Part shown: positions 1 to 64,000 of the stretch, piece after piece
Position numbering within the stretch: position 1 is the first letter of the stretch
Layout: every line of letters starts with the position of its first letter
DNA from: Macrostomum lignano
Lineage: Eukaryota
Length of the DNA: 64,000 nt
Direction: 5' to 3'
NCBI GenBank assembly: GCA_002269645.1
Contig: NIVC01003322.1
Span: 1 to 64,000, forward strand
Program-made: the position numbers and the translations under genes
The notes under the pieces: generated by a model
Told to the model about the DNA's origin: nothing
The model's input: the letters and a program-made list of their open reading frames with translations, nothing else
Database searches by the model: none

Positions 1-1445
1 TCTTCTATTCGCTATTATCGTGACTCTCTTCTCTCTCCTCTCTCTCATCTCATCTCTGCCTACTCTATTAATCTCTCCACTCATTTCTACTCTGTTTTCT
101 ATCATCTCATCTCTCTTCTCTTTTCAATTCTTCTCTTACTCTCTCTCTGACTGATTGAAGATGCCAAATCCATCAAGATCCTCTCGCGAAGCGAAATCCT
201 GTCGTGCAACTGAAACCATCGAAATCCTCTCCGTGAAACTGGACTCCTTCGAAATCCTCTCCTTGAAACTTAAATCATCAAAATCGTCTCCATAAAACAG
301 AAATCAATCATTAATTTATCTCCGCGAAACAGAAATCCTCTCCGTGAAGCTGAACATCATCGAAATCCTCTCCGTGAAACTGAACACCATCGAAATCCTC
401 TCCACGAAACAGAAATCCTCTCCGTCAAAATTAAAACATTGAAATCGTCTCCGCTAAACTGACTCAATCGAATTTTTTGCCGTCAAACAACTCAACTCTC
501 CGGATTCATTGGTTAGGGTTAGGGTTAGGGTTAGGTTAGAACTACGCACAGCTTCGTGTTAAAAGGCACTGATAAAAATATTGAACTAATTGAATCAATT
601 CATTGCGCAACCGATTTCACAGTCAGTCAGTATCAGCCTCAGTAAAGTTAAGAAAAACATTGCGCAATCTAAATCAACCTCCAATACACAGCAGCAGTGA
701 GAAGTTGAACTCCCCCAACTTATCTATTCACGTCTCGCAAAACTGAGTACAATTTTTGCAGAAAGTTAAAAGTATGGAAATAGTTTTTCAATGCTGTGCT
801 TTTTCTTTTCATATTTAAAGCAAACAATTTATATCCCTGAAATCAGCTTTGCAAGTTCTTTCCAGCAATATAATTTTTTCTCTCAAAGTTAAAACTCGAG
901 CAACAGTTTGCGTTTGAAACTTTCTGATTTAAAGCATTGAAATATCGATTGTACGTTCACTGCCTGCTAAAGAGGCCCGCAAGTTTATGCATTGAATTTC
1001 AAGGTTCAACAAAATCACAGGGCTGCCTATTGAAAATTAGAACACAAATCTTTGCGCAATTGTCTATACAGTCAGCCAGTGAGCCAGGTCCGATTGTACA
1101 CAGGCAGCCATTTAGAACGCCCCATCCCCCACTGAGAGAAAATACACTGCAGAGATAGGGAAAAGTTGTGGCGCAATCACTTGAAATTCATGCAAATTTT
1201 CAGCTCCAAGCAGAAAGAGGGACAATTAAGATTATCAAAGGTCAAGACCGCCGTTTTCTGCTTTTTTGAGGATCTTAGAAATTAAAATTTCAGAATTAAA
1301 ATAGCCTATAGCCGACCTCGGATAATTTCCAATCTTCCCATATAAGTTTCAACGCTGAGTTGGCACTATTCAAGGAGGAGTTGTCGAAATGACAGACAGA
1401 CACACAGACAGACAGACAAACAACGCGTCAACTTATATATATAGA
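1..1445 (-). mobile_element. Non-autonomous Helitron unit U1 (3' part outside window)
   Basis: End of CT-rich tract, GAAATCCTCTCCGTGAAACTGAACACCATC minisatellite, TTAGGG tract 511-539, AT-rich core, 5' TC at 1,445. Confidence 0.85.
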
Positions 1446-1449
1446 TATA

Positions 1450-4220
1450 CGAGTGGAACTCCTCCTTCGGAGGAGAAAGGGAAGAACTCCCATCACCGGA
1501 ATTCTATTCCCTGAAATATCCATCAACTGAAATTCCATGTCTTTAACCCTATCTTCCAAATCGTCTCCAAATTCTTTACAAAAATCTTTCAAAGACCATA
1601 GCTCAAAGACTCTTACGTCTCTCATATCTACTCTCTCCTCTCTTCGCTATTATCGTGACTCGCTTCTCTCTCCTCTCTCTCATCTCATCTCTACCCCTAC
1701 TCTCTTATTTATCTCTACTCCCTTATTTATCTCTTCTCCCTCGTCTTTCGTCTGTACCCTATCCTGTCTACTCTCCTATCTTCTATCTTATCTCTCCCCT
1801 TTTCTCTCCTCTCTCATATCTAATCTCTAATCACTTATCTATCGTCTCCGCTCTACTTTCTCTCTTCTTTTTTCTCTCTTCTCTCTGCTCTCATTTCTCG
1901 TATCTCTTATACGCTCTCACCCTCTCCTTTCTTATCTCCCATCTTTCTTCCCTCCTTTCTACTGCATCACCTGTCTCCTCTCTTCTCTTTTCTCTCCTCT
2001 CCATTCTCTCTTCTCTACTCTCATCTCCCCTCATCTCTTCTCTAATCTCTAATCTCTTCTCTCTCTTATTTTCTCACTCATCTCTTTTCTCATTGCATCT
2101 CTCATCTCTCCTCTCTCTCTCTCCTCTCATCTGTACTATCTTTTTTATCTCTTCTCCCAGGTCTTTCAAATTTACTCTCTCCTGTCTCCTCTCTCCCTCG
2201 TCTTTCCTCTCTCATATCTCTTCTCTACTCACTTATATATTCTCTCTCCTCTGCTCCCCTTTTACACTTTCCTATATGCTCTCACTCTCACCCTCCCCTT
2301 TCTTATCTGCTGTTTTTACACTCCTTTCTACCACCTGTCTCCTCTCGTTTCTCTCCTCTCTGCACTCTCATCTTTACCCTCTTCTTTCTCCTCACTACTT
2401 TCTTCTCTTAAATCTCTGATCTCTGATCTTTCATCTCTCTCCTCTCACCTCTCACCTCTCTCCTCTCTTTCCTCTCTTCTATTGCCTCTGTACGCTCTTG
2501 TCCCTCCTTTCTTCTCCATCCTGTCTCCTCTCTGCAATCTCATATCTCCTCTCTCATATCCTCTCCCTTCATCTCCTCTCTCCTCTTCTCTTCTCTCTCC
2601 TTCGTTCCCGCCTTACTTTCCTCTTCTCTCCCATCTGTCATGTCTAATCTCTCCACTCATTTCTACTCTGTTTTCTATCATCTCATCTCTCTTCTCTTTT
2701 CATTCTTCTCTTTACTCTCTTCTCTGACTGATTGAAGATGCCAAATCCATCAAGATCCTCTCCGCGAAGCAGAAATCCTGTCCGTGCAACTGAAAACCAT
2801 CGAAATCTTCTCCGTGAAACTGGACTCCTTCGAAATCCTCTCCTTGAAACTTAAATCCATCAAAATCGTCTCCATAAAACAGAAATCAATCATAAATTAT
2901 CTCCGCGAAACAGAAATCCTCTCCGTGAAGCTGAACATCATCGAAATCCTCTCCGTGAAACTGAACACCTTCGAAATCCTCTCCGTGAAACTGAACACCT
3001 TCGAAATCCTCTCCTTGAAACTTAAATCTATCAAAATCGTCTCCATAAAGCAGAAATCAATCATAAATTTAACTCCGCGAAACAGAAATCCTCTCCGTGA
3101 AGCTGAACATCATCAAAATCCTCTCCGTGAAACTGAGCACCATCGAAATCCTCTCCACGAAACAGAAATCCTCTTTGTCAAAATTAAAACATTGAAATCG
3201 TCTCCGCTAAACTGGACTCAATCAATTTTTTCCGTCAAACAACTCAACTCTCCGGATTCATTGGTTAGGGTTAGGGTTAGGGTTAGAACTACGCACAGCT
3301 TCGTGTTAAAAGGCACTGATAAACTATTGAACTAATTGAATCAATTCATTGCGCAACCGATTTCACAGTCAGTCAGTATCAGTCTCAGTTAAAGTTAACA
3401 AAAACATTGCGCAATCTAATCAACCCTCCAATACAAAGCAACTGACCCCCTTCCTATACACAGCGCCAGTTAGAAGTCGAAACCCCCAACTTTATCTCTC
3501 ACCTCTCGCCAAAATGAGTACAATCTTTGCAGAAAGTTTAAAGTATGGAAATAGTTTTTGCAATGCAGAGCTTTTAGTTTTCATATTTGAAGCAAACAAT
3601 TTATATCCCTGAAATCAGCTTTGCAAGTTCTATCCAGCAATATAAATTTTTTTCTCAAAGTTAAAAACTCGAGCAACAGTTTGCGTTTGAAACTTTCTGA
3701 TTTAAAGCATTGAAATATCGATTGTACGTTCACTGCCTGCTAAAGAGGCCCGCAAGTTTATGCATTGAATTTCAAGGTTCAACAAAATCACAGGGCTGCC
3801 TATTGAAAATTAGAACACAAATCTTTGCGCAATTGTCTATACAGTCAGCCAGTGAGCCAGGGTCCGATTGTACACAGGCAGCCATTTAGAACGCCCCATC
3901 CCCCCACTGGAGAGAAAATACACTGCAGAGATAGGGAAAAGTTGTGGCGCAATCACTTGAAATTCATGCAAATTTTCAGCTCCAAGCAGAAAGAGGGGAC
4001 AATTAAGATTATCAAAGGTCAAGACCGCCGTTTTCTGCTTTTTTGAGGATCTTAGAAATTAAAATTTCAGAATTAAAATAGCCTATAGCCGACCTCGGAT
4101 AATTTCCAATCTTCCCATATAAGTTTCAACGCTGAGTTGCCACTATTCAAGGAGGAGTTGTCGAAATGACAGACACACAGACAGACATACAGACAAACAA
4201 CACGTCAACTTTAGTATATA
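1450..4220 (-). mobile_element. Non-autonomous Helitron unit U2
   Basis: Hairpin/CTCG end at 1,450; CT tract ~1,600-2,728; minisatellite; TTAGGG 3,263-3,286; core; 5' end at 4,220. Confidence 0.85.
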
Positions 4221-6426
4221 CGAGTGGAACTCCTCCTCCGGAGGAGAAAGGGGAAGAACTCCCATCACCGGAATTCTATTCCCTGAAATATCCATCAACT
4301 GAAATTCCATGTCTTTAACCCTATCTTCCAAATCGTCTCCAAATTCTTTACAAAATCTTTCAAAGACCATAGCTCAAAGACTCTCAAGTCTCTCATATCT
4401 CCTCTCTCCTCTCTTTCATCTCATCTCTACCCCTGTTCCCTTATTTATCTCTTCTCCCTCGTCTTTCGTCTGTACCTTCTCCTGTCTTCTGTCTCCTCTC
4501 TTCACTCTTATCTCTCCCTCTTCTCTCCTCTCTCATATGTCATCTCTACTCACTTATCTATCGTCTCTCTTAACCCTCTCTCTCTCTTCTCTTTTCTCTT
4601 CTCTCTGCTCTCATTTCTCATATTTCATATACGCTCTGACACTACTTTCTTGTCTCCCATCTTTCTTCCTCCTTTTCACTATCCCCTGTCTCTTCTCTTC
4701 TCTCTTTTCTATTCTCTCCATTCTCTCTTTTCTCCTTTCCTTGCTCCTTTCATCTCTCTCCTCTCTCCTCACTCTCTTCTCCTTTCGCTTCTCTCTCCTC
4801 TCTCTCCTCTCATCTTTACTACCTTATTTATATCTTCTCCCTAGTCTTTCGTCTGTACTCTCTCCTGTCTCCTCTCTCCCCTCCTCTCTCATCCCTCATC
4901 TCCTCATCTCCTCATCTCACTCTTTCTTTCTCCTCTACTCTCCCCTCTCTTCTATTGCCTCTGTACGCTCTTATCCCTCATCTATTCTCTCTCCTATCAT
5001 CTCCAATCTGTCATGTCTAATCTCTCCACTCAATTATACTCTGTTTTCTATCATCTCTTCTCTCTTCTCTTTTCAGTCTTCTCTTTACTCTCTTCTCTGA
5101 CTGATTGAAGATGCCAAATCCATCAAGATCCTCTCCGCGAAGCAAAAATCCTGTCTGTGCAACTAAAAACCATCGAAATCCTCTCGTGAAACTGGACTCC
5201 TTCGAAATCCTCTCCTTGAAACCTGAATCCATCAAAATTGTTTCCATAAAACAGAAATCAATCATAAATTATCTCCGCGAAACAGAAAGCCTCTCCGTGA
5301 AGCTGAACATGATCGAAATCCTCTCCGTGAAACTGAACACCATGGAAATCCTTTCGTGAAACTGAACATCATCGAAATCCTCTCCACGAAACAGAAATCT
5401 TCTCCGTCAGAATTTAAACATTGAAATCGTCTCCGCTAAACTTGACTTAATCGAATTTTTTCCGTCAAACAACTCAACTCGCCAGATTCATTAGGGTTAG
5501 GGTTAGGGTTAGGGTTAGAACTACGCACAGCTTCGTGTTAAAAGGCACAGATAAAAATATTGAACTAATTGAATCAATTCATTGCGCAACCGATTTCACA
5601 GTCAGTCAGTATCAGCCTCAGGTAAAGTTAACAAAAGATTGCGCAATCTAAATCAACCCTCCAATCCACAGCTGTAGTGAGAAGTTGAACCCTCCCCCCA
5701 ACTTTATCTATTACGTCTTGCAAAACTGAGTACAATATTTGCAAAAAGTTAAAAGTATGGAAATAGTTTTCCAAATGCTGTGCTTTTTCTTTTCATAGTT
5801 AAAACAAACAACTTATATCCCCGAACTCAGCGTTGCAAGATCTTGCCAGCAATATAAGTATCTCCTCTCAAAGTTTAAAACTCGAGGAACAGCTAGCGTT
5901 TGAAACTGTCTGATTTATAGCATTGAAGTATCGAGTGTACGTTCACTGCCTGCTTGCAAGTTGATGCATTGAATTTCAATGTCCAACAAATACACAGGAC
6001 TGCCCATTGATAGGCAGGAAAACTTATCAGTAGCCACATCATTGCGCAATTATCTATAAAGTCAGCCAGTGAGCCAGGGTCCAATTGTACACACGCCGCC
6101 AATGAGAACGCGCCCATTCCCCTACAGGAGAGAAAATGCACTGGCGACATAGGAAAAAGTTGTGGCGTAATCACTCAAAATTTATGCCAATTTTCAGCTC
6201 CGAGCAGAAAGAGGGGACAATTAAGATTATCAAAGGTCAAGACCGCCGTTTTCTGCTTTTTTAGGGATCTTAAAAATTGAAAATGAAAGATTAAAATAGC
6301 CTAAAGCCATCCTCGGAAAATTTGCAGTTTTCCCATATAAGTTTCAACGCTGAGTTGCAAGTATTCTAGGAGGAGTTATCGAACTGACATACAGACAGAC
6401 AAACAACGCGTCAACTTTAGTATATA
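4221..6426 (-). mobile_element. Non-autonomous Helitron unit U3 (near-identical to U6)
   Basis: Same modules; (TTAGGG)4 at 5,491-5,518; spurious ORFs at 4309 and 5893 match those at 18391 and 19967 almost residue for residue. Confidence 0.85.
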
Positions 6427-8016
6427 CGAGTGGAACTCCTCCTTCGGAGGAGAAAGGGGAAGAACTCCCATCACCGGAATTCCATTCCCTGAAATCCATC
6501 AGCTGAAACTCCATGACTTGAATCCCATCTTCCAAATCGTCTCCAAATTCTTTACAAAATTTTGAAAGACCATAGCTCAAAGACTCTCACGTCTCTCATA
6601 TCTCCTCTCTCCTCTCTTCGCTATTATCGTGACTCGCTTCTCTCTCCTCTCTCTCCTCTCATCTCTACCCCTACTCCCTTATTTATATCTTCTCCCTGGT
6701 CTTTCGTCTCTACTCTCTCCTGTCTCATTTCTCCCCTCTTTTCTCCTCTCTTCTCTCTCCCCTCTCCTCCCTCATCTCTCATCCTTCATCTCACTCTTTC
6801 TTTCTTCTCTACTCTCCCCTCTCATCTATTTCCCCTGTACGCTCTTATCCCTCATCTCTATTCTCTCTCCTATCATCTCTCCAAATTCTTTACAAAACCT
6901 TTCAAAGACCATAGCTCAAAGACTCTCACGTCTCTCATATCTCCTCTCTCATATCTCTTCCCTCATCTCACTCTTTCTTTCTCCTCTACTCTCCCCTCTC
7001 TTCTATTTCCTCTGTACGCTCTTATCCGTCATCTATTCTCTTTCCTATTATCTCTCTTGTCTCCCTCTGCTATCTCATATCTCCCCTCTCATCTCCTCTC
7101 TCCTCTTCTCTTCTCTCTCCCTCTTCGTTTCCGCCTTACTCCCCTCTTCTCTTCCATCGGTCATGTCTAATCTATCCACTCATTTCTACTCTGTTTTATA
7201 CCATTTCATGTCTCTTCTCTTTTCGATCTTCTCTTTACTCTCTTTTATGACTGATTGAAGATGCCAAATCTATCAAGATCCTCTCCGCGAAGCAGAAATC
7301 CTCTCCGTGAAACTGAAAACCATTGAAATCCTCTCCGCGAAACAGAAATCCTCTCCGTGAAACTGAAAACCATCGAAATTATCTCTTTAAAACTGGACTC
7401 AATCGAAATTTTCTCCGTCAAAAAGAATAAAATATTAGGATTCATTGGTTAGGGTTATTGTTAGGGTTAGGGTTAGGGTTAGAGCTACACACAGCTGCGT
7501 GTTTAAATAAAAAATTGAGCCAATTGAATCAATTGATAGCGCAACCGATTTCAAAGTCAGTCAGTATCAGTCTCAGTTAAAGTGAACAAAAAGATTGCGC
7601 AATTTAAATCAACCCTCCAGTACACAGAGACCGGCCCCTTTTCAATACGCAGTGGCAGTTAGAAATTGAACCCGGGTGTTGGGGCATTGAACTAAAAATG
7701 AGTACAATCTTTGCAGAAAGCTAAAAGTATGGAAATAGTTTTTGTATGCTGTGCTTTTAGTCTTTATATTTAAAGCAAACAATTTATATCCTCGAACTCA
7801 GCGTTGCAAGATCTTTTCAGCAGTATAAGTCTCTTCTCTTAAAGTTTAGAACTCGAAGAGCAGTTAGCGTTTGAAAGTTCCCGTTTTAAAGCATTGAAAT
7901 ATCGAGTATACGTTCACTGCCTGCCAAAGAGGCTCGCAAGTTTATTCATTCATTACACAGGCCGGCTATTACACAGGGCAGCCTATTAAAAGGCACAGAT
8001 AATGAAACAAATTGAT
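6427..8016 (-). mobile_element. Non-autonomous unit U4, lacking its 5' end (deletion junction at ~8,016)
   Basis: Hairpin end at 6,427; CT tract with internal duplication (6,545/6,885); TTAGGG 7,447-7,482; core breaks at AAACAAATTGATG. Confidence 0.8.
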
Positions 8017-8058
8017 GTCTCTATCTTCTCATGTCTCATGAGAGATGTCTCAAATTGA

Positions 8059-10597
8059 CATCTCTACCCCTACTCTCTTATTTATCTCTACTCCCTTATT
8101 TATCTCTTCTCCCTCGTCTTTCGTCTGTACCCTATCCTGTCTACTCTCCTATCTTCTATCTTATCTCTCCCCTTTTCTCTCCTCTCTCATATCTAATCTC
8201 TAATCACTTATCTATCGTCTCCGCTCTACTTTCTCTCTTCTTTTTTCTCTCTTCTCTCTGCTCTCATTTCTCGTATCTCTTATACGCTCTCACCCTCTCC
8301 TTTCTTATCTCCCATCTTTCTTCCCTCCTTTCTACTGCATCACCTGTCTCCTCTCTTCTCTTTTCTCTCCTCTCCATTCTCTCTTCTCTACTCTCATCTC
8401 CCCTCATCTCTTCTCTAATCTCTAATCTCTTCTCTCTCTTATTTTCTCACTCATCTCTTTTCTCATTGCATCTCTCATCTCTCCTCTCTCTCTCTCCTCT
8501 CATCTGTACTATCTTTTTTATCTCTTCTCCCAGGTCTTTCAAATTTACTCTCTCCTGTCTCCTCTCTCCCCTCGTCTTTCCTCTCTCATATCTCTTCTCT
8601 ACTCACTTATATATTCTCTCTCCTCTGCTCCCCTTTTACACTTTCCTATATGCTCTCACTCTCACCCTCCCCTTTCTTATCTGCTGTTTTTACACTCCTT
8701 TCTACCACCTGTCTCCTCTCGTTTCTCTCCTCTCTGCACTCTCATCTTTACCCTCTTCTTTCTCCTCACTACTTTCTTCTCTTAAATCTCTGATCTCTGA
8801 TCTTTCATCTCTCTCCTCTCACCTCTCACCTCTCTCCTCTCTTTCCTCTCTTCTATTGCCTCTGTACGCTCTTGTCCCTCCTTTCTTCTCCATCCTGTCT
8901 CCTCTCTGCAATCTCATATCTCCTCTCTCATATCCTCTCCCTTCATCTCCTCTCTCCTCTTCTCTTCTCTCTCCTTCGTTCCCGCCTTACTTTCCTCTTC
9001 TCTCCCATCTGTCATGTCTAATCTCTCCACTCATTTCTACTCTGTTTTCTATCATCTCATCTCTCTTCTCTTTTCATTCTTCTCTTTACTCTCTTCTCTG
9101 ACTGATTGAAGATGCCAAATCCATCAAGATCCTCTCCGCGAAGCAGAAATCCTGTCCGTGCAACTGAAAACCATCGAAATCCTCTCCGTGAAACTGGACT
9201 CCTTCGAAATCCTCTCCTTGAAACTTAAATCCATCAAAATCGTCTCCATAAAACAGAAATCAATCATAAATTTATCTCCGCGAAACAGAAATCCTCTCCG
9301 TGAAGCTGAACATCATCGAAATCCTCTCCGTGAAACTGAACACCTTCGAAATCCTCTCCGTGAAACTGAACACCTTCGAAATCCTCTCCTTGAAACTTAA
9401 ATCTATCAAAATCGTCTCCATAAAGCAGAAATCAATCATAAATTTAACTCCGCGAAACAGAAATCCTCTCCGTGAAGCTGAACATCATCAAAATCCTCTC
9501 CGTGAAACTGAGCACCATCGAAATCCTCTCCACGAAACAGAAATCCTCTTTGTCAAAATTAAAACATTGAAATCGTCTCCGCTAAACTGGACTCAATCAA
9601 TTTTTTCCGTCAAACAACTCAACTCTCCGGATTCATTGGTTAGGGTTAGGGTTAGGGTTAGAACTACGCACAGCTTCGTGTTAAAAGGCACTGATAAACT
9701 ATTGAACTAATTGAATCAATTCATTGCGCAACCGATTTCACAGTCAGTCAGTATCAGTCTCAGTTAAAGTTAACAAAAACATTGCGCAATCTAAATCAAC
9801 CCTCCAATACAAAGCAACTGACCCCCTTCCTATACACAGCGCCAGTTGGAAGTCGAAACCCCCAACTTTATCTCTCACCTCTCGCCAAAATGAGTACAAT
9901 CTTTGCAGAAAGTTTAAAGTATGGAAATAGTTTTTGCAATGCAGAGCTTTTAGTTTTCATATTTGAAGCAAACAATTTATATCCCTGAAATCAGCTTTGC
10001 AAGTTCTTTCCAGCAATATAAATTTTTTCTCTCAAAGTTAAAAACTCGAGCAACAGTTTGCGTTTGAAACTTTCTGATTTAAAGCATTGAAATATCGATT
10101 GTACGTTCACTGCCTGCTAAAGAGGCCCGCAAGTTTATGCATTGAATTTCAACGTTCAACAAAATCACAGGGCTGCCTATTGAAAATTAGAACACAAATC
10201 TTTGCGCAATTGTCTATACAGTCAGCCAGTGAGCCAGGGTCCGATTGTACACAGGCAGCCATTTAGAACGCCCCATCCCCCCACTGGAGAGAAAATACAC
10301 TGCAGAGATAGGGAAAAGTTGTGGCGCAATCACTTGAAATTCATGCAAATTTTCAGCTCCAAGCAGAAAGAGGGGACAATTAAGATTATCAAAGGTCAAG
10401 ACCGCCGTTTTCTGCTTTTTTGAGGATCTTAGAAATTAAAATTTCAGAATTAAAATAGCCTATAGCCGACCTCGGATAATTTCCAATCTTCCCATATAAG
10501 TTTCAACGCTGAGTTGCCACTATTCAAGGAGGAGTTGTCGAAATGACAGACAGACACACAGACAGACAGACAAACAACGCGTCAACTTTAGTATATA
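8059..10597 (-). mobile_element. Non-autonomous unit U5, lacking its 3' hairpin end (near-identical to U2)
   Basis: CT tract matches U2 and U7 (ORF 8031 vs 1655 and 20707); TTAGGG 9,638-9,661; 5' end at 10,597. Confidence 0.82.
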
Positions 10598-10606
10598 CGA
10601 GGCCAA

Positions 10607-10623
10607 CTCCTCCTCCGGAGGAG
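10607..10623 (-). other. Helitron 3' terminator hairpin (also at 1459-1475, 4230-4246, 6436-6452, 18312-18328, 31184-31200 and the other junctions)
   Basis: CTCCTCC-(TCC/TTC/GAT)-GGAGGAG: perfect 7-bp stem with variable 3-nt loop, 9 nt from the 3' terminus. Confidence 0.85.
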
Positions 10624-11559
10624 AAAGGGGAAGAACTCCCATCACCGGAATCCCATAACCGGAATTCCATTCCCTGAAATCCATCAGCTGAATCTCATGA
10701 GCTAAGTCAGTCAGAGTAAGAGTCACACAAAGCATTTATGACGTAATCAATTTATCAGGCAGTCGGTGTTAGGCTCATTATAAATTAACTATAAGGTTAC
10801 GCAATCCAAATCAACCCTCCAATACGTACACAGCGACCTACACTTTCAGTACACAACGCGCAATTAGAAATCTAACTAACGCATCCATTCCTATCAGGTA
10901 GTTATACTTCTGTGTCTCCGTTAAATATATTAAAAAACTAATTCAAAGACATCATTGGGGGGTGCGCAGGAAACGACCAAATTAAAGGGATAGTATAAGC
11001 ACGGGTCATTGGCTAAGTATTGCATAATTGTTAATTCAGAATTTATGTGCATGTAATACCTTTTCATTATTTATGATGTTTACTAATAGCCTATGAATCG
11101 ACTGGCTCGTTTGTATTCTGAATCCTGCGCACCCCGAGTACAGTATGGCATATATTTTTTATTAAAGCTCTTTCCAGCAATAAATTGTGTTATAATAGGG
11201 GTGCAAGCAAAGGTGGGGAGAAAGTGGAAGAAACCTAATAACTTAACTGACAATACTAAATGTGTGAATTGGCCGTTAATATTACACGTGTAACAAAATA
11301 CATAAATAATTACGAACGGCTACTTTGTACATTAAAAAGATTCAGAAAAAATAAGTACGGCAATTGAATCTAAATTGCTTGGAGCCTGAGCATTCTTAGA
11401 AGCTCCCCTTATATGAGCAACTCTATCAAGAAACAGTTTTGCCACTACCTAATAGTTTATGTTAAAAGATTTATCAGTCTCATTATTTGTCGCACTCTCA
11501 ATTTGGCACTCAATGTGGCATAAGTATTTTCGCTCGTGAATTCGTCACTCTCAAAATTT

Positions 11560-11895
11560 ATGACTCATAATTTGTCTCTCATAATTTATCACTCTCATAA
11601 TTCGTCACACTCAATATGACATCCTGAATTTTGCACCCTCATAAGTATTATCGCTCTCAAATTTGTCACTCATAATTTTTCACTCCCTCTCATGATTAAC
11701 CACTCCTTCTCATAATTTTTCACCCACTCGCTCCCATAATTTGTCACTCACTCTCATAATTTGTCACTTACTCTCATAATTTGTCACTTACTCTCATAAT
11801 TTGTCACTCACTCTCATAATTTGTCTCTCACTCTCATAATTTTTCTCTCACTCTCATAATTTATCACTCACTCTTATAATATGTCACTCATATTA
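11560..11895. repeat. 20-bp minisatellite downstream of the RepHel stop codon
   Basis: Tandem CTCTCATAATTTGTCACTCA units, degenerating toward lower coordinates. Confidence 0.9.
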
Positions 11896-11935
11896 TATTT
11901 CTGTCATTTGAGTCTGTTAATTCAATTGAGTCTAA

Positions 11936-14900
11936 TCAGTTCTGCTTGCCGATAAGCTGGCGCAGCACGATGTTCCGCGTCCGTCCGCCTGGAGCCCGAA
12001 CTTTAACGCCATCGGCACTCCGCGCACGACTCAGAGCCACGTAGAGCTGGCCATGCTGAAAGCAAGCCGTCGTCAGGTCGACGGCGTAGGTGCCCAGCGA
12101 CTGGCCCTGGCTCTTGTGGATGGTCATGGCGAAGCACGGCCGGATCGGGAACTGCAGACGGCGGAAAACAAACGGAACCTCTGTCGGACTCGGCTCCTGC
12201 GGGATCCGCGGGATGAACACCTGCCGCGAACGGTAGACGCCGGTGGTTACCTCCGCTAGCAGGACGTTGTCACGCAGTTCACGCAGCAGTAGCCGAGTCC
12301 CGTTGCACAGCAGCGGTGGGTCCAGATTCCGCATCATGACGACCGGCATGCCGACCTTCAGCTCCAGTCGGTGATGCGACATACCGCTGGGGTCCAGCCG
12401 GTTCAGCAGCTCCGGTGGAAAATTGGTGGCTGCCGTGTCGTCATTCGGAATCGAGTCAACAGATAAGTAGACTCGACTCTCACCGGGGAAGAGCGCTAAG
12501 CAGGCGGCGTTGGCCTCGTCCACCGTCCTGTTGAGTGGCGCCAGGATGCTCCGCTCCGCGAACATCTGGTCACGCTGCGCACTCGGCTCAAAGGACGGGT
12601 AAACATGCCGAATGAGCTGCTCAGTGGTTGTGTCCTCGGGCAGAAGGATCTCGCTAGGCAAGGAGACCATGCCCTCAACGTCCTCTGGCAGCTCCCCGTT
12701 GCCAACCTGACGGTGAAAAAGTGGAATAAAATTTTACAATTTTTTCCTTCAATTTGCATGCTTAATGAGAGCATAGAAACTCCATAGATTCTCACCTGCA
12801 TAAGAAAATCCGCGTAGCTTTGGAGAGCCGAGCCGCCCTCCAGCCGCAGATTCCTTGTGAGCTGGTGCTGCCTGAAGTGCGGCCACAGCACCGACCGATT
12901 CAGGCAGGCTTCAATCGTGTTGGCCTGCGTCCCTCCGGGCACAACAGCAAGCAACTGGCGAAAGTCGCCAGCCAGCACCAGCAGCGCTCCCCCGAACGGC
13001 TGCCCACCGTGCAGCAAATCACGCAGAGAACGCTCGACGATCTCGAGGTCTTTGCGGTGCGTCATCGGAGCCTCGTCCCACACGATGAGGCGGGCGTTCC
13101 GCAGAATCTCCGCCAATTTGCTCCGCCTGCCGATGGAGCAGAAGGCGCTGTCCTGCCGTACAGCGCAGACGGGGATCTTGAACCTGTAGGCAGGTATCGC
13201 GAGGATTTTCAATTTTGAGGATAAATTAAAAGGATTAAAAGGATGCCTTTCTGTGCTTAAAAATGAACCGTTTATAAAATGATTGATGCAGACACAAAAC
13301 TCACATCGAATGGGCGGTCCGACCTCCGGGAAGAATAGTCGCCGCGATGCCCGATGACGCGACGGCAACAGCAATTTGACGCCTTGCTCGAACCGACTTC
13401 AGCAGAAGCGTGAGCAGGAACGTCTTGCCTGTGCCTCCAGGAGCGTCAATGAAGTGCAGCCCGCCGCCACCGGCCGTCAGATTGGACTGCACGGCCTCGA
13501 AGACAGCTCGCTGCTCGTCAGTCAGGGTAGCGACCAGCGCATCCACTTCAGACTGCAGCTCAGCAGCTTCTTGCGGCGTCGGCAGGCAGTCAGAAAGAAG
13601 CCGAGCCTGGATATTGAGAAGAAGCTGTCATCAGTAAGCTATTAAAGGTTAAAAATATCAACAGTCAGTGTGCATAGCAGTGAGTTCATTTACTTGATCC
13701 GCTTCTGCCGGTGGTTCAGGAAGGCCGTAGGCAGACAGCTCGGATCCGCCCATCCGCTCCAGCCGCTTCTGCAGCGACCGCAGCACTTCGGCCATAGCAG
13801 CCTCGGCGCTCAAGCCCTGATGCAGCAGGTCGCCAGCCATCTCGCGGGAAAACTTCTCCCAGAGCTTGGCGGGGTCGCTGGGATCGCCGTGCGCCAAAAT
13901 TGCGGCAAAAAGTCGGCGCAGAGCAGCAGGCATCCGCGTCTGGGCAGCCTCATACAGACACAGCTGCCAGTGCCTGTCGTCTTCCAGCAGTCCGCGAGCC
14001 TGGCAGGCGGCCTTGAAGGTCGGCAGCAGGACTCCGTCAACAGTGCGCAGAGCCTCGAACGAAGTCGGGCCGCGCACATTCACCAGCAGCAGGCGCAGGT
14101 AAAAACAGTCGCCCATCCGAGGACTGACTGTGTAGATGCGGCCGATGTTGCTGGTCGTCAGAACATCGGCTGGCTGATCAGCAGCGACTCGGCCGCGACC
14201 TGCGCGATGCCACTGGTGCGCCCTGGGGTCCCAGGTGAAGTGCCGGGGCACCTCCTGGTACAGCAGACCGCGGGCGATTTCGTCATGGCGACAGAGCTGG
14301 GCGGGTAGGAACAGGAAAGTGGGCGGGTAGAAACAGGAAGGAGGGATAAATTTAACAAATTGCACTTTGTCTGCAAAACTCACATCGAAGAAGGCGGTCA
14401 AAGTCGTGGCCTTGGGCGTAGCAGCAACAGCCTGAGCCGTCTCGTCAGTGAAGAAGACCCGCTGCTCGTCCTTAAGATGAACCGCGAGCCTGATCACAGG
14501 CGGGTATCGGCTGTGCACCTCGAAGCCCAGGATGGTGTTAACCGCCTCCATTGGACCGATGAACCTGCCCAGTAGGTATTCGTCGATCTCGTCGATCTTG
14601 CGTCGCTTTGCGGAAGTCGCAGCAGCAGCAGCAGCAGTCCCAGTCGACGCGGACGGACCGGCGATCGCCAGTGGTCCTTCAGTGGCCGAATCAGCGCTGG
14701 CATTCGCAGCAGCCGCCGACTCCTTGCGGATCTGGTATGCTGCCATGTCGCTACCCTTGGTGATGTACTTCACCACGTACTTGATGGCCCGAACTGTCGC
14801 GCAGATCTCGACATTCAGGTGACAGCGAAACTCGCGCAGCAGCGCTGGGCAGTACGGCACCACCCAGCGGTTGTCAAAGGTGAACATCACCCTCTGACCG

Positions 14901-17557
14901 CCGCGCAGCTTTGCGAGCTTCGTCACCGTGAAGCCGCCCATCTCGACGGATCTGCGGCAGTAATGCGGGTAGCCATCCTCCTCGACCTTCGTGGCGGCCA
15001 GGAACTCCCTCGGGTAGCGCTTGCTGCACCTGCCTTTCTCCATGCACGCCGCGGCAGAATTGAGCTGCTGTCCACAGGGACCGTGCAGCATGTTCTCCGC
15101 CACCAGCTGATGCAGGTCGGCGTCGGCGACAGGGTCCGGGATCTCCGCGCTGATGACGGCGTCGTACTGATCCGGCTTCAGCTTGTTCGCCAGCCAAAGC
15201 AGCGCGTGCACGTGGGGAAGACCTAGAGGTAGATAAAATGAAAAACTCTATTGAAATTTACGAAATTATGGAGGCGACAGATAATGCAAGATTTTTAAAA
15301 TTTTAAAAAGTTCACAAATTTCACACTTGCCTCGCTTCTGGTACTCCAGCGAGCAGACTCGAGCAAGAGTATCTCCAAACAGACTCTTCAGCCTGTTTAG
15401 GAAGGCCTTTTTCTTCAGCTCGAACACCCGGGCGGTGATGTCCGGCCGATCGACAGCAGTCTGTCCTGGAAGCAGCTCGGCCAGAATTTCCGGCCACTTC
15501 GGGTTGCATGTCATCGTCAGAAACAGGTCTGGGCGGCCAAAGGCGTGAACATACGCCATGGCATCCTGCTGACGCTCCAGACGGTACCGTGGACCTCCCA
15601 CGTAGCTGGAAGTAAGAATGACACGCTTCCCGACTTCCTCCGGCCTGCCGTCGTCCTCGTGCAGCGCGTCTCGGAGACCCCGAAGACTTTCCGACACCAG
15701 ATCCTTTTGGTGCAGTCGGATGTACGTAAGTCGCTCGGACTCGATCTTAGCAGCCTGGTCCACCAGGTACTGCTGGAAGAGTCGGCGACCGTACAGCAGG
15801 CTGTTGAACTGGACTGGGCGCACCTGGATCATGAAGGCATAGTACTTCATGATAGTGATGCCACGATCCTGCTTGAGTCCGATGCTCCAGCCGTCCTCAC
15901 CAAATGGGAACAGCAGGACGTACTCCAAGGGATCGTAGGAGCGGTGGGTATCACAGATGCTCTGGAGGCCTGTGAATCAAAAGTGATGAAAGGGCGAATT
16001 CTCATTTTTTAAATGCAAATACAGCAACTAAATTAATGAAACAGAATGTTTGAGTCTTCCAATTGACACAAAAGCAAAAGATAATAAATTGCTTCAATAT
16101 TTAAGCGATACATGTGCAAAAAGAAGCGCAAAAGTCTGAGTCTTTTTAGGAAAATGATTTAAATGCCTGTATTAACAAATAAAAAAGTTAAACATAATTT
16201 CGAGATGCAGAACTCACCACCCCCCCTCAGACGCAAAATCACGTCCCGCCGTCGCGTCTGGGCTGCGCCTTCGGTATCGTCAAGGTCCGTCAGGATGCCT
16301 ACTTCACTGCACTCGGGCAAATTGAAGCTCTGGCATGCTCCCCTGATGGACGGGCATCGGGGTTGATGACGATCTTGGCGCTTTGCAGCTGAGGGTCGTT
16401 GCGGAGCAAGTCAACGGCGGACTTGAGGCTGCGCACGTAGCCGTTGCACGCATGCAGCATGGCTTGCAGCTCTTCCAGCACACGACCGTTCAGTCCGGTG
16501 GCCCACTGCAGCCGGGTTTGCAGCTCCTGGTCCACAAAAAAGACCTGGCAGAACCTGGCCTCATCCCCCGGATCCGGCAAGAGACTGCCGATCTTGTGGT
16601 GCACCTGACCATTGAGAATGAAGCTCGGGTTCCAGCCGGGCTGCTCACGCTGCTTGGCACCGAGCGACGTCATGTGGAGCGCGCCGTTGTACTTCCTGAT
16701 GTCCTTCAGGAACTGAGAGCTGTCTGGGTGCTGGCCAGTCAGAAGCCGCTTCAGGACATCAGGGGGGTCACGGCGGGGCTCCAGGACGGTCTGAGTTGGA
16801 TTTACGTTGGATTTATCACTTTCAGCAGCACATCACGCAATTGTCTATGACTAATGACTCCATTGGTGGTCAAAGGTTTCATACTGTATACAATGATTAG
16901 TATAAAAAGCATTAATGAGGCAGCAATTCAAGTAAACTAAAATAAAAAAATGGACTTACCTTTCCAGCGTGGCAGCAAATGCTAGCTGGCTCGTCCTTCC
17001 AGCGTAGCGCGCTGCAGTGCGGACATTGGCGGTCCATGCGACCGAGGACATGTGGCTGGTGTGCCAGCTCCAGCAGTCTGTGGCAACGAAGAAGGTGCAT
17101 TTCAATCATTACTAATAAATGAATTATAAAATCCAGATGTACATGCATAAAGTTTATTAGTATCAGAGAAGAGATCAGTCTCGCACGTAAGAATAGCAGA
17201 ATAAATAATCAGGAACCCCTACCTGTCTCGGCGCCAGCCTGCCTGTACATGTAGACGGCGGTCGCGGTCGTCAGCGGACTCAGCCGCGCGATTCTGGTTC
17301 TGGCGCTGCCGCTGCGCCTCCAGTCGATGCTGATGGACCGCTTCGTCCTCGACTTCACGACTTTCGGCTGTGCACAGTCGATTCGCCTCAAGGCGATGCT
17401 GGCGCTGAACTTCGCCTTCAGCCTCACGGCTTTTGGCTGTGCGCAGTCGATTCGCCTCAAGGCGATGCTGGCGTTCTTCAGGTGTCTCCGACGCCCTGCG
17501 CTTCTTGGCTGCCGATGCAGCGCGTGAAGAACGGGAAATATTTCCGCGTTTCGGCAT
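11936..17557 (-). CDS. Helitron RepHel transposase (HUH Rep endonuclease + PIF1-family helicase), 9 exons, ~1,528 aa, one apparent 1-nt frameshift
   Basis: Exons (minus): 17557-17223, 17077-16960, 16790-16218, 15969-15331, 15222-14384, 14296-13694, 13624-13305, 13183-12796, 12706-11936. All intron phases are consistent once 1 nt is restored at ~16,328. Motifs: CPHC..CC zinc finger, YDPLEYVLLFPFGEDGW, Rep motif 1 PDLFLTMTCNP, motif 2 EYQKRG|LPHVH, motif 3 YVVKY, Walker A GGTGKT, RTAHSM|FKIP, Walker B DEAPM, TIHKSQGQS. Confidence 0.93.
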
Positions 17558-18302
17558 TTTGGATGAAAAAAATAAGCAAAAATAGGCTAAAATAGGCTAA
17601 AATAGGCTAAAATAAGCAAAAACAGGCAAAAATGAGTAAAAATGAAAAAAAATTTAGTGTATTTTGATAGGTAAATAGCAAAAACGGCAGATTGGAGAGA
17701 ATGAGAGAAATCTATTATGATATGGAAAATTGAATTGAAAATTGAAAATTCGCCTCATTAAGTAAGTAAAGGCCCAGTGAAAAAATCAATAAACAGAACT
17801 TTAGGCCCCACCAGTCTGTCCATTTCCCAGTTAAAGGGACTGACTGACTAAAGGCGCCGATAATAAAACCAAATCGTAGCCTCTGTTTACACTGTACAGT
17901 GGTATGTACTCAGCCAAAGCCCAACCCCACCCCCCCCCCGAAGCATAGAATTTCACTGAACCCCCAAAACGCGGGGGGGGGGGTTATTTGCATTGAACGC
18001 AGAACACGCGCACCTACCAACCCTCAATACACAGCGACCCGCGGGCGGAGGTTGGGGTGGCTATTTTTACAAACAGACTGCCAACTCTCTTACTGGAAAG
18101 ACAGAAGGGCCAAAGAAGGTTAAAAGCAGTTTTCTGCTTTTTTAGGGATGTTAAAATGTGAAAATTAAAAATTAAAATAGCCTAAAGCCTGATCCGGAAA
18201 ATTTTCTGTTTTCCCATATAAGTTTCGACGCTGACTTGCCAGTTGTCTAGGAGAAAAATCGCAACACACACACAATCATCGCACCAGTTTTAGTATTAAG
18301 AA

Positions 18303-20502
18303 GAAGTGGAACTCCTCCTTCGGAGGAGAAAGGGGAAGAACTCCCATCACCGGAATTCTATTCCCTAAAATATCCATCAACTGAAATTCCATGTCTTTAA
18401 CCCTATCTTCCAAATCGTCTCCAAATTCTTTACAAAATCTTTCAAAGACCATAGCTCAAAGACTCTCAAGTCTCTCATATCTCCTCTCTCCTCTCTTTCA
18501 TCTCATCTCTACCCCTGCTCCCTTATTTATCTCTTCTCCCTCGTCTTTCGTCTGTACCTTCTCCTGTCTTCTGTCTCCTCTCTTCACTCTTATCTCTCCC
18601 TCTTCTCTCCTCTCTCATATGTCATCTCTACTCACTTATCTATCGTCTCTCTTAACCCTCTCTCTCTCTTCTCTTTTCTCTTCTCTCTGCTCTCATTTCT
18701 CATATTTCATATACGCTCTGACACTACTTTCTTGTCTCCCATCTTTCTTCCTCCTTTTCACTATCCCTGTCTCTTCTCTTCTCTCTTTTCTATTCTCTCC
18801 ATTCTCTCTTTTCTCCTTTCCTTGCTCCTTTCATCTCTCTCCTCTCTCCTCACTCTCTTCTCCTTTCGCTTCTCTCTCCTCTCTCTCCTCTCATCTTTAC
18901 TACCTTATTTATATCTTCTCCCTAGTCTTTCGTCTGTACTCTCTCCTGTCTCCTCTCTCCCCTGCTCTCTCATCCCTCATCTCCTCATCTCACTCTTTCT
19001 TTCTCCTCTACTCTCCCCTCTCTTCTATTGCCTCTGTACGCTCTTATCCCTCATCTATTCTCTCTCCTATCATCTCCAATCTGTCATGTCTAATCTCTCC
19101 ACTCAATTATACTCTGTTTTCTATCATCTCTTCTCTCTTCTCTTTTCAGTCTTCTCTTTACTCTCTTCTCTGACTGATTGAAGATGCCAAATCCATCAAG
19201 ATCCTCTCCGCGAAGCAAAAATCCTGTCTGTGCAACTAAAAACCATCGAAATCCTCTCCGTGAAACTGGACTCCTTCGAAATCCTCTCCTTGAAACCTGA
19301 ATCCATCAAAATTGTTTCCATAAAACAGAAATCAATCATAAATTATCTCCGCGAAACAGAAAGCCTCTCCGTGAAGCTGAACATGATCGAAATCCTCTCC
19401 GTGAAACTGAACACCATGGAAATCCTTTCGTGAAACTGAACATCATCGAAATCCTCTCCACGAAACAGAAATCTTCTCCGTCAGAATTTAAACATTGAAA
19501 TCGTCTCCGCTAAACTTGACTTAATCGAATTTTTTCCGTCAAACAACTCAACTCGCCAGATTCATTAGGGTTAGGGTTAGGGTTAGGGTTAGAACTACGC
19601 ACAGCTTCGTGTTAAAAGGCACAGATAAAAATATTGAACTAATTGAATCAATTCATTGCGCAACCGATTTCACAGTCAGTCAGTATCAGCCTCAGGTAAA
19701 GTTAACAAAAGATTGCGCAATCTAAATCAACCCTCCAATCCACAGCAGCAGTGAGAAGTTGAACCCTCCCCCCAACTTTATCTATTACGTCTTGCAAAAC
19801 TGAGTACAATATTTGCAAAAAGTTAAAAGTATGGAAATAGTTTTCCAAATGCTGTGCTTTTTCTTTTCATAGTTAAAGCAAACAACTTTTATCCCCGAAC
19901 TCAGCGTTGCAAGATCTTGCCAGCAATATAAGTTTCTCCTCTCAAAGTTTAAAACTCGAGGAACAGTTAGCGTTTGAAACTGTCTGATTTATAGCATTGA
20001 AGTATCGAGTGTACGTTCACTGCCTGCTTGCAAGTTGATGCATTGAATTTCAATGTCCAACAAATACACAGGACTGCCCATTGATAGGCAGGAAAACTTA
20101 TCAGTAGCCATATCATTGCGCAATTATCTATAAAGTCAGCCAGTGAGCCAGGGTCCAATTGTACACACGCCGCCAATGAGAACGCGCCCATTCCCCCACA
20201 GGAGAGAAAATGCACTGGCGACATAGGAAAAAGTTGTGGCGTAATCACTCAAAATTTATGCCAATTTTCAGCTCCGAGCAGAAAGAGGGGACAATTAAGA
20301 TTATCAAAGGTCAAGACCGCCGTTTTCTGCTTTTTTAGGGATCTTAAAAATTGAAAATGAAAGATTAAAATAGCCTAAAGCCATCCTCGGAAAATTTGCA
20401 GTTTTCCCATATAAGTTTCAACGCTGAGTTGCAAGTATTCTAGGAGGAGTTATCGAACTGACATACAGACAGACAAACAACGCGTCAACTTTAGTATATA
20501 GA
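18303..20502 (-). mobile_element. Non-autonomous Helitron unit U6
   Basis: (TTAGGG)4 at 19,565-19,592; 5' TC at 20,502 joined exactly to CTCG of U7. Confidence 0.85.
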
Positions 20503-23038
20503 CGAGTGGAACTCCTCCTTCGGAGGAGAAAGGGGAAGAACTCCCATCACCGGAATTCTATTCCCTGAAATATCCATCAACTGAAATTCCATGTCTTTAA
20601 CCCTATCTTCCAAATCGTCTCCAAATTCTTTACAAAATTTTGAAAGACCATAGCTCAAAGACTCTTACGTCTCTCATATCTACTCTCTCCTCTCTTCGCT
20701 ATTATCGTGACTCGCTTCTCTCTCCTCTCTCTCATCTCATCTCTACCCCTACTCTCTTATTTATCTCTACTCCCTTATTTATCTCTTCTCCCTCGTCTTT
20801 CGTCTGTACCCTATCCTGTCTACTCTCCTATCTTCTATCTTATCTCTCCCCTTTTCTCTCCTCTCTCATATCTCATCTCTAATCACTTATCTATCGTCTC
20901 CGCTCTACTTTCTCTCTTCTTTTTTCTCTCTTCTCTCTGCTCTCATTTCTCGTATCTCTTATACGCTCTCACCCTCTCCTTTCTTATCTCCCATCTTTCT
21001 TCCCTCCTTTCTACTGCATCACCTGTCTCCTCTCTTCTCTTTTCTCTCCTCTCCATTCTCTCTTCTCTACTCTCATCTCCCCTCATCTCTTCTCTAATCT
21101 CTAATCTCTTCTCTCTCTTATTTTCTCACTCATCTCTTTTCTCATTGCATCTCTCATCTCTCCTCTCTCTCTCTCCTCTCATCTGTACTATCTTTTTTAT
21201 CTCTTCTCCCAGGTCTTTCAAATTTACTCTCTCCTGTCTCCTCTCTCCCCTCGTCTTTCCTCTCTCATATCTCTTCTCTACTCACTTATATATTCTCTCT
21301 CCTCTGCTCCCCTTTTACACTTTCCTATATGCTCTCACTCTCACCCTCCCCTTTCTTATCTGCTGTTTTTACACTCCTTTCTACCACCTGTCTCCTCTCG
21401 TTTCTCTCCTCTCTGCACTCTCATCTTTACCCTCTTCTTTCTCCTCACTACTTTCTTCTCTTAAATCTCTGATCTCTGATCTTTCATCTCTCTCCTCTCA
21501 CCTCTCACCTCTCTCCTCTCTTTCCTCTCTTCTATTGCCTCTGTACGCTCTTGTCCCTCCTTTCTTCTCCATCCTGTCTCCTCTCTGCAATCTCATATCT
21601 CCTCTCTCATATCCTCTCCCTTCATCTCCTCTCTCCTCTTCTCTTCTCTCTCCTTCGTTCCCGCCTTACTTTCCTCTTCTCTCCCATCTGTCATGTCTAA
21701 TCTCTCCACTCATTTCTACTCTGTTTTCTACCATCTCATCTCTCTTCTCTTTTCATTCTTCTCTTTACTCTCTTCTCTGACTGATTGAAGATGCCAAATC
21801 CATCAAGATCCTCTCCGCGAAGCAGAAATCCTGTCCGTGCAACTGAAAACCATCGAAATCCTCTCCGTGAAGCTGAACATCATCGAAATCCTCTCCGTGA
21901 AACTGAACACCATCGAAATCCTCTCCACGAAACAGAAATTTTCTCCGTCAAAATTAAAACATTGAAATCGTCTCCGCTAAACTGGACTTAATCGAATTTT
22001 TTCCGTCAAACAACTCAACTCTCCGGATTGGTTAGGGTTAGGGTTAGGGTTAGGGTTAGAACTACGCACAGCTTCGTGTTAAAAGGCACTGATAAAAATA
22101 TTGAACTAATTGAATCATTTCATTGCGCAACCGATTTCACAGTCAGTCAGTATCAGTCTCAGTTAAAGTTAACAAAAACATTGCGCAATATAAATCAACA
22201 CTCCAATACACAGTAGCAGTGAGAAGTTGAACCCTCCCCCCCCCAACTTTATCTATTACGTCTCGCAAAACTGAGTACAATCTTTGCAGCAAGTTAAAAG
22301 TATGGAAATAGTTTTTTCAAATGCTGACATGCTGTGCTTTTTCTTTTCATATTTAAAGCAAACAACTTATATCCCCGAACTCAGCGTTGCAAGATCTTTC
22401 CAGCAATATAAGTCTCTCCTCTCAAAGTTTAAAACTCGAGGAACAGTTAGCGTTTGAAATTTACCGATTTCCCGACTGCTTGCTAGAGATAGAGAAGCTC
22501 GCAAGTTTATTCATTGAATTTCACTGCCAAACTAATACACAGGGCTGCCTATGGAAAAAAAGGCGCCAATAATAAAACCAAATGAATCTCGACACAGTCT
22601 ATCTATTTACACTGTACAACTGCTATGTACACTCAACTCAAGCCCAACCCCTGTTCTGGGGGAAGCATTAACTTTAACTCAACCCCCCCAACACGCGGGG
22701 GGTTTTATTTGCATTGAACGCAGAACACGCGCACCCACCACCCCTCAATACACAGCGGCCCCGCGGGCGGAGGTTGGGGTGGCTATTTTTACAAACTGGC
22801 TGCAGCCCCAGGCAGAGTAGCAAAAGAAGGTTATTGGGGGTCAAAAAGGCAGTTTTCTGCTTTTTTAAGGATCTTAGAAATTAAAATTTCAGAATTAAAA
22901 TAGCCTATAGCCGACCTCGGATAATTTCCAATCTTCCCATATAAGTTTCAACGCTGAGTTGGCACTATTCAAGGAGGAGTTGTCGAAATGACAGACAGAC
23001 ATACAGACAGACAAACAACGCGTCAACTTTAGTATATA
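20503..23038 (-). mobile_element. Non-autonomous chimeric unit U7
   Basis: U2-type CT tract; TTAGGG 22,030-22,059; segment ~22,560-22,800 resembles the autonomous element's 5' region (17,860-18,070) but ends in the common TATATACTAAAG-type 5' end. Confidence 0.8.
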
Positions 23039-25453
23039 AGTGGAACTCCTCCTTCGGAGGAGAAAGGGGAAGAACTCCCATCACCGGAATTCCATTCCCT
23101 GAAATATCCATCAACTGAAATTCCATGTCTTGAACCCTATCTTCCAAATCGTCTCCAAATTCTTTACAAACCTTTCAAAGACTATAGCTCAAAGACTCTT
23201 ACGTCTCTCATATCTCCTCTCTCCTCTCTTCGCTATTATCTTGACTCTCTTCTCTCTCCTCTCTCTCTTCTCATCTCTACTCCCTTTATCTATCTCTTCT
23301 CCCTCGTCTTTCGTCTCTACTTTCTCCTTTCTCCTCTTCTCTCTCATCTCTCATCTGTACTCTTTTTCTTTCTCCTCTACTCTCTCCTCTTCTATTTCCT
23401 CTGTACGCTCTTATCCCTCCTCTCTTCTTTCTCCTCTTATCTCTCCTGTCTCCTCTTTGCTATCTTATATCTCCCCTCCCATCTCCTCTCTTCTTTTCTC
23501 TTCTCTCTCCTTCGTTCCCGCCTTACTCCCCTCTTCTCTCCCATCTGGCATGTCTAATCTCTCCACTCATTTCTACTCTGTTTTCTATCATCTCATCTCT
23601 CTTCTCTTTTCATTCTTTTCCTTACTCTATTCTCTGACTGATTGAAGATGCCAAATACATCAAGATCCTCTCCGCGAAGCAGAAATCCTGTTCGTGCAAC
23701 TGAAAACCATCGAAATCCTCTCCGTGAAACTGGACTCCTTCGAAATCCTCTCCTTGAAACCTGAATCCATCAAAATTGTTTCCATAAAACAGAAATCAAT
23801 CATAAATTATCTCAGCGAAACAGAAAGCCTCTCCGTGAAGCTGAACATGATCGAAATCCTCTCCGTGAAACTGAAGACCATGGAAATCCTTTCGTGAAAC
23901 TGAACATCATCGAAATCCTCTCCACGAAACAGAAATCTTCTCCGTCAGAATTTAAACATTGAAATCGTCTCCGCTAAACTTGACTTAATCGAATTTTTTC
24001 CGTCAAACAACTCAACTCGCCAGATTCATTAGGGCTAGGGTTAAGGTTAGGGTTAGGGTTAGGGTTAGAACTACGCACAGCTTCGTGTTAAAAGGCACTG
24101 ATAAAAATATTGAATTAATTGAATCAAATCATTGCGCAACCGATTTCACAGTCAGTCAGTATCAGTCTCAGTTAAAGTTAACAAAAACATTGCGCAATCT
24201 AAATCAACCCTCCAATACACAGCAGCAGTGAGAAGTTGAACCCTCCCCCAACTTTATCTATTACGTCTCGCAAAACTGAGTACAATTTTTGCAGAAAGTT
24301 AAAAGTATGGAAATAGTTTTTTAAATGCGGTGCTTTTTCTTTTCATATTTAAAGCAAACAACTTATATCCCTAAACTCAGCGTTGCAAGATCTTTCCAGC
24401 AATATAAGTCTCTCCTCTCAAAGTTTAAAACTCAAGGAGCAGTTAGCGTTTGAAATTTACCGATTTCCCGACTGCTTGCCTGAGAGGCTCGCAATTTTGT
24501 ACATTGAATTTCACTGCCAAGCTAATACACAGGGCCGATAATAAAAAAGCTAACCAATTGAATCAATTGATTGCGCAATATATTTCTGTGTTAGTCAGTA
24601 TAAGTCTCAGTTAAAGTTAACAAAAAGTTTGCGCAATCTAATCAACCCTCCAATACAAAGCAACTGACCCCCTTCCTATACACAGCGCCAGTTAGAAGTC
24701 GAAACCCCCAACTTTATCTCTCACCTCTCGCCAAAATGAGTACAATCTTTGCAGAAAGTTTAAAGTATGGAAATAGTTTTTGCAATGCAGAGCTTTTAGT
24801 TTTCATATTTGAAGCAAACAATTTATATCCCTGAAATCAGCTTTGCAAGTTCTTTCCAGCAATATAAATTTTTTCTCTCAAAGTTAAAAACTCGAGCAAC
24901 AGTTTGCGTTTGAAACTTTCTGATTTAAAGCATTGAAATATCGATTGTACGTTCACTGCCTGCTAAAGAGGCCCGCAAGTTTATGCATTGAATTTCAAGG
25001 TTCAACAAAATCACAGGGCTGCCTATTGAAAATTAGAACACAAATCTTTGCGCAATTGTCTATACAGTCAGCCAGTGAGCCAGGGTCCGATTGTACACAG
25101 GCAGCCATTTAGAACGCCCCATCCCCCCACTGGAGAGAAAATACACTGCAGAGATAGGGAAAAGTTGTGGCGCAATCACTTGAAATTCATGCAAATTTTC
25201 AGCTCCAAGCAGAAAGAGGGGACAATTAAGATTATCAAAGGTCAAGACCGCCGTTTTCTGCTTTTTTGAGGATCTTAGAAATTAAAATTTCAGAATTAAA
25301 ATAGCCTATAGCCGACCTCGGATAATTTCCAATCTTCCCATATAAGTTTCAACGCTGAGTTGCCACTATTCAAGGAGGAGTTGTCGAAATGACACACACA
25401 CACACACACACACAGACAGACAGACAAACAACACGTCAACTTTAGTATATATA
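23039..25453 (-). mobile_element. Non-autonomous unit U8 with short CT tract and duplicated core
   Basis: TTAGGG variants 24,029-24,068; core restarts at ~24,552. Confidence 0.8.
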
Positions 25454-25663
25454 CAGACAAACAACGCGTCAACTTTAGTATATATAGATAGATAGATAGA
25501 AAATTTCAGAATTAAAATAGCCTATAGCCGACCTCGGATAATTTCCAATCTTCCCATATAAGTTTCAACGCTGAGTTGCCACTATTCAAGGAGGAGTTGT
25601 CGAAATGACAGACAGACACACAGACAGACAGACAAACAACGCGTCAACTTTAGTATATATAGA
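25454..25663 (-). mobile_element. Two stacked Helitron 5'-end stubs (47 bp and 163 bp)
   Basis: The 5'-terminal sequence repeats at 25,454-25,500 and 25,501-25,663 without body or 3' hairpin. Confidence 0.8.
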
Positions 25664-25665
25664 TA

Positions 25666-26096
25666 GAAGTGGAACTCCTCCTTCGGAGGAGAAAGGGGAA
25701 GAACTCCCATCACCGGAATTCCATTCCCTGAATTATCCATCAACTGAAATTCCATGTCTTGAACCCCATCTTCCAAATCGTCTCCAAATTCTTTACAAAC
25801 CTTTCAAAGACCATAGCTCAAAGACTCTTACGTCTCTCATATCTACTCTCTCCTCTCTTCGCTATTATCGTGACTCTCTTCTCTCTCCTCTCTCTCATCT
25901 CATCTCTACCCCTACTTCCTTATTTATCTCTTCTCCCTCGTCTTTCGTCTGTACCCCCTCCTGTCTCCTCTGTTCTCTGTTCTATCACATCTGTATTCTT
26001 CACTTCTGTCTCCTGTCTCCTCTCTTCTCTCTTATCTCTCCTTCTTCTCTTCTCTCTCATATGTCATCTCTACTCACTTATCTATCGTCTCTCTTA

Positions 26097-26157
<61 letters not shown>

Positions 26158-28433
26158 CTCTCTGCTCTCATTTCTTATATCTCATATACGGTCTCAGACT
26201 CTACTTTCTTGTCTCCCATCTTTCTTTCCTCCTTTCCACTACCCCCGTCTCTTCTCTTCTCTCTTTTCTAATCTCTAATCTCTTCTCTCTTATGTTCTCA
26301 CTCATCTCTTCTCCTCGCATCTCTCATCTCTCCTCTCCTCACTACTTCCCTCTCTTAACTCTCTCATCTCTGATTTTTCATCTCTCTCCTCTCTCCTCTC
26401 GCTCTTTTCCTTTCGCTTCTCTCTCCTCCCTCTCCTCTCATCTCTACTACTTTATTTATATCTTCTCCCTCGTCTTTCGTCTCTACTCTCGTCTGTCTCC
26501 TTTCTCCCCTTTTTTCTCCTCTTTTCTCTCTTCTCTCTCCGCTCCTCTCTCATCTCTCATCCCTCATCTCACTCTTTCTTTCTCCTCTACTCTCCCCTCT
26601 CTTCTATTTCCTCTGTACGCTCTTATCCTTCATCTATTCTCTCTCCTATTATCTCTCTTGTCTCCCTTTGCTATCTCATATATCCACTCTTATCTCCTCT
26701 CTCCTCTTCGCTTTTCTGTCCTTCGTTCCCGCCTTAATCCCTCTTCTCTCCCATCTGTCATGTCTAATCTCTCCACTCATTTCTACTCTGTTTTCTACCA
26801 TCTCATATCTCTTCTCTTTTCATTCTTCTTTTTATTCTCTTCTCTGACTGATTGAAGATGCCAAATCAATCAAGATCCTCTCCGCGAAGCAGAAATCCTG
26901 TCCGTGCAACTGAAAACCATCGAAATCCTCTCCGTGAAACTGAAGAGAATCGAAATCCTCTCCGCGAAACAGAAATCCTCTCCGTGAAACTGAAAACCAT
27001 CGAAATTCTTTCTTTTAAACTGGACTCAATCGAAATTTTCTCCGTCAAAAAGAATAAATATCAGGATTCATTGGTTATTGTTAAGGGTTAGGGTTAGGGT
27101 TAGAGCTACACACAGCTGCGTGTTCAAATAAAAAATGAACCAATTGAATCAATTGATTGCGCAACCGATTTCACAGTCAGTCAGTATCAGTCTCAGTTAA
27201 AGTTAGCAAAAAAATTGCGCAATCTAAATCAACCCTCCAGTACACAGAGACCGACCCCTTTTCAATACGCAGTGGCAGTTAGAAATTGAACCTCAAACTT
27301 TTGGGGGCATTGAACAAAAAATGAGTACAATCTTTGCATAAAGCTAAAAGTATGGAAATGGTTTTTTGAAACATTTTATATCCTCGAACTCAGCGTTGCA
27401 AGATCTTTTCAGCAGTATAAGTCTCTTCTCTTAAAGTTTAGAACTCGAAGAGCAGTTAGCGTTTGAAAGTTCCCGTTTTAAAGCATTGAAATATCGAGTA
27501 TACGTTCACTGCCTGCCAAAGAGGCTCGCAAGTTTATTCATTCATTACACAGGCCGGCTATTACACAGGGCAGCCTATTGAAAGGCACAGATAATAAAAC
27601 AAAATTGATGGCGCAACTGATTTCACAGTATGTCAGTATCAGTCTCAGTTACAGTTAACAAAAAGATTGCGCAATCTAAATCAACCCTCCAATACACAGC
27701 GCCCGACCGCCTTCCACTACGCAGTGGCAATTAGCAATTGAACCCCCCAAATTTATCTCTGACCTATCGCAAAAATAAGTACAATCTTTGCAGCAAGTTA
27801 AAAGTAAAAGTAATAAAATCGTTTTTTGAATGCTGTGCTTTTAATTTTTACAGTTAAAGCAAACAACTTATATCCCTGAACTCAGCGTTGCAAGATCTTT
27901 CCAGCAATATAAGTCTCTCCTCTCAAAGTTCAAAAATCGAGCAACAGTTAGCATTTGAAACTTTCTGATTTAAAGCATTGAAATATCGAGTGTACGTTCA
28001 CTGCCTGCTAGAGAGGCTCGCAAATTGATGCATTGAATTTCACTGTCCGCCAGTTAGCTAGGGTCCAAGTGTACACACGCCGCCACTGAGAACGCTCCTA
28101 TCCCCCACTGGAGAGAAAATACACTGCCAAGTTAGCAAAATTTTATGGCGCAATCACTTAAAATTCATGCAAATTTTCAGCTCCAAGCAGAAAGAGGGGA
28201 CAATTAAGATTATCAAAGGTCAAGACCGCCGTTTTCTGCTTTTTTGAGGATCTTAGAAATTAAAATTTCAGAATTAAAATAGCCTATAGCCGACCTCGGA
28301 TAATTTCCAATCTTCCCATATAAGTTTCAACGCTGAGTTGCCACTATTCAAGGAGGAGTTGTCGAAATGACACACACACACACACACACACAGACAGACA
28401 GACAAACAACACGTCAACTTTAGTATATATAGA
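25666..28433 (-). mobile_element. Non-autonomous unit U9 (duplicated core)
   Basis: (CT)n run at ~26,100-26,150; TTAGGG 27,073-27,103; core restarts at ~27,601; 5' TC at 28,433 joined exactly to CTCG. Confidence 0.85.
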
Positions 28434-31132
28434 CGAGTGGAACTCCTCCTTCGGAGGAGAAAGGGGAAGAACTCCCATCACCGGAATTCCATTCCCTGAA
28501 ATCCATCAGCTGAAACTCCACTTGAATCCCATCTTCCAAATCGTCTCCAAATTCTTTACAAAATCTTTGAAAGACCATAGCTCAAAGACTCTCACGTCTC
28601 TCATATCTCCTCTCTCTTCTATTCGCTATTATTGTGACTCTCTTCTCTCTCCTCTCTCTCTCATCTCATCTCTACCCGTACTCCCTTATTTATGTTTTAT
28701 CCCTCGTCTTTCGTCTGTACCCTCTCCTGTCTCTTGTCTCCTCTCTTCTCTCATATCTCTCCTCTTCACTTCTGTCTCCTGTCTTCTCTCTTCTCTCTTA
28801 TCTCTCCCTCTTCTCTCCTCTTTTATATGTCATCCCTATTCACTTATCTATCGTCTCTCTTAACCCTCTCTCTCTTCTCTTTTCTTTCCTCTCTGCTCTC
28901 ATTTCTCATATCTCATATACGCTCTCACACTCCACTTACTTGTCTCCAATCTTTCTTTCCTCCTTTCCACTTTTCCCTGTCTCTTCTCTTCTCTCTTTTC
29001 TATCCTCTCCATTCTCTCTTTTCTCCTCCCTTGCTCCTTTTATCTTCTCCCCTCTCTTCTCTAATCTCTTCTCTCTTCTCTCTTATGTTCTCACTCATCT
29101 CTTTTTATCGCATCTCTCATCTCTCCTCTCCTCACTACTTTCCTCTCTTAACTCTCTTATCTATTTCATCTCTCTCCTCTCTCCTCTTTCTCTTCTCCTC
29201 TCGCTTCTTCTCTCGCTTCTCTCTCCTATCTCTCCTCTCATCTCTACTACCGTATTTATATCTTCTAACTGGTCCTTCGTCTCTACTCTCTCCTTTCTCC
29301 TTTCTCCCCTCTTTTCTCCTTTCTTGTCTCTCCTGTCTCCCCTCCTCTCTCATCCCTCATCCCCTCATCTCACTCTTTCTTTCTCCTCTACTCTCCCCTC
29401 TCTTCTATTTTCTCTGTACGCTCTTATCCCTAATCTATTTTCTCTCCTCTCTCCTCTTTTCTACTCTCTCCCTCTTCGTTCCCGCCTAAATCCCCTCTTC
29501 TCTCCAATCTGTCATGTCTAATATCTCCACTTATTTCTACTCTGTTTTCTATCATCTCATCTCTCTTCTGCTTTCATTCTTCTCTTTACTCTTTTCTCTG
29601 ACTGATTGAAGATGCCAAATCCATCAAGATCCTCTCCGCGAAGCAGAAATCCTGTCCGTGCAACTGAAAACCATCGAAATTCTCTCTTTTAAACTGGACT
29701 CAATCGAAATTTTCTCCGTCAAAAAAAATAAATATCAGGATTCATTGGTTAGGGTTATTGTTAGGGTTAGGGTTAGGGTTAAAGCTACACAGCTGCGTGT
29801 TCAAATAAAAATTGAACCAATTGAATCAATTGATTGCGCAACCGATTTCTCAGTCAGTCAGTATCAGTCTCAGTTAAAGTTAACAAAAAGATTGCGCAAT
29901 CTAAATCAACCCTCCAGTACACAGAGACCGACCTCTTTTCAATACGCAGTAGCAGTTAGAAATTGAACGCCGAACTGTTGGGGGCATTGAACCAAAAAAT
30001 GAGTACAATCTTTGCATAAAGCTAAAAGTATGGAAATAGTTTTTTTGATGCTGCTCTTTTAGTCTTTACATTTATAGCAAACAATTTATATCCTCGAACT
30101 CAGCGTTGCAAGATCTTTTCAGCAGTATAAGTATCTTCTCTTAAAGTTTAGAACTCGAAGAGCAGTTAGCGTTTGAAAGTTCCCGTTTTAAGGCATTGAA
30201 ATATTGCGTGTACGTTCACTGCCTGCCAAAGAGGCTCGCAAATTTATTCATTCATTACACAGGCTGGCTATTACACAGGGCAGCCTATTGAAAGGCACAG
30301 ATAATAAAACAAATTGATGGCGCAACCGATTTCACAGTCAGTCAGTATCAGTCTCAGTTAAAGTTAAGAAAAACATTGCGCAATCTAAATCAACCCTCCA
30401 ATACACAGCGCCCGACCGCCTTCCACTACGCAGTGGCAATTAGCAATTGAACCCCCCAAATTTATCTCTGACCTATCGCAAAAATAAGTACAATCTTTGC
30501 AGCAAGTTAAAAGTAAAAGTAATAAAATCGTTTTTTGAATGCTGTGCTTTTAATTTTTACAGTTAAAGCAAACAACTTATATCCCTGAACTCAGCGTTGC
30601 AAAATCTTTCCAGCAATATAAGTCTCTCCTCTCAAAGTTCAAAAATCGAGCAACAGTTAGCATTTGAAACTTTCTGATTTAAAGCATTGAAATATCGAGT
30701 GTACGTTCACTGCCTGCTAGAGAGGCTCGCAAATTGATGCATTGAATTTCACTGTCCGCCAGTTAGCTAGGGTCCAAGTGTACACACGCCGCCACTGAGA
30801 ACGCTCCTATCCCCCCACTGGAGAGAAAAAACACTGCCAAGTTAGCAAAATTTTATGGCGCAATCACTTAAAATTCATGCAGATTTTCAGCTCCAAGCAG
30901 AAAGAGGGGACAATTAAGATTATCAAAGGTCAAGACCGCCGTTTTCTGCTTTTTTGAGGATCTTAGAAATTAAAATTTCAGAATTAAAATAGCCTATAGC
31001 CGACCTCGGATAATTTCCAATCTTCCCATATAAGTTTCAACGCTGAGTTGGCACTATTCAAGGAGGAGTTGTCGAAATGACAGACAGACACACAGACAGA
31101 CAGACAAACAACGCGTCAACTTTAGTATATAC
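28434..31132 (-). mobile_element. Non-autonomous unit U10 (core near-identical to U9)
   Basis: TTAGGG 29,747-29,781; core restarts at ~30,311; 5' end abuts a (GATA)n run at 31,133-31,170. Confidence 0.85.
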
Positions 31133-31171
<39 letters not shown>

Positions 31172-31174
31172 GAG

Positions 31175-32566
31175 AGAGGCCAACTCCTCCGATGGAGGAG
31201 AAAGGGGAAGAACTCCCATCACCGGAATTCCATTCCCTGAACTCCATCAGCTAGATCCCAAGACCCGAATATCATCATCTAACTGTTCTCCAAAACCATC
31301 AAAATCCTCTCCATGAAACTGAACACCATCGAAATCCTCTCCGCAAAACAGAAATCCTCTCCGTGCAACTGAAAACCATCGAAATCCTCTCCGCGAAACA
31401 GAAATCCTCTCCGTGAAACTGAAAACCATTGAAATCCTCTCCGCGAAACAGAAATCCTCTCCGTGAAACTGAACACCATCGAAATTCCCTCTATTAAACT
31501 GGACTCAGTCGAATTTTTCTCCGTCAAAAAGAATAAAATATTAGGATTCATTTGTTAGGGTTAGGGTTAGAGCTACACACAGCTGCGTGTTAAAAGGCAC
31601 TGGTAAAAAATTTGAACCAATTGAATCAATTGATTGTGCAACCAATTGATTGTGCAACCGATTTCTCCGTCAGTCAGTATCAGTCTCAGTTAAAGGTACC
31701 AAAAAGATGGCGCAATCTAAATCAACCGTCCAATGCACAGCGACCAACCCCCTTCCAATACGCAGTGGCAGCTAGAAATTAACACCCTCCCTAACTGCTG
31801 GGGGGTCGATCATACCCCATTGAACCCCCCAAAATGAGTTACAATCTTTGCAAAAAGTTAAAAGTATGGAAGTTTTTTGAATGCCGTGCTTTTAGTTTTC
31901 ATATTTAAAGCAAACAACTTATATCCCCGAACTCAGCGTTGGAAGACCTTTCCAGCAATATAAGTCTCTACTCTCAAAGTTTAAAACTCGAGGAACAGTT
32001 GGCGTTTGAAATTTACCGATTTCCCAACTGCTTGCTAGAGAAGCTCGCAAGTTTATTCTTAAATTTCAGTGCCCAGCCAATAACACAGGGCTGCGTCTTG
32101 AAAGACGCCAATAATAAAACCAATTGAATCTCGACACAGTCTATCTGTTTACACTGTACAACTGCTATGTACACTCAGCCCAAGCCCAACCCCCGTTCTG
32201 GGGGAAGCATTAAATTTAACTCAACCCCCCCAACACGCGGGGGTTTTATTTGCATTGAACGCAGAACACGCGCACCCACCACCCCACAAATACACAGCGA
32301 CCCGCGGGCGGAGGTTGGGGTGGCTATTTTTACAAACAGACTGCCAACTCTCTTACTGGAAAGACAGAAGGGCCAAAGAAGGTTAAAAGCAGTTTTCTGT
32401 TTTTTTAGGGATGTTAAAATGTGAAAATTAAAAATTAAAATAGCCTAAAGCCTGATCCGGAAAATTTTCTGTTTTCCCATATAAGTTTCGACGCTGACTT
32501 GCCAGTTGTCTAGGAGAAAAATCGCAACACAAACACACAATCATCGCACCAGTTTTAGTATTAAGA
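31175..32566 (-). mobile_element. Non-autonomous unit U11 (no CT tract; termini of the autonomous type)
   Basis: GAGGCCAACTCC 3' end as at 10,600; minisatellite follows the terminal module almost directly; TTAGGG 31,555-31,570; 5' region matches 17,860-18,301. Confidence 0.82.
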
Positions 32567-32743
32567 TTTTCCCATATAAGTTTCAACGCTGACTTGTCAG
32601 TAGTCGAGGAGAAAAATTGCAACACACATACAGACAAACAAACAACGCACCACTTTTAGTATTAAGATTGCAACACAAAGACAAACAGACAAACAGACAA
32701 ACATCGCACCACTTTTAGTATTAAGAAGAGAGAAGAGAAGAGA
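32567..32743 (-). mobile_element. Two stacked Helitron 5'-end stubs at the outer edge of the array
   Basis: TTTTAGTATTAAGA occurs three times (ending at 32,566, 32,667 and 32,726); outermost A|TC at 32,744/32,743. Confidence 0.8.
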
Positions 32744-35730
32744 TATTAAAATTTTAGAATAGTTTTGGTTAGTCCTCTTTGTTATTTCAAAGGCATAATT
32801 TTAAACTTTACGACGCGAGCTCGATAAGTCATGGGCCCGGGCCGACTAACTACCGAATTCACACACCAAAAATACCCTCCCCTAAATGTTTAAAAAATAT
32901 CGATTGTAAAAATACTTAAACTGTCGAGCAGAAGAGCGCAATTCTTGCGCGTCTAATTATACTTTTTAATTTGCTCTATGTTTGATGAAAAATTATTTTC
33001 TGTTGTTATAGGGGGGTTGAATATCGGGTGTGTCGAATAACTTCTTTATGCAGCTTGCGCATGCCACCATATTTTTGGAATACATTCTTTAATAAGTAAC
33101 TCATCTTGCGCGGGGGGTAATTTTCTAAACTGCTGACTGCGCAAGGTAAAATCACTGGTAAAAATGTGCAAGAATAAACAAAATTGGCGTTAGTTTAATT
33201 TTATCGCACGTTTCTGTTACGGAATAATGAAATTGTGTGGAGCAAAGCACCGAAGGGACCGTAAAAATATATATTGGCTTATATAGTGGAACTGAAATGA
33301 ACTAAAATAGACCTAAATACTCTAAACAAGTTTATTTTATTCCCAAGTGGCTCAAGTCAGGCACGTGGATATGGATGCCCATAGTGCGGTGTTGTCTTTT
33401 TTACAACAGTTTGCAAGTATGTGAGACTACGAGTATGGCGTGTCAATATGATATTATTTAATATATTTGTAGCTTTAGGAAGCTTAGAAAGGCGCAAACT
33501 GTTCCTTATATTTACTTTAATGCATTTTATAAAATTTGTCATGGACAAACCCCTTGTATAGGCCTACAATGGTATAAAATTTCTATTACTCTTAATAATA
33601 GTTAAATGTTAAAATTAGACCTGATATTCATTTGAAATAAGCTACGAAAATGCAATAAAAGCAGGTATATATATATAAAATTTGGTAGATCAAAGTCTTA
33701 AGCAATGCAAATTTTAAAAGCTATATTGCAATATATCTATTATGCAATATATTTACAAAATATTTTAATACTATGTTCCATTTTTTCTGAAATTGATTAC
33801 ATATTCACCTACAAACCATTTTAGTGTATGGATTCTTGTAAAATAAAAGGAAATTTTATATATATGTCATATTTAACTAGTTAATAACAATTAACTGCAA
33901 CTTGTTTTTTAGTAAATATAATAGCAGGTCTAATTATTGTCAAAATGTCTATTGTTATATTTAGCTTAACTTTATGTCTTTGGTTCTTATTTAGCCACTT
34001 ATCACACTAGTGACTAGTTTTTTATTTTATAAATAGTCTATTGTCTTAGATATTACTATTCTATATGCAAAAGTCTTAAGCTACTGTATAAAGACTTTAA
34101 AAGAAAAGTCTTGTCTTGTCTTCAATTCTCAGAAGTACCCATTTAAGTCTTTATATCTGAATGCCCCCCCTTTAAGTTCCCAATTTATCTATATAAACTT
34201 TTTGAGAGGTAGTCTTGGCTCTTGAATTGTCTATATTTTTAAGGGGTTTTTGTGTGTACACATGCCAAAACAGCCGACTCCATAGAGCAGCCAAGTGCAT
34301 AGCCTCCAATCATGGGTTGCCAAGGTCCTAGATCTGCTAGATGGCGCCAGAGACTGTAGAGAGTTATTAGACCATACCGTAATGCTCTACTTAAAGTAAT
34401 ATTCTAAGGAAGTCAATTTCTTTCAAAATGAGTCATATCTATTTTAGGAATCACGCGCAAACAGAATGATTTAGAACCCTACATTGTTTGATCAAGGAAC
34501 CGGATTCCAACAGCTGTATTTGCTTAACCCCATATATGGTAATGCTCAAACATGCATGACCGCTTAATCAAACATTTTTGACCTAAGTAAATACCCAATC
34601 CCAAACCGGTTTTTCTCCAAAATTTTGCTATAAATATAAGTCAAAATTCGAGTCAAAAATTCAGACTCAGAGCGGTCTCTAAGAAGACTCCGAAGAAATA
34701 AGAAGACCGATCTCTGAGGGACCACACCTGTCCAATTGGTAAGCGTTTACCCGATTTAGTTAATTGTTAATAGCACTAATAAGTTAATTAATTGAGTTTA
34801 CGAGAGCCACTTACTGTCGACACATTTAAGAAAGGCCTCCTTGTTTCCTAGGATACATTCCTAGAGGATTTATTGAATTGAATTGAGTTATCCGTTACGT
34901 TTCGGACGTAACGAAGAAGACGCCCTTCAGGAGGACCTATCACAGAAAATTAGAGAATTCAATTGTTCATTAGGGCGCACGTTCTACTGTTAATTCCGAG
35001 CTCGAGGACCGTCAAGAAGTTCTGATTCGCTCTCGTTTTTGGTCGACCCACAGATAAAAGTCAAGGACTCAAGAAGACTACTCCAAATCGGCCGTTACTA
35101 CCGTTCAGCCAAGTTAGACAGAGTCACACACACCGCAAGAACCAGAAGTCTACCAACCACAAGAGGATCCGCTGCAGTAAGTCATTTGAACTGGTAAATA
35201 CCTAGGCACTTGTTCCCCAGTGTCTAGAAGTGGGAGTTTTTGAGTGACTGATCACCACTCTTAAACTCTTCAAGACCAGGAGGCTCACTATCAGAGCCTT
35301 AGCTGTACCAGGTGGCTGAAAAAGCTCCCTGGTGTTGCATTATTCCTATCCAGCATGGCTCACAACTTTTGGCTGCAGCTCCTGGTTCTATTCAGCGTAG
35401 AACTGCTGAGCAATGAGCAGTTGGCGGCCTGCTCGGAAGTGTTGCCCCTGAGCACCACCCACCGCCATATCCAACTGGCCATGTAGGCTATTGCCTCCAT
35501 AGCCATGGTCAGCGGGATGCTTTTCCTTTGGCCACCCTGATGCTGCAAGACTTGACAGAACCCTGTGCCAAGGTCAAGCCCGCACCACCACCCAGCAGGC
35601 CACACTGATAGAGGACCTGCTGAGCATCGGCCTGACCCCCTTGACTACCACTGAATGTTTCCCTAGCAACAACCTGCATATCCTCGCTAGCACTGGCTAG
35701 CATCATAAATAATAATAATGATGATAATGG

Positions 35731-37277
35731 CCATGCCTAAATATGCCCAGCCATGCCTAACTATTCCCAGCCATGCCTAACTATGCCCAGCCATGCCTAA
35801 CTATTCCCAGCCATGCATAACTATGCCCAGCCATGCCTAACTATTCCCAGCCATGCCTAACTATGCCCAGTCATGCCTAACTATGCCCAGCAATGCCTAA
35901 CTATGCCCAGCCATGCCTAACTATGCCCAGCCATGCCTAACTATGCCCAGCCATGCCTAACGATGCCCAGCCATGCCTAACTATGCCCAGCCATGCCTAA
36001 CTATTCCCAGCCATGCCTAACTATGCCCAGCCATGCCTAACTATTCCCAGCCATGCCTAACTATGCCCAGCCATGCCTAACTATGCCCAGCCATGCCTAA
36101 CTATGCCCAGCAATGCCTAACTATGCCCAGCCATGCCTAACTATTCCCAGCCATGCCTAACTATGCCCAGCCATGCCTAACTATGCCCAGCCATGCCTAA
36201 CTATGCCCAGCAATGCCTAACTATGCCCAGCCATGCCTAACTATTCCCAGTCATGCCTAACTATGCCCAGCCATGCCCCACTATGCCCAGCCATGCCCCA
36301 CTATGCCCAGCCATCCCCAGCCATATCCCACTATGCCCAGCCATGCCCAGCCATATCCCACTATGCCCAGCCATGCCCAGCCATATCCCACTATGCCCAG
36401 CCATGCCCACTATGCCCAGCCATGCCCAGCCATGCCCACTATGCCCAGCCATGCCTAACTATGCCCAGCCATGCCTAACTATGCCCAGCAATGCCTAACT
36501 ATGCCCAGCCATGCCTAACTATTCCCAGCCATGCATAACTATGCCCAGCCATGCCTAACTATTCCCAGCCATGCCTAACTATGCCCAGTCATGCCTAACT
36601 ATGCCCAGCAATGCCTAACTATGCCCAGCCATGCCTAACTATTCCCAGCCATGCCTAACTATGCCCAGCCATGCCTAACTATGCCCAGCCATGCCTAACT
36701 ATGCCCAGCAATGCCTAACTATGCCCAGCCATGCCTAACTATTCCCAGTCATGCCTAACTATGCCCAGCCATGCCCCACTATGCCCAGCCATGCCCCACT
36801 ATGCCCAGCCATCCCCAGCCATATCCCACTATGCCCAGCCATGCCCAGCCATATCCCACTATGCCCAGCCATGCCCAGCCATATCCCACTATGCCCAGCC
36901 ATGCCCACTATGCCCAGCCATGCCCAGCCATGCCCACTATGCCCAGCCATGCCTAACTATGCCCAGCCATGCCCCACTATGCCCAGCCATGCCCCACTAT
37001 GCCCAGCCATCCCTAGCCATATCCCACTATGCCCAGCCATGCCCCACTATGCCCAGCCATCCCCAGCCATACCCCACTGTGCCCAGCCATGCCCACTATG
37101 CCCAGCCATGCCCACTATGCCCAGCCATGCCCCACTATGCACAGCCATGCCTAACTATGCCCAGCCATGCCCCACTATGTCCAGCCATGCCCCACTATGC
37201 CCAGCCATGCCCCACTATGCCCAGCCATGCCCCACTATGCCCAGCCATGCCTAACTATGCCCAGCCATGCCCAACTA
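35731..37277. repeat. 20-bp minisatellite (ATGCCTAACTATGCCCAGCC and variants)
   Basis: Direct reading of tandem units; ~500-bp higher-order duplication (36,233 vs 36,731). Confidence 0.95.
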
Positions 37278-37324
37278 TAATTCGAGGCACTGCGGCTTCG
37301 CGGTGTGGCTTCTTAAGTCCCTGG

Positions 37325-37562
37325 CGTCATGAATCGCGTGCTTGCCGGCGTCTCCGCACCCACCGAGTGGACCGTAGCGCACAACGTGGCAATTTTGAAG
37401 AAAGCCAAGACGACACAGAAAAAAGCTCATCGAGGCATCTTACTGATGTCCTATACTGCGAAACTTTCGACCGTCTGCATTCAGTGCTAGACCCCTACTT
37501 GCGTTATAAGCAGAATGGATTCCGGCCGCAGCGCGGTACAGTGACGCAGATCCTTGCACTTC
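37325..37562 (+). pseudogene. Fragment of non-LTR retrotransposon (LINE, RTE-like) reverse transcriptase
   Basis: Reads VMNRVLAGVSAPTEW..ILKK..HRGILLMSYTAKL, then after a frameshift DRLHSVLDPYLRYKQNGFRPQRGTVTQILAL, the start of the LINE RT domain (RGISL / QxGFR motifs). Confidence 0.8.
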
Positions 37563-37601
37563 TTACTGGGGGACTGCGTATTTTAGTTGTTGTTGTTGCT
37601 C

Positions 37602-40242
37602 ATGTCGTATCAAGTAACCTTTTCAGGGGCGCAGATGTATTGTTTTATATAATAACATATAGATAGTAATATAATGCCGGTAATTTCATTTGTTACCCCT
37701 TTTCCTACTTAATCGCACCTCTCTTACCTTTTGTTTTTCATTCCAGGCGTCGCAGCGGGATAAAGACGTACTTGAAGTACTTCAACAACTGAAGGAGTCC
37801 ATCGACGCAGCAGATTTGACAGATGGAGCTGGCATCAAGAATTCGGAAGCCTATCAGAGTATTGTTGAGCAGTTGAGTGTGCAGCATCCCGGCAAATACG
37901 ATGAAGCCTCGATAAAGACGATCCGATGTGATTTGCAGCAAAACAGAAGGCAGCTGCTTACTGCTGCGTTGTCTATTTTGTCATCTTCGGAAGACCAGAG
38001 CGTAGAACCCGAAAGCACGCCTTCGTCGCCTTCTGAGGCTGAAGTTCAACGTTTTGTCGGGATATTTGGGTGTCTCAAAGAGAAATGGTACGAAGTTAAC
38101 AAGACCATGAAAGAAGTAACTTGGCGAGCGCAGAGAAAGAGCAATTTAACGGCGTTTTGTTGCGTGAAGTGCAGAACTGCTGGGTGAAGCACTGCAGCCT
38201 CTCAATTGTTCGCAGTTCTTTTGATGGCCCTGAGTCTGCTAAGTACTCATTAAAATGCTCGGTGCGACTGGCTGGCGACCCAAAACCGTCTTCGTGTCCT
38301 GGGCGATGGAAGCTAAAGGTGAAGGGCTGCGAAGTGCGTCTGGAGCAGACCCATAAGCCATTGCAGCACCCCCCTAAACCTACAAAGGTTCGGGATGCAG
38401 GCTTAAAAACAAGAGCTGATACTGAGGGAGCTGCCGTACTGCAGGCTTCAGTTGCTGCAACAAATGTCGATCTGCGCAACATTCCATCGCAAAGGATGAT
38501 TCAAGGAATTCGCCAGTACAACAAAGAGAAAAAGAAACTGTGCCCAGACATCCCTGTGCAGTAAACTAAAGGCGTACGTGCATTACTTTGAGTTTGCGGG
38601 CGATATTTCGCTTACGGCTATTGGAGCATATCACCCGGAGATGGCTGCAGAGGCTCTGTCTCTCATGAAACAGTTAAAAATGCCAATAAACCTAGTTATC
38701 ATCTCGACAGGAGCGTCAGTTTGCAGCTGACCAGGTGGAATTCCACAGAAGCCAGTATACCATTACGCCTTAGTGATGGCAGCCGAGCAAACTATTGGAA
38801 TGACCCAAGTTTCTCTATTCGACGTTCTGACTTGTAATCACGATACCGTTCAATTGACTAGCATGTTAGCAAAGTGGCTTCAGAAGATAAAGGAACAAAA
38901 AATGGGCCACGGCACTGTGAAAATAGCAAAGATTATGACTGATTTTAACTGGCCGACACTACATGCCCTCATACAGGTCTTCAATGGATTAGGAATTCGC
39001 GAATATCTTGATTAGTGCTTTCTGATCGCGCTACAATCAGAAAATGGACAGAGTGGAATTCCAAAGTTTATGCAAGCAACTTTGCAGCAGGCACGTCAGC
39101 GCACCGCTATTGTTTTTGGTCACATCACATCATCAATGAGGTTCGGAATTGGCAAGAAGTGCGCAGCGCAAGTCCTCAGGTAAAGGCACTGTACCTTCGG
39201 GCGTTTGCGCGGATTGTTGCAAGCACCACTTCAGCGGAAGGCCTAGCCAATCTTCAGAACATGCTGCATGTTCTGCTCGAGCACAATGCAAGAAGAGCCA
39301 TGCCGCGTGTCGAAACACTGTTGATGGAGACGTCTGATGTGGGTGACAACGAGCCCATGCAAGGCGTGGAAATGAACGCTCCGGAAAACATTATGAGTCG
39401 GGCAACGATTCGCTCATCGTCCCGCTTTTTTAGTCAGGCACAGCAGATCTTCGAGCGAATCAATACAGCTTGCCGCCAAGCAAGTGAATCGCAGCTGCCG
39501 ATGATCAATGCGTACCTTAACGAAAAATTGGCGCAGAAGGTCGTCAATTTGTACGCATGCTTTCCGCTCTTCAGTGGCTTCATGATTGACTGCCAACGAT
39601 TCTTTACTGGACAGAGCACAGTGCAAGAATTCCGCAACAGCGAAGGATCTGTGGAAGTGTATCATAGAATTGTCAGAAGAGATGTGATGCATGGCCGATC
39701 GCTGAAGCTGAAGCTGAAGCTTCAGAAGCTCTCGTTGTAAACAAAAAAGCGAGCCACAGTACCGCTCCGAAGTACTTTCCTGTGGCCAAGTACTTCCGAA
39801 GACATGGAGAAGAGCTGGTCATCAGAACGTATCAGGAAACGAACAAAGAGGCTGCACGAGAATTGGTACGCGTGACGAAAAACAAGAGAGCGACTGTTGT
39901 GGGAGAAACCGTGGTTACAGAGGACGTGGCCGTAGTAGCAGAAGCGGCAGAAGAGGCGGCATTTGTGATGTCCAATGCGATGGTCTTAGCGACGCCCTAG
40001 GTGGGGATAGATATGACGGCATAGAAGGCATCCATGACGATCGCGATGCTCAAGACGACGAGCAAGTAGCCGGCCATGTCAATATTTCTGAGGACGCCAT
40101 GTGGGCGAGGTCGGACATGAAGGCCACGGAAATAATTCTTTGCTTCAAGTGCCTCGGGATCTTTACGACTACAGCGGCAAGGCACTGGTTGTGCCCGACC
40201 TGCAGGCATGTGTCGAGTCAGGCCCATGGATTTCGGAGTTAG
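37602..40242 (+). pseudogene. Decayed DDE transposase, Mutator-like (MULE-NOF type), several frameshifts and stops
   Basis: Possible micro-exon MSYQ (37,602-37,613), GT-AG intron, exon from 37,747. Motifs: damaged (D)STG, KPVYHYALV, LTCNHD, IMTDFNWPTLHA..VFNG..EYL, CFWSH, NSEGSVEVYH, C-terminal CFKC..WLCPTC. No TIRs found. Confidence 0.6.
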
Positions 40243-43200
40243 GGCTGAGCACAGCACAGCTGACAAGTGAGTAAAATTGTACGCCTGAGCTTCTGGAACA
40301 GTATGTACCGGGGAAAAACCAATCATTAATCGCCTTTATCTAGTGGCGGATCCAGGAATTTTTTGGATGTGGCGTACGTGTTGCCTCTTTTGCCAATAAA
40401 GAAAGGGCGGGAGTTTTGTAATGTTAATGTATTTGTCTTTTTCCTCTTAGGGCTTAGAACGCCAACATATTTAGGTTTAGCGGCGTCTACCTCAGAGACA
40501 TGGGTAACCTACCTCAGTGCCAGAGCTAGAGGCGCCCTGCCGCTCAGATATAGGGGCGCCTATTTTGTCAAGGGGCACAAAATTAATCTAAATTTTGGTG
40601 GCCGCTTCCCCTAAATTCACCCTGCCGTATTCCATTGGAGCTCAAATTGCTCTCACATGCCAAAGATAAAATGAACCAGGGTAAAAAATTCCTTAATCGA
40701 TCTCAACTCCCGTCTCGTTTGTGCAGAATTTTAGCACTAAGTATCGATATTAGGCTAAACCCTTTTTACTTTCTTTTGTGCGCTACTGTGGATGTGATAA
40801 AATGCTTTGATGTTTTATGTATAGCTAGATACGAGTATACGAAAACACAGATTGTTATATCGCCTAATGTTTCAGAGCAAGCAGTGAAGCGACGTACGGC
40901 CAGCTCACTGGCGAGTGGTGAAGTATTGACCGCGGTATTCGTGCTTTTTTGCCTTCCTATTCACCTGAAGATATACAGTATCCTGCAAAACGCGTCGTTC
41001 AATTAAATTTATTTAATGTTGATTTTTGCCTTCCTATTCATCTTACTTGCCAAGCAAGCAACTTTATGTGTTGGCTTACTTTGTATTTGTAATAAAATGG
41101 AGAATTTTAATAATTACATATTTTATTATTCGTAAAAAAGTTAAACAAAGTTTAACTCTAAAATCTAGAAATTGTTTTACAACTCAAAAAACTTTTACAT
41201 TATTATCTTTTTGATGCTTAAATGTTTATAAAGTTTTAATTATAATACACAAATGGAAACAAGCTTTTATGAAATGAAAAATATTCGTACAAACTGTCCC
41301 ACACCCCCGGCCTCTAGTCTAGCTGGCATGCAGTGTGTGGTAGGTTGAGCCTCCCACAAACTGTTTGAAATTTATTTTTGGATCCCGTTTTCTGGTCGTT
41401 ATTTTTTGCCGTTGTCCTGGGTTTGGCCCTCCTCCGTCCACCTTAAGGTGCTGCCCTGACGTCACCCTTCCGTCATCTCCCGCTCCCTGGTTCTGACCCT
41501 CTGCTCCCCGGTTCTGGCCATTGAGCCCCTTTTCTGTTCGTTGTTAGTTTTGCCCATCTCCCCAGTGTTAATTTTCGTATGCCCATAACTATGACTTTAA
41601 GGTCCATTTTAATTATTTTTTCTCCTTTTTCTGTTTATTTGGTGCCACAAAATGTTGTGTATAATATTATAAATAATATGATGCGAGGGCTGCTAAATTG
41701 ACCCTTCTCTTTCTCCTTCTCCTTTTCTCCTCCTTTCCTTTTGTTTAACTCTTATTATTGGATTCATTACCTGTGCGTACTACTAGGAAATTCATTTATT
41801 TTAATAGTTGCTAATTTGTAGTCGCCCTCGCGGCACCACCGTCTCATCTCTCGTGGTACTCGTTGAACTATAATAATATTTAGCTAACTCCAATTTAATC
41901 GGCCTTTTAATAAATTAGCGAGCCAACTTAATTTCGTTGTTCAATTATTAAAAGTCAGCTCCGTCGCCGCGTCGCCGACAAACTCCGGCTCCGATTCCGA
42001 CATTGAAGACGGCGACTCCTCAGACGACGGTAGCGGCGCGGCCGGGCCGAGCAACCTGCCGCTGCGGCTGAGCTCTATCTTGAGTCATTTGCCCGTGGGG
42101 CGTAAAATAACCCCGTCTCATCTCGAAGCAAGCTCTGAGACTCCAACGTTCCGTAATACGCAAATTACGGTGGTGGCATCGCTACTCTACTATTAGTAAC
42201 GAAATAAGCATACGAGGTACATTAATTCACGGTGTCTGAGAACCCCCACTGAACGCTCGCGCCTAACGAAGACCGCCCGCCTACGACTGAGACTACCCTC
42301 CCCCCGGAATTTGAGGACCCTGGCAGTCGGAGTAAAACAGGAGGCGAACTTCCGTTGTGATTCATCTGCGCGATCTTCCGGCTTCAATTCGTGCGAACGC
42401 AACGACAACCGGTTTCGAAGAAACCTTGAGTTCAAAATCAGCAACCGCCAAGTCTAGCATAAATTTTCTTCCTCCGCCCCCACCTCAAGTGCATAAGCTT
42501 GGCCTAAGTCTGGCATAAATGATGAAATTTAATCAGTTTTCCTCCAGCATAACTCCGAGAATAAAACAAACTATAAATCCTCTACAATGTATATCAATTA
42601 TATTACTATCACTAAGACAAACAAAATAGAAATCGATATTAAAATAAATTTTTAAAGTCCATGGATACAGGCCCTAAGCATCATATACTTTTGTGTATCT
42701 AGTATACCAAGTAAGACACTTTGTATGCCAAGTATCCCCCTAGCCACACTCTTGTGTATCAGTATATAACCTATTACTCCCTTTTTGTTCCAGCACACGT
42801 AGAAATGGCGAAACGTAGAAATAGATTCTAGTCTGTTAATGACCAGTGTATACTTCCCCCCCCCACAAAAAAATTCTAGGTATACCAATAAGTAAGCCTC
42901 CACCCTAAATATATTTTATAATTATGGTATGTTTTCTAAGCAAATAAATTGCACTTTTGCATGCTATCCTTTAAGCATGTATATGCTATCTTTCTAGTGT
43001 GCTATCCCTTTAACCATTTGGAAGCCAAAGGCCTGCACTGCAGGCCATACCAAAACGGCTAAAAAACCCAGAGATTGAAAAATGTCTATGGCATCAATAA
43101 CCATCTCCCAGTCACTAAAGCAAGTGCCTAGGCCTAGTATGGCCTGCTATGCAGGTCATGATTAATTTAAAGAAGCCCCTGCATTATGCATTTCTGTTAT

Positions 43201-44942
43201 GTTTTCACTCAAATGTTAAATGTGAAATAAGTGTGCACAGTGAAAACATGAGGTGATGCACAAATGTATGGTCATGTTAAATTTTAATCTCTTCACTACT
43301 GACCTACGAGTATTATAACTAGTATTAAATGAATATGAATACAAAATTTAACTGCATTGTTCCAAACAAAACAAGGACATGAAAAGAAATGTATAATTGA
43401 TGGTCAAAAACCCTCAGAATTCTGGCACCCTGTCGTGGTCAAACAAGTTGTCATTTCCAGGGCTACTTCAACCCATTCCACAGCTGCCTCATCTTGGCTC
43501 TAATCAGTTTCTAGATCTATGCTTTCCGACTCTATTTATGACTAAAAAACCATTGACTCATCACTTGATAAAGTGTTTTCCGAATCAGAATCGAGTCCCA
43601 GTCTGCGCAAGGCATCACTTTTAGCTGTCCTTTTTGGGCACATAGAAGCCATTTGTGGGTAGGAAGGTTTGAACAGGAGCTAGCAGAAAAATGCTGTGGT
43701 AGGCCTATACTTTACTTCTGGGCTTCTAGGGTGTGTATTCAATTTAGAAAAAAAGGCAAATTTGTCTATGGACTGCTCTGCAGGCCTTTAGGATTTTAAG
43801 CGATCTTACAGAACCAAGCTTGGGCGCAAAGTGGTTAATATGTTGCCTCAGCCCCTCTGGCATGCTATCCCTTAGCTTTAGTATTATAGGCCTATGCTAT
43901 ACTATAAGGTGTAGTGCACTTGATGCACCAAATTTTTTTAAAGTGCACTAGATAGCTATCTATGAAAATGTCATTGTTTTCAATAAGGCTAGAAATGCCA
44001 ATGATATCAAATTTTACAAATGTTAAATTTTACCTATATTTAAAAATATGTATTATTTTTGGCAATTCCATGAGTTTGATATTGATAATCATAGGTTTTA
44101 GAATATAATGCTAAATTGTGATATGAAATGATTGCTCATAGGCTGCTAGTTTTTTGGTCTTTAAATAACAATTTTGCATCATAGTTTATGTAGAAAAGGT
44201 TTTTAAACTATAGTTTTATTTGGAAGCAAATGGGACATGTTTTAGTAGGTATAATAGTCATTGCCACAGAAACATGCCCATATAAAGACAAAAAAATGCT
44301 TTTGAATTCTTTTTAATTTTATCATAGATTATAGATAATATCCTAGACCAGCAATAACTTTAGGCTTTACTTATTTTGCTTTTAATTACTTACAAATAAA
44401 TGCAAGAATATAAAGATTAGTTTAAAAACCTTGAATCAGCCAGAAGTAGCTAGTTGATAATTTTTAATTTTTAGTATAATAGAAGAAAAATGCTAATACA
44501 AACATAAATGTTTCAATAATCGATGTGTTTCATCAGAATATGACATAAACTAGCTTCTTTGTTATGGTATAAAGGTAGTTGCAAAAGCTGCTAGAATATA
44601 TTATTAGATTGTAATTTAGTATTATGAATTTAGGTAAGGTAATAAAGCGGCTAGGTTAAATTTTGTATAAAATTTGCAATATCCCTGATATGTGTCATAA
44701 CAGATTAGCCATTTTTTTGGCATTCCAAATTTAGACATAGGACCAGCTTTAATACCTCCTAATCATTGTCAATATGCTTAGATCTTTAGTTTTCTTTCTT
44801 AATTTGCATTTATTTGATTTGTATTGTATTGACTGATGTTTTTTTTGTCTAAACTAGATACTATACACATTACTGTGTTAGTAGTTTTTGAGCCTAATAA
44901 AATTTCAAATTTGGTAATCTATTTGTGATCAAACATTGGTTT

Positions 44943-47900
44943 ATGGATATCAATAGTCGCAATTTGGTGTGTGGCTTTGCACCTTACCTGTCTGAGGCTA
45001 GCACGCCAACAAAGCCTGAGCAATCCCATGAGTCCCCGCCATCTGCTTTATTGGCAACCAGTCCATCATTGTCATGCGCAGATGAGCCTGACCTTCTAGA
45101 TCCTGACTGCAGTCCTGGCAGGCGCATTCGTTGGACTGTCACTTGTGGCCAGTGTGGACAGGTCCGACCCACTCTAGTTATGCCATGTGGCCATCACTAC
45201 TGCACTGGGTAAGGATTCTTATTTTTGTTGTGTTCCGGCTTTCAACTCAGATTTTAGATGAAAATCGGTTTTTTTCAGATCCCTATCAAAATCCCATTCC
45301 CCAGATCCCCATCAGAATCCCCATTCCCCAGATCCCCATCAGAATCCCCATTCCCCAGATCCCCATCAGAATCCCCATTCCCAGATCCCTATCAAAATCC
45401 CCATCCCCCAGATCCCCATTGAAATCCCCATTCCCCAGATGCCCATCGAAATCCCTAATTTCTATATTCTTATCAGAATCCCTATTTATTGTATGCTTTG
45501 CACGACACGCGTTAGTTTCTAAGAACTTCTTTAAATTTATTTCTTACCAACGGGAAATGAGCAAGTTAAGCTACTAACAGTAGGCAAAGAGTTTATTTTG
45601 AATTAATTGACAAGTTCCAACCGAAATTATTATAAAAAAAATAAATCAAACCCGAAACAGCTGCCTGCAGCAGGGCAAAGCGGCTCAGCTAGGCGCAGAC
45701 AGTAGTGGCTCGGTGTCCGCAGTCCGCTGCCGTCGCTGCTCGGTCTCTTCTGGTGGCAGCCACGCGCCAGTGTCAAGTCTATTGGAAAATTTCGCGGCCA
45801 AACGTTATCTAGCAGGCTATGCTAACCAGGCTGCCCATTTGTCGCCTGTTGTTAGCGAGGCGTCAAAGCCAATTGACGATGTTGAAGCTGGTCGTCTGGC
45901 CGCCGCTGGTCTCGCTGCAGCCAATCGGCACCGTCTGCTCATGGATTATCGAGACCGTCTGCTGCCACAGTTGGAGGCTTCGCTGACAGCCGCCACGACC
46001 CAGGCTGCTGCTTCTATTGAACGCTGTCGATTGGACTACCTGAGGTGGGCCAAATTTTAGTATAACTGTATTCAAAATACTTTGCGTAATTTGGCTTTTC
46101 TCACAATATCTTCCGAATGCGCTGAAGACTGGAAGAAAGGCAGATAGATCAGACTGACTGACAGGTTGATACAGACCGACTGACAGGTAGATACAGACTG
46201 ACTGACAGGTAGATACAGACTGACTGACAGGTAGATACAGACTGACTGACAGGAAGATACAGACTGACTGACAGGTAGATACAGACCGACTGACAGGTTG
46301 ATACAGACTGACTGACAGGTAGATACAGACTGACTGACAGGTAGATACAAACAGATGGATTCCGCCCACTGCCCCACAGGGAGGTGGAAAACCGTCGCGC
46401 TGAGCTGCTGACAGAGTTGGCCAGCTGTAGTGCCACACTGGCTAGCGAAGTTTCATCGACAAGGCGGCATCTGATGGCCGATCGGGAGGCGCTTTCCCGC
46501 CTGTTGGCTCTGGTGAAAGCGCATTTAACTGTCGGGGCTAATCCGTCTGAATTGGCTATGCTACTGACCACTGTTGAAGGAAAACTGGACGAGGTAAGTA
46601 TTTTTGTGTTTTAATATCTATTCTATTCTATCTGTAAAGATCCGCATTAGAATCTCTCATATTCTTGATCCTCTAGATCCTCGCCAGTAGTTCCCCAGAT
46701 CTTCATAGAAATCCCCATTCCCAGATCCCTAACCGAATCCCCATTCCCAGATCCCCAACCGAATCCCCATTCCCAGATCCCTAACCGAATCCCCATTCCC
46801 AGATCCCCAACCGAATCCCCATTCCCAGATCCCTAACCGAATCCCCATTCCCAGATCCCCAACCGAATCCCCATTCCCAGATCCCTAACCGAATCCCCAT
46901 TCCCAGATCCCTAACCGAATCCCCATTCCCAGATCCCCAACCGAATCCCCATTCCCAGATCCCTAACCGAATCCCCATTCCCAGATCCCTAACCGAATCC
47001 CCATTCCCAGATCCCCAACCGAATCCCCATTCCCAGATCCCTAACCGAATCCCCATTCCCAGATCCCTAACCGAATCCCCATTCCCAGATCCCCAACCGA
47101 ATCCCCATTCCCAGATCCCTAACCGAATCCCCATTCCCAGATCCCTAACCGAATCTCCATTCCCAGATCCCTAACCGAATCCCCATTCCCAGATCCCCAA
47201 CCGAATCTCCATTCCCAGATTCTCATCCGAATCTCCATTCCCAGATTCTCATCCGAATCCCCATTGCCAGATCCCTAACCGAATCCCCATTCCCAGATCC
47301 CCAACCGAATCCCCATTCCCAGATCCCCAACCGAATCCCCATTCCCAGCCCCAACCGAATCCCCATTCCCAGATCCCCAACCGAATCCCATTCCCAGATC
47401 CCCAACCGAATCCCCATTCCCAGATCCCTAACCGAATCCCCATTCCCAGATCCCCATACAAACCTTATTCCCAGATCCTCATCCGAATCCCCATTGCCAG
47501 ATCCAAGTCCCCGTTGTCAGGATCCTCAATAAAAGACCCTATTCCCTTTAATACTGATATCTTGAATCCATTGAATCCCTATTTAACTTAAGAATGCTTA
47601 GATTCCTAAAATTGGCTAATGCAGATAATTATTGCTGATTTACCCACTCCGCACCGCAGGTCCTGAACCGCCGCTATCCGCTGTTACATCGCGACCCTGC
47701 CGACTGTCTTCGCTATGTACAACCAATGCCCGTAGCTGCCAATGCCCATTTATTAATGGGTGCTATTGTTTACAATCGTCAGATGTCTAAGCTTCGTCAG
47801 CAGCAGCCTTCAACTGGCAGTAATAATAATAATTATAATTCTCACGCTGCCAGCACAGTTGGCGATAAGAACAACAACAACACCAATGTTCAGAGCTTCA

Positions 47901-50900
47901 ATTTAAATCGTCGGCAAAGTATGCCTTGCACTTTTAATAAAGAGAATCGCCAGCCAGTTCAGGTTGACTTTCCAAATCGAACTTGTCCCTCGACTGCTCA
48001 GCCGACTTTGAAAATATTGCGTCTAAAGTCACTACTGTGAGTAGCGTGGTGTGTTCTTTTACTTTTTTCAACGGTAAAGAGAAATTTAACAGATCCCCAT
48101 TGAAAACTCAATCCCCATTCCCTAGATCCCATCAAAATCCCACTCGCATGATCCCATGGGAAACACCATTCTCCAGATCCAGACCGGAATCCCCAATCTT
48201 TTGATCCCCGTCAATATCCCCATCGGAATCATCATTCCTCAAATCCCCATCGAAATCAACAGTACCCAGATCCCCATGGCAATCCCCATTCCCTAGATCC
48301 CATCAAAATCCCACTCGCATGATCCCATGGGAAACACCATTCTCCAGATCCAGACCGGAATCCCCAATCTTTTGATCCCCGTCAATATCCCCATCGGAAT
48401 CATCATTCCTCAAATCCCCATCGAAATCAACAGTACCCAGATCCCCATGGCAATCCCCATTCCCCAGATCCCATCAAAATCCCACTCGCATGATCCCATG
48501 AGAAACACCATTCCCCAGATCCAGACCGGAATCCCCAATCTTTTGATCCCCGTCAATATCCCCATCGGAATCATCATTCCTCAAATCCCCATCGAAATCA
48601 ACAGTACCCAGATCCCCATGGCAATCCCCATTCCCCAGATCCCATCAAAATCCCACTCGCATGATCCCATGGGAAACACCATTCCTCTACCTGAAACTTC
48701 AGCAAACTGGACACTACCGGGAATCGTCGAACGTCTTGTTTAGCGGTTTCATCGTCAGGCGATATTCTAGTTGCTGACGGACTGGGCGGCTGCGTTCAAG
48801 CGTTCAAATTGAGTACCGGCTGTCAGGCCTATTGCCTAGGCGGTGGCGGCGGTGCCAGGTGTCAACAAGATCAGCTGAAGTGTCCGGAGCTGGTAAAAAG
48901 CAACCGCTCTGTTTAAAGTATCTTAATGCAATGTTTTCACATTTTCACTATCGCCTTCAAAATCTCCCTCTGCATACAATCCCTCCAAAACTGCCTCCCT
49001 CTGCATACAATCCCTCCAAAACTGCCTCCCTCTGCATACAATCCCTTCAAAATCTCCCTCTGCATCCAATGCCTTCAAAATCTCCCTCTGCATACAATGC
49101 CTTCAAAATCTCCCTCTGCATACAATGCCTTCAAAATCTCCCTCTGCATACAATGCCTTCAAAACTGCCTTCCTCTGCATACAATGCCTTCAAAACTGCC
49201 TTCCTCTGCATCCAATGCCTTCAAAACTGCCTTCCTCTGCATCCAATGCCTTCAAAATCTCCCTCTGCATACAATGCCTTCAAAACTGCCTTCCTCTGCA
49301 TACAATGCCTTCAAAACTGCCTTCCTCTGCATACAATGCCTTCAAAACTGCCTTCCTCTGCATACAATGCCTTCAAAATCTCCCTCTGCATACAATGCCT
49401 TCAAAACTGCCTTCCTCTGCATCCAATGCCTTCAAAATCTCCCTCTGCATACAATGCCTTCAAAACTGCCTTCCTCTGCATACAATGCCTTCAAAACTGC
49501 CTTCCTCTGCATCCAATGCCTTCAAAATCTCCCTCTGCATACAATGCCTTCAAAATCTCCCTCTGCATACAATGCCCTCAAAATCACTATCATCCCTATC
49601 GCCCGCTTCAGGTGGCTGTACACCGCGCCACAGGCAACATAGTAATATGCGACACCGATCAGGCTTCAATTCGATTATTATTGTACGCCTTTGGCGGCCG
49701 CACCCAACTGAAAGTGTTCGGCGCCGATGCCGAACTGCGAGCGCCCCGGGCTCTGTGCTTTGACAAAGACGGTCGCGTCCTGGTGCTGGACGGGCGCAGC
49801 AAGAGGCGCAGTCTTGGTATTAGGGATCAGGATGCTAAACAGTTCCGTGCTGTATTGTTCAATCCTGGCTGCCAGTTGCTAACCAATTTCATCTGCGCTC
49901 AACTTTTCGAACCTACTGGCGTTGCGGTTGACGCGGTCTATCGACTCTACGTTAGCGACTACTGCGGCGGCTGCGTTATGGTATGCTTGATTATTTGTTT
50001 TCTGTTTTTCTGCAGCTTGATATCTGTACAGTTTGGCTCCAGCTTGATATCTGTACAGCTTAGTCCAAACTTGATATCTGTACAGCTTAGTCCAAACTTG
50101 ATATCTGTACAGTTTGGCGCCAGCTGGATATCTGTACAGTTTGGCTCCAGCTGGATATCTGTACAGTTTGGCGCCAGCTGGATATCTGTACAGTTTGGCT
50201 CCAGCTGGATATCTGTACAGTTTGGCGCCAGCTGGATATCTGTACAGTTTGGCTCCAGCTGGATATCTGTACAGTTTGGCGCCAAATTGATATCTGTACA
50301 GCTTAGATCCAGCTGGATATCTGTACAGTTTGGCTCCAGACTGATATCTGTACAGTGTGACTCCAGACTGATATCTGTACAGTTTGGCTCCAGACTGATA
50401 TCTGTACAGTTTGGCTCCAGACTGATATCTGTACAGTTTGGCTCCAGACTGATTTCTGTACAGTTTGGCTCCAGACTGATTTCTGTACAGTTTGGCTCCA
50501 GACTGATATCTGTACAGTTTGGCTCCAGACTGATATCTGTACAGTTTAGCTCCAGCTGGATATCTGTACAGTTTGGCTCCAGACTGATATCTGTACAGTT
50601 TGGCTCCAGACTGATATCTGTACAGTTTAGCTCCAGCTGGATATCTGTACAGTTTGGCTCCATCTTGATATCTGTACAGTTTGGCTCCAGCTTGATATCT
50701 GTACAGTTTGGCTCCAGCTTGATATCTGTACAGCCTAGATCCAGCTAGATATCTGTACAGTTTGGCTCCAGCTTGATATCTGTACAGTTTGGCTCCAGCT
50801 TGATATCTGTACATCTTGGCTCCAGCTTGATATCTGTACAGTTTGGCTCCAGCTAGAAATCTGTACATCTTGGCTCCAGCTTGATGACTGTACAGCTTGG

Positions 50901-51440
50901 TCCGAACTTTATATCTGTACAGGTTATCTCCAACTTGATATCTGTACAGCTTGGCTCCAGCTAGATGTCTAGCTTACATTTGTGGCTTTTAACACTTGAA
51001 AAAATTCATTAACATGCACTAAATGGGCTACGGCTATGCGAGTATAATTGATTTTCATACTAATTATATCATTATCTACGCAATCCCTTCAGGTGTACAA
51101 TTACATTGGCGATCTGTTATCTAAGCTAGGCGGTCCTGGCATCACCGATCAGCCTTGCGGTGTTGCAGTTCGTCACACGGACGGCGCCATTGTTGTTGTC
51201 GGCTCGGCCGTTCTAAAGCGCCCTACCAGTTCATCCACCGCCGGCTGTTATTGCGCTATTCTGACTGTCCTAGCAGCAGACAGCGCGCCGTCAATCGGAG
51301 TTACCGCCGGCGCCCTGCTGAAATCCATAGAGCTGGAGCTTGGCACGTTCTGCAAGTGTCGGAAATTTGCTCTGAGCGAGTCCGGCCACTTGGCTCTACT
51401 AGGCGGTCAGAACTCTGTCTATGTTTATTCGCTTGCTTAA
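44943..51440 (+). CDS. RING finger - coiled coil - NHL-repeat protein (TRIM-NHL/malin-like E3 ligase), 7 exons, ~715 aa
   Basis: Exons 44943-45208, 45661-46044, 46380-46593, 47660-48036, 48703-48892, 49612-49980, 51093-51440; all GT-AG with consistent phases. RING CGQC-x9-CGHHYCTG|C..CRRC. NHL repeats LAVSSSGDILVAD, VAVHRATGNIVICD, PRALCFDKDGRVLVLD, EPTGVAVDAVYRLYVSD, QPCGVAV. The start codon is less certain. Confidence 0.82.
45276..45453. repeat. 27-bp minisatellite in intron 1
   Basis: GATCCCCATCAGAATCCCCATTCCCCA units. Confidence 0.9.
46145..46352. repeat. 22-bp minisatellite in intron 2
   Basis: ACTGACTGACAGGTAGATACAG units. Confidence 0.9.
46693..47505. repeat. 26-bp minisatellite in intron 3
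   Basis: GATCCC(T/C)AACCGAATCCCCATTCCCA units. Confidence 0.95.
48089..48685. repeat. 171-bp tandem repeat (~3.4 copies) in intron 4
   Basis: CACTCGCATG recurs at 48,141, 48,312, 48,483 and 48,654. Confidence 0.9.
48953..49590. repeat. 28/31-bp minisatellite in intron 5
   Basis: CTGCATACAATGCCTTCAAAA + TCTCCCT or CTGCCTTCCT variants. Confidence 0.95.
50033..50968. repeat. 27-bp minisatellite in intron 6
   Basis: GATATCTGTACAGTTTGGCTCCAGCTT units. Confidence 0.95.
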
Positions 51441-51499
51441 CTGGCGTGTGTTGGACTAGTCTGACTGACTTTTCTTACTATTCATATTTTGCCCCTTCT

Positions 51500-52420
51500 T
51501 ATCTCAGTTACTGGGCCACCCATCCTCCCAGATCCTTAGTTGCTGTGCCAGCCTCCCAGATCCTCAGTTGCTGGGCCAGCCTCACAGATCCTCAGTTGCT
51601 GGGCCAGCCTCCCAGATCCTCAGTTGCTGGGCCAGCCTCCCAGATCCTCAGTTGCTGGGCCAGCCTCCCAGATCCTCAGTTGGTGGGCCAGCCTCCCAGA
51701 GTGTCAGTTGCTGTGCCAGCCTCCCAGATCCTCAGTTGCTGGGCCAGCCTCCCAGATCCTCAGTTGCTGGGCCAGCCTCCCAGATCCTCAGTTGCTGGGC
51801 CAGCCTCCCAGATCCTCAGTTGGTGGGCCAGCCTCCCAGAGTGTCAGTTGCTGTGCCAGCCTCCCAGATCCTCAGTTGCTGGGCCAGCCTCACAGATCCT
51901 CAGTTGCTGGGCCAGCCTCCCAGATCCTCAGTTGCTGGGCCAGCCTCCCAGATCCTCAGTTGCTGGGCCAGCCTCCCAGATCCTCAGTTGGTGGGCCAGC
52001 CTCCCAGAGTGTCAGTTGCTGGGCCAGCCTCACAGATCCTCAGTTGCTGGGCCAGCCTCCCAGATCCTCAGTTGCTGGGCCAGCCTCCCAGATTCTCTCA
52101 GTTGCTGGGCCAGCCTCCCAGATCCTCAGTTGGTGGGCCAGCCTCCCAGAGTGTCAGTTGCTGGGCCAGCCTCCCAGATCCTCAGTTGCTGTGCCACCAA
52201 TCCTTACAGATCACCTAGTTAATGGGCCAACCTCCCAGATCCTCAGTTGCTGGGCCAGCCTCCCAGATCCTTAGTTGCTTGGCCAGCCTCCCAGATCCTC
52301 AAGTAACTGGGCCAGCCTCCCAGATCCCCAGTTTCTGGGCCAGCCTCCCAGATCCCCAGTTGGTGGGCCAGCCTCTTAGATCCCCAGTTGGTGGGCCAGC
52401 CTCCCAGATCATCAGTTGCT
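51500..52420. repeat. 28-bp minisatellite downstream of the NHL gene
   Basis: CCTCCCAGATCCTCAGTTGCTGGGCCAG units. Confidence 0.95.
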
Positions 52421-54173
52421 AAACCAGACCCCCAGATCTTTAAAAATGGTAAACTTTTTTTCCTAAAGAAACATTTAAGAAAACGATCCTCCGATGTCCA
52501 TGGCCTTTAACAAGGTCATTGCTCTGCTTAACTCCCGCACAAATATTTTTGTCCATGCGCTTACCTGAGCGTGCACGAGTAACAAGAGCGCAACTGGGTT
52601 GAACAGCTGACTGCATGTATGCTGCAGTCGATTTTATTTTGCTATTTTTACCAACTTTTGGATCGAAAAAATATTTATATATTGTTCTCATTTAGCCTAT
52701 GCTTTTATTTATATAATTTTGCTTATCTATTTATTATTTTATATTCATTAGCTGCTTTTCCTGTAAATTTTGCTGCAGCAATACAGCTGAATTAAGTTGG
52801 TGCTTTAATCTCGTTTGGTTGCTATTGTTTTCAGGAAAGTTTACTCTCTTGTTTATTCGCATTTTTAAAAAAGTTGCTATCGCTTATTTTCCTATTAACT
52901 GCTAACCGCTTCTTTGTGCCATTTTTGCGACTGCTTTTATCATTTCTTAAGGCTTTCTTTTCTTAGGTTTGTCATTTCAGTGATGCTTGATCCGATGAAA
53001 ACCGTAAATGAAAGACGTGTTCTGGGGTCACTTGCGCGGTCTCTGAGTCGTTTCAAAATAGTTGCAGATGACACAGGTAGAATAGGAAATGAGAGACTGA
53101 GATGAAAGGCAGATTGTGGCAAGGACCGTTTTTGTAAGCACTTTTGTCATTTGTATTTATAAAAAAACTGATTTTAGACTAAGCAATTACTTTTGTTTTT
53201 ATCAGCCATTTTATCGATTTGCAGTTGAACACGCAGTGACTTCATTGTGCAATATTTGACGTTTTTATATTTTTTATTATTGTTAAACCTAAATATCAAT
53301 TAATTGTGCAATTTGATTTTTAGCATTCTTTATCTTCCAGCTTGCTGTTTTCTTCAGTAGTTGCTTAATTTGCTTTTTCTTGCGACTATATTTATGCTTT
53401 TATTATTTCTATTGCTTTTATAGTAATTTTCATTATCATGCACATCACACATTTAGACAATGGTATACTTTCTGTAGCTTAATTTTTCCAAACCTTTTTG
53501 TCATCTCTTTGATTTGTTTGTGATTGCTTTTGTTGAATTAGCGGCTCAATAAATACGTGTGGCTACGAACGCTACACAATAGTTTGTTTGTTTGCATTTT
53601 TTATTTGACAACTTTTTTAATTAAAGAAAGTTTCGTTCCAAAAATCAACGTGTATTCGATTCAGTCTTGCAAGTCTGTTAAATTTCGAACTAACAGTGAG
53701 CAGTGGGAACGAAAAAGAGGGTACATTTTAAAATATTTGTCTATGCTAAAACCTGCCACGCCAACTCGAGATACAGTTGGTCTAAACTTTTGTACTTTTG
53801 TAAGATTATTAAGGTTAGCGTGTGGTTTAGTCCTGGGTGCTTTGAACTGTTGATTGTAGGAACAAAGTCCAGTTAAGCTACTTAGTTTAGTAGCATAAAT
53901 GTATATCGTGCTCCCAATTTTATTAGTAGAGTAAAAGAAAAGAGATAGAGTAGGAAGTGATTATTATAGAAAAATATTTGTGAATATTGCTTGCTTACTT
54001 ATTGTTATGTAGTTGCTCCCTTCCTTCAGCTGTGCGTCCCTGGACTTATAATATTGTCCTACACAATTTCTACATTGTAAACATTTAGCATCACATTGCA
54101 CTGGAATGTTAGAGAGAGGTTCGCTACGCTAAAGAGTGCCAATATTTGATCACTTGGTCTCTTAGGGCTTCGA

Positions 54174-54985
54174 TCAGTCCGAAAAGAAGCCAAAAGCTTC
54201 AATTTCACAGATGCAAAGGGCTGCAAACTGCCGATTCAGAATTCGAACTCGACTGCCAAGTTGCCAGCAGCTGAGGTTGGTCACCGAGAATGGGATGGCG
54301 ATGTTCATGTCGTAGCACACAACTCCGTCAACCAGCAGCTGGAAGTTGTTCAGCCGATCTGCACAGCAGTCCTGCCTGTTGTAGATGGTGACGGATGCGA
54401 CCATGGACTGCTGAGGCAGCTGGCCCTCCCACCAAATCGGAACTGTAAGGTCTGTGTGGCTGCAAGATCCCTTGAAATAATTTTGACGCTTGTCCCCATC
54501 GATAGCCCGGCTGCAAACTCCTCCAGATGAATTTCCACTTTGGCTGCATCCGGTGAATGGAAGCTGTTGAATTGTTGAATCTAAAATTTATTAGCATGGT
54601 TAAGGAGCTGTCCGCGAGGCGACTACTGATTCGAAACTGATTCATCTGCATGAACTCTCCTTCACTCACTGACTATAGAAGCGTAAATATCGCAACGCTC
54701 TGTCGTGAGCATTGTCCACGAGTCGCGGTTAAAGTAGGCGGACACCGTGAAAAGTCGACAGTCTTCTTTAGCAGAGTTGACCCAGCAGATGCCAAAGCAG
54801 CCAGGTTTTGTTGAGCATAGTCCAGAGCAGTAAATCCTACTGCTCGTCTTGTGGGAAGCAAAGCTTACTGGCGAGGAGCTGCTCCCGCTTGAGTCCAGTC
54901 GAAAATCTCCAATCTTCGTATCGGCCTCGGAGTCAGCGATGGCGAAGGCTTGCACGAGCAGGAATGTCAGCAGTTTTGAGCTCAT
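54174..54985 (-). CDS. Secreted protein: signal peptide + PAN/Apple-like Cys domain + F-type lectin (fucolectin/FTP) domain, 2 exons, 233 aa
   Basis: Exons 54985-54674 and 54563-54174 (phase 0). RAIDG..GSCSHT..WW..SVTIYNRQDCCADRL..LCICEIEAFG, with an exact H-x26-R-x-D-x4-R fucose-binding motif. Confidence 0.85.
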
Positions 54986-55675
54986 CCTGATAGCTACAAG
55001 TAGTTTCCAGTTTCCAATTTGAAAGTTTTGCTCAGGCAGTTTTGGATTTTGTAATCTGCTTTTCTGGCTCTAACGAGACTGGGGTTGGCAATGCTGGCGG
55101 CGGTTTCTACCCAATTATTTATCCTCCTATCCCCCTTGAAGTCGCCACTGTCAGTTCCTGTGTCCCTATACTTGCATGTGTCTGCCACATAGTTTTGCTA
55201 TACCAATTAACCGCATGCAGTCTGTCCATTCAACTGCACCCTGCATACAGTGCATCATTAAAAGTTTTTTTTTAAAACTGTGCCTGTATTACCCACACTC
55301 AAGAGGTTGATGGCATAGCAACACAGCTACTGAGAACTATTTATTGGGACAACTATGAGACATGCACTGCAGTATATGCTGCTTGTGCCTTCCTAGTCTT
55401 GCGCGCGTCATTATCTAAGGCAGCTGAGCATGAATGGGTTGTTATGCTCGGATAATTTAAAAAAGAAATGTATTTAACGTGCATTTAAATTTGCTATATT
55501 TCAATTATAAGTACCTCGTATTAGTACTGCAACATTTGCAATAATATGCTATATATTAAAGTCTTACGTCTGTATAAATTTTTTAAACTTAATGAGTTGC
55601 TGATCACTGGCTGAACTTGGATACTGTTGTGTATTGCAAAGGCATGCAATGCGAAGGGATAGTTCGGGGACAGGG

Positions 55676-55772
55676 TTTCTAGAAACTTCCACAGCAGGAC
55701 TTGTTTACGCATTGTTCCAGAAGTTTCCTCTCCCGGTCTTTCTAGAACTTTCCTTCCCCGCGTGCATAAATA
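55676..55772 (+). promoter_or_regulatory. Cluster of three perfect heat-shock elements followed by a TATA-like box
   Basis: TTCtaGAAacTTC (55,677-55,689), TTCcaGAAgtTTC (55,715-55,727), TTCtaGAActTTC (55,740-55,752), then CATAAATA at 55,765-55,772. Confidence 0.75.
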
Positions 55773-56289
55773 TACGAGCCGCCCTCCTATTGGCCAACAG
55801 AACAGATACTACTATTGAGGTTTTAAGTAGTAGTAGTACATCTCATCATATACATGTAATGCATTTTCTACAGGTAAGTGCAACCAGATATCATCGATGA
55901 TCTGAACTCAAGACTGAGTACTGATGTACTCATCAAAACACACTCAAAGCTTAACGTAGCTGTCAATCATACAATATTAGTTTGAAAAAAGGAACCATCC
56001 AATCCATTAATATACAGAATCTGTGTAGATAACCACGTGTAAATGCGTAGTGGAAGCCGATCTGACTAAAAGAAAAAAAATTCTACTCAAAAAATTTGCC
56101 TGCATAATCCTCACTCGCTACTTATTAGTAGCTATAGCAACAGCTCATGCGATGAATTTTTATTTTAAAAAAACTAAATATGTGGCATAATTATAGATTT
56201 ATTTCTCACCAAGATCTAATTAACCTGCTGGTGGCAGCCCCGCGGGACTGTCCCTCCACAGGCTTCTGCTTGAACTCAACCGCCAGGGA

Positions 56290-56375
56290 CATCGGGGTTA
56301 GCGACAATGACCCTCATCTCATCTGTGAATGCCCCGTCTTTACTCAGTACAAGCTCACCTACCTCGGCCCGAACT
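56290..56375 (+). pseudogene. Possible LINE C-terminal zinc-knuckle remnant
   Basis: Translates ..DPHLICECPVFTQYKLTYLG, resembling the HLxCxC..LG end of non-LTR ORF2; short and unverified. Confidence 0.35.
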
Positions 56376-57065
56376 TTTCCCGTTTTCAGGCCCAAAAATC
56401 CTTTGATCGCTCGCTCCAGGGGCGTCGCCACTCAAGGGAAATGGGGGGGGGCATGTCCCCCTGTAAAAGCTAGAGGGGGACATTCCAATGCTTTGTCCCC
56501 CCCCCCATCCAACCTTGTGACGCATTGTGGGAATCAATAATTTTGCTTCAGGGCCACAAAATATAGCGCTTGCGGCGCCGAAATGAGAGTGTCTGCGGTG
56601 CCCAAATGAATGTCTGCCCGCGGTGCCAAAATGAGTGTCTGCCTGCGTCTCTTGTCCCCTCACCATGCATAAAGTCCACCTACCTAAGGGCTACCGGCAT
56701 CTCACTGCGCGACTGCAACAGTATATACCGGTATAGCTGCTTGTTATGGTCGAGACAAGCAAGAATTCAAGTAAGAATAGTCGTTTGAATATTTCCATTT
56801 ACTACATAGATTGGCTAGCATGCGTTCGTGTGCTTCCTTATTTGGTACAACTATTTTGTGGGAAATAAATTCTGTTGCAATCTTTGCTGATTTTGGCATG
56901 AGACAAGCACACAATGGGGCCGGGCTAGCTAGGGTGCATGCGGTTTGTTTTCTGTAGTTTAAACGTTATTGATGTATCAAAATACAGTGTAGTGTGTGCA
57001 CTGCAGCACTGATTCATTGCTATAGCCCACTACAAGTGTAATTGATATCTTTATTATTTGTAGTA

Positions 57066-57350
57066 GGGCGTTTTAGCCTACTGGTTAGAGCGTACGTAGG
57101 ACTCACAACTTAAGGTCGGGGGTTCGATTCCGGATCCTACTGGAACAATTTTTGTCCTTGAGCAAAAACACTTAATAACTCTTCATTGCTTCAGTTCACG
57201 CAAGCTATAAAATGGGTGCCAGCTGGGGTAATTGAGGGTGTGTGGTGGTGACCCCCCCCCACCCAGTCCTTGGACTGAACAGCCGTACACACTACACAGC
57301 TTTCAGATGCGCCAACAATGTAAGAGTAATGAACAATGCTTTAACGTTAA
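57066..57350 (+). mobile_element. tRNA-derived CORE-SINE
   Basis: Pol III A box TAGCCTACTGGTTAGAGCG and B box GGTTCGATTCC (57,121-57,131), then GTCCTTGAGCAAAAACACTTAA..GCTTCAGTTCAC..TAAAATGGG resembling the MIR-type CORE domain. The 3' boundary is approximate. Confidence 0.72.
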
Positions 57351-57849
57351 ACAATGCTTCTAGTCGAATATACTAACAATAAGCTTATTCATATGGTACT
57401 ATCGGTAAACAATAAGCAAAGATCAGTCGTTTTCACATCACAAAATTCTAAATCTCTAAGATCTTTATTTACTAAATTAAAATAGCAATTAAAACATCCT
57501 GTCAAACTATGAACGCTGTCAGCTTTTATGCTTTTATCCCCGACTATGTTGTCGATACAAAATGACTGCATAAGATCCTAACCTACATGTACTAAGGGGC
57601 CGTACAGCATATCAACATTTAAAATGGCAAATAAAGTCAGTGGATACAGAAGACTATAGCTAGTTTGCATCTGTGCACGTCCCATAAATTACATTTCCCG
57701 TAAAGTCTTGCAATGGAAAAGTACATCTCTATAAATTGCTGCGTTATGGAGATTTTTATCTCCATGCGTGCAGTTAATATAGATAAGAGCCGCATTTGAA
57801 GGATTATTTTACATGAATACTAGCTGGTACATGTAGCCGAAGGGTGCAG

Positions 57850-57957
57850 CAAAAACTGTTGCTGGCGCCCCTTGGTGTTGGCGCCCGTTGGTGCTGGCGC
57901 CCTTTTGGTGCTGGCGCCACTTGGTGCTGGCGCCACTTGGTGCTGGCGCCACTTGGT
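57850..57957. repeat. Short 16-17-bp tandem repeat
   Basis: TTGGTGCTGGCGCCAC units. Confidence 0.8.
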
Positions 57958-58884
57958 CCCAAAAATTTTTTATTGCGTACGATGTGTATTTGTGTACAAT
58001 GCAATGTCATGATTTCGTATTGAAAAGAACTTTTCCTCTGCATGAGTACATGTACAAAAGTCAGCGTATTTTTCCAGAATTAAATCGAGTTACATCCAGT
58101 CCATTAATTTGTTTCTAGTGATCTTTGCAGCTGTATTTTTCGAGCGTACAAATCCAGTCTATCTGACACATGCGCTATAAGGCAAGTTGTAAAAAATTTT
58201 TGCCTTTAATCCGAGAAAAGTTTCAGAAGTTTCATAGCTTTAATTGAAACAGTAAGTTGCACTGCAGAAAATTAACTCCCTTGTTTATGGATCACATGAT
58301 CGGTTCTGGATTAATTTTGCATTTAAAGTCCTGGCTTCAAATGAATAATAAAATTTGTCTGTGTGTTTGAGTTGCTTGCACTACTGTCCTGCCATGCCTC
58401 GGTGGCGTGGGGGGGGCTGCTTTTTGAGCAATTTATTCCCAGCTGCTCCCCAGCATTGGCCGAACACAATCCCAACACGCTTCAGTCTTCAGTTCAGGGA
58501 TGTCTCTCAATCCCAGTATTTGAGATTCGGAACCCATCTGACCGGCAGTTCTTTCTATCCACTTTGAGAACTTGACTAGCAATCCACTCCCAACGGTGAA
58601 GCAACTAAGAAAGGAATCATTTTTTGAATAAAGCCTACCTACGTATGTAGTAGCGCGATGTTTTGACCTGATCTGCATATTGCATATTACTATTGTTAGT
58701 CTCTTGAAGAAAATGATGTTTAAAGCTAAAATAAAGCAGCATACTACAGCCCTAAAAGCTAGGTATATTCTAGCATAAGTAATCTGCAGCATCTCTCTGT
58801 GAGCTTTTGCATCATATAGCCAGCTCCTTTAAGTCAAACTGGCTCAACCCTAACTCTCCCAGCTTTGATGCGTGGGCCTGTACC

Positions 58885-59063
58885 CAGGGACTACTCAAAC
58901 ACCGGGACGGGAAACTAGGAATTTTTTACGAGGCTGGTCTTTTATCAGCAGTAGAAAATAACCATAGACAACAAAGTAACACAGCATCTCTCTAATGCAA
59001 ATAATTGCCAGCCAGCCTCGTAAAAAATTTTAGTTTCCCGTCCCGGTGTTTGAGTAGTCCCTG
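58885..59063. mobile_element. 179-bp hAT-type MITE
   Basis: ~52-bp near-perfect TIRs beginning CAGGGACTACTCAAAC; perfect 8-bp TSD CCTGTACC at 58,877-58,884 and 59,064-59,071. Confidence 0.9.
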
Positions 59064-60227
59064 CCTGTACCAAAAACTCTCAATTGACCCTTAACATCTG
59101 AGCCCCCCCCCCACATGAGCCTTTGATGTCTTATCAATCCCCCCCGCGAACCAAATTTGCAACGCTAGTGCTTGACGTACAGAATTAAAACACGTGCATT
59201 TTTGTATAGCTTATATGTAAAAAGATATTACACGACATCAAGAAAAATTTAAATTTTTTATCCCATACTGGGATTCGCAAAATTCGTGATTTTTTACCCC
59301 GAATACGCAGCCAGACTTGTGCGTGCATTGGCCGTACAGTAAGTACAGTTTGACCGAGATATGACTGCGGAGTGCGTTAAGTACCGACACCAGGCTGCAT
59401 GCATATAGTTAGTACGAAGAAGTTATAAATGTAGGTACACAATCCCTGGGTCTAGGCTGCGTTCTTGCATGGTCCACGATCCGATCCTAACAATCTATAG
59501 TATTCATAATGGTTAAGGTAAAATCACATTCGCACGTGCAACGGTTGGCAGTCGAGCATACAATTGATACAGCTATAGTATCTCTCTGACCTGAAAGCTG
59601 TGTTACACATATAAATAACATATCATATTAAAGCGCATTCGTTAAACTGAAATAGTTATAGTTAGTATGTTTATCCACTGAAATGAAAAAACTCCATTAA
59701 CTATACATTGTAATCAACTCGTGTATTTGAATAGCATAATTCAAAATATATAATACGTGCACTGCACATACTAGAATTATTTATAAATACTCGAAAAGTA
59801 AAAGCTGGATATGAGCCGGATATAAGGTTGTGCGCGTAGATGTTATAAATGGAAAATTTTTTAATAAGTAGAAATTATATAAAAAGTGCAAACTATTAAA
59901 GAAAGCAACATAAATTATGGGAAGCTCATACACCTAAACTGTATTTGCAGTAAATTTACCGCGGTGTTTGCCAGGCAGTTTTTTGTGAAAATATATAAGA
60001 TATATAGAAAAACATATTAATTAAGTGTCTAGATTCATTAATATTACATGTATTAAAAACCAATCGATGTAGATCTAGATGTGTAGAGCGAAATTTCTTG
60101 TGTTGATCAGCAGATACTCACACAACTGCTTTTTAGCTGAGAAAATGTTGCGAGACATAAGTCAGTTCTTGAGCTGTTCTATATGCCGAAGAGCTGAAGA
60201 GCTGAAGAGCTGCTCTATATATGCCGA

Positions 60228-60575
60228 CTAAAGTTGCACATCGGAATCTTCTCGCTGTGCACAGATGCAGACTGAGCCTGAGCCGCAGTTTTGGCGTCGT
60301 CGCAGGACGAATACGACAGCTAACGACAGAACTACAACAATAAAAATAGCTGCAACAATCGCAATATCAGCTACTGAATACGTTCGAACATATTGAGGAT
60401 TCGAATCTCGCCTAATATCAGTCACAGTTGCTGTTGTTGGACCCGGTTGTGGTAAAAAACGGTCGGTAGTATCGTCGCCTTGATCAAACTCAACCATGGC
60501 TCTGATAATATCAAGCACAGTTCTGTTTTTCTCTATTTTAAGTAGTTGCATTTTGCATATCGTCTCTACGTGTAT
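60228..60575 (-). CDS. Putative last exon of a single-pass membrane protein
   Basis: In-frame CAG acceptor at 60,576; Thr/Pro-rich stalk, hydrophobic IAIVAAIFIVVVLSLAVVFVL followed by RRRQ, short tail. Upstream exons not resolved. Confidence 0.5.
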   Translation of the reverse strand: MHVETICKMQLLKIEKNRTVLDIIRAMVEFDQGDDTTDRFLPQPGPTTATVTDIRRDSNPQYVRTYSVADIAIVAAIFIVVVLSLAVVFVLRRRQNCGSGSVCICAQREDSDVQL

Positions 60576-61961
60576 CTGTACACAAAATTTAATTTATTCG
60601 AGTGTCTCATTGCCCATTAGATTGCGCTCTGCAGGGCCGGCTTTTATTTATACGATATTTAAATCGGTGCCATTTAATATCGCGCAGCTTTAAACATAAC
60701 TCATACAACAGTTAAACATATTTTAATCGTTTGAATAAAGCCACGATTTACAGCTAGTCTATAACACCAGTCAAACCGTTTGGATTTATTTGGCACTTAC
60801 TATATTCCGGGCCAGTGCGCACAAACTGCATCGCAATTTCTGAATTCATCGTCCTAGTTTGTAATTCAAATTACACCAACATGGGTATTTCCACATACCG
60901 CATTGCTAATGAGAGAGTATTAATAGGCCTAAAAATAATTTAGTAAGACTTATTACTAGAATATTTAATAATAGTGTATACACCTATCACAATGGATGAT
61001 ACTAAATTGAATTTTTTGTAAGGAGAATATTGATAAAGAAGCTTATTTACTAATTTCATATTTTTAAATGGTCCATTTGACCATGAAAAAATTTAAAAAG
61101 AAAAAGGTTTTGCTTTTGCATAAGCCAGTTTGCCAAAATGGAATTTATTAAAAATGGCTTGGCAGCCTTGGCTTGGCTATATTACCTATATATAGGCCTA
61201 TCCTATAATATTAGACGTAAAACTAAATCTAAATGAAAAGTTCATATACCTTGGGTATTAATGTACTCATAAAAATTGTCAAGTTCTAGACTATACTTCT
61301 ATAAGATATTTTGTCAAATAATCAAAGATCTCTTGAGAATTTATTGTTTAGCCAAATGATAGTTTACAAAACAATTAGCCTTTAAAAGCATTTATTTTTA
61401 ATAAAGTAGTATTAGCTTAATAAGCTAAAAAAGAAAAAATTAATGCATAGTCCTATGTATATCGTATATGTATAGGCCTATGTATATGAATATATCAGTT
61501 ATCATTTTTATCTATGTTTACTTTAGGTAAATAAATATTAAACATTATTTATTTATTTATATTAATGAAATTCTAGAAAATATTATTTTTTTGTGAAAAA
61601 GTATAGTCTAAAAGGCCTGTTGGGTTTATAGGTATAAATTAACTCTATCTTTATTTATATTAGATTTATCCTTTTATAGATCTGCCTTCCTTCCCATTAT
61701 TGATTTTATTGTTGCACTATTGATTTAGGTCTTAGGTTAGGAACTAAGCTCCTAGATAGATTATAAAATATATAGAAATTTATACATCATTGTTTTAATG
61801 CTAAATTCTAATTTTCTATTTCCCTTTTAATCTTTTTATTACAAATTTCTTACTTGTTTGATAGGCTGACTTGTTTGATATTGAATCTAGTGCCAAATAA
61901 AATGATTTAATTTGATTTTCTATTTTAATAATATATATGTAAACTATCAATTCCAGAGCCA

Positions 61962-63094
61962 ATGTCTTCAGCTTCTAATGTAAAGCAAAAACGAATTCAG
62001 TGGCTACATGATCAGCAAAAGAACCAGCAACAATATTGGCCTTGCAATATTAGCTCATTTCACAATGAAGCTACTAACTGTATATTAATATATAAATTTG
62101 ATGGCTTGCCAGTTTTGTGCAATGTTGATGTAGCAAAAACTGTTCAACATGTAAGTTTTCTTTTTTTAATTTTCACACAGGTTACTTTAGTGGTAGCATT
62201 GGATGCTTACAAATACATTAAATTTACCTTTAGAATCAGCCTTATTATATTGGGCTATTAATTAATAAGTCTTTAATAACCAACACGAAATTCAAACACC
62301 CAGCCAGAAAGAAGGCAAGAAGATGTTTATGTTTATTTCGTTTATATCAGCACAGATGTTGCATAAATGTATTCAGACCCATACTTCCACAGTATGTATA
62401 CTAGCCCCAACCTCCTCATAAAAACCTCCAGATTAAAAACAGCAACCTGACTGACGATCGCTATTGCGCCATTTCAACAATACAATGCCTTCAGCGCATG
62501 CTAGCAAACTTACTGTTGTTTCCTTGGAAGACACAGTTGAATTCGATTAGTTGCTACAGCGGATTCGCTGTGCACAGTCTGTTCAAATTGCCCGGCTATA
62601 GCAGACTGCTTGAAGCAATGGGCTACTCACTCATGGACGATGGCAGCGAGTTTCATCTTCGAAAACGTCCCGACGATAGTCAGCATCGACTGCAAGAGCT
62701 GCAATTGTTGCTAATTGACTTGGTGGCAGCCGAGCTATCAATTATTCAATCGCCTAGTCGGTGTCAATCAACACTGACAGCAGATTCCAACCACCAGTAT
62801 AATCCCGGTGTTACCAGTAGTACCGGTGTTACCGCTAGTTCCAACAAAACATTTTCATTCGGTCGCGGCTCTGGTATGGCACTGTCGAAAACCATGACTC
62901 TATCGACTGATTATCGACCAAAACCCGGTTGTGTTGGTCGAGTCTGCAACACTTGCAAAAAAATCAATTCGATTAGAACTGGATTTGGCAGGGGCGCCAT
63001 CAACAGTAGCAGTGATCCTCCGCGTTGTACTTCTTGCAGTGACGTTTTGCCAGTTTCTGACAATAACACTGCTTCCCTGTCTACTTATCTGTGA
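61962..63094 (+). CDS. SPATA2/Tamozhennic-like PUB-domain protein with Cys-rich C-terminus (probably 2 coding exons, ~283 aa)
   Basis: Exons 61962-62150 (GTAAGT donor) and 62432-63094 (phase 0). LQRMLANLLLFPWKTQLNSISCYSGF..LLEAMGY matches the NLLxxPW..IxxYxG..MGY signature of the SPATA2-type PUB domain; C-terminal CNTC..CTSC. Family call is from motif recall. Confidence 0.68.
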
Positions 63095-64000
63095 CTGATT
63101 GGCTGCTGGACTGCACAATCATTCGGAGTCACTTATTTACTAGACTATTTGCGAAACAAACAATTCAAAAAAGTCGAAATGACGATGCAAACAAAATTTC
63201 TGACATTGAATCTAATAAAATCAAGGTGATAGCCTGTAATTTAGCACAGTTATACAAACTTCGAGATGAAAGGCACACTCTGTGGCATGTTAAAGTTATC
63301 ACCTCCGAAACCAGTGGATCAATTATTCTCAGATCTCAGCCCCTCGTGTCAAATGCGGGTGATGTAATTTGCCTCACAAGGCCCTCCAAGCAAGCTTAGG
63401 CCTGATGAGGAGAGAGTGAAGGGCGCTATGGCTGGAGTTTGGTGGAATAAAGCTTGTCACTTGTCGATCACTGGTTTCGGAATGGAGACTTCTGTTAATA
63501 AACAAATTATTTACGGTACAAATTGAGGATCGGCGTTTGTCGTAAGAAAAAACCTTCGATATTTTGCAGATTTTTATCGTCAATTAGGTGTTATAACATA
63601 TTTGTATTGATGAGGCATGGCTGCATTTCACTTGAGGCAAATTTTACTCGTAACTATTTTGCTTTTCACTTCACTACTATAATATACATGTGAGATGTAA
63701 TACATATATAGTTATTATTTGAGTCACAAGCGAGTATACGTGCACTAAGCAACATGTTGAAATTTCCACCCAAAGGGCCAAAACCAGTGACAGCATTAAT
63801 CACACTCTACCTCCAAACCCTCTCCTCAGACCTCATCAACCTAAGCCAGACAGGGCCTTGTGGTGTAGTTTTGAATTGTGTTAGTTGGGGCTGAGTTCTG
63901 AAAAAAATTTTAACCTGTTGCTAGGTGTACATCCAGTTTAAGTAGTCCAAGTAATTAATGTTTTATTAGTAACATTCTGATGGTTGCTCAGTTACTGTAC

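Follow-up and report, generated by a model that had tools for sequence, protein, structure and literature searches.

Short TTAGGG tracts within the non-coding units of a Helitron-like array in Macrostomum lignano

Helitrons, tandem repeats and interstitial telomeric sequences

Tandem-repeat cargo is usual in Helitron-type elements, as the accessible text of several papers describes (PMC12001565, PMC4067079, PMC7492417). The Xenopus Heli1Xen and Heli2Xen families, according to the available part of their description, resemble the locus analysed here in having a RepHel-coding copy, many shorter non-coding partners, tandem arrays and minisatellites in the terminal regions (PMC12001565). The string 'telomer' occurs 0 times in that paper, whereas a TTAGGG run is a fixed internal part of the units here. 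DINE-1/HINE Helentrons, for example Cg_HINE of Crassostrea gigas, are portrayed in excerpts as sharing a microsatellite near one end, central tandem repeats, a 3' stem-loop and dispersal of tandem repeats (PMC4067079, PMC7492417).

Short interstitial telomeric sequences (s-ITS) are, in the portions available, a few TTAGGG units within non-telomeric DNA, and spread by mobile elements is listed there as a possible mechanism (PMC7215372, PMC6410037). The tracts studied here are alike, 10 of 11 reaching four-unit length; mammalian s-ITS, as these sources present them, are single-locus insertions, whereas here one tract has been multiplied as part of a transposon. The Helitrons of Paramecium, Hydractinia/Nematostella and Oscheius, in the accessible text, also bring Helitron, satellites and telomere repeats into one neighbourhood (10.1101/2025.11.06.686955, PMC11934779, PMC8022731). 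Those elements sit at chromosome ends or enter telomeric repeats; here, in contrast, the element itself contains the repeats, and host genes adjoin the array. No description of a Helitron with a fixed internal TTAGGG run was found in the accessible open-licence literature, and the available portions of PMC6800518, PMC9071541 and PMC12801592 hold no Helitron-borne telomeric tract. The family described here is a concrete case of one telomeric tract as an inherited part of a transposon. Karyotypes in the genus Macrostomum are unstable, and its chromosome fusions leave no interstitial telomere signal that FISH can show, as partly accessible sources report (PMC5068713, PMC5519732), so that many telomere seeds below FISH resolution would be worth mapping against breakpoints.

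A coding copy and its non-coding partners

The window is the whole 64,000-nucleotide stretch of contig NIVC01003322.1 that was analysed. Head-to-tail units occupy positions 1–32,743 on the minus strand, the array being cut by the left window edge. A single copy in it codes for RepHel; the non-coding units number 11, in 10 junction-bounded stretches of which one is composite (6,426–10,596, a unit without its 5' end plus a unit without its 3' end). The units form two subfamilies, A and B, and two near-identical duplications are present: 1,686–4,310 with 8,059–10,684 (99% identity) and 4,027–6,697 with 18,126–20,775 (96.5%). The features of the coding copy are as follows.

10,597–18,302, minus strand: RepHel-coding copy; spliced gene at about 17,557–11,936 with STPR, Helitron_like_N, PIF1 and Pif1_2B domains; TTAGGG tract absent
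10,597–10,705, minus strand: terminal part of the coding copy at its 3' end; hairpin with a 7-bp stem some 10 nt from the terminus; motif at 10,662–10,679 matching the minisatellite core at 14 of 18 positions
10,709–10,733, plus strand: possible decayed or proto-tract; aligns with the distal tract end and right flank, 17 of 24 to subfamily B
10,734–10,876, plus strand: conserved box common to the coding copy and all units (70–76%); starts about 50–75 nt right of each tract
11,539–11,890, no strand assigned: a minisatellite of another kind (14/20 bp) within the coding copy's 3' region

In the coding copy, Pfam models PF14214, PF05970 and PF21530 all score above cut-off (Helitron_like_N, E 6.6e-52; PIF1, 2e-32), the RGLPH and YxxKY motifs are present as in homologues, and the closest proteins are from Macrostomum lignano, with 83–94% identity. 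Proteins of other RepHel subfamilies are 83–86% and about 65% identical. By its predicted RepHel transposase (HUH Rep and Pif1-like helicase), the family is assigned to the Helitron superfamily. The earlier note called this copy autonomous. It does encode RepHel, but the search for a spliced frame open throughout from its first ATG found none and led to one frameshift near 16,310–16,330, upstream of Rep; between 16,329 and the stop codon at 11,936, about 1,220 codons can be read in an open spliced frame.

At the right end of the array (32,743) the 5' end begins with TC and is preceded by a host A, an insertion site visible on one side only within the window. Several internal junctions also begin with TC, and 3 of 10 begin with TATATAC instead. 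In all four 3' ends that were folded, a 17-nt hairpin with a 7-bp stem lies 8–10 nt from the end (folding z -0.9 to -2.0). Junctions inside the array end in CTCG or CACT, not CTRR; this applies to array-internal ends only, the host-abutting 3' end being outside the window. The 5' TC after a host A differs from the DINE-1/HINE pattern in the available descriptions, as do two negative results. No pair of subterminal inverted repeats joins both ends in U3 or U11, nor among the 25 longest of 115 inverted pairs in the coding copy, and no endonuclease domain follows the helicase among the frames scanned, the frame stopping after the helicase C-terminal domain at 11,936.

In the common box, the coding copy and the units share about 72% identity. 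Both ends of U11 are of the coding-copy type, its 5' 470 nt being 89% identical to that copy.

Anatomy of the TTAGGG tracts and their surroundings

We scanned the window for TTAGGG 16-mers and compared the result with 100 shuffles. The scan gave 31 matches, all within 11 tracts (shuffle mean 0.04), which bears out the tracts located by the earlier note; there were no matches in 10,597–18,302 or in 33–64 kb. The 11 tracts, which fall within 10 junction-bounded units, are listed below.

511–539, plus strand: U1, subfamily A, three G3 runs; minisatellite about 192–459; CT tract 1–150
3,263–3,286, plus strand: U2, subfamily A, three runs; minisatellite about 2,772–3,168; CT tract about 1,610–2,725
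5,491–5,518, plus strand: U3, subfamily A, four perfect runs; minisatellite about 5,132–5,442; CT tract about 4,380–5,098
7,447–7,482, plus strand: U4, subfamily B, interrupted; unit without 5' end
9,638–9,661, plus strand: U5, subfamily A; 99% duplicate of U2; unit without 3' end
19,565–19,592, plus strand: U6, subfamily A, four perfect runs; duplicate of U3
22,030–22,059, plus strand: U7, subfamily A, four perfect runs; longest perfect run, 30 nt
24,029–24,068, plus strand: U8, subfamily A, proximal variants
27,073–27,103, plus strand: U9, subfamily B, interrupted
29,747–29,781, plus strand: U10, subfamily B, interrupted; of the minisatellite, only a few degenerate monomers are left
31,554–31,570, plus strand: U11, subfamily B, two runs, 17 nt; CT tract absent

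All tracts are on the plus strand, about 3 to 6.7 units long, with a longest perfect run of 17–30 nt. By the definition in the accessible text of PMC7215372 (at least four units, mismatches below one per unit, non-terminal), 10 of the 11 are s-ITS, and U11 has fewer than three units. The same element also contains a (GACA)n run. Unit anatomy and the homology of the site are directly observed: the tract occupies one homologous position in both subfamilies, with right flanks 86–100% and left flanks 70–100% identical across units. As judged by alignment, the tracts are homologous copies of a single origin, not 11 events, and their excess over chance is accordingly evidence for that one origin only. 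The units thus carry and multiply a short interstitial tract, as the earlier note had it.

Ten of the 11 units have a CT-rich tract ahead of the minisatellite, again as described earlier; this tract is an optional part of the cassette. Minisatellite-like sequence lies on both of its sides. The reported order of minisatellite and TTAGGG tract stands, but the two do not abut: the final exact core begins 100–119 nt ahead of the tract in 10 of 11 units, U10 has no exact core in the preceding 160 nt, and a non-repeat spacer of about 45 nt separates the last degenerate monomer from the tract.

Nine of the 10 visible 3' ends, that of the coding copy among them, contain a motif of the element's own that agrees with the minisatellite core at 13–14 of 18 positions; outside the arrays, core-like matches occur at only one place besides these ends. 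When the coding copy's end was shuffled 5000 times, 34 of the shuffles reached 14/18; the match is short and post hoc. In 4 of 4 CT-bearing units compared with two arrays, the stretch terminal to the CT tract could be aligned with the minisatellite (p 0.007–0.04). For the coding copy's segment (p 0.16–0.38) and against the U11 array (p 0.09–0.51), the longer alignment fell short of significance, and an ungapped 26-nt minisatellite profile had no match in the subterminal zone or the coding copy, where only the 18-nt core matched. In U11 and in contig joints (for example, 10,705 to minisatellite) the 3' end connects directly to the minisatellite. The minisatellite thus appears to resemble the element's own subterminal motif, that is, not to be foreign to the element.

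Read contigs bear on the coding copy. One unbranched 290-nt contig, from runs of two studies, crosses the cassette site of the coding subfamily without a cassette. This coding subfamily therefore lacks it, which supports the earlier claim for the copy in the window and bears, for this one subfamily, on the question, raised with that claim, of whether other coding copies carry the cassette. The units may have gained the cassette, or the coding copy may have lost it. A joint from 10,656 to 9,705, the letters between its ends missing, hints at copies without a cassette. No clean empty orthologous site of the s-ITS kind was found: the coding copy, about 72% identical in the box, lacks the whole cassette, and its 10,709–10,733 resembles the tract end. 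Similarity to the coding copy appears to pick up again within the tract, which is suggestive only, and for three of five subfamily A targets another alignment scored best. A recognisable decayed tract in the coding copy was a weak candidate, as its best 24-mer match to (TTAGGG)n there (13/24) is below the element's maximum (14/24).

Among 24 of 536 contig loose ends listed, none is a long TTAGGG array (short-read contigs, 9,632–9,669 skipped). Cassette DNA patterns had 0 matches in metagenome, prokaryote and viral collections. A RepHel exon search gave two metagenome loci at 38–44% identity, neither with tandem TTAGGG or TTAGG and both too distant to weigh. In two read runs labelled as other organisms, there is coverage of the minisatellite, the spacer and the body of the unit but none of the 3' region of the coding copy, which proves no absence.

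Origin and role of the tract

The reading that we consider likely is that the 3' end of the Helitron grew its own minisatellite and that the short TTAGGG tract, of single origin, is a passenger, probably present in many copies. The units would be non-autonomous Helitrons of a Macrostomum-like flatworm, copied in trans by the RepHel enzyme and multiplied further within the array by local duplication, with the 3' subterminal zone as a repeat-growing region. The 30/20-bp minisatellite may have arisen by tandem amplification of an 18-nt motif that lies some 65 nt inside the 3' end, after which a CT-rich tract would have entered or grown within the minisatellite region in most lineages. The TTAGGG run would then have arisen once at the inner border, before subfamilies A and B split, by telomerase-assisted break repair or by slippage from a TTAGGG-like seed. 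Telomerase-assisted break repair is an accepted route for short interstitial telomeric sequences, and the telomerase-healed break suggested earlier is plausible here, for one event and not eleven. Since then the tract would have been inherited as a passenger, slippage varying its length between about 3 and 6.7 units. We infer this order of events, the origin of the tract and its neutrality from the arrangement described above. If the tract is a passenger, it is a minor addition to Helitron anatomy.

In the proposal of the earlier note, the family took up its CT tract, minisatellite and first repeats together from a genuine subtelomere-telomere junction, for which read-through or a template switch at the end of a chromosome could be the route. 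The order of parts and the G-strand polarity fit, the coding copy lacks the block, and TTAGGG is the telomere repeat of M. lignano in the accessible text of PMC5068713. Variant repeats are mostly proximal, as at real telomere borders (in four interrupted tracts, three of which share one inherited variant; they are distal in two others), and, in the partial sources cited above, the Helitrons of Hydractinia, Nematostella, Oscheius and Paramecium accumulate at chromosome ends. However, the minisatellite resembles the element's own motif, the CT tract is optional, being absent from U11, the spacer interrupts the supposed junction, and similarity to the coding copy may start inside the tract. Minisatellites make up 19.5% of the ordinary flank (33–64 kb), so that one within a unit is not a subtelomere mark, and beyond the array the tracts point into 31 kb of gene-bearing DNA with no visible chromosome end. 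Capture of a junction is thus unlikely. An origin as leftover target site, the Helitron inserting into telomeric repeats, is very improbable: such repeats flank the Paramecium elements in the available text (10.1101/2025.11.06.686955), but they are absent from 10 of 10 visible junctions and from the right end of the array, which adjoins ordinary AT-rich DNA, and the tract lies 376–1,814 nt inside the 3' end and about 0.9–1.6 kb from the 5' end.

We also asked whether the tract is a selected cis-element, aiding transposition, silencing escape or settling near chromosome ends through binding of a TRF-like protein or a quadruplex. It is kept in all 11 units of both subfamilies despite 11–30% flank divergence, with 2–4 copies per tract of TAGGGTT, which we take to be the telomere-protein half-site. 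Summed contig depth beside the tract is about 65–105 times that of the coding copy's 3' contig, depth being no copy number, and part of the human interstitial repeats serve as binding sites for TRF1 and TRF2 in the accessible text of PMC7215372. Yet the conservation check proposed in the earlier note went against selection: the 17-nt tract core has two changes among nine non-redundant units, 28 of 231 flank windows are equally quiet, and core conservation is not above that of the flanks in this comparison of nine related copies at one locus. Four perfect G3 runs occur in only three tracts (U3, U6 and U7, two of them duplicates) and three or fewer in 5 of 11; a standard four-run quadruplex, which the earlier note had envisaged where four G runs are present, could therefore form in 3 of the 11 tracts. 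The strand peeled off by the Helitron reads CCCTAA here, a strand that single-strand telomere proteins are not known to bind, which counts against selection. The joint from 10,656 to 9,705 points the same way, and non-autonomous copies far outnumber coding ones without such a tract in the available description of PMC12001565. A selected role is therefore doubtful. We give a similarly small chance to its furthest form, in which the tract is a working part that recruits a host telomere-binding protein to each copy, gives it a copying or targeting advantage over the coding partner, and seeds hundreds of genomic telomere-protein sites at which, after breaks, new telomeres could be primed or telomeres copied without telomerase.

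In parallel to the minisatellite of the units, the coding copy has grown a different minisatellite in its own 3' region.

Arrangement and common ancestry of the TTAGGG tracts

Each of the 11 non-coding Helitron units (U1–U11) contains one TTAGGG tract:

511–539, 3,263–3,286, 5,491–5,518, 7,447–7,482, 9,638–9,661, 19,565–19,592, 22,030–22,059, 24,029–24,068, 27,073–27,103, 29,747–29,781, 31,555–31,570; + strand; TTAGGG tracts

Scanning for (TTAGGG)n 16-mers with up to two mismatches gave 31 matches, every one within these tracts (0.04 expected from 100 shuffles). This confirms the positions in an earlier note, as well as its statement that the RepHel-coding copy (10,597–18,302, minus strand) contains none; there is also no match to the right of 31,570. 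The perfect runs within the tracts measure 17–30 nt, total length varies from fewer than 3 to 6.7 units, and variant repeats occupy the proximal side of four interrupted tracts. The reported order, in which a CT tract precedes the minisatellite, is found in 10 of 11 units; U11 skips the CT tract. In 10 units the last exact minisatellite core starts 100–119 nt ahead of the tract; in U10 the preceding 160 nt include no exact core. Read in the sense of the element, units run from the 5′ end through body, (CCCTAA)n, minisatellite and GA tract to the 3′ hairpin. FISH detected no interstitial telomere signal in M. lignano (PMC5068713 and PMC5519732), as expected for tracts this short.

The tract flanks are homologous across all units (right 86–100%, left 70–100%) and define subfamilies A (seven tracts) and B (four tracts). 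Two pairs of units are near-identical duplicates (99% over 2.6 kb; 96.5% over 2.7 kb), and two truncated units make up the composite stretch 6,426–10,596. Judged by sequence homology, the 11 tracts are one event, not eleven; the homologous flanks and duplicate pairs also bear out the proposal that the units multiply an interstitial tract. At 8,000–8,060, the joint between two truncated units contains short scrambled filler resembling a template switch.

Helitrons at chromosome ends are described for cnidarians, a nematode and Paramecium in parts of PMC11934779, PMC8022731 and 10.1101/2025.11.06.686955. In the Paramecium type, telomeric repeats belong to the target site (10.1101/2025.11.06.686955, in part), whereas here the tract lies 376–1,814 nt inward of the element 3′ end and at a junction in none of the units. 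Because of this position we rejected a target-site remnant, an extremely improbable origin. Tandem-repeat cargo like that of the present units is well documented for non-autonomous Helitrons and HINEs in sections of PMC12001565, PMC4067079 and PMC7492417, but searches of open-licence papers listed no Helitron in which a TTAGGG run is a fixed internal part.

Relation of the cassette to the coding copy

Coding copy and units share the last 100 nt of the 3′ end, as well as a box (10,734–10,876; 70–76%) starting immediately to the right of each tract. The cassette of CT tract, minisatellite and TTAGGG tract therefore stands in place of approximately 30–45 nt of the coding copy. Contigs from 4 of 22 listed short-read runs were compared over 9,440–11,530, on either side of the tract stretch 9,632–9,669; among the 24 of 536 loose ends listed, none is a long array. 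In X1 and X16, runs from different studies (X1 is possibly the assembly's own source), a single 290-nt contig crosses 10,671–10,960 with 0 differences, at a depth like that of neighbouring coding-copy contigs (837 versus 626–712 in X1; 74 versus 54–75 in X16). This coding subfamily therefore lacks the cassette beyond the window's copy, and the claim that the autonomous copy lacks it holds for this one coding subfamily. Summed depth beside the tract is ~100–106 times (X1) and ~64–67 times (X16) the depth of the coding contig, depth not being copy number. Minisatellite, spacer and unit body are likewise covered by contigs of X6 and X14, runs labelled with other organisms.

Positions 10,709–10,733 of the coding copy align with the last repeats and right flank of the tract (17/24), with p of 0.002–0.007 for three of four subfamily B targets and 0.03–0.13 for the remaining six of nine, three by a different alignment. 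This weakly suggests a seed already present before the tract, or what is left of a decayed one. Separately, contig variants of X1 and X16 have a G-rich stretch at a second unit-body site (loose ends before 9,885), which in X1 resembles two degenerate telomere repeats.

Origin of the cassette and possible roles of the tract

Nine of the 10 visible 3′ ends, the coding copy's included, match an 18-nt minisatellite core at 13–14/18 some 65 nt before the terminus; one other match lies outside the arrays. In a post hoc test, 34 of 5000 shuffles of the coding-copy end reached 14/18; a 26-nt minisatellite profile did not detect the subterminal site. In all four CT-bearing units, the stretch from hairpin to CT tract can be aligned to the minisatellite of two arrays (p 0.007–0.04), though not significantly to the U11 array, and the coding copy's own segment shows no significant alignment to the minisatellite. 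With a minisatellite-like segment beyond it, the CT tract thus seems to sit inside a minisatellite-like zone. Contig joints bypassing the CT tract lead from 10,656, 10,680, 10,694, 10,698 and 10,705 to the minisatellite (among 15 of 40 joints; sides only 28–35 letters where given). Minisatellites account for 19.5% of the sequence in the gene-bearing flank; a different one is present in the coding copy itself.

The earlier note read the cassette as a captured subtelomere–telomere junction. The tract polarity fits, TTAGGG is the M. lignano telomere repeat (PMC5068713, in part), and the proximal variant repeats also favour a chromosome end. Yet the core resembles the element's own subterminal motif, the segment beyond the CT tract seems minisatellite-like, the CT tract is optional, and minisatellites are common nearby; capture is quite unlikely. 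We consider it probable that the 3′ subterminal zone expanded its own motif into the minisatellite, took in the CT tract in most lineages, gained one short TTAGGG run and then copied it as a passenger, by rolling-circle copying and local duplication. The run could derive from telomerase-assisted break repair, a proposed route for short interstitial telomeric sequences (parts of PMC7215372 and PMC6410037), or from slippage on a similar seed; the suggested telomerase-healed break is kept as one of these two routes.

Selection of the tract as a protein-binding element is also unlikely. Each tract has 2–4 TRF-type half-sites by sequence count, so that double-strand binding by a TRF-like protein is possible. 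Single-strand telomere proteins favour the G-rich strand. The top strand, which Helitron transposase nicks and unwinds (10.1101/2025.11.06.686955, in part), is in these units the C-rich version. In humans, TRF1/2 bind some interstitial repeats (PMC7215372, in part). Conservation of the tract core is not unusual beside that of the flanks: the shared 17 nt have one substitution and one deletion across nine non-redundant units (an ungapped column count gives 7, owing to the deletion), and 28 of 231 flank windows show at most two variable columns. G-quadruplexes, suggested where four G runs are present, could form in some tracts: three of 11 have four perfect G3 runs (including one duplicate pair), another three combine four or five runs with a single 9-nt loop, and the other five have at most three.

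The flank contains further minisatellites and host genes:

45,276–45,455, 46,710–47,504, 48,109–48,685; 26/27-bp minisatellites, apparently in host-gene introns
48,778–52,438, 54,174–54,587, 62,405–63,094; host genes by domain matches (NHL-repeat, F5/8 type C (galactose-binding), PUB-like), amid long 27–31-bp minisatellites

The 26/27-bp arrays contain words like the Helitron subterminal motif and minisatellite, including eight occurrences of an 11-mer common with the Helitron arrays, and have no accompanying TTAGGG run. Related elements possibly seeded these arrays.

Helitron anatomy of the array

The coding copy contains a spliced minus-strand gene with Helitron_like_N, PIF1 and Pif1_2B, all above Pfam cut-offs; the best 3 of 864 Rep exon homologues are Macrostomum lignano proteins (83–94% identity), pointing to a Macrostomum flatworm as host. 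Homologue alignments shift frame near 16,310–16,330, from which the spliced frame stays open for ~1,220 codons to 11,936. This single frameshift, upstream of the Rep domain, may reflect mutation or an error of assembly. A GC-AG intron (15,330–15,223) interrupts the HUH motif 2 codons; an alternative GT donor 6 nt further preserves the frame and loses the motif.

On the minus strand, unit 3′ ends have a hairpin with a 7-bp stem followed by 8–10 nt (all four ends that were folded) and directly abut the next unit's 5′ end. The array 5′ end at 32,743 starts with TC, preceded by a host A. No subterminal inverted repeats joining both ends were found in U3 or U11, or among the 25 longest of 115 inverted pairs of the coding copy. 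These termini fit a canonical Helitron (as defined in part of PMC4067079), save that internal junctions have CTCG or CACT at the 3′ end instead of CTRR. Unit 3′ ends are of two types, and TC or TCTA repeats extend the 5′ ends to a varying degree, by up to ~45 nt (31,130–31,175). U8, U9 and U10 contain a tandem duplication of a ~450-bp internal module; U8 and U11 have duplicate 5′ terminal segments:

1,449, 18,303, 25,665, 31,176, right end 32,743; junctions and right end showing these 5′ and 3′ ends
24,104–24,926, 27,151–28,063, 29,829–30,447, 25,284–25,665, 32,472–32,729; duplicated module and 5′ terminal segments

What the first reader, a model, noticed from the sequence alone, without database searches (positions are those of the whole stretch)
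1..32743. A 33-kb Helitron concatemer that contains its own transposase-encoding copy
Seen: about 11 non-autonomous units and one RepHel-bearing unit are all in one orientation and joined 3'-to-5' with no flanking host DNA. At 20,503/20,502 and 28,434/28,433 the minus strand reads hairpin-TTCCA-CTCG|TCTATATA, an exact 3' end to 5' TC fusion. Known: Helitron rolling-circle intermediates have this 3'-to-5' junction, and Helitron-derived tandem arrays occur in several animals. Inference: the locus is a satellite-like array grown by rolling-circle replication or repeated self-targeted insertion, with its engine embedded in it. It mixes different family members rather than repeating one monomer.
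Basis: partly seen in the sequence, partly recalled or inferred. Interest (0 to 1): 0.85.

Follow-up and report, generated by a model that had tools for sequence, protein, structure and literature searches.

The report
Head-to-tail Helitron transposon array, flatworm
The first 32.7 kb of this Macrostomum lignano (flatworm) window is a real one-orientation chain of Helitron transposons joined end to end, including a nearly intact transposase-bearing copy. The same arrangement recurs at ten other loci of the genome, so it is a new example of a known phenomenon that points to new copies landing at the ends of resident ones.

Summary
On the minus strand, positions 32743 to 1 hold 10-11 non-autonomous Helitron units plus one 7.7-kb RepHel unit. 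All lie in one orientation. Each 3' hairpin-CT(CG) end is followed within 0-45 nt by the next 5' end. The quoted CTCG|TCTATATA junctions are exact, but they are only 2 of 10; the others are CTCG|TATATAC or carry TC/TCTA/TA microsatellites.

The RepHel gene (17557 to 11936) has six GT/GC-AG introns and intact HUH, Tyr and Walker motifs. It also has a 1-bp frameshift at about 16328, so this copy is probably disabled.

The organism is Macrostomum lignano. In 10 of 11 other RepHel loci the gene again sits in or at the end of such an array. Counting the window, 70 of 70 3' ends lie on the RepHel strand and 69 of 70 abut a 5' end. A 9.1-kb RepHel unit is 99.7-99.9% identical at eight loci, and identity breaks exactly at its termini while the neighbouring units differ.

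I conclude that the arrays grow mainly by repeated, oriented integration at the ends of resident copies, followed by block duplication and deletion. A single rolling-circle concatemer does not fit. Tandem Helitron arrays are already known, so this is a new member of a known kind.

The parts
1..32743 (-). Head-to-tail Helitron array. The 5' boundary with host DNA is at 32743. The 3' side runs off the window at position 1.
31175..32743 (-). U1. Three stuttered 5' ends: stubs at 32743-32668 and 32667-32567, then the body from 32566. It is of autonomous-like subtype, with the first 420 nt 92% identical to U7. Its 3' end is CTCCTCCATCGGAGGAGTTGGCCTC.
   Evidence: The 3' end is 100% identical to the L001 3' end.
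28434..31174 (-). U2, a non-autonomous unit of 2.7 kb. It is preceded by a (TCTA)n tract of about 45 nt.
25668..28433 (-). U3, a non-autonomous unit. Its 5' junction is CTCG|TCTATATA (28434/28433). Its 3' end lacks the CG.
23037..25667 (-). U4, a non-autonomous unit with two 5' stubs (25667-25501 and 25500-25454) in front of the full 5' end.
20503..23036 (-). U5, an 'X'-type unit. Its 3' 1.4 kb is 99% identical to U10.
18303..20502 (-). U6, a 'Y'-type unit, 99% identical to U9. Its 5' junction is CTCG|TCTATATA (20503/20502).
10599..18302 (-). U7, the RepHel-bearing unit (7.7 kb). Its 5' end is TCTTCTTAATACTAAAACTGG. Its 3' end is the hairpin followed by TTGGCCTCG. Only the last 100 nt or so, plus a weak match at 10734-10871, are shared with the other units.
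11936..17557 (-). RepHel gene. Introns lie at 16217-15970, 15330-15223 (GC-AG), 14383-14297, 13693-13607, 13304-13184 and 12795-12707, and there are more in the N-terminal part. The spliced core of 1216 aa has no stop codon. The motifs LPHVHALLW (HUH), AIKYVVKYITKG (two Tyr) and DAPGGTGKT (Walker A) are intact.
   Evidence: The core is 96.7% identical, without gaps, to residues 376-1591 of the intact paralogue P0243.
16326..16330 (-). 1-bp deletion (CCAGA-GCTTC where L001 and L002 read CCAGACGCTTC). It shifts the frame between the N-terminal region and the Rep domain.
11669..11890 (-). 20-bp minisatellite of about 11 copies in the 3' untranslated part of U7.
6427..10598 (-). U8, a 4.2-kb chimeric unit. 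Its first 2540 nt match U10 at 99-100%. It then jumps into the middle of a U2/U3-like unit, so a 3' end and a 5' end have been deleted. It carries two telomere-like blocks.
4221..6426 (-). U9, a 'Y'-type unit, 99% identical to U6.
1450..4220 (-). U10, an 'X'-type unit. The U9|U10 junction (CTCG|TATATAC) is the 'empty-site' counterpart of U6|U7|U8.
1..1449 (-). U11, a 'Y'-type unit cut off by the window start.
20503..20529 (-). Example of the 3' terminus: a 7-bp stem CTCCTCC/GGAGGAG with a 3-nt loop, then TTCCA and CTCG. The same motif occurs at 31200, 28460, 25692, 23063, 18329, 10624, 6453, 4247 and 1476.

Best explanation
The locus is a mosaic array of canonical (HLE1-type) Helitrons of Macrostomum lignano. 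Family members have a 5' T(C/T/A)...ATACTAAA end. Their 3' end is a 7-bp-stem hairpin followed 9 nt later by CTCG.

The array was built mainly by repeated, strand-specific integration of new copies exactly at, or a few nucleotides inside, the termini of copies already present. Non-autonomous subfamilies and RepHel-bearing copies both integrated this way. Each event creates a CTCG|T(C) junction and keeps one orientation.

The likely chemistry is that of the element's own HUH/two-tyrosine transposase. That enzyme already nicks at these termini. I infer that a resident end serves as a preferred target for strand transfer of an excised copy.

Afterwards the array was remodelled by homology-driven events. 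In this window these were a multi-unit block duplication (X-Y dimers U5-U6, U8-U9, U10-U11), a deletion that fused two units into U8, and microsatellite change at junctions. The embedded RepHel unit U7 is one such inserted unit. It carries one frameshift, so mobilisation today would depend on intact paralogues elsewhere.

Shown: the anatomy, the orientation, the junctions, recurrence across the genome, the recent transposition of RepHel units into arrays, and the block duplication. Inferred: that resident termini are the integration target, and the strand-transfer chemistry.
For: - Anatomy and termini.
- RepHel domains and motifs, with no endonuclease and no terminal inverted repeats.
- Organism and paralogues.
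- Recurrence: 10 of 11 other RepHel loci have arrays. Counting the window, 70 of 70 3' ends lie on the RepHel strand and 69 of 70 are followed within 50 nt by a 5' end.
- Recent transposition into arrays: the 9.1-kb RepHel unit is 99.7-99.9% identical in L003-L007 and L009-L011. Flanks differ (80-93% over short anchored stretches; only L010 and L011 are alike). Identity breaks exactly at TTAATAC... and at ...CTCG. The downstream neighbour is a family 5' end in 8 of 8 loci aligned.
- Mosaic make-up: the closest relative of 41 of 59 units is at another locus. Only 8 of 48 adjacent pairs are 95% or more alike.
- Filled/empty pair in the window: U6 matches U9 and the 5' part of U8 matches U10 at 99-100%. 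U7 is present between the first pair only.
- Block duplications with edges inside units: 1686-4310 matches 8059-10684 (99%), and 4027-6697 matches 18126-20775 (96.5%).
- Host flanks fit A|T(C)...CTCG|T: the window at 32743, L004 and L006 on the 5' side, and L001 on the 3' side.
- Literature: self-insertion and multiple 5' termini are described for Fusarium Helitrons (PMC5148889). Precise TC/CTAG circle junctions are described for Helraiser (PMC4778049).
Against: - No direct evidence that a resident terminus is the cleavage target.
- Most internal junctions are G|T, not the canonical A|T target.
- The 5' dinucleotide varies: TT 16, TA 11 and TC about 25 of 69 junctions. This blurs where the element begins.
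- Runs of near-identical 1.2-kb monomers (L003_1-3, L007_1-3, L008_1-3) fit local tandem amplification better than independent insertions.
- The 5' stubs are never matched by the missing remainder after the next 3' end, so they are not simple in-situ nested insertions.
- The U9|U10 'empty site' could in principle be a precise recombinational loss of U7.
- The sample of loci was chosen through RepHel proteins. It therefore cannot say what fraction of arrays contain RepHel.
- Some loci may be haplotypic or homeologous duplicates, L010 and L011 being the clearest case.
Confidence: 0.6

Rival explanations
1. True rolling-circle concatemer. Replication of one circular Helitron intermediate without termination produced a multi-copy linear product that integrated as an array, and the units diverged afterwards.
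For: - CTCG|TC is exactly the circle junction reported for Helraiser (PMC4778049).
- The literature invokes this mechanism for tandem Helitrons (PMC9248874, PMC11934779).
- Runs of 3-4 monomers of 1.2 kb at 99.5-99.7% identity, with identical junctions, occur in L003, L007 and L008.
Against: - In the window no adjacent units are alike. The best adjacent pair scores 0.77, and units range from 2.2 to 7.7 kb across different subfamilies.
- Nearest relatives lie three units apart or at other loci.
- The RepHel unit is 99.8% identical across loci while its neighbours differ.
- Junction sequences differ from one junction to the next.
Confidence: 0.1
2. Satellite-like amplification only. One or a few chance adjacent insertions were expanded by unequal crossing-over or segmental duplication, with no targeting by the transposase.
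For: - The window shows a higher-order X-Y pattern and multi-unit duplications whose boundaries lie inside units.
- U8 is a deletion fusion of two units.
- Runs of the 1.2-kb monomer occur at other loci.
Against: - It cannot explain why near-identical 9.1-kb RepHel units sit in at least seven different unit neighbourhoods with identity ending exactly at the termini.
- It cannot explain why 41 of 59 units have their closest relative at another locus.
- It cannot explain why 69 of 70 ends abut precisely.
Confidence: 0.15
3. Microsatellite targeting rather than end targeting. The family prefers TA-, TCTA- or CT-rich microsatellites as integration sites. Its own 5' ends carry such tracts, so elements pile up there as a by-product.
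For: - Every host/5' boundary seen has a CT-rich tract of 10-70 nt: the window at 32743, L002, L004, L006 at 4602 and L007.
- Junctions carry TC, TCTA or TA tracts.
- The stutters TCTTAA|TCTTAA|TCTTAATAC in L007 and (TCTA)n in the window and L006 fit insertion at A|T a few nucleotides inside a resident 5' end.
Against: - 27 of 69 junctions are plain CTCG|TTAATAC or CTCG|TATATAC with no extra microsatellite.
- The many other microsatellites in the right half of the window carry no Helitron.
- Strict orientation is not explained by a symmetric (TA)n target.
Confidence: 0.12
4. Assembly artefact: repeats mis-joined or collapsed by the assembler.
For: - The region is highly repetitive.
- The window's own reads are not available.
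- The 1-bp deletion in RepHel could be a consensus error.
Against: - The same architecture occurs on ten other contigs of GCA_002269645.1, with different unit orders.
- The units within the window are diverged enough (78-99%) to be assembled unambiguously.
- Both a host boundary and internal junctions are present.
Confidence: 0.03

Closest known systems
Tandem (head-to-tail) Helitron arrays: Helibat in Myotis lucifugus (Pritham & Feschotte 2007, as cited in PMC9248874), Helitron-1_DPe on the D. pseudoobscura Y (PMC9248874) and centromeric Helitrons of plants (Xiong, Dooner & Du 2016, as cited in PMC5148889 and PMC11934779)
   Same: Whole or truncated Helitrons lie in one orientation, with the 3' end joined directly to the next 5' end. 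The authors interpret them as products of the rolling-circle lifestyle.
   Different: Those arrays are described as repeats of one element and are attributed to rolling-circle concatemers. Here adjacent units are mostly different subfamilies. The arrays include autonomous copies, and the evidence favours serial insertion at resident ends. The host, a free-living flatworm, is new.
Fusarium/Metarhizium Helitrons with multiple 5' termini and self-insertion (Chellapan et al. 2016, PMC5148889)
   Same: Short duplicated 5' ends (under 200 bp) precede a single 3' end. One element is inserted 2 bp upstream of another's 5' terminus. Three copies lie in tandem in Metarhizium. The authors propose a self-insertion model.
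   Different: Those are isolated cases in fungi. Here the pattern is pervasive: 70 ends at 12 loci, with arrays longer than 30 kb and multiple recent RepHel insertions.
Meloidogyne centromeric holo-clusters with autonomous and non-autonomous Helitrons (PMC13404089, 2026)
   Same: Autonomous and non-autonomous HLE1 Helitrons are embedded together in long repeat arrays. TC-containing microsatellites mark the 5' sides, and hairpins and the CT.. motif mark the 3' sides.
   Different: There the Helitrons are interspersed with a 19-bp-box centromeric satellite, and the autonomous copies lie between the arrays. Here the units abut one another directly and no separate satellite is involved. A centromeric role was not tested here.
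Helraiser circular intermediate (Grabundzija et al. 2016, PMC4778049)
   Same: The 3' tetranucleotide is joined precisely to the 5' TC. A 3' hairpin lies close to the end. The transposase is a RepHel with an HUH motif and two tyrosines.
   Different: That junction is on an episomal circle and has CTAG. Here the junction is chromosomal, the tetranucleotide is CTCG, and the 5' dinucleotide varies (TC, TT or TA).
Prokaryotic HUH transposons whose target resembles their own end (IS91, IS200/IS605); from general knowledge, not tested here
   Same: The proposed logic is the same: the transposase's own cleavage motif doubles as the integration target. This favours insertion next to an existing end and the formation of tandem copies.
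   Different: The protein families and hosts differ. For Helitrons this target rule is my inference, not an established property.

Membership tests
Canonical Helitron (Helitron1 / HLE1) | RepHel protein: a Rep domain with an HUH motif and two catalytic tyrosines, fused to a PIF1-like SF1B helicase | tested here: met
   Pfam finds Helitron_like_N (5e-52), PIF1 (2e-32 and 1e-21) and Pif1_2B. The motifs LPHVHALLW, AIKYVVKYITKG and DAPGGTGKT are present in the spliced 1216-aa core. The core is 96.7% identical to the intact 1591-aa paralogue.
Canonical Helitron (Helitron1 / HLE1) | 5' terminus T(C/T) | tested here: met
   5' ends begin TC at host boundaries (the window at 32743, L004, L006). The young RepHel unit begins TTAATAC or TCTTAATAC. 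11 of 69 junctions read CTCG|TA, so the rule is loose.
Canonical Helitron (Helitron1 / HLE1) | 3' terminus CTRR | tested here: not met
   The 3' end is CTCG at 58 of the 70 ends and CT at the other 12. The third base is C, not a purine. This is a variant tetranucleotide. Its position and the T that follows it are as in Helitrons.
Canonical Helitron (Helitron1 / HLE1) | Short hairpin about 10 nt upstream of the 3' end | tested here: met
   A 7-bp stem CTCCTCC/GGAGGAG with a 3-nt loop ends 9 nt before the terminus. The loop varies (GAA, GGA, AGA, AGC, ATC) while the stem is kept across 70 ends.
Canonical Helitron (Helitron1 / HLE1) | No terminal inverted repeats | tested here: met
   The inverted-repeat search of unit U6 finds no pair linking the two termini.
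Canonical Helitron (Helitron1 / HLE1) | Insertion between host A and T without target-site duplication | tested here: inconclusive
   The 5' host flank ends in A in the window, L004 and L006. The 3' flank begins with T in L001. No empty host site was available to check for absence of a duplication. Internal junctions are G|T.
Helentron / Helitron2 | C-terminal AP-endonuclease domain (Helentron), asymmetric terminal inverted repeats, and insertion between T and T | tested here: not met
   No endonuclease domain is found in the window protein pieces or in the full-length paralogue. No terminal inverted repeats are found.
Tandem Helitron array (as in bat, Drosophila Y and plant centromeres) | Two or more elements in the same orientation with the 3' end directly joined to the next 5' end | tested here: met
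   There are 10 junctions in the window, and 69 of the 70 3' ends across window and loci abut a 5' end.
Tandem Helitron array formed as a rolling-circle concatemer | Units within an array derive from one template, so they are near-identical to each other and closer to each other than to copies elsewhere | tested here: not met
   In the window the best adjacent pair scores 0.77. Across the loci, 8 of 48 adjacent pairs reach 0.95, all of them the 1.2-kb family. 41 of 59 units have their closest relative at another locus.
Autonomous (active) Helitron copy | Uninterrupted RepHel reading frame | tested here: not met
   A 1-bp deletion at about 16328, relative to L001 and L002, shifts the frame. The rest of the gene is open after removal of the GT/GC-AG introns. 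A sequencing error cannot be excluded.

The most novel reading that the evidence does not exclude
Eukaryotic Helitron RepHel may use the termini of resident family members as its preferred integration target, since these are its own nick sites. Any copy would then become a landing pad, and arrays would seed themselves and grow in one orientation. On this reading, the TC, TCTA and TCTTAA stutters at junctions, and the CT-rich tract at each array's 5' edge, are footprints of successive integrations a few nucleotides inside the previous 5' end.
Probability: 0.35. Interest if true: 0.65.

Novelty: new member of a known kind. Interest (0 to 1): 0.45.

Why it matters
Tandem Helitron arrays are usually explained loosely as rolling-circle concatemers. 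This flatworm family is unusually clean natural material for testing that idea. It is young, with RepHel units 99.8% identical. It has an annotated intact 1591-aa transposase. It has many arrays whose neighbouring units differ.

If integration really is directed to resident ends, three things would follow:
- It would explain how Helitrons seed satellite-like, centromere- or subtelomere-associated arrays in other animals and plants.
- It would give Helitrons a target rule parallel to that of bacterial HUH transposons.
- It would make M. lignano, a transgenic-capable model, a place to test the rule.

For annotation, it warns that more than 30 kb of one-strand repeat here consists of transposon copies, not a classical satellite. 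It also shows that each unit carries a short telomere-like (CCCTAA)n block.

Tried and rejected
- Helentron/Helitron2 classification: rejected. There is no endonuclease domain and there are no terminal inverted repeats.
- RepHel as a heavily decayed pseudogene with six or more broken ORFs: rejected. The breaks are canonical short AT-rich GT/GC-AG introns that match the spliced M. lignano proteins. Only one true frameshift remains.
- 5' stubs as simple nested insertions: rejected. The expected remainder of the interrupted unit never follows the next 3' end.
- U9|U10 as a product of recombinational deletion of U7: considered. The tail variants (loop GGA with TTCCA) are the opposite of what a U6-tail by U7-tail crossover predicts. 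The evidence is only two small variants, so this is kept as a caveat.
- Related copies in the right half of the window that might show solo insertions: none. There is no homology. The TCCACTCG match at 37371 is a chance match in unrelated sequence.
- L002 as a clean solo insertion that would give both flanks: only the 5' end is recognisable. Homology stops inside the helicase and no 3' terminus was found.
- CT-rich tract as a fixed part of the element: rejected. It differs or is absent among loci that carry 99.8%-identical RepHel units.
- Pritham & Feschotte 2007 could not be opened. It is cited only through papers that quote it.
- Pfam on the ORFs inside non-autonomous units and on ORFs in the right half gave nothing, apart from a weak PUB-domain hit at 62498-63094.

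Full report
**1. What is in the sequence**

The two quoted junctions are exact. The minus strand reads ...CTCCTCCGAAGGAGGAG TTCCA CTCG|TCTATATA... at 20503/20502 and at 28434/28433.

A tolerant search for the hairpin-plus-tail finds ten copies between 1 and 32743. All are on the minus strand and none on the plus strand. Each is followed within 0-45 nt by the conserved 5' motif ATACTAAA(G/A)....

This divides the region into units U1-U11:
- ten non-autonomous units of 1.4-4.2 kb;
- one 7.7-kb unit, U7 (18302 to 10599).

The array starts precisely at 32743, next to unrelated DNA (...AAAATTTTAATA|TCTCTTCTCTTCTCTCTTCTTAATACTAAAAG). It runs off the window at position 1. The remaining 31 kb of the window has no homology to it.

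The junctions are not uniform:
- two are CTCG|TCTATATA;
- four are CTCG|TATAT...;
- three lack the CG (CT|TCTATC.., CT|TATATAC, CT|TCTTCTTAATAC);
- one has about 45 nt of (TCTA)n.

Four truncated 5' ends ('stubs' of 47-167 nt) precede the full 5' ends of U1 and U4.

**2. The transposase gene**

Pfam finds Helitron_like_N, PIF1 and Pif1_2B on the minus strand between 17557 and 11936.

The gene looks fragmented into ORFs, but the breaks are short AT-rich introns with GT-AG boundaries (one is GC-AG). They coincide with the splice junctions of annotated M. lignano proteins. Removing six introns gives a 1216-aa open frame. It has intact HUH (LPHVHALLW), two-tyrosine (AIKYVVKYITKG) and Walker A (DAPGGTGKT) motifs. 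It is 96.7% identical, without gaps, to residues 376-1591 of an intact 1591-aa paralogue.

One lesion remains. A 1-bp deletion at about 16328, relative to two other copies, shifts the frame ahead of the Rep domain. This copy is therefore probably non-functional, unless the deletion is a consensus error.

There is no endonuclease domain and there are no terminal inverted repeats. The 3' hairpin has a 7-bp stem and a 3-nt loop, and ends 9 nt before the terminus. This is a canonical-type Helitron with a variant 3' tetranucleotide, CTCG rather than CTRR.

**3. Organism and other loci**

The best protein matches are from Macrostomum lignano. The helicase part is 99% identical to BOX15_Mlig032255g8. 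I fetched eleven RepHel loci from assembly GCA_002269645.1.

Ten of the eleven show the same architecture. The exception is L002, a copy inside an innexin intron. Over the window plus the loci:
- 70 of 70 recognisable 3' ends lie on the RepHel strand;
- 69 of 70 are followed within 50 nt by a 5' end.

The one exception (L001 at 11390) gives the 3' host junction CTCG|T. Host junctions on the 5' side (the window, L004, L006) read A|TC.

The junction classes over all loci are CTCG|TTAATAC (16), CTCG|TATATAC (11) and CTCG|TCTTAATAC (10). CTCG|TCTAT.. is rarer, and there is a tail of longer TC/TCTA/TA tracts.

**4. How the arrays grow**

Four results bear on mechanism.

(a) Recent transposition into arrays.
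- A 9.1-kb RepHel unit is 99.7-99.9% identical in L003-L007 and L009-L011.
- Its flanks are different units. Anchored flank alignments are short and 80-93% identical; only L010 and L011 resemble each other.
- Alignments of the boundaries show identity starting exactly at TTAATACTAAAACTGG and ending exactly at GGAGTTGGCCTCG.
- These are therefore recent transposition events. Each landed directly against family termini.
- Downstream the neighbour is a family 5' end in 8 of 8 loci aligned.
- Upstream it is a family 3' end (L003, L005, L006, L008, L010, L011), a 5' stub (L004) or host DNA with a CT-rich tract (L007).

(b) Mosaic make-up. Of 59 complete units, 41 have their closest relative at another locus. 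Of 48 adjacent pairs, only 8 are 95% or more alike, and all eight belong to one 1.2-kb family. Arrays are mosaics, not repeats of one template.

(c) A filled/empty pair inside the window. U6 matches U9 at 99%, and the first 2.5 kb of U8 matches U10 at 99-100%. U9|U10 are directly joined (CTCG|TATATAC), whereas U7 sits between U6 and U8.

(d) Homology-driven remodelling in the window.
- Duplicated blocks cross junctions and end inside units: 1686-4310 matches 8059-10684 at 99%, and 4027-6697 matches 18126-20775 at 96.5%.
- This gives an X-Y higher-order pattern.
- U8 is a deletion fusion of two units.

Together these favour serial, oriented integration at resident ends, followed by block duplication. 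They argue against a single rolling-circle concatemer for this locus. The short runs of near-identical 1.2-kb monomers at other loci may well be local tandem amplification, by rolling circle or by unequal exchange.

**5. Proposed mechanism (inferred)**

RepHel nicks its own 5' and 3' termini. If an enzyme carrying an excised strand uses the nick site of a resident copy instead of a random A|T site, strand transfer would join the two ends precisely. That would give a CTCG-to-T(C) junction in the same orientation, whatever subfamily the incoming copy belongs to.

Stutters such as TCTTAA|TCTTAA|TCTTAATAC (L007) and (TCTA)n (window 31175, L006) would be footprints of integrations at A|T a few nucleotides inside a resident 5' end. 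The same may hold for the CT-rich tract at each array's 5' edge.

That reading is not secure. The solo L002 copy has the longest CT tract, and slippage is an obvious alternative.

**6. Comparison with what is known**

Tandem Helitrons have been reported in:
- Myotis, Drosophila, rice and maize (as summarised in PMC5148889);
- the D. pseudoobscura Y (PMC9248874);
- plant centromeres and Hydractinia subtelomeres (PMC11934779);
- Meloidogyne centromeric clusters, together with autonomous copies (PMC13404089).

Multiple 5' termini and self-insertion are described in Fusarium (PMC5148889). The precise end-to-end junction is that of the Helraiser circle (PMC4778049). I found no paper describing Helitron arrays in Macrostomum.

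The finding is thus a new member of a known kind. It has unusually clear evidence for insertion at resident ends.

**7. Verdict**

- Observation: confirmed.
- Interpretation: partly supported. It is an array, a mix of family members, and has an embedded RepHel. Self-targeted insertion is favoured. A strict concatemer is not, and the local transposase gene is frameshifted.
- Interest: moderate (0.45).
- Limits: no read-level validation. The loci were sampled through RepHel, so the share of arrays that contain RepHel is untested. The targeting chemistry is inferred.

Noticed in passing
window 513-536, 3265-3282, 5491-5514, 7461-7484, 9640-9657, 19565-19588, 22032-22055, 24041-24064, 27082-27105, 29761-29778, 31555-31572 (minus strand); also in 10 of 11 loci: Every non-autonomous unit carries a short telomere-like block, (CCCTAA)3-5, on the element's sense strand. 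U8 has two blocks and the RepHel unit has none. Chance expectation is zero. These are interstitial telomeric repeats spread by a Helitron family.
   Followed up: partly
window 2772-3168, 5132-5442, 9117-9545, 19248-19516, 23712-23980, 26867-27044, 31302-31485: Each non-autonomous unit contains an internal array of a repeat of about 30 bp (GAAATCCTCTCCGTGAAACTGAAAACCATC on the plus strand), with higher-order periods of 111-172 bp. This resembles the satellite-like repeats carried by Helitron or Helentron derivatives in other animals.
   Followed up: no
window 32725-32743; L002 6110-6180; L004 ~5087-5096; L006 ~4585-4601; L007 ~8750-8792: A CT-rich tract of 10-70 nt precedes the first 5' end at every boundary between host (or other non-family) DNA and a 5' end that I examined. 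At most internal junctions it is only 0-5 nt. It differs between loci that carry 99.8%-identical RepHel units, so it is not carried by the element.
   Followed up: partly
window 12000-17500 compared with the rest of 1-32743: RepHel exons are about 58% G+C. The introns and the non-autonomous units are about 40% G+C, and the units have a strong strand skew (GC skew down to -0.58 on the plus strand).
   Followed up: no
window 35730-37278, 45276-45455, 46141-46349, 46710-47504, 48109-48684, 48953-49583, 50013-50970, 51520-52438: The non-Helitron half of the window is dense in unrelated minisatellites, with periods of 20, 27, 22, 26, 171, 31, 27 and 28 bp and up to 78 copies. Several create long spurious ORFs, for example 48832-50748.
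   Followed up: no
window 62498-63094 (+): This 198-aa ORF has a weak match to PUB / SPATA2 PUB-like domains (E = 1e-5, below the Pfam cut-off). It may be an exon of a host gene.
   Followed up: no
L001 11454-12134 (minus strand): A gene with a weak DNA_pol_B_2 match lies immediately downstream of the last Helitron 3' end of that array. It could be a fragment of a Polinton/Maverick-like element.
   Followed up: no
L002 6386-6407 and window ~18110 (minus strand): The 5' region of autonomous-type copies, about 200 nt from the 5' end, contains a sequence resembling the 3' terminal hairpin (CCTCTCCAGTGGAGGAGTTGCA). It could act as a premature termination signal.
   Followed up: no
L005 18470-18505: One junction has about 30 nt of non-family sequence (TATATATATCAATGCAGAATTTTCATACG) between a 3' CTCG and the next 5' TCTTATAC. 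It is the only internal junction of the 69 with a spacer that looks like ordinary DNA.
   Followed up: no
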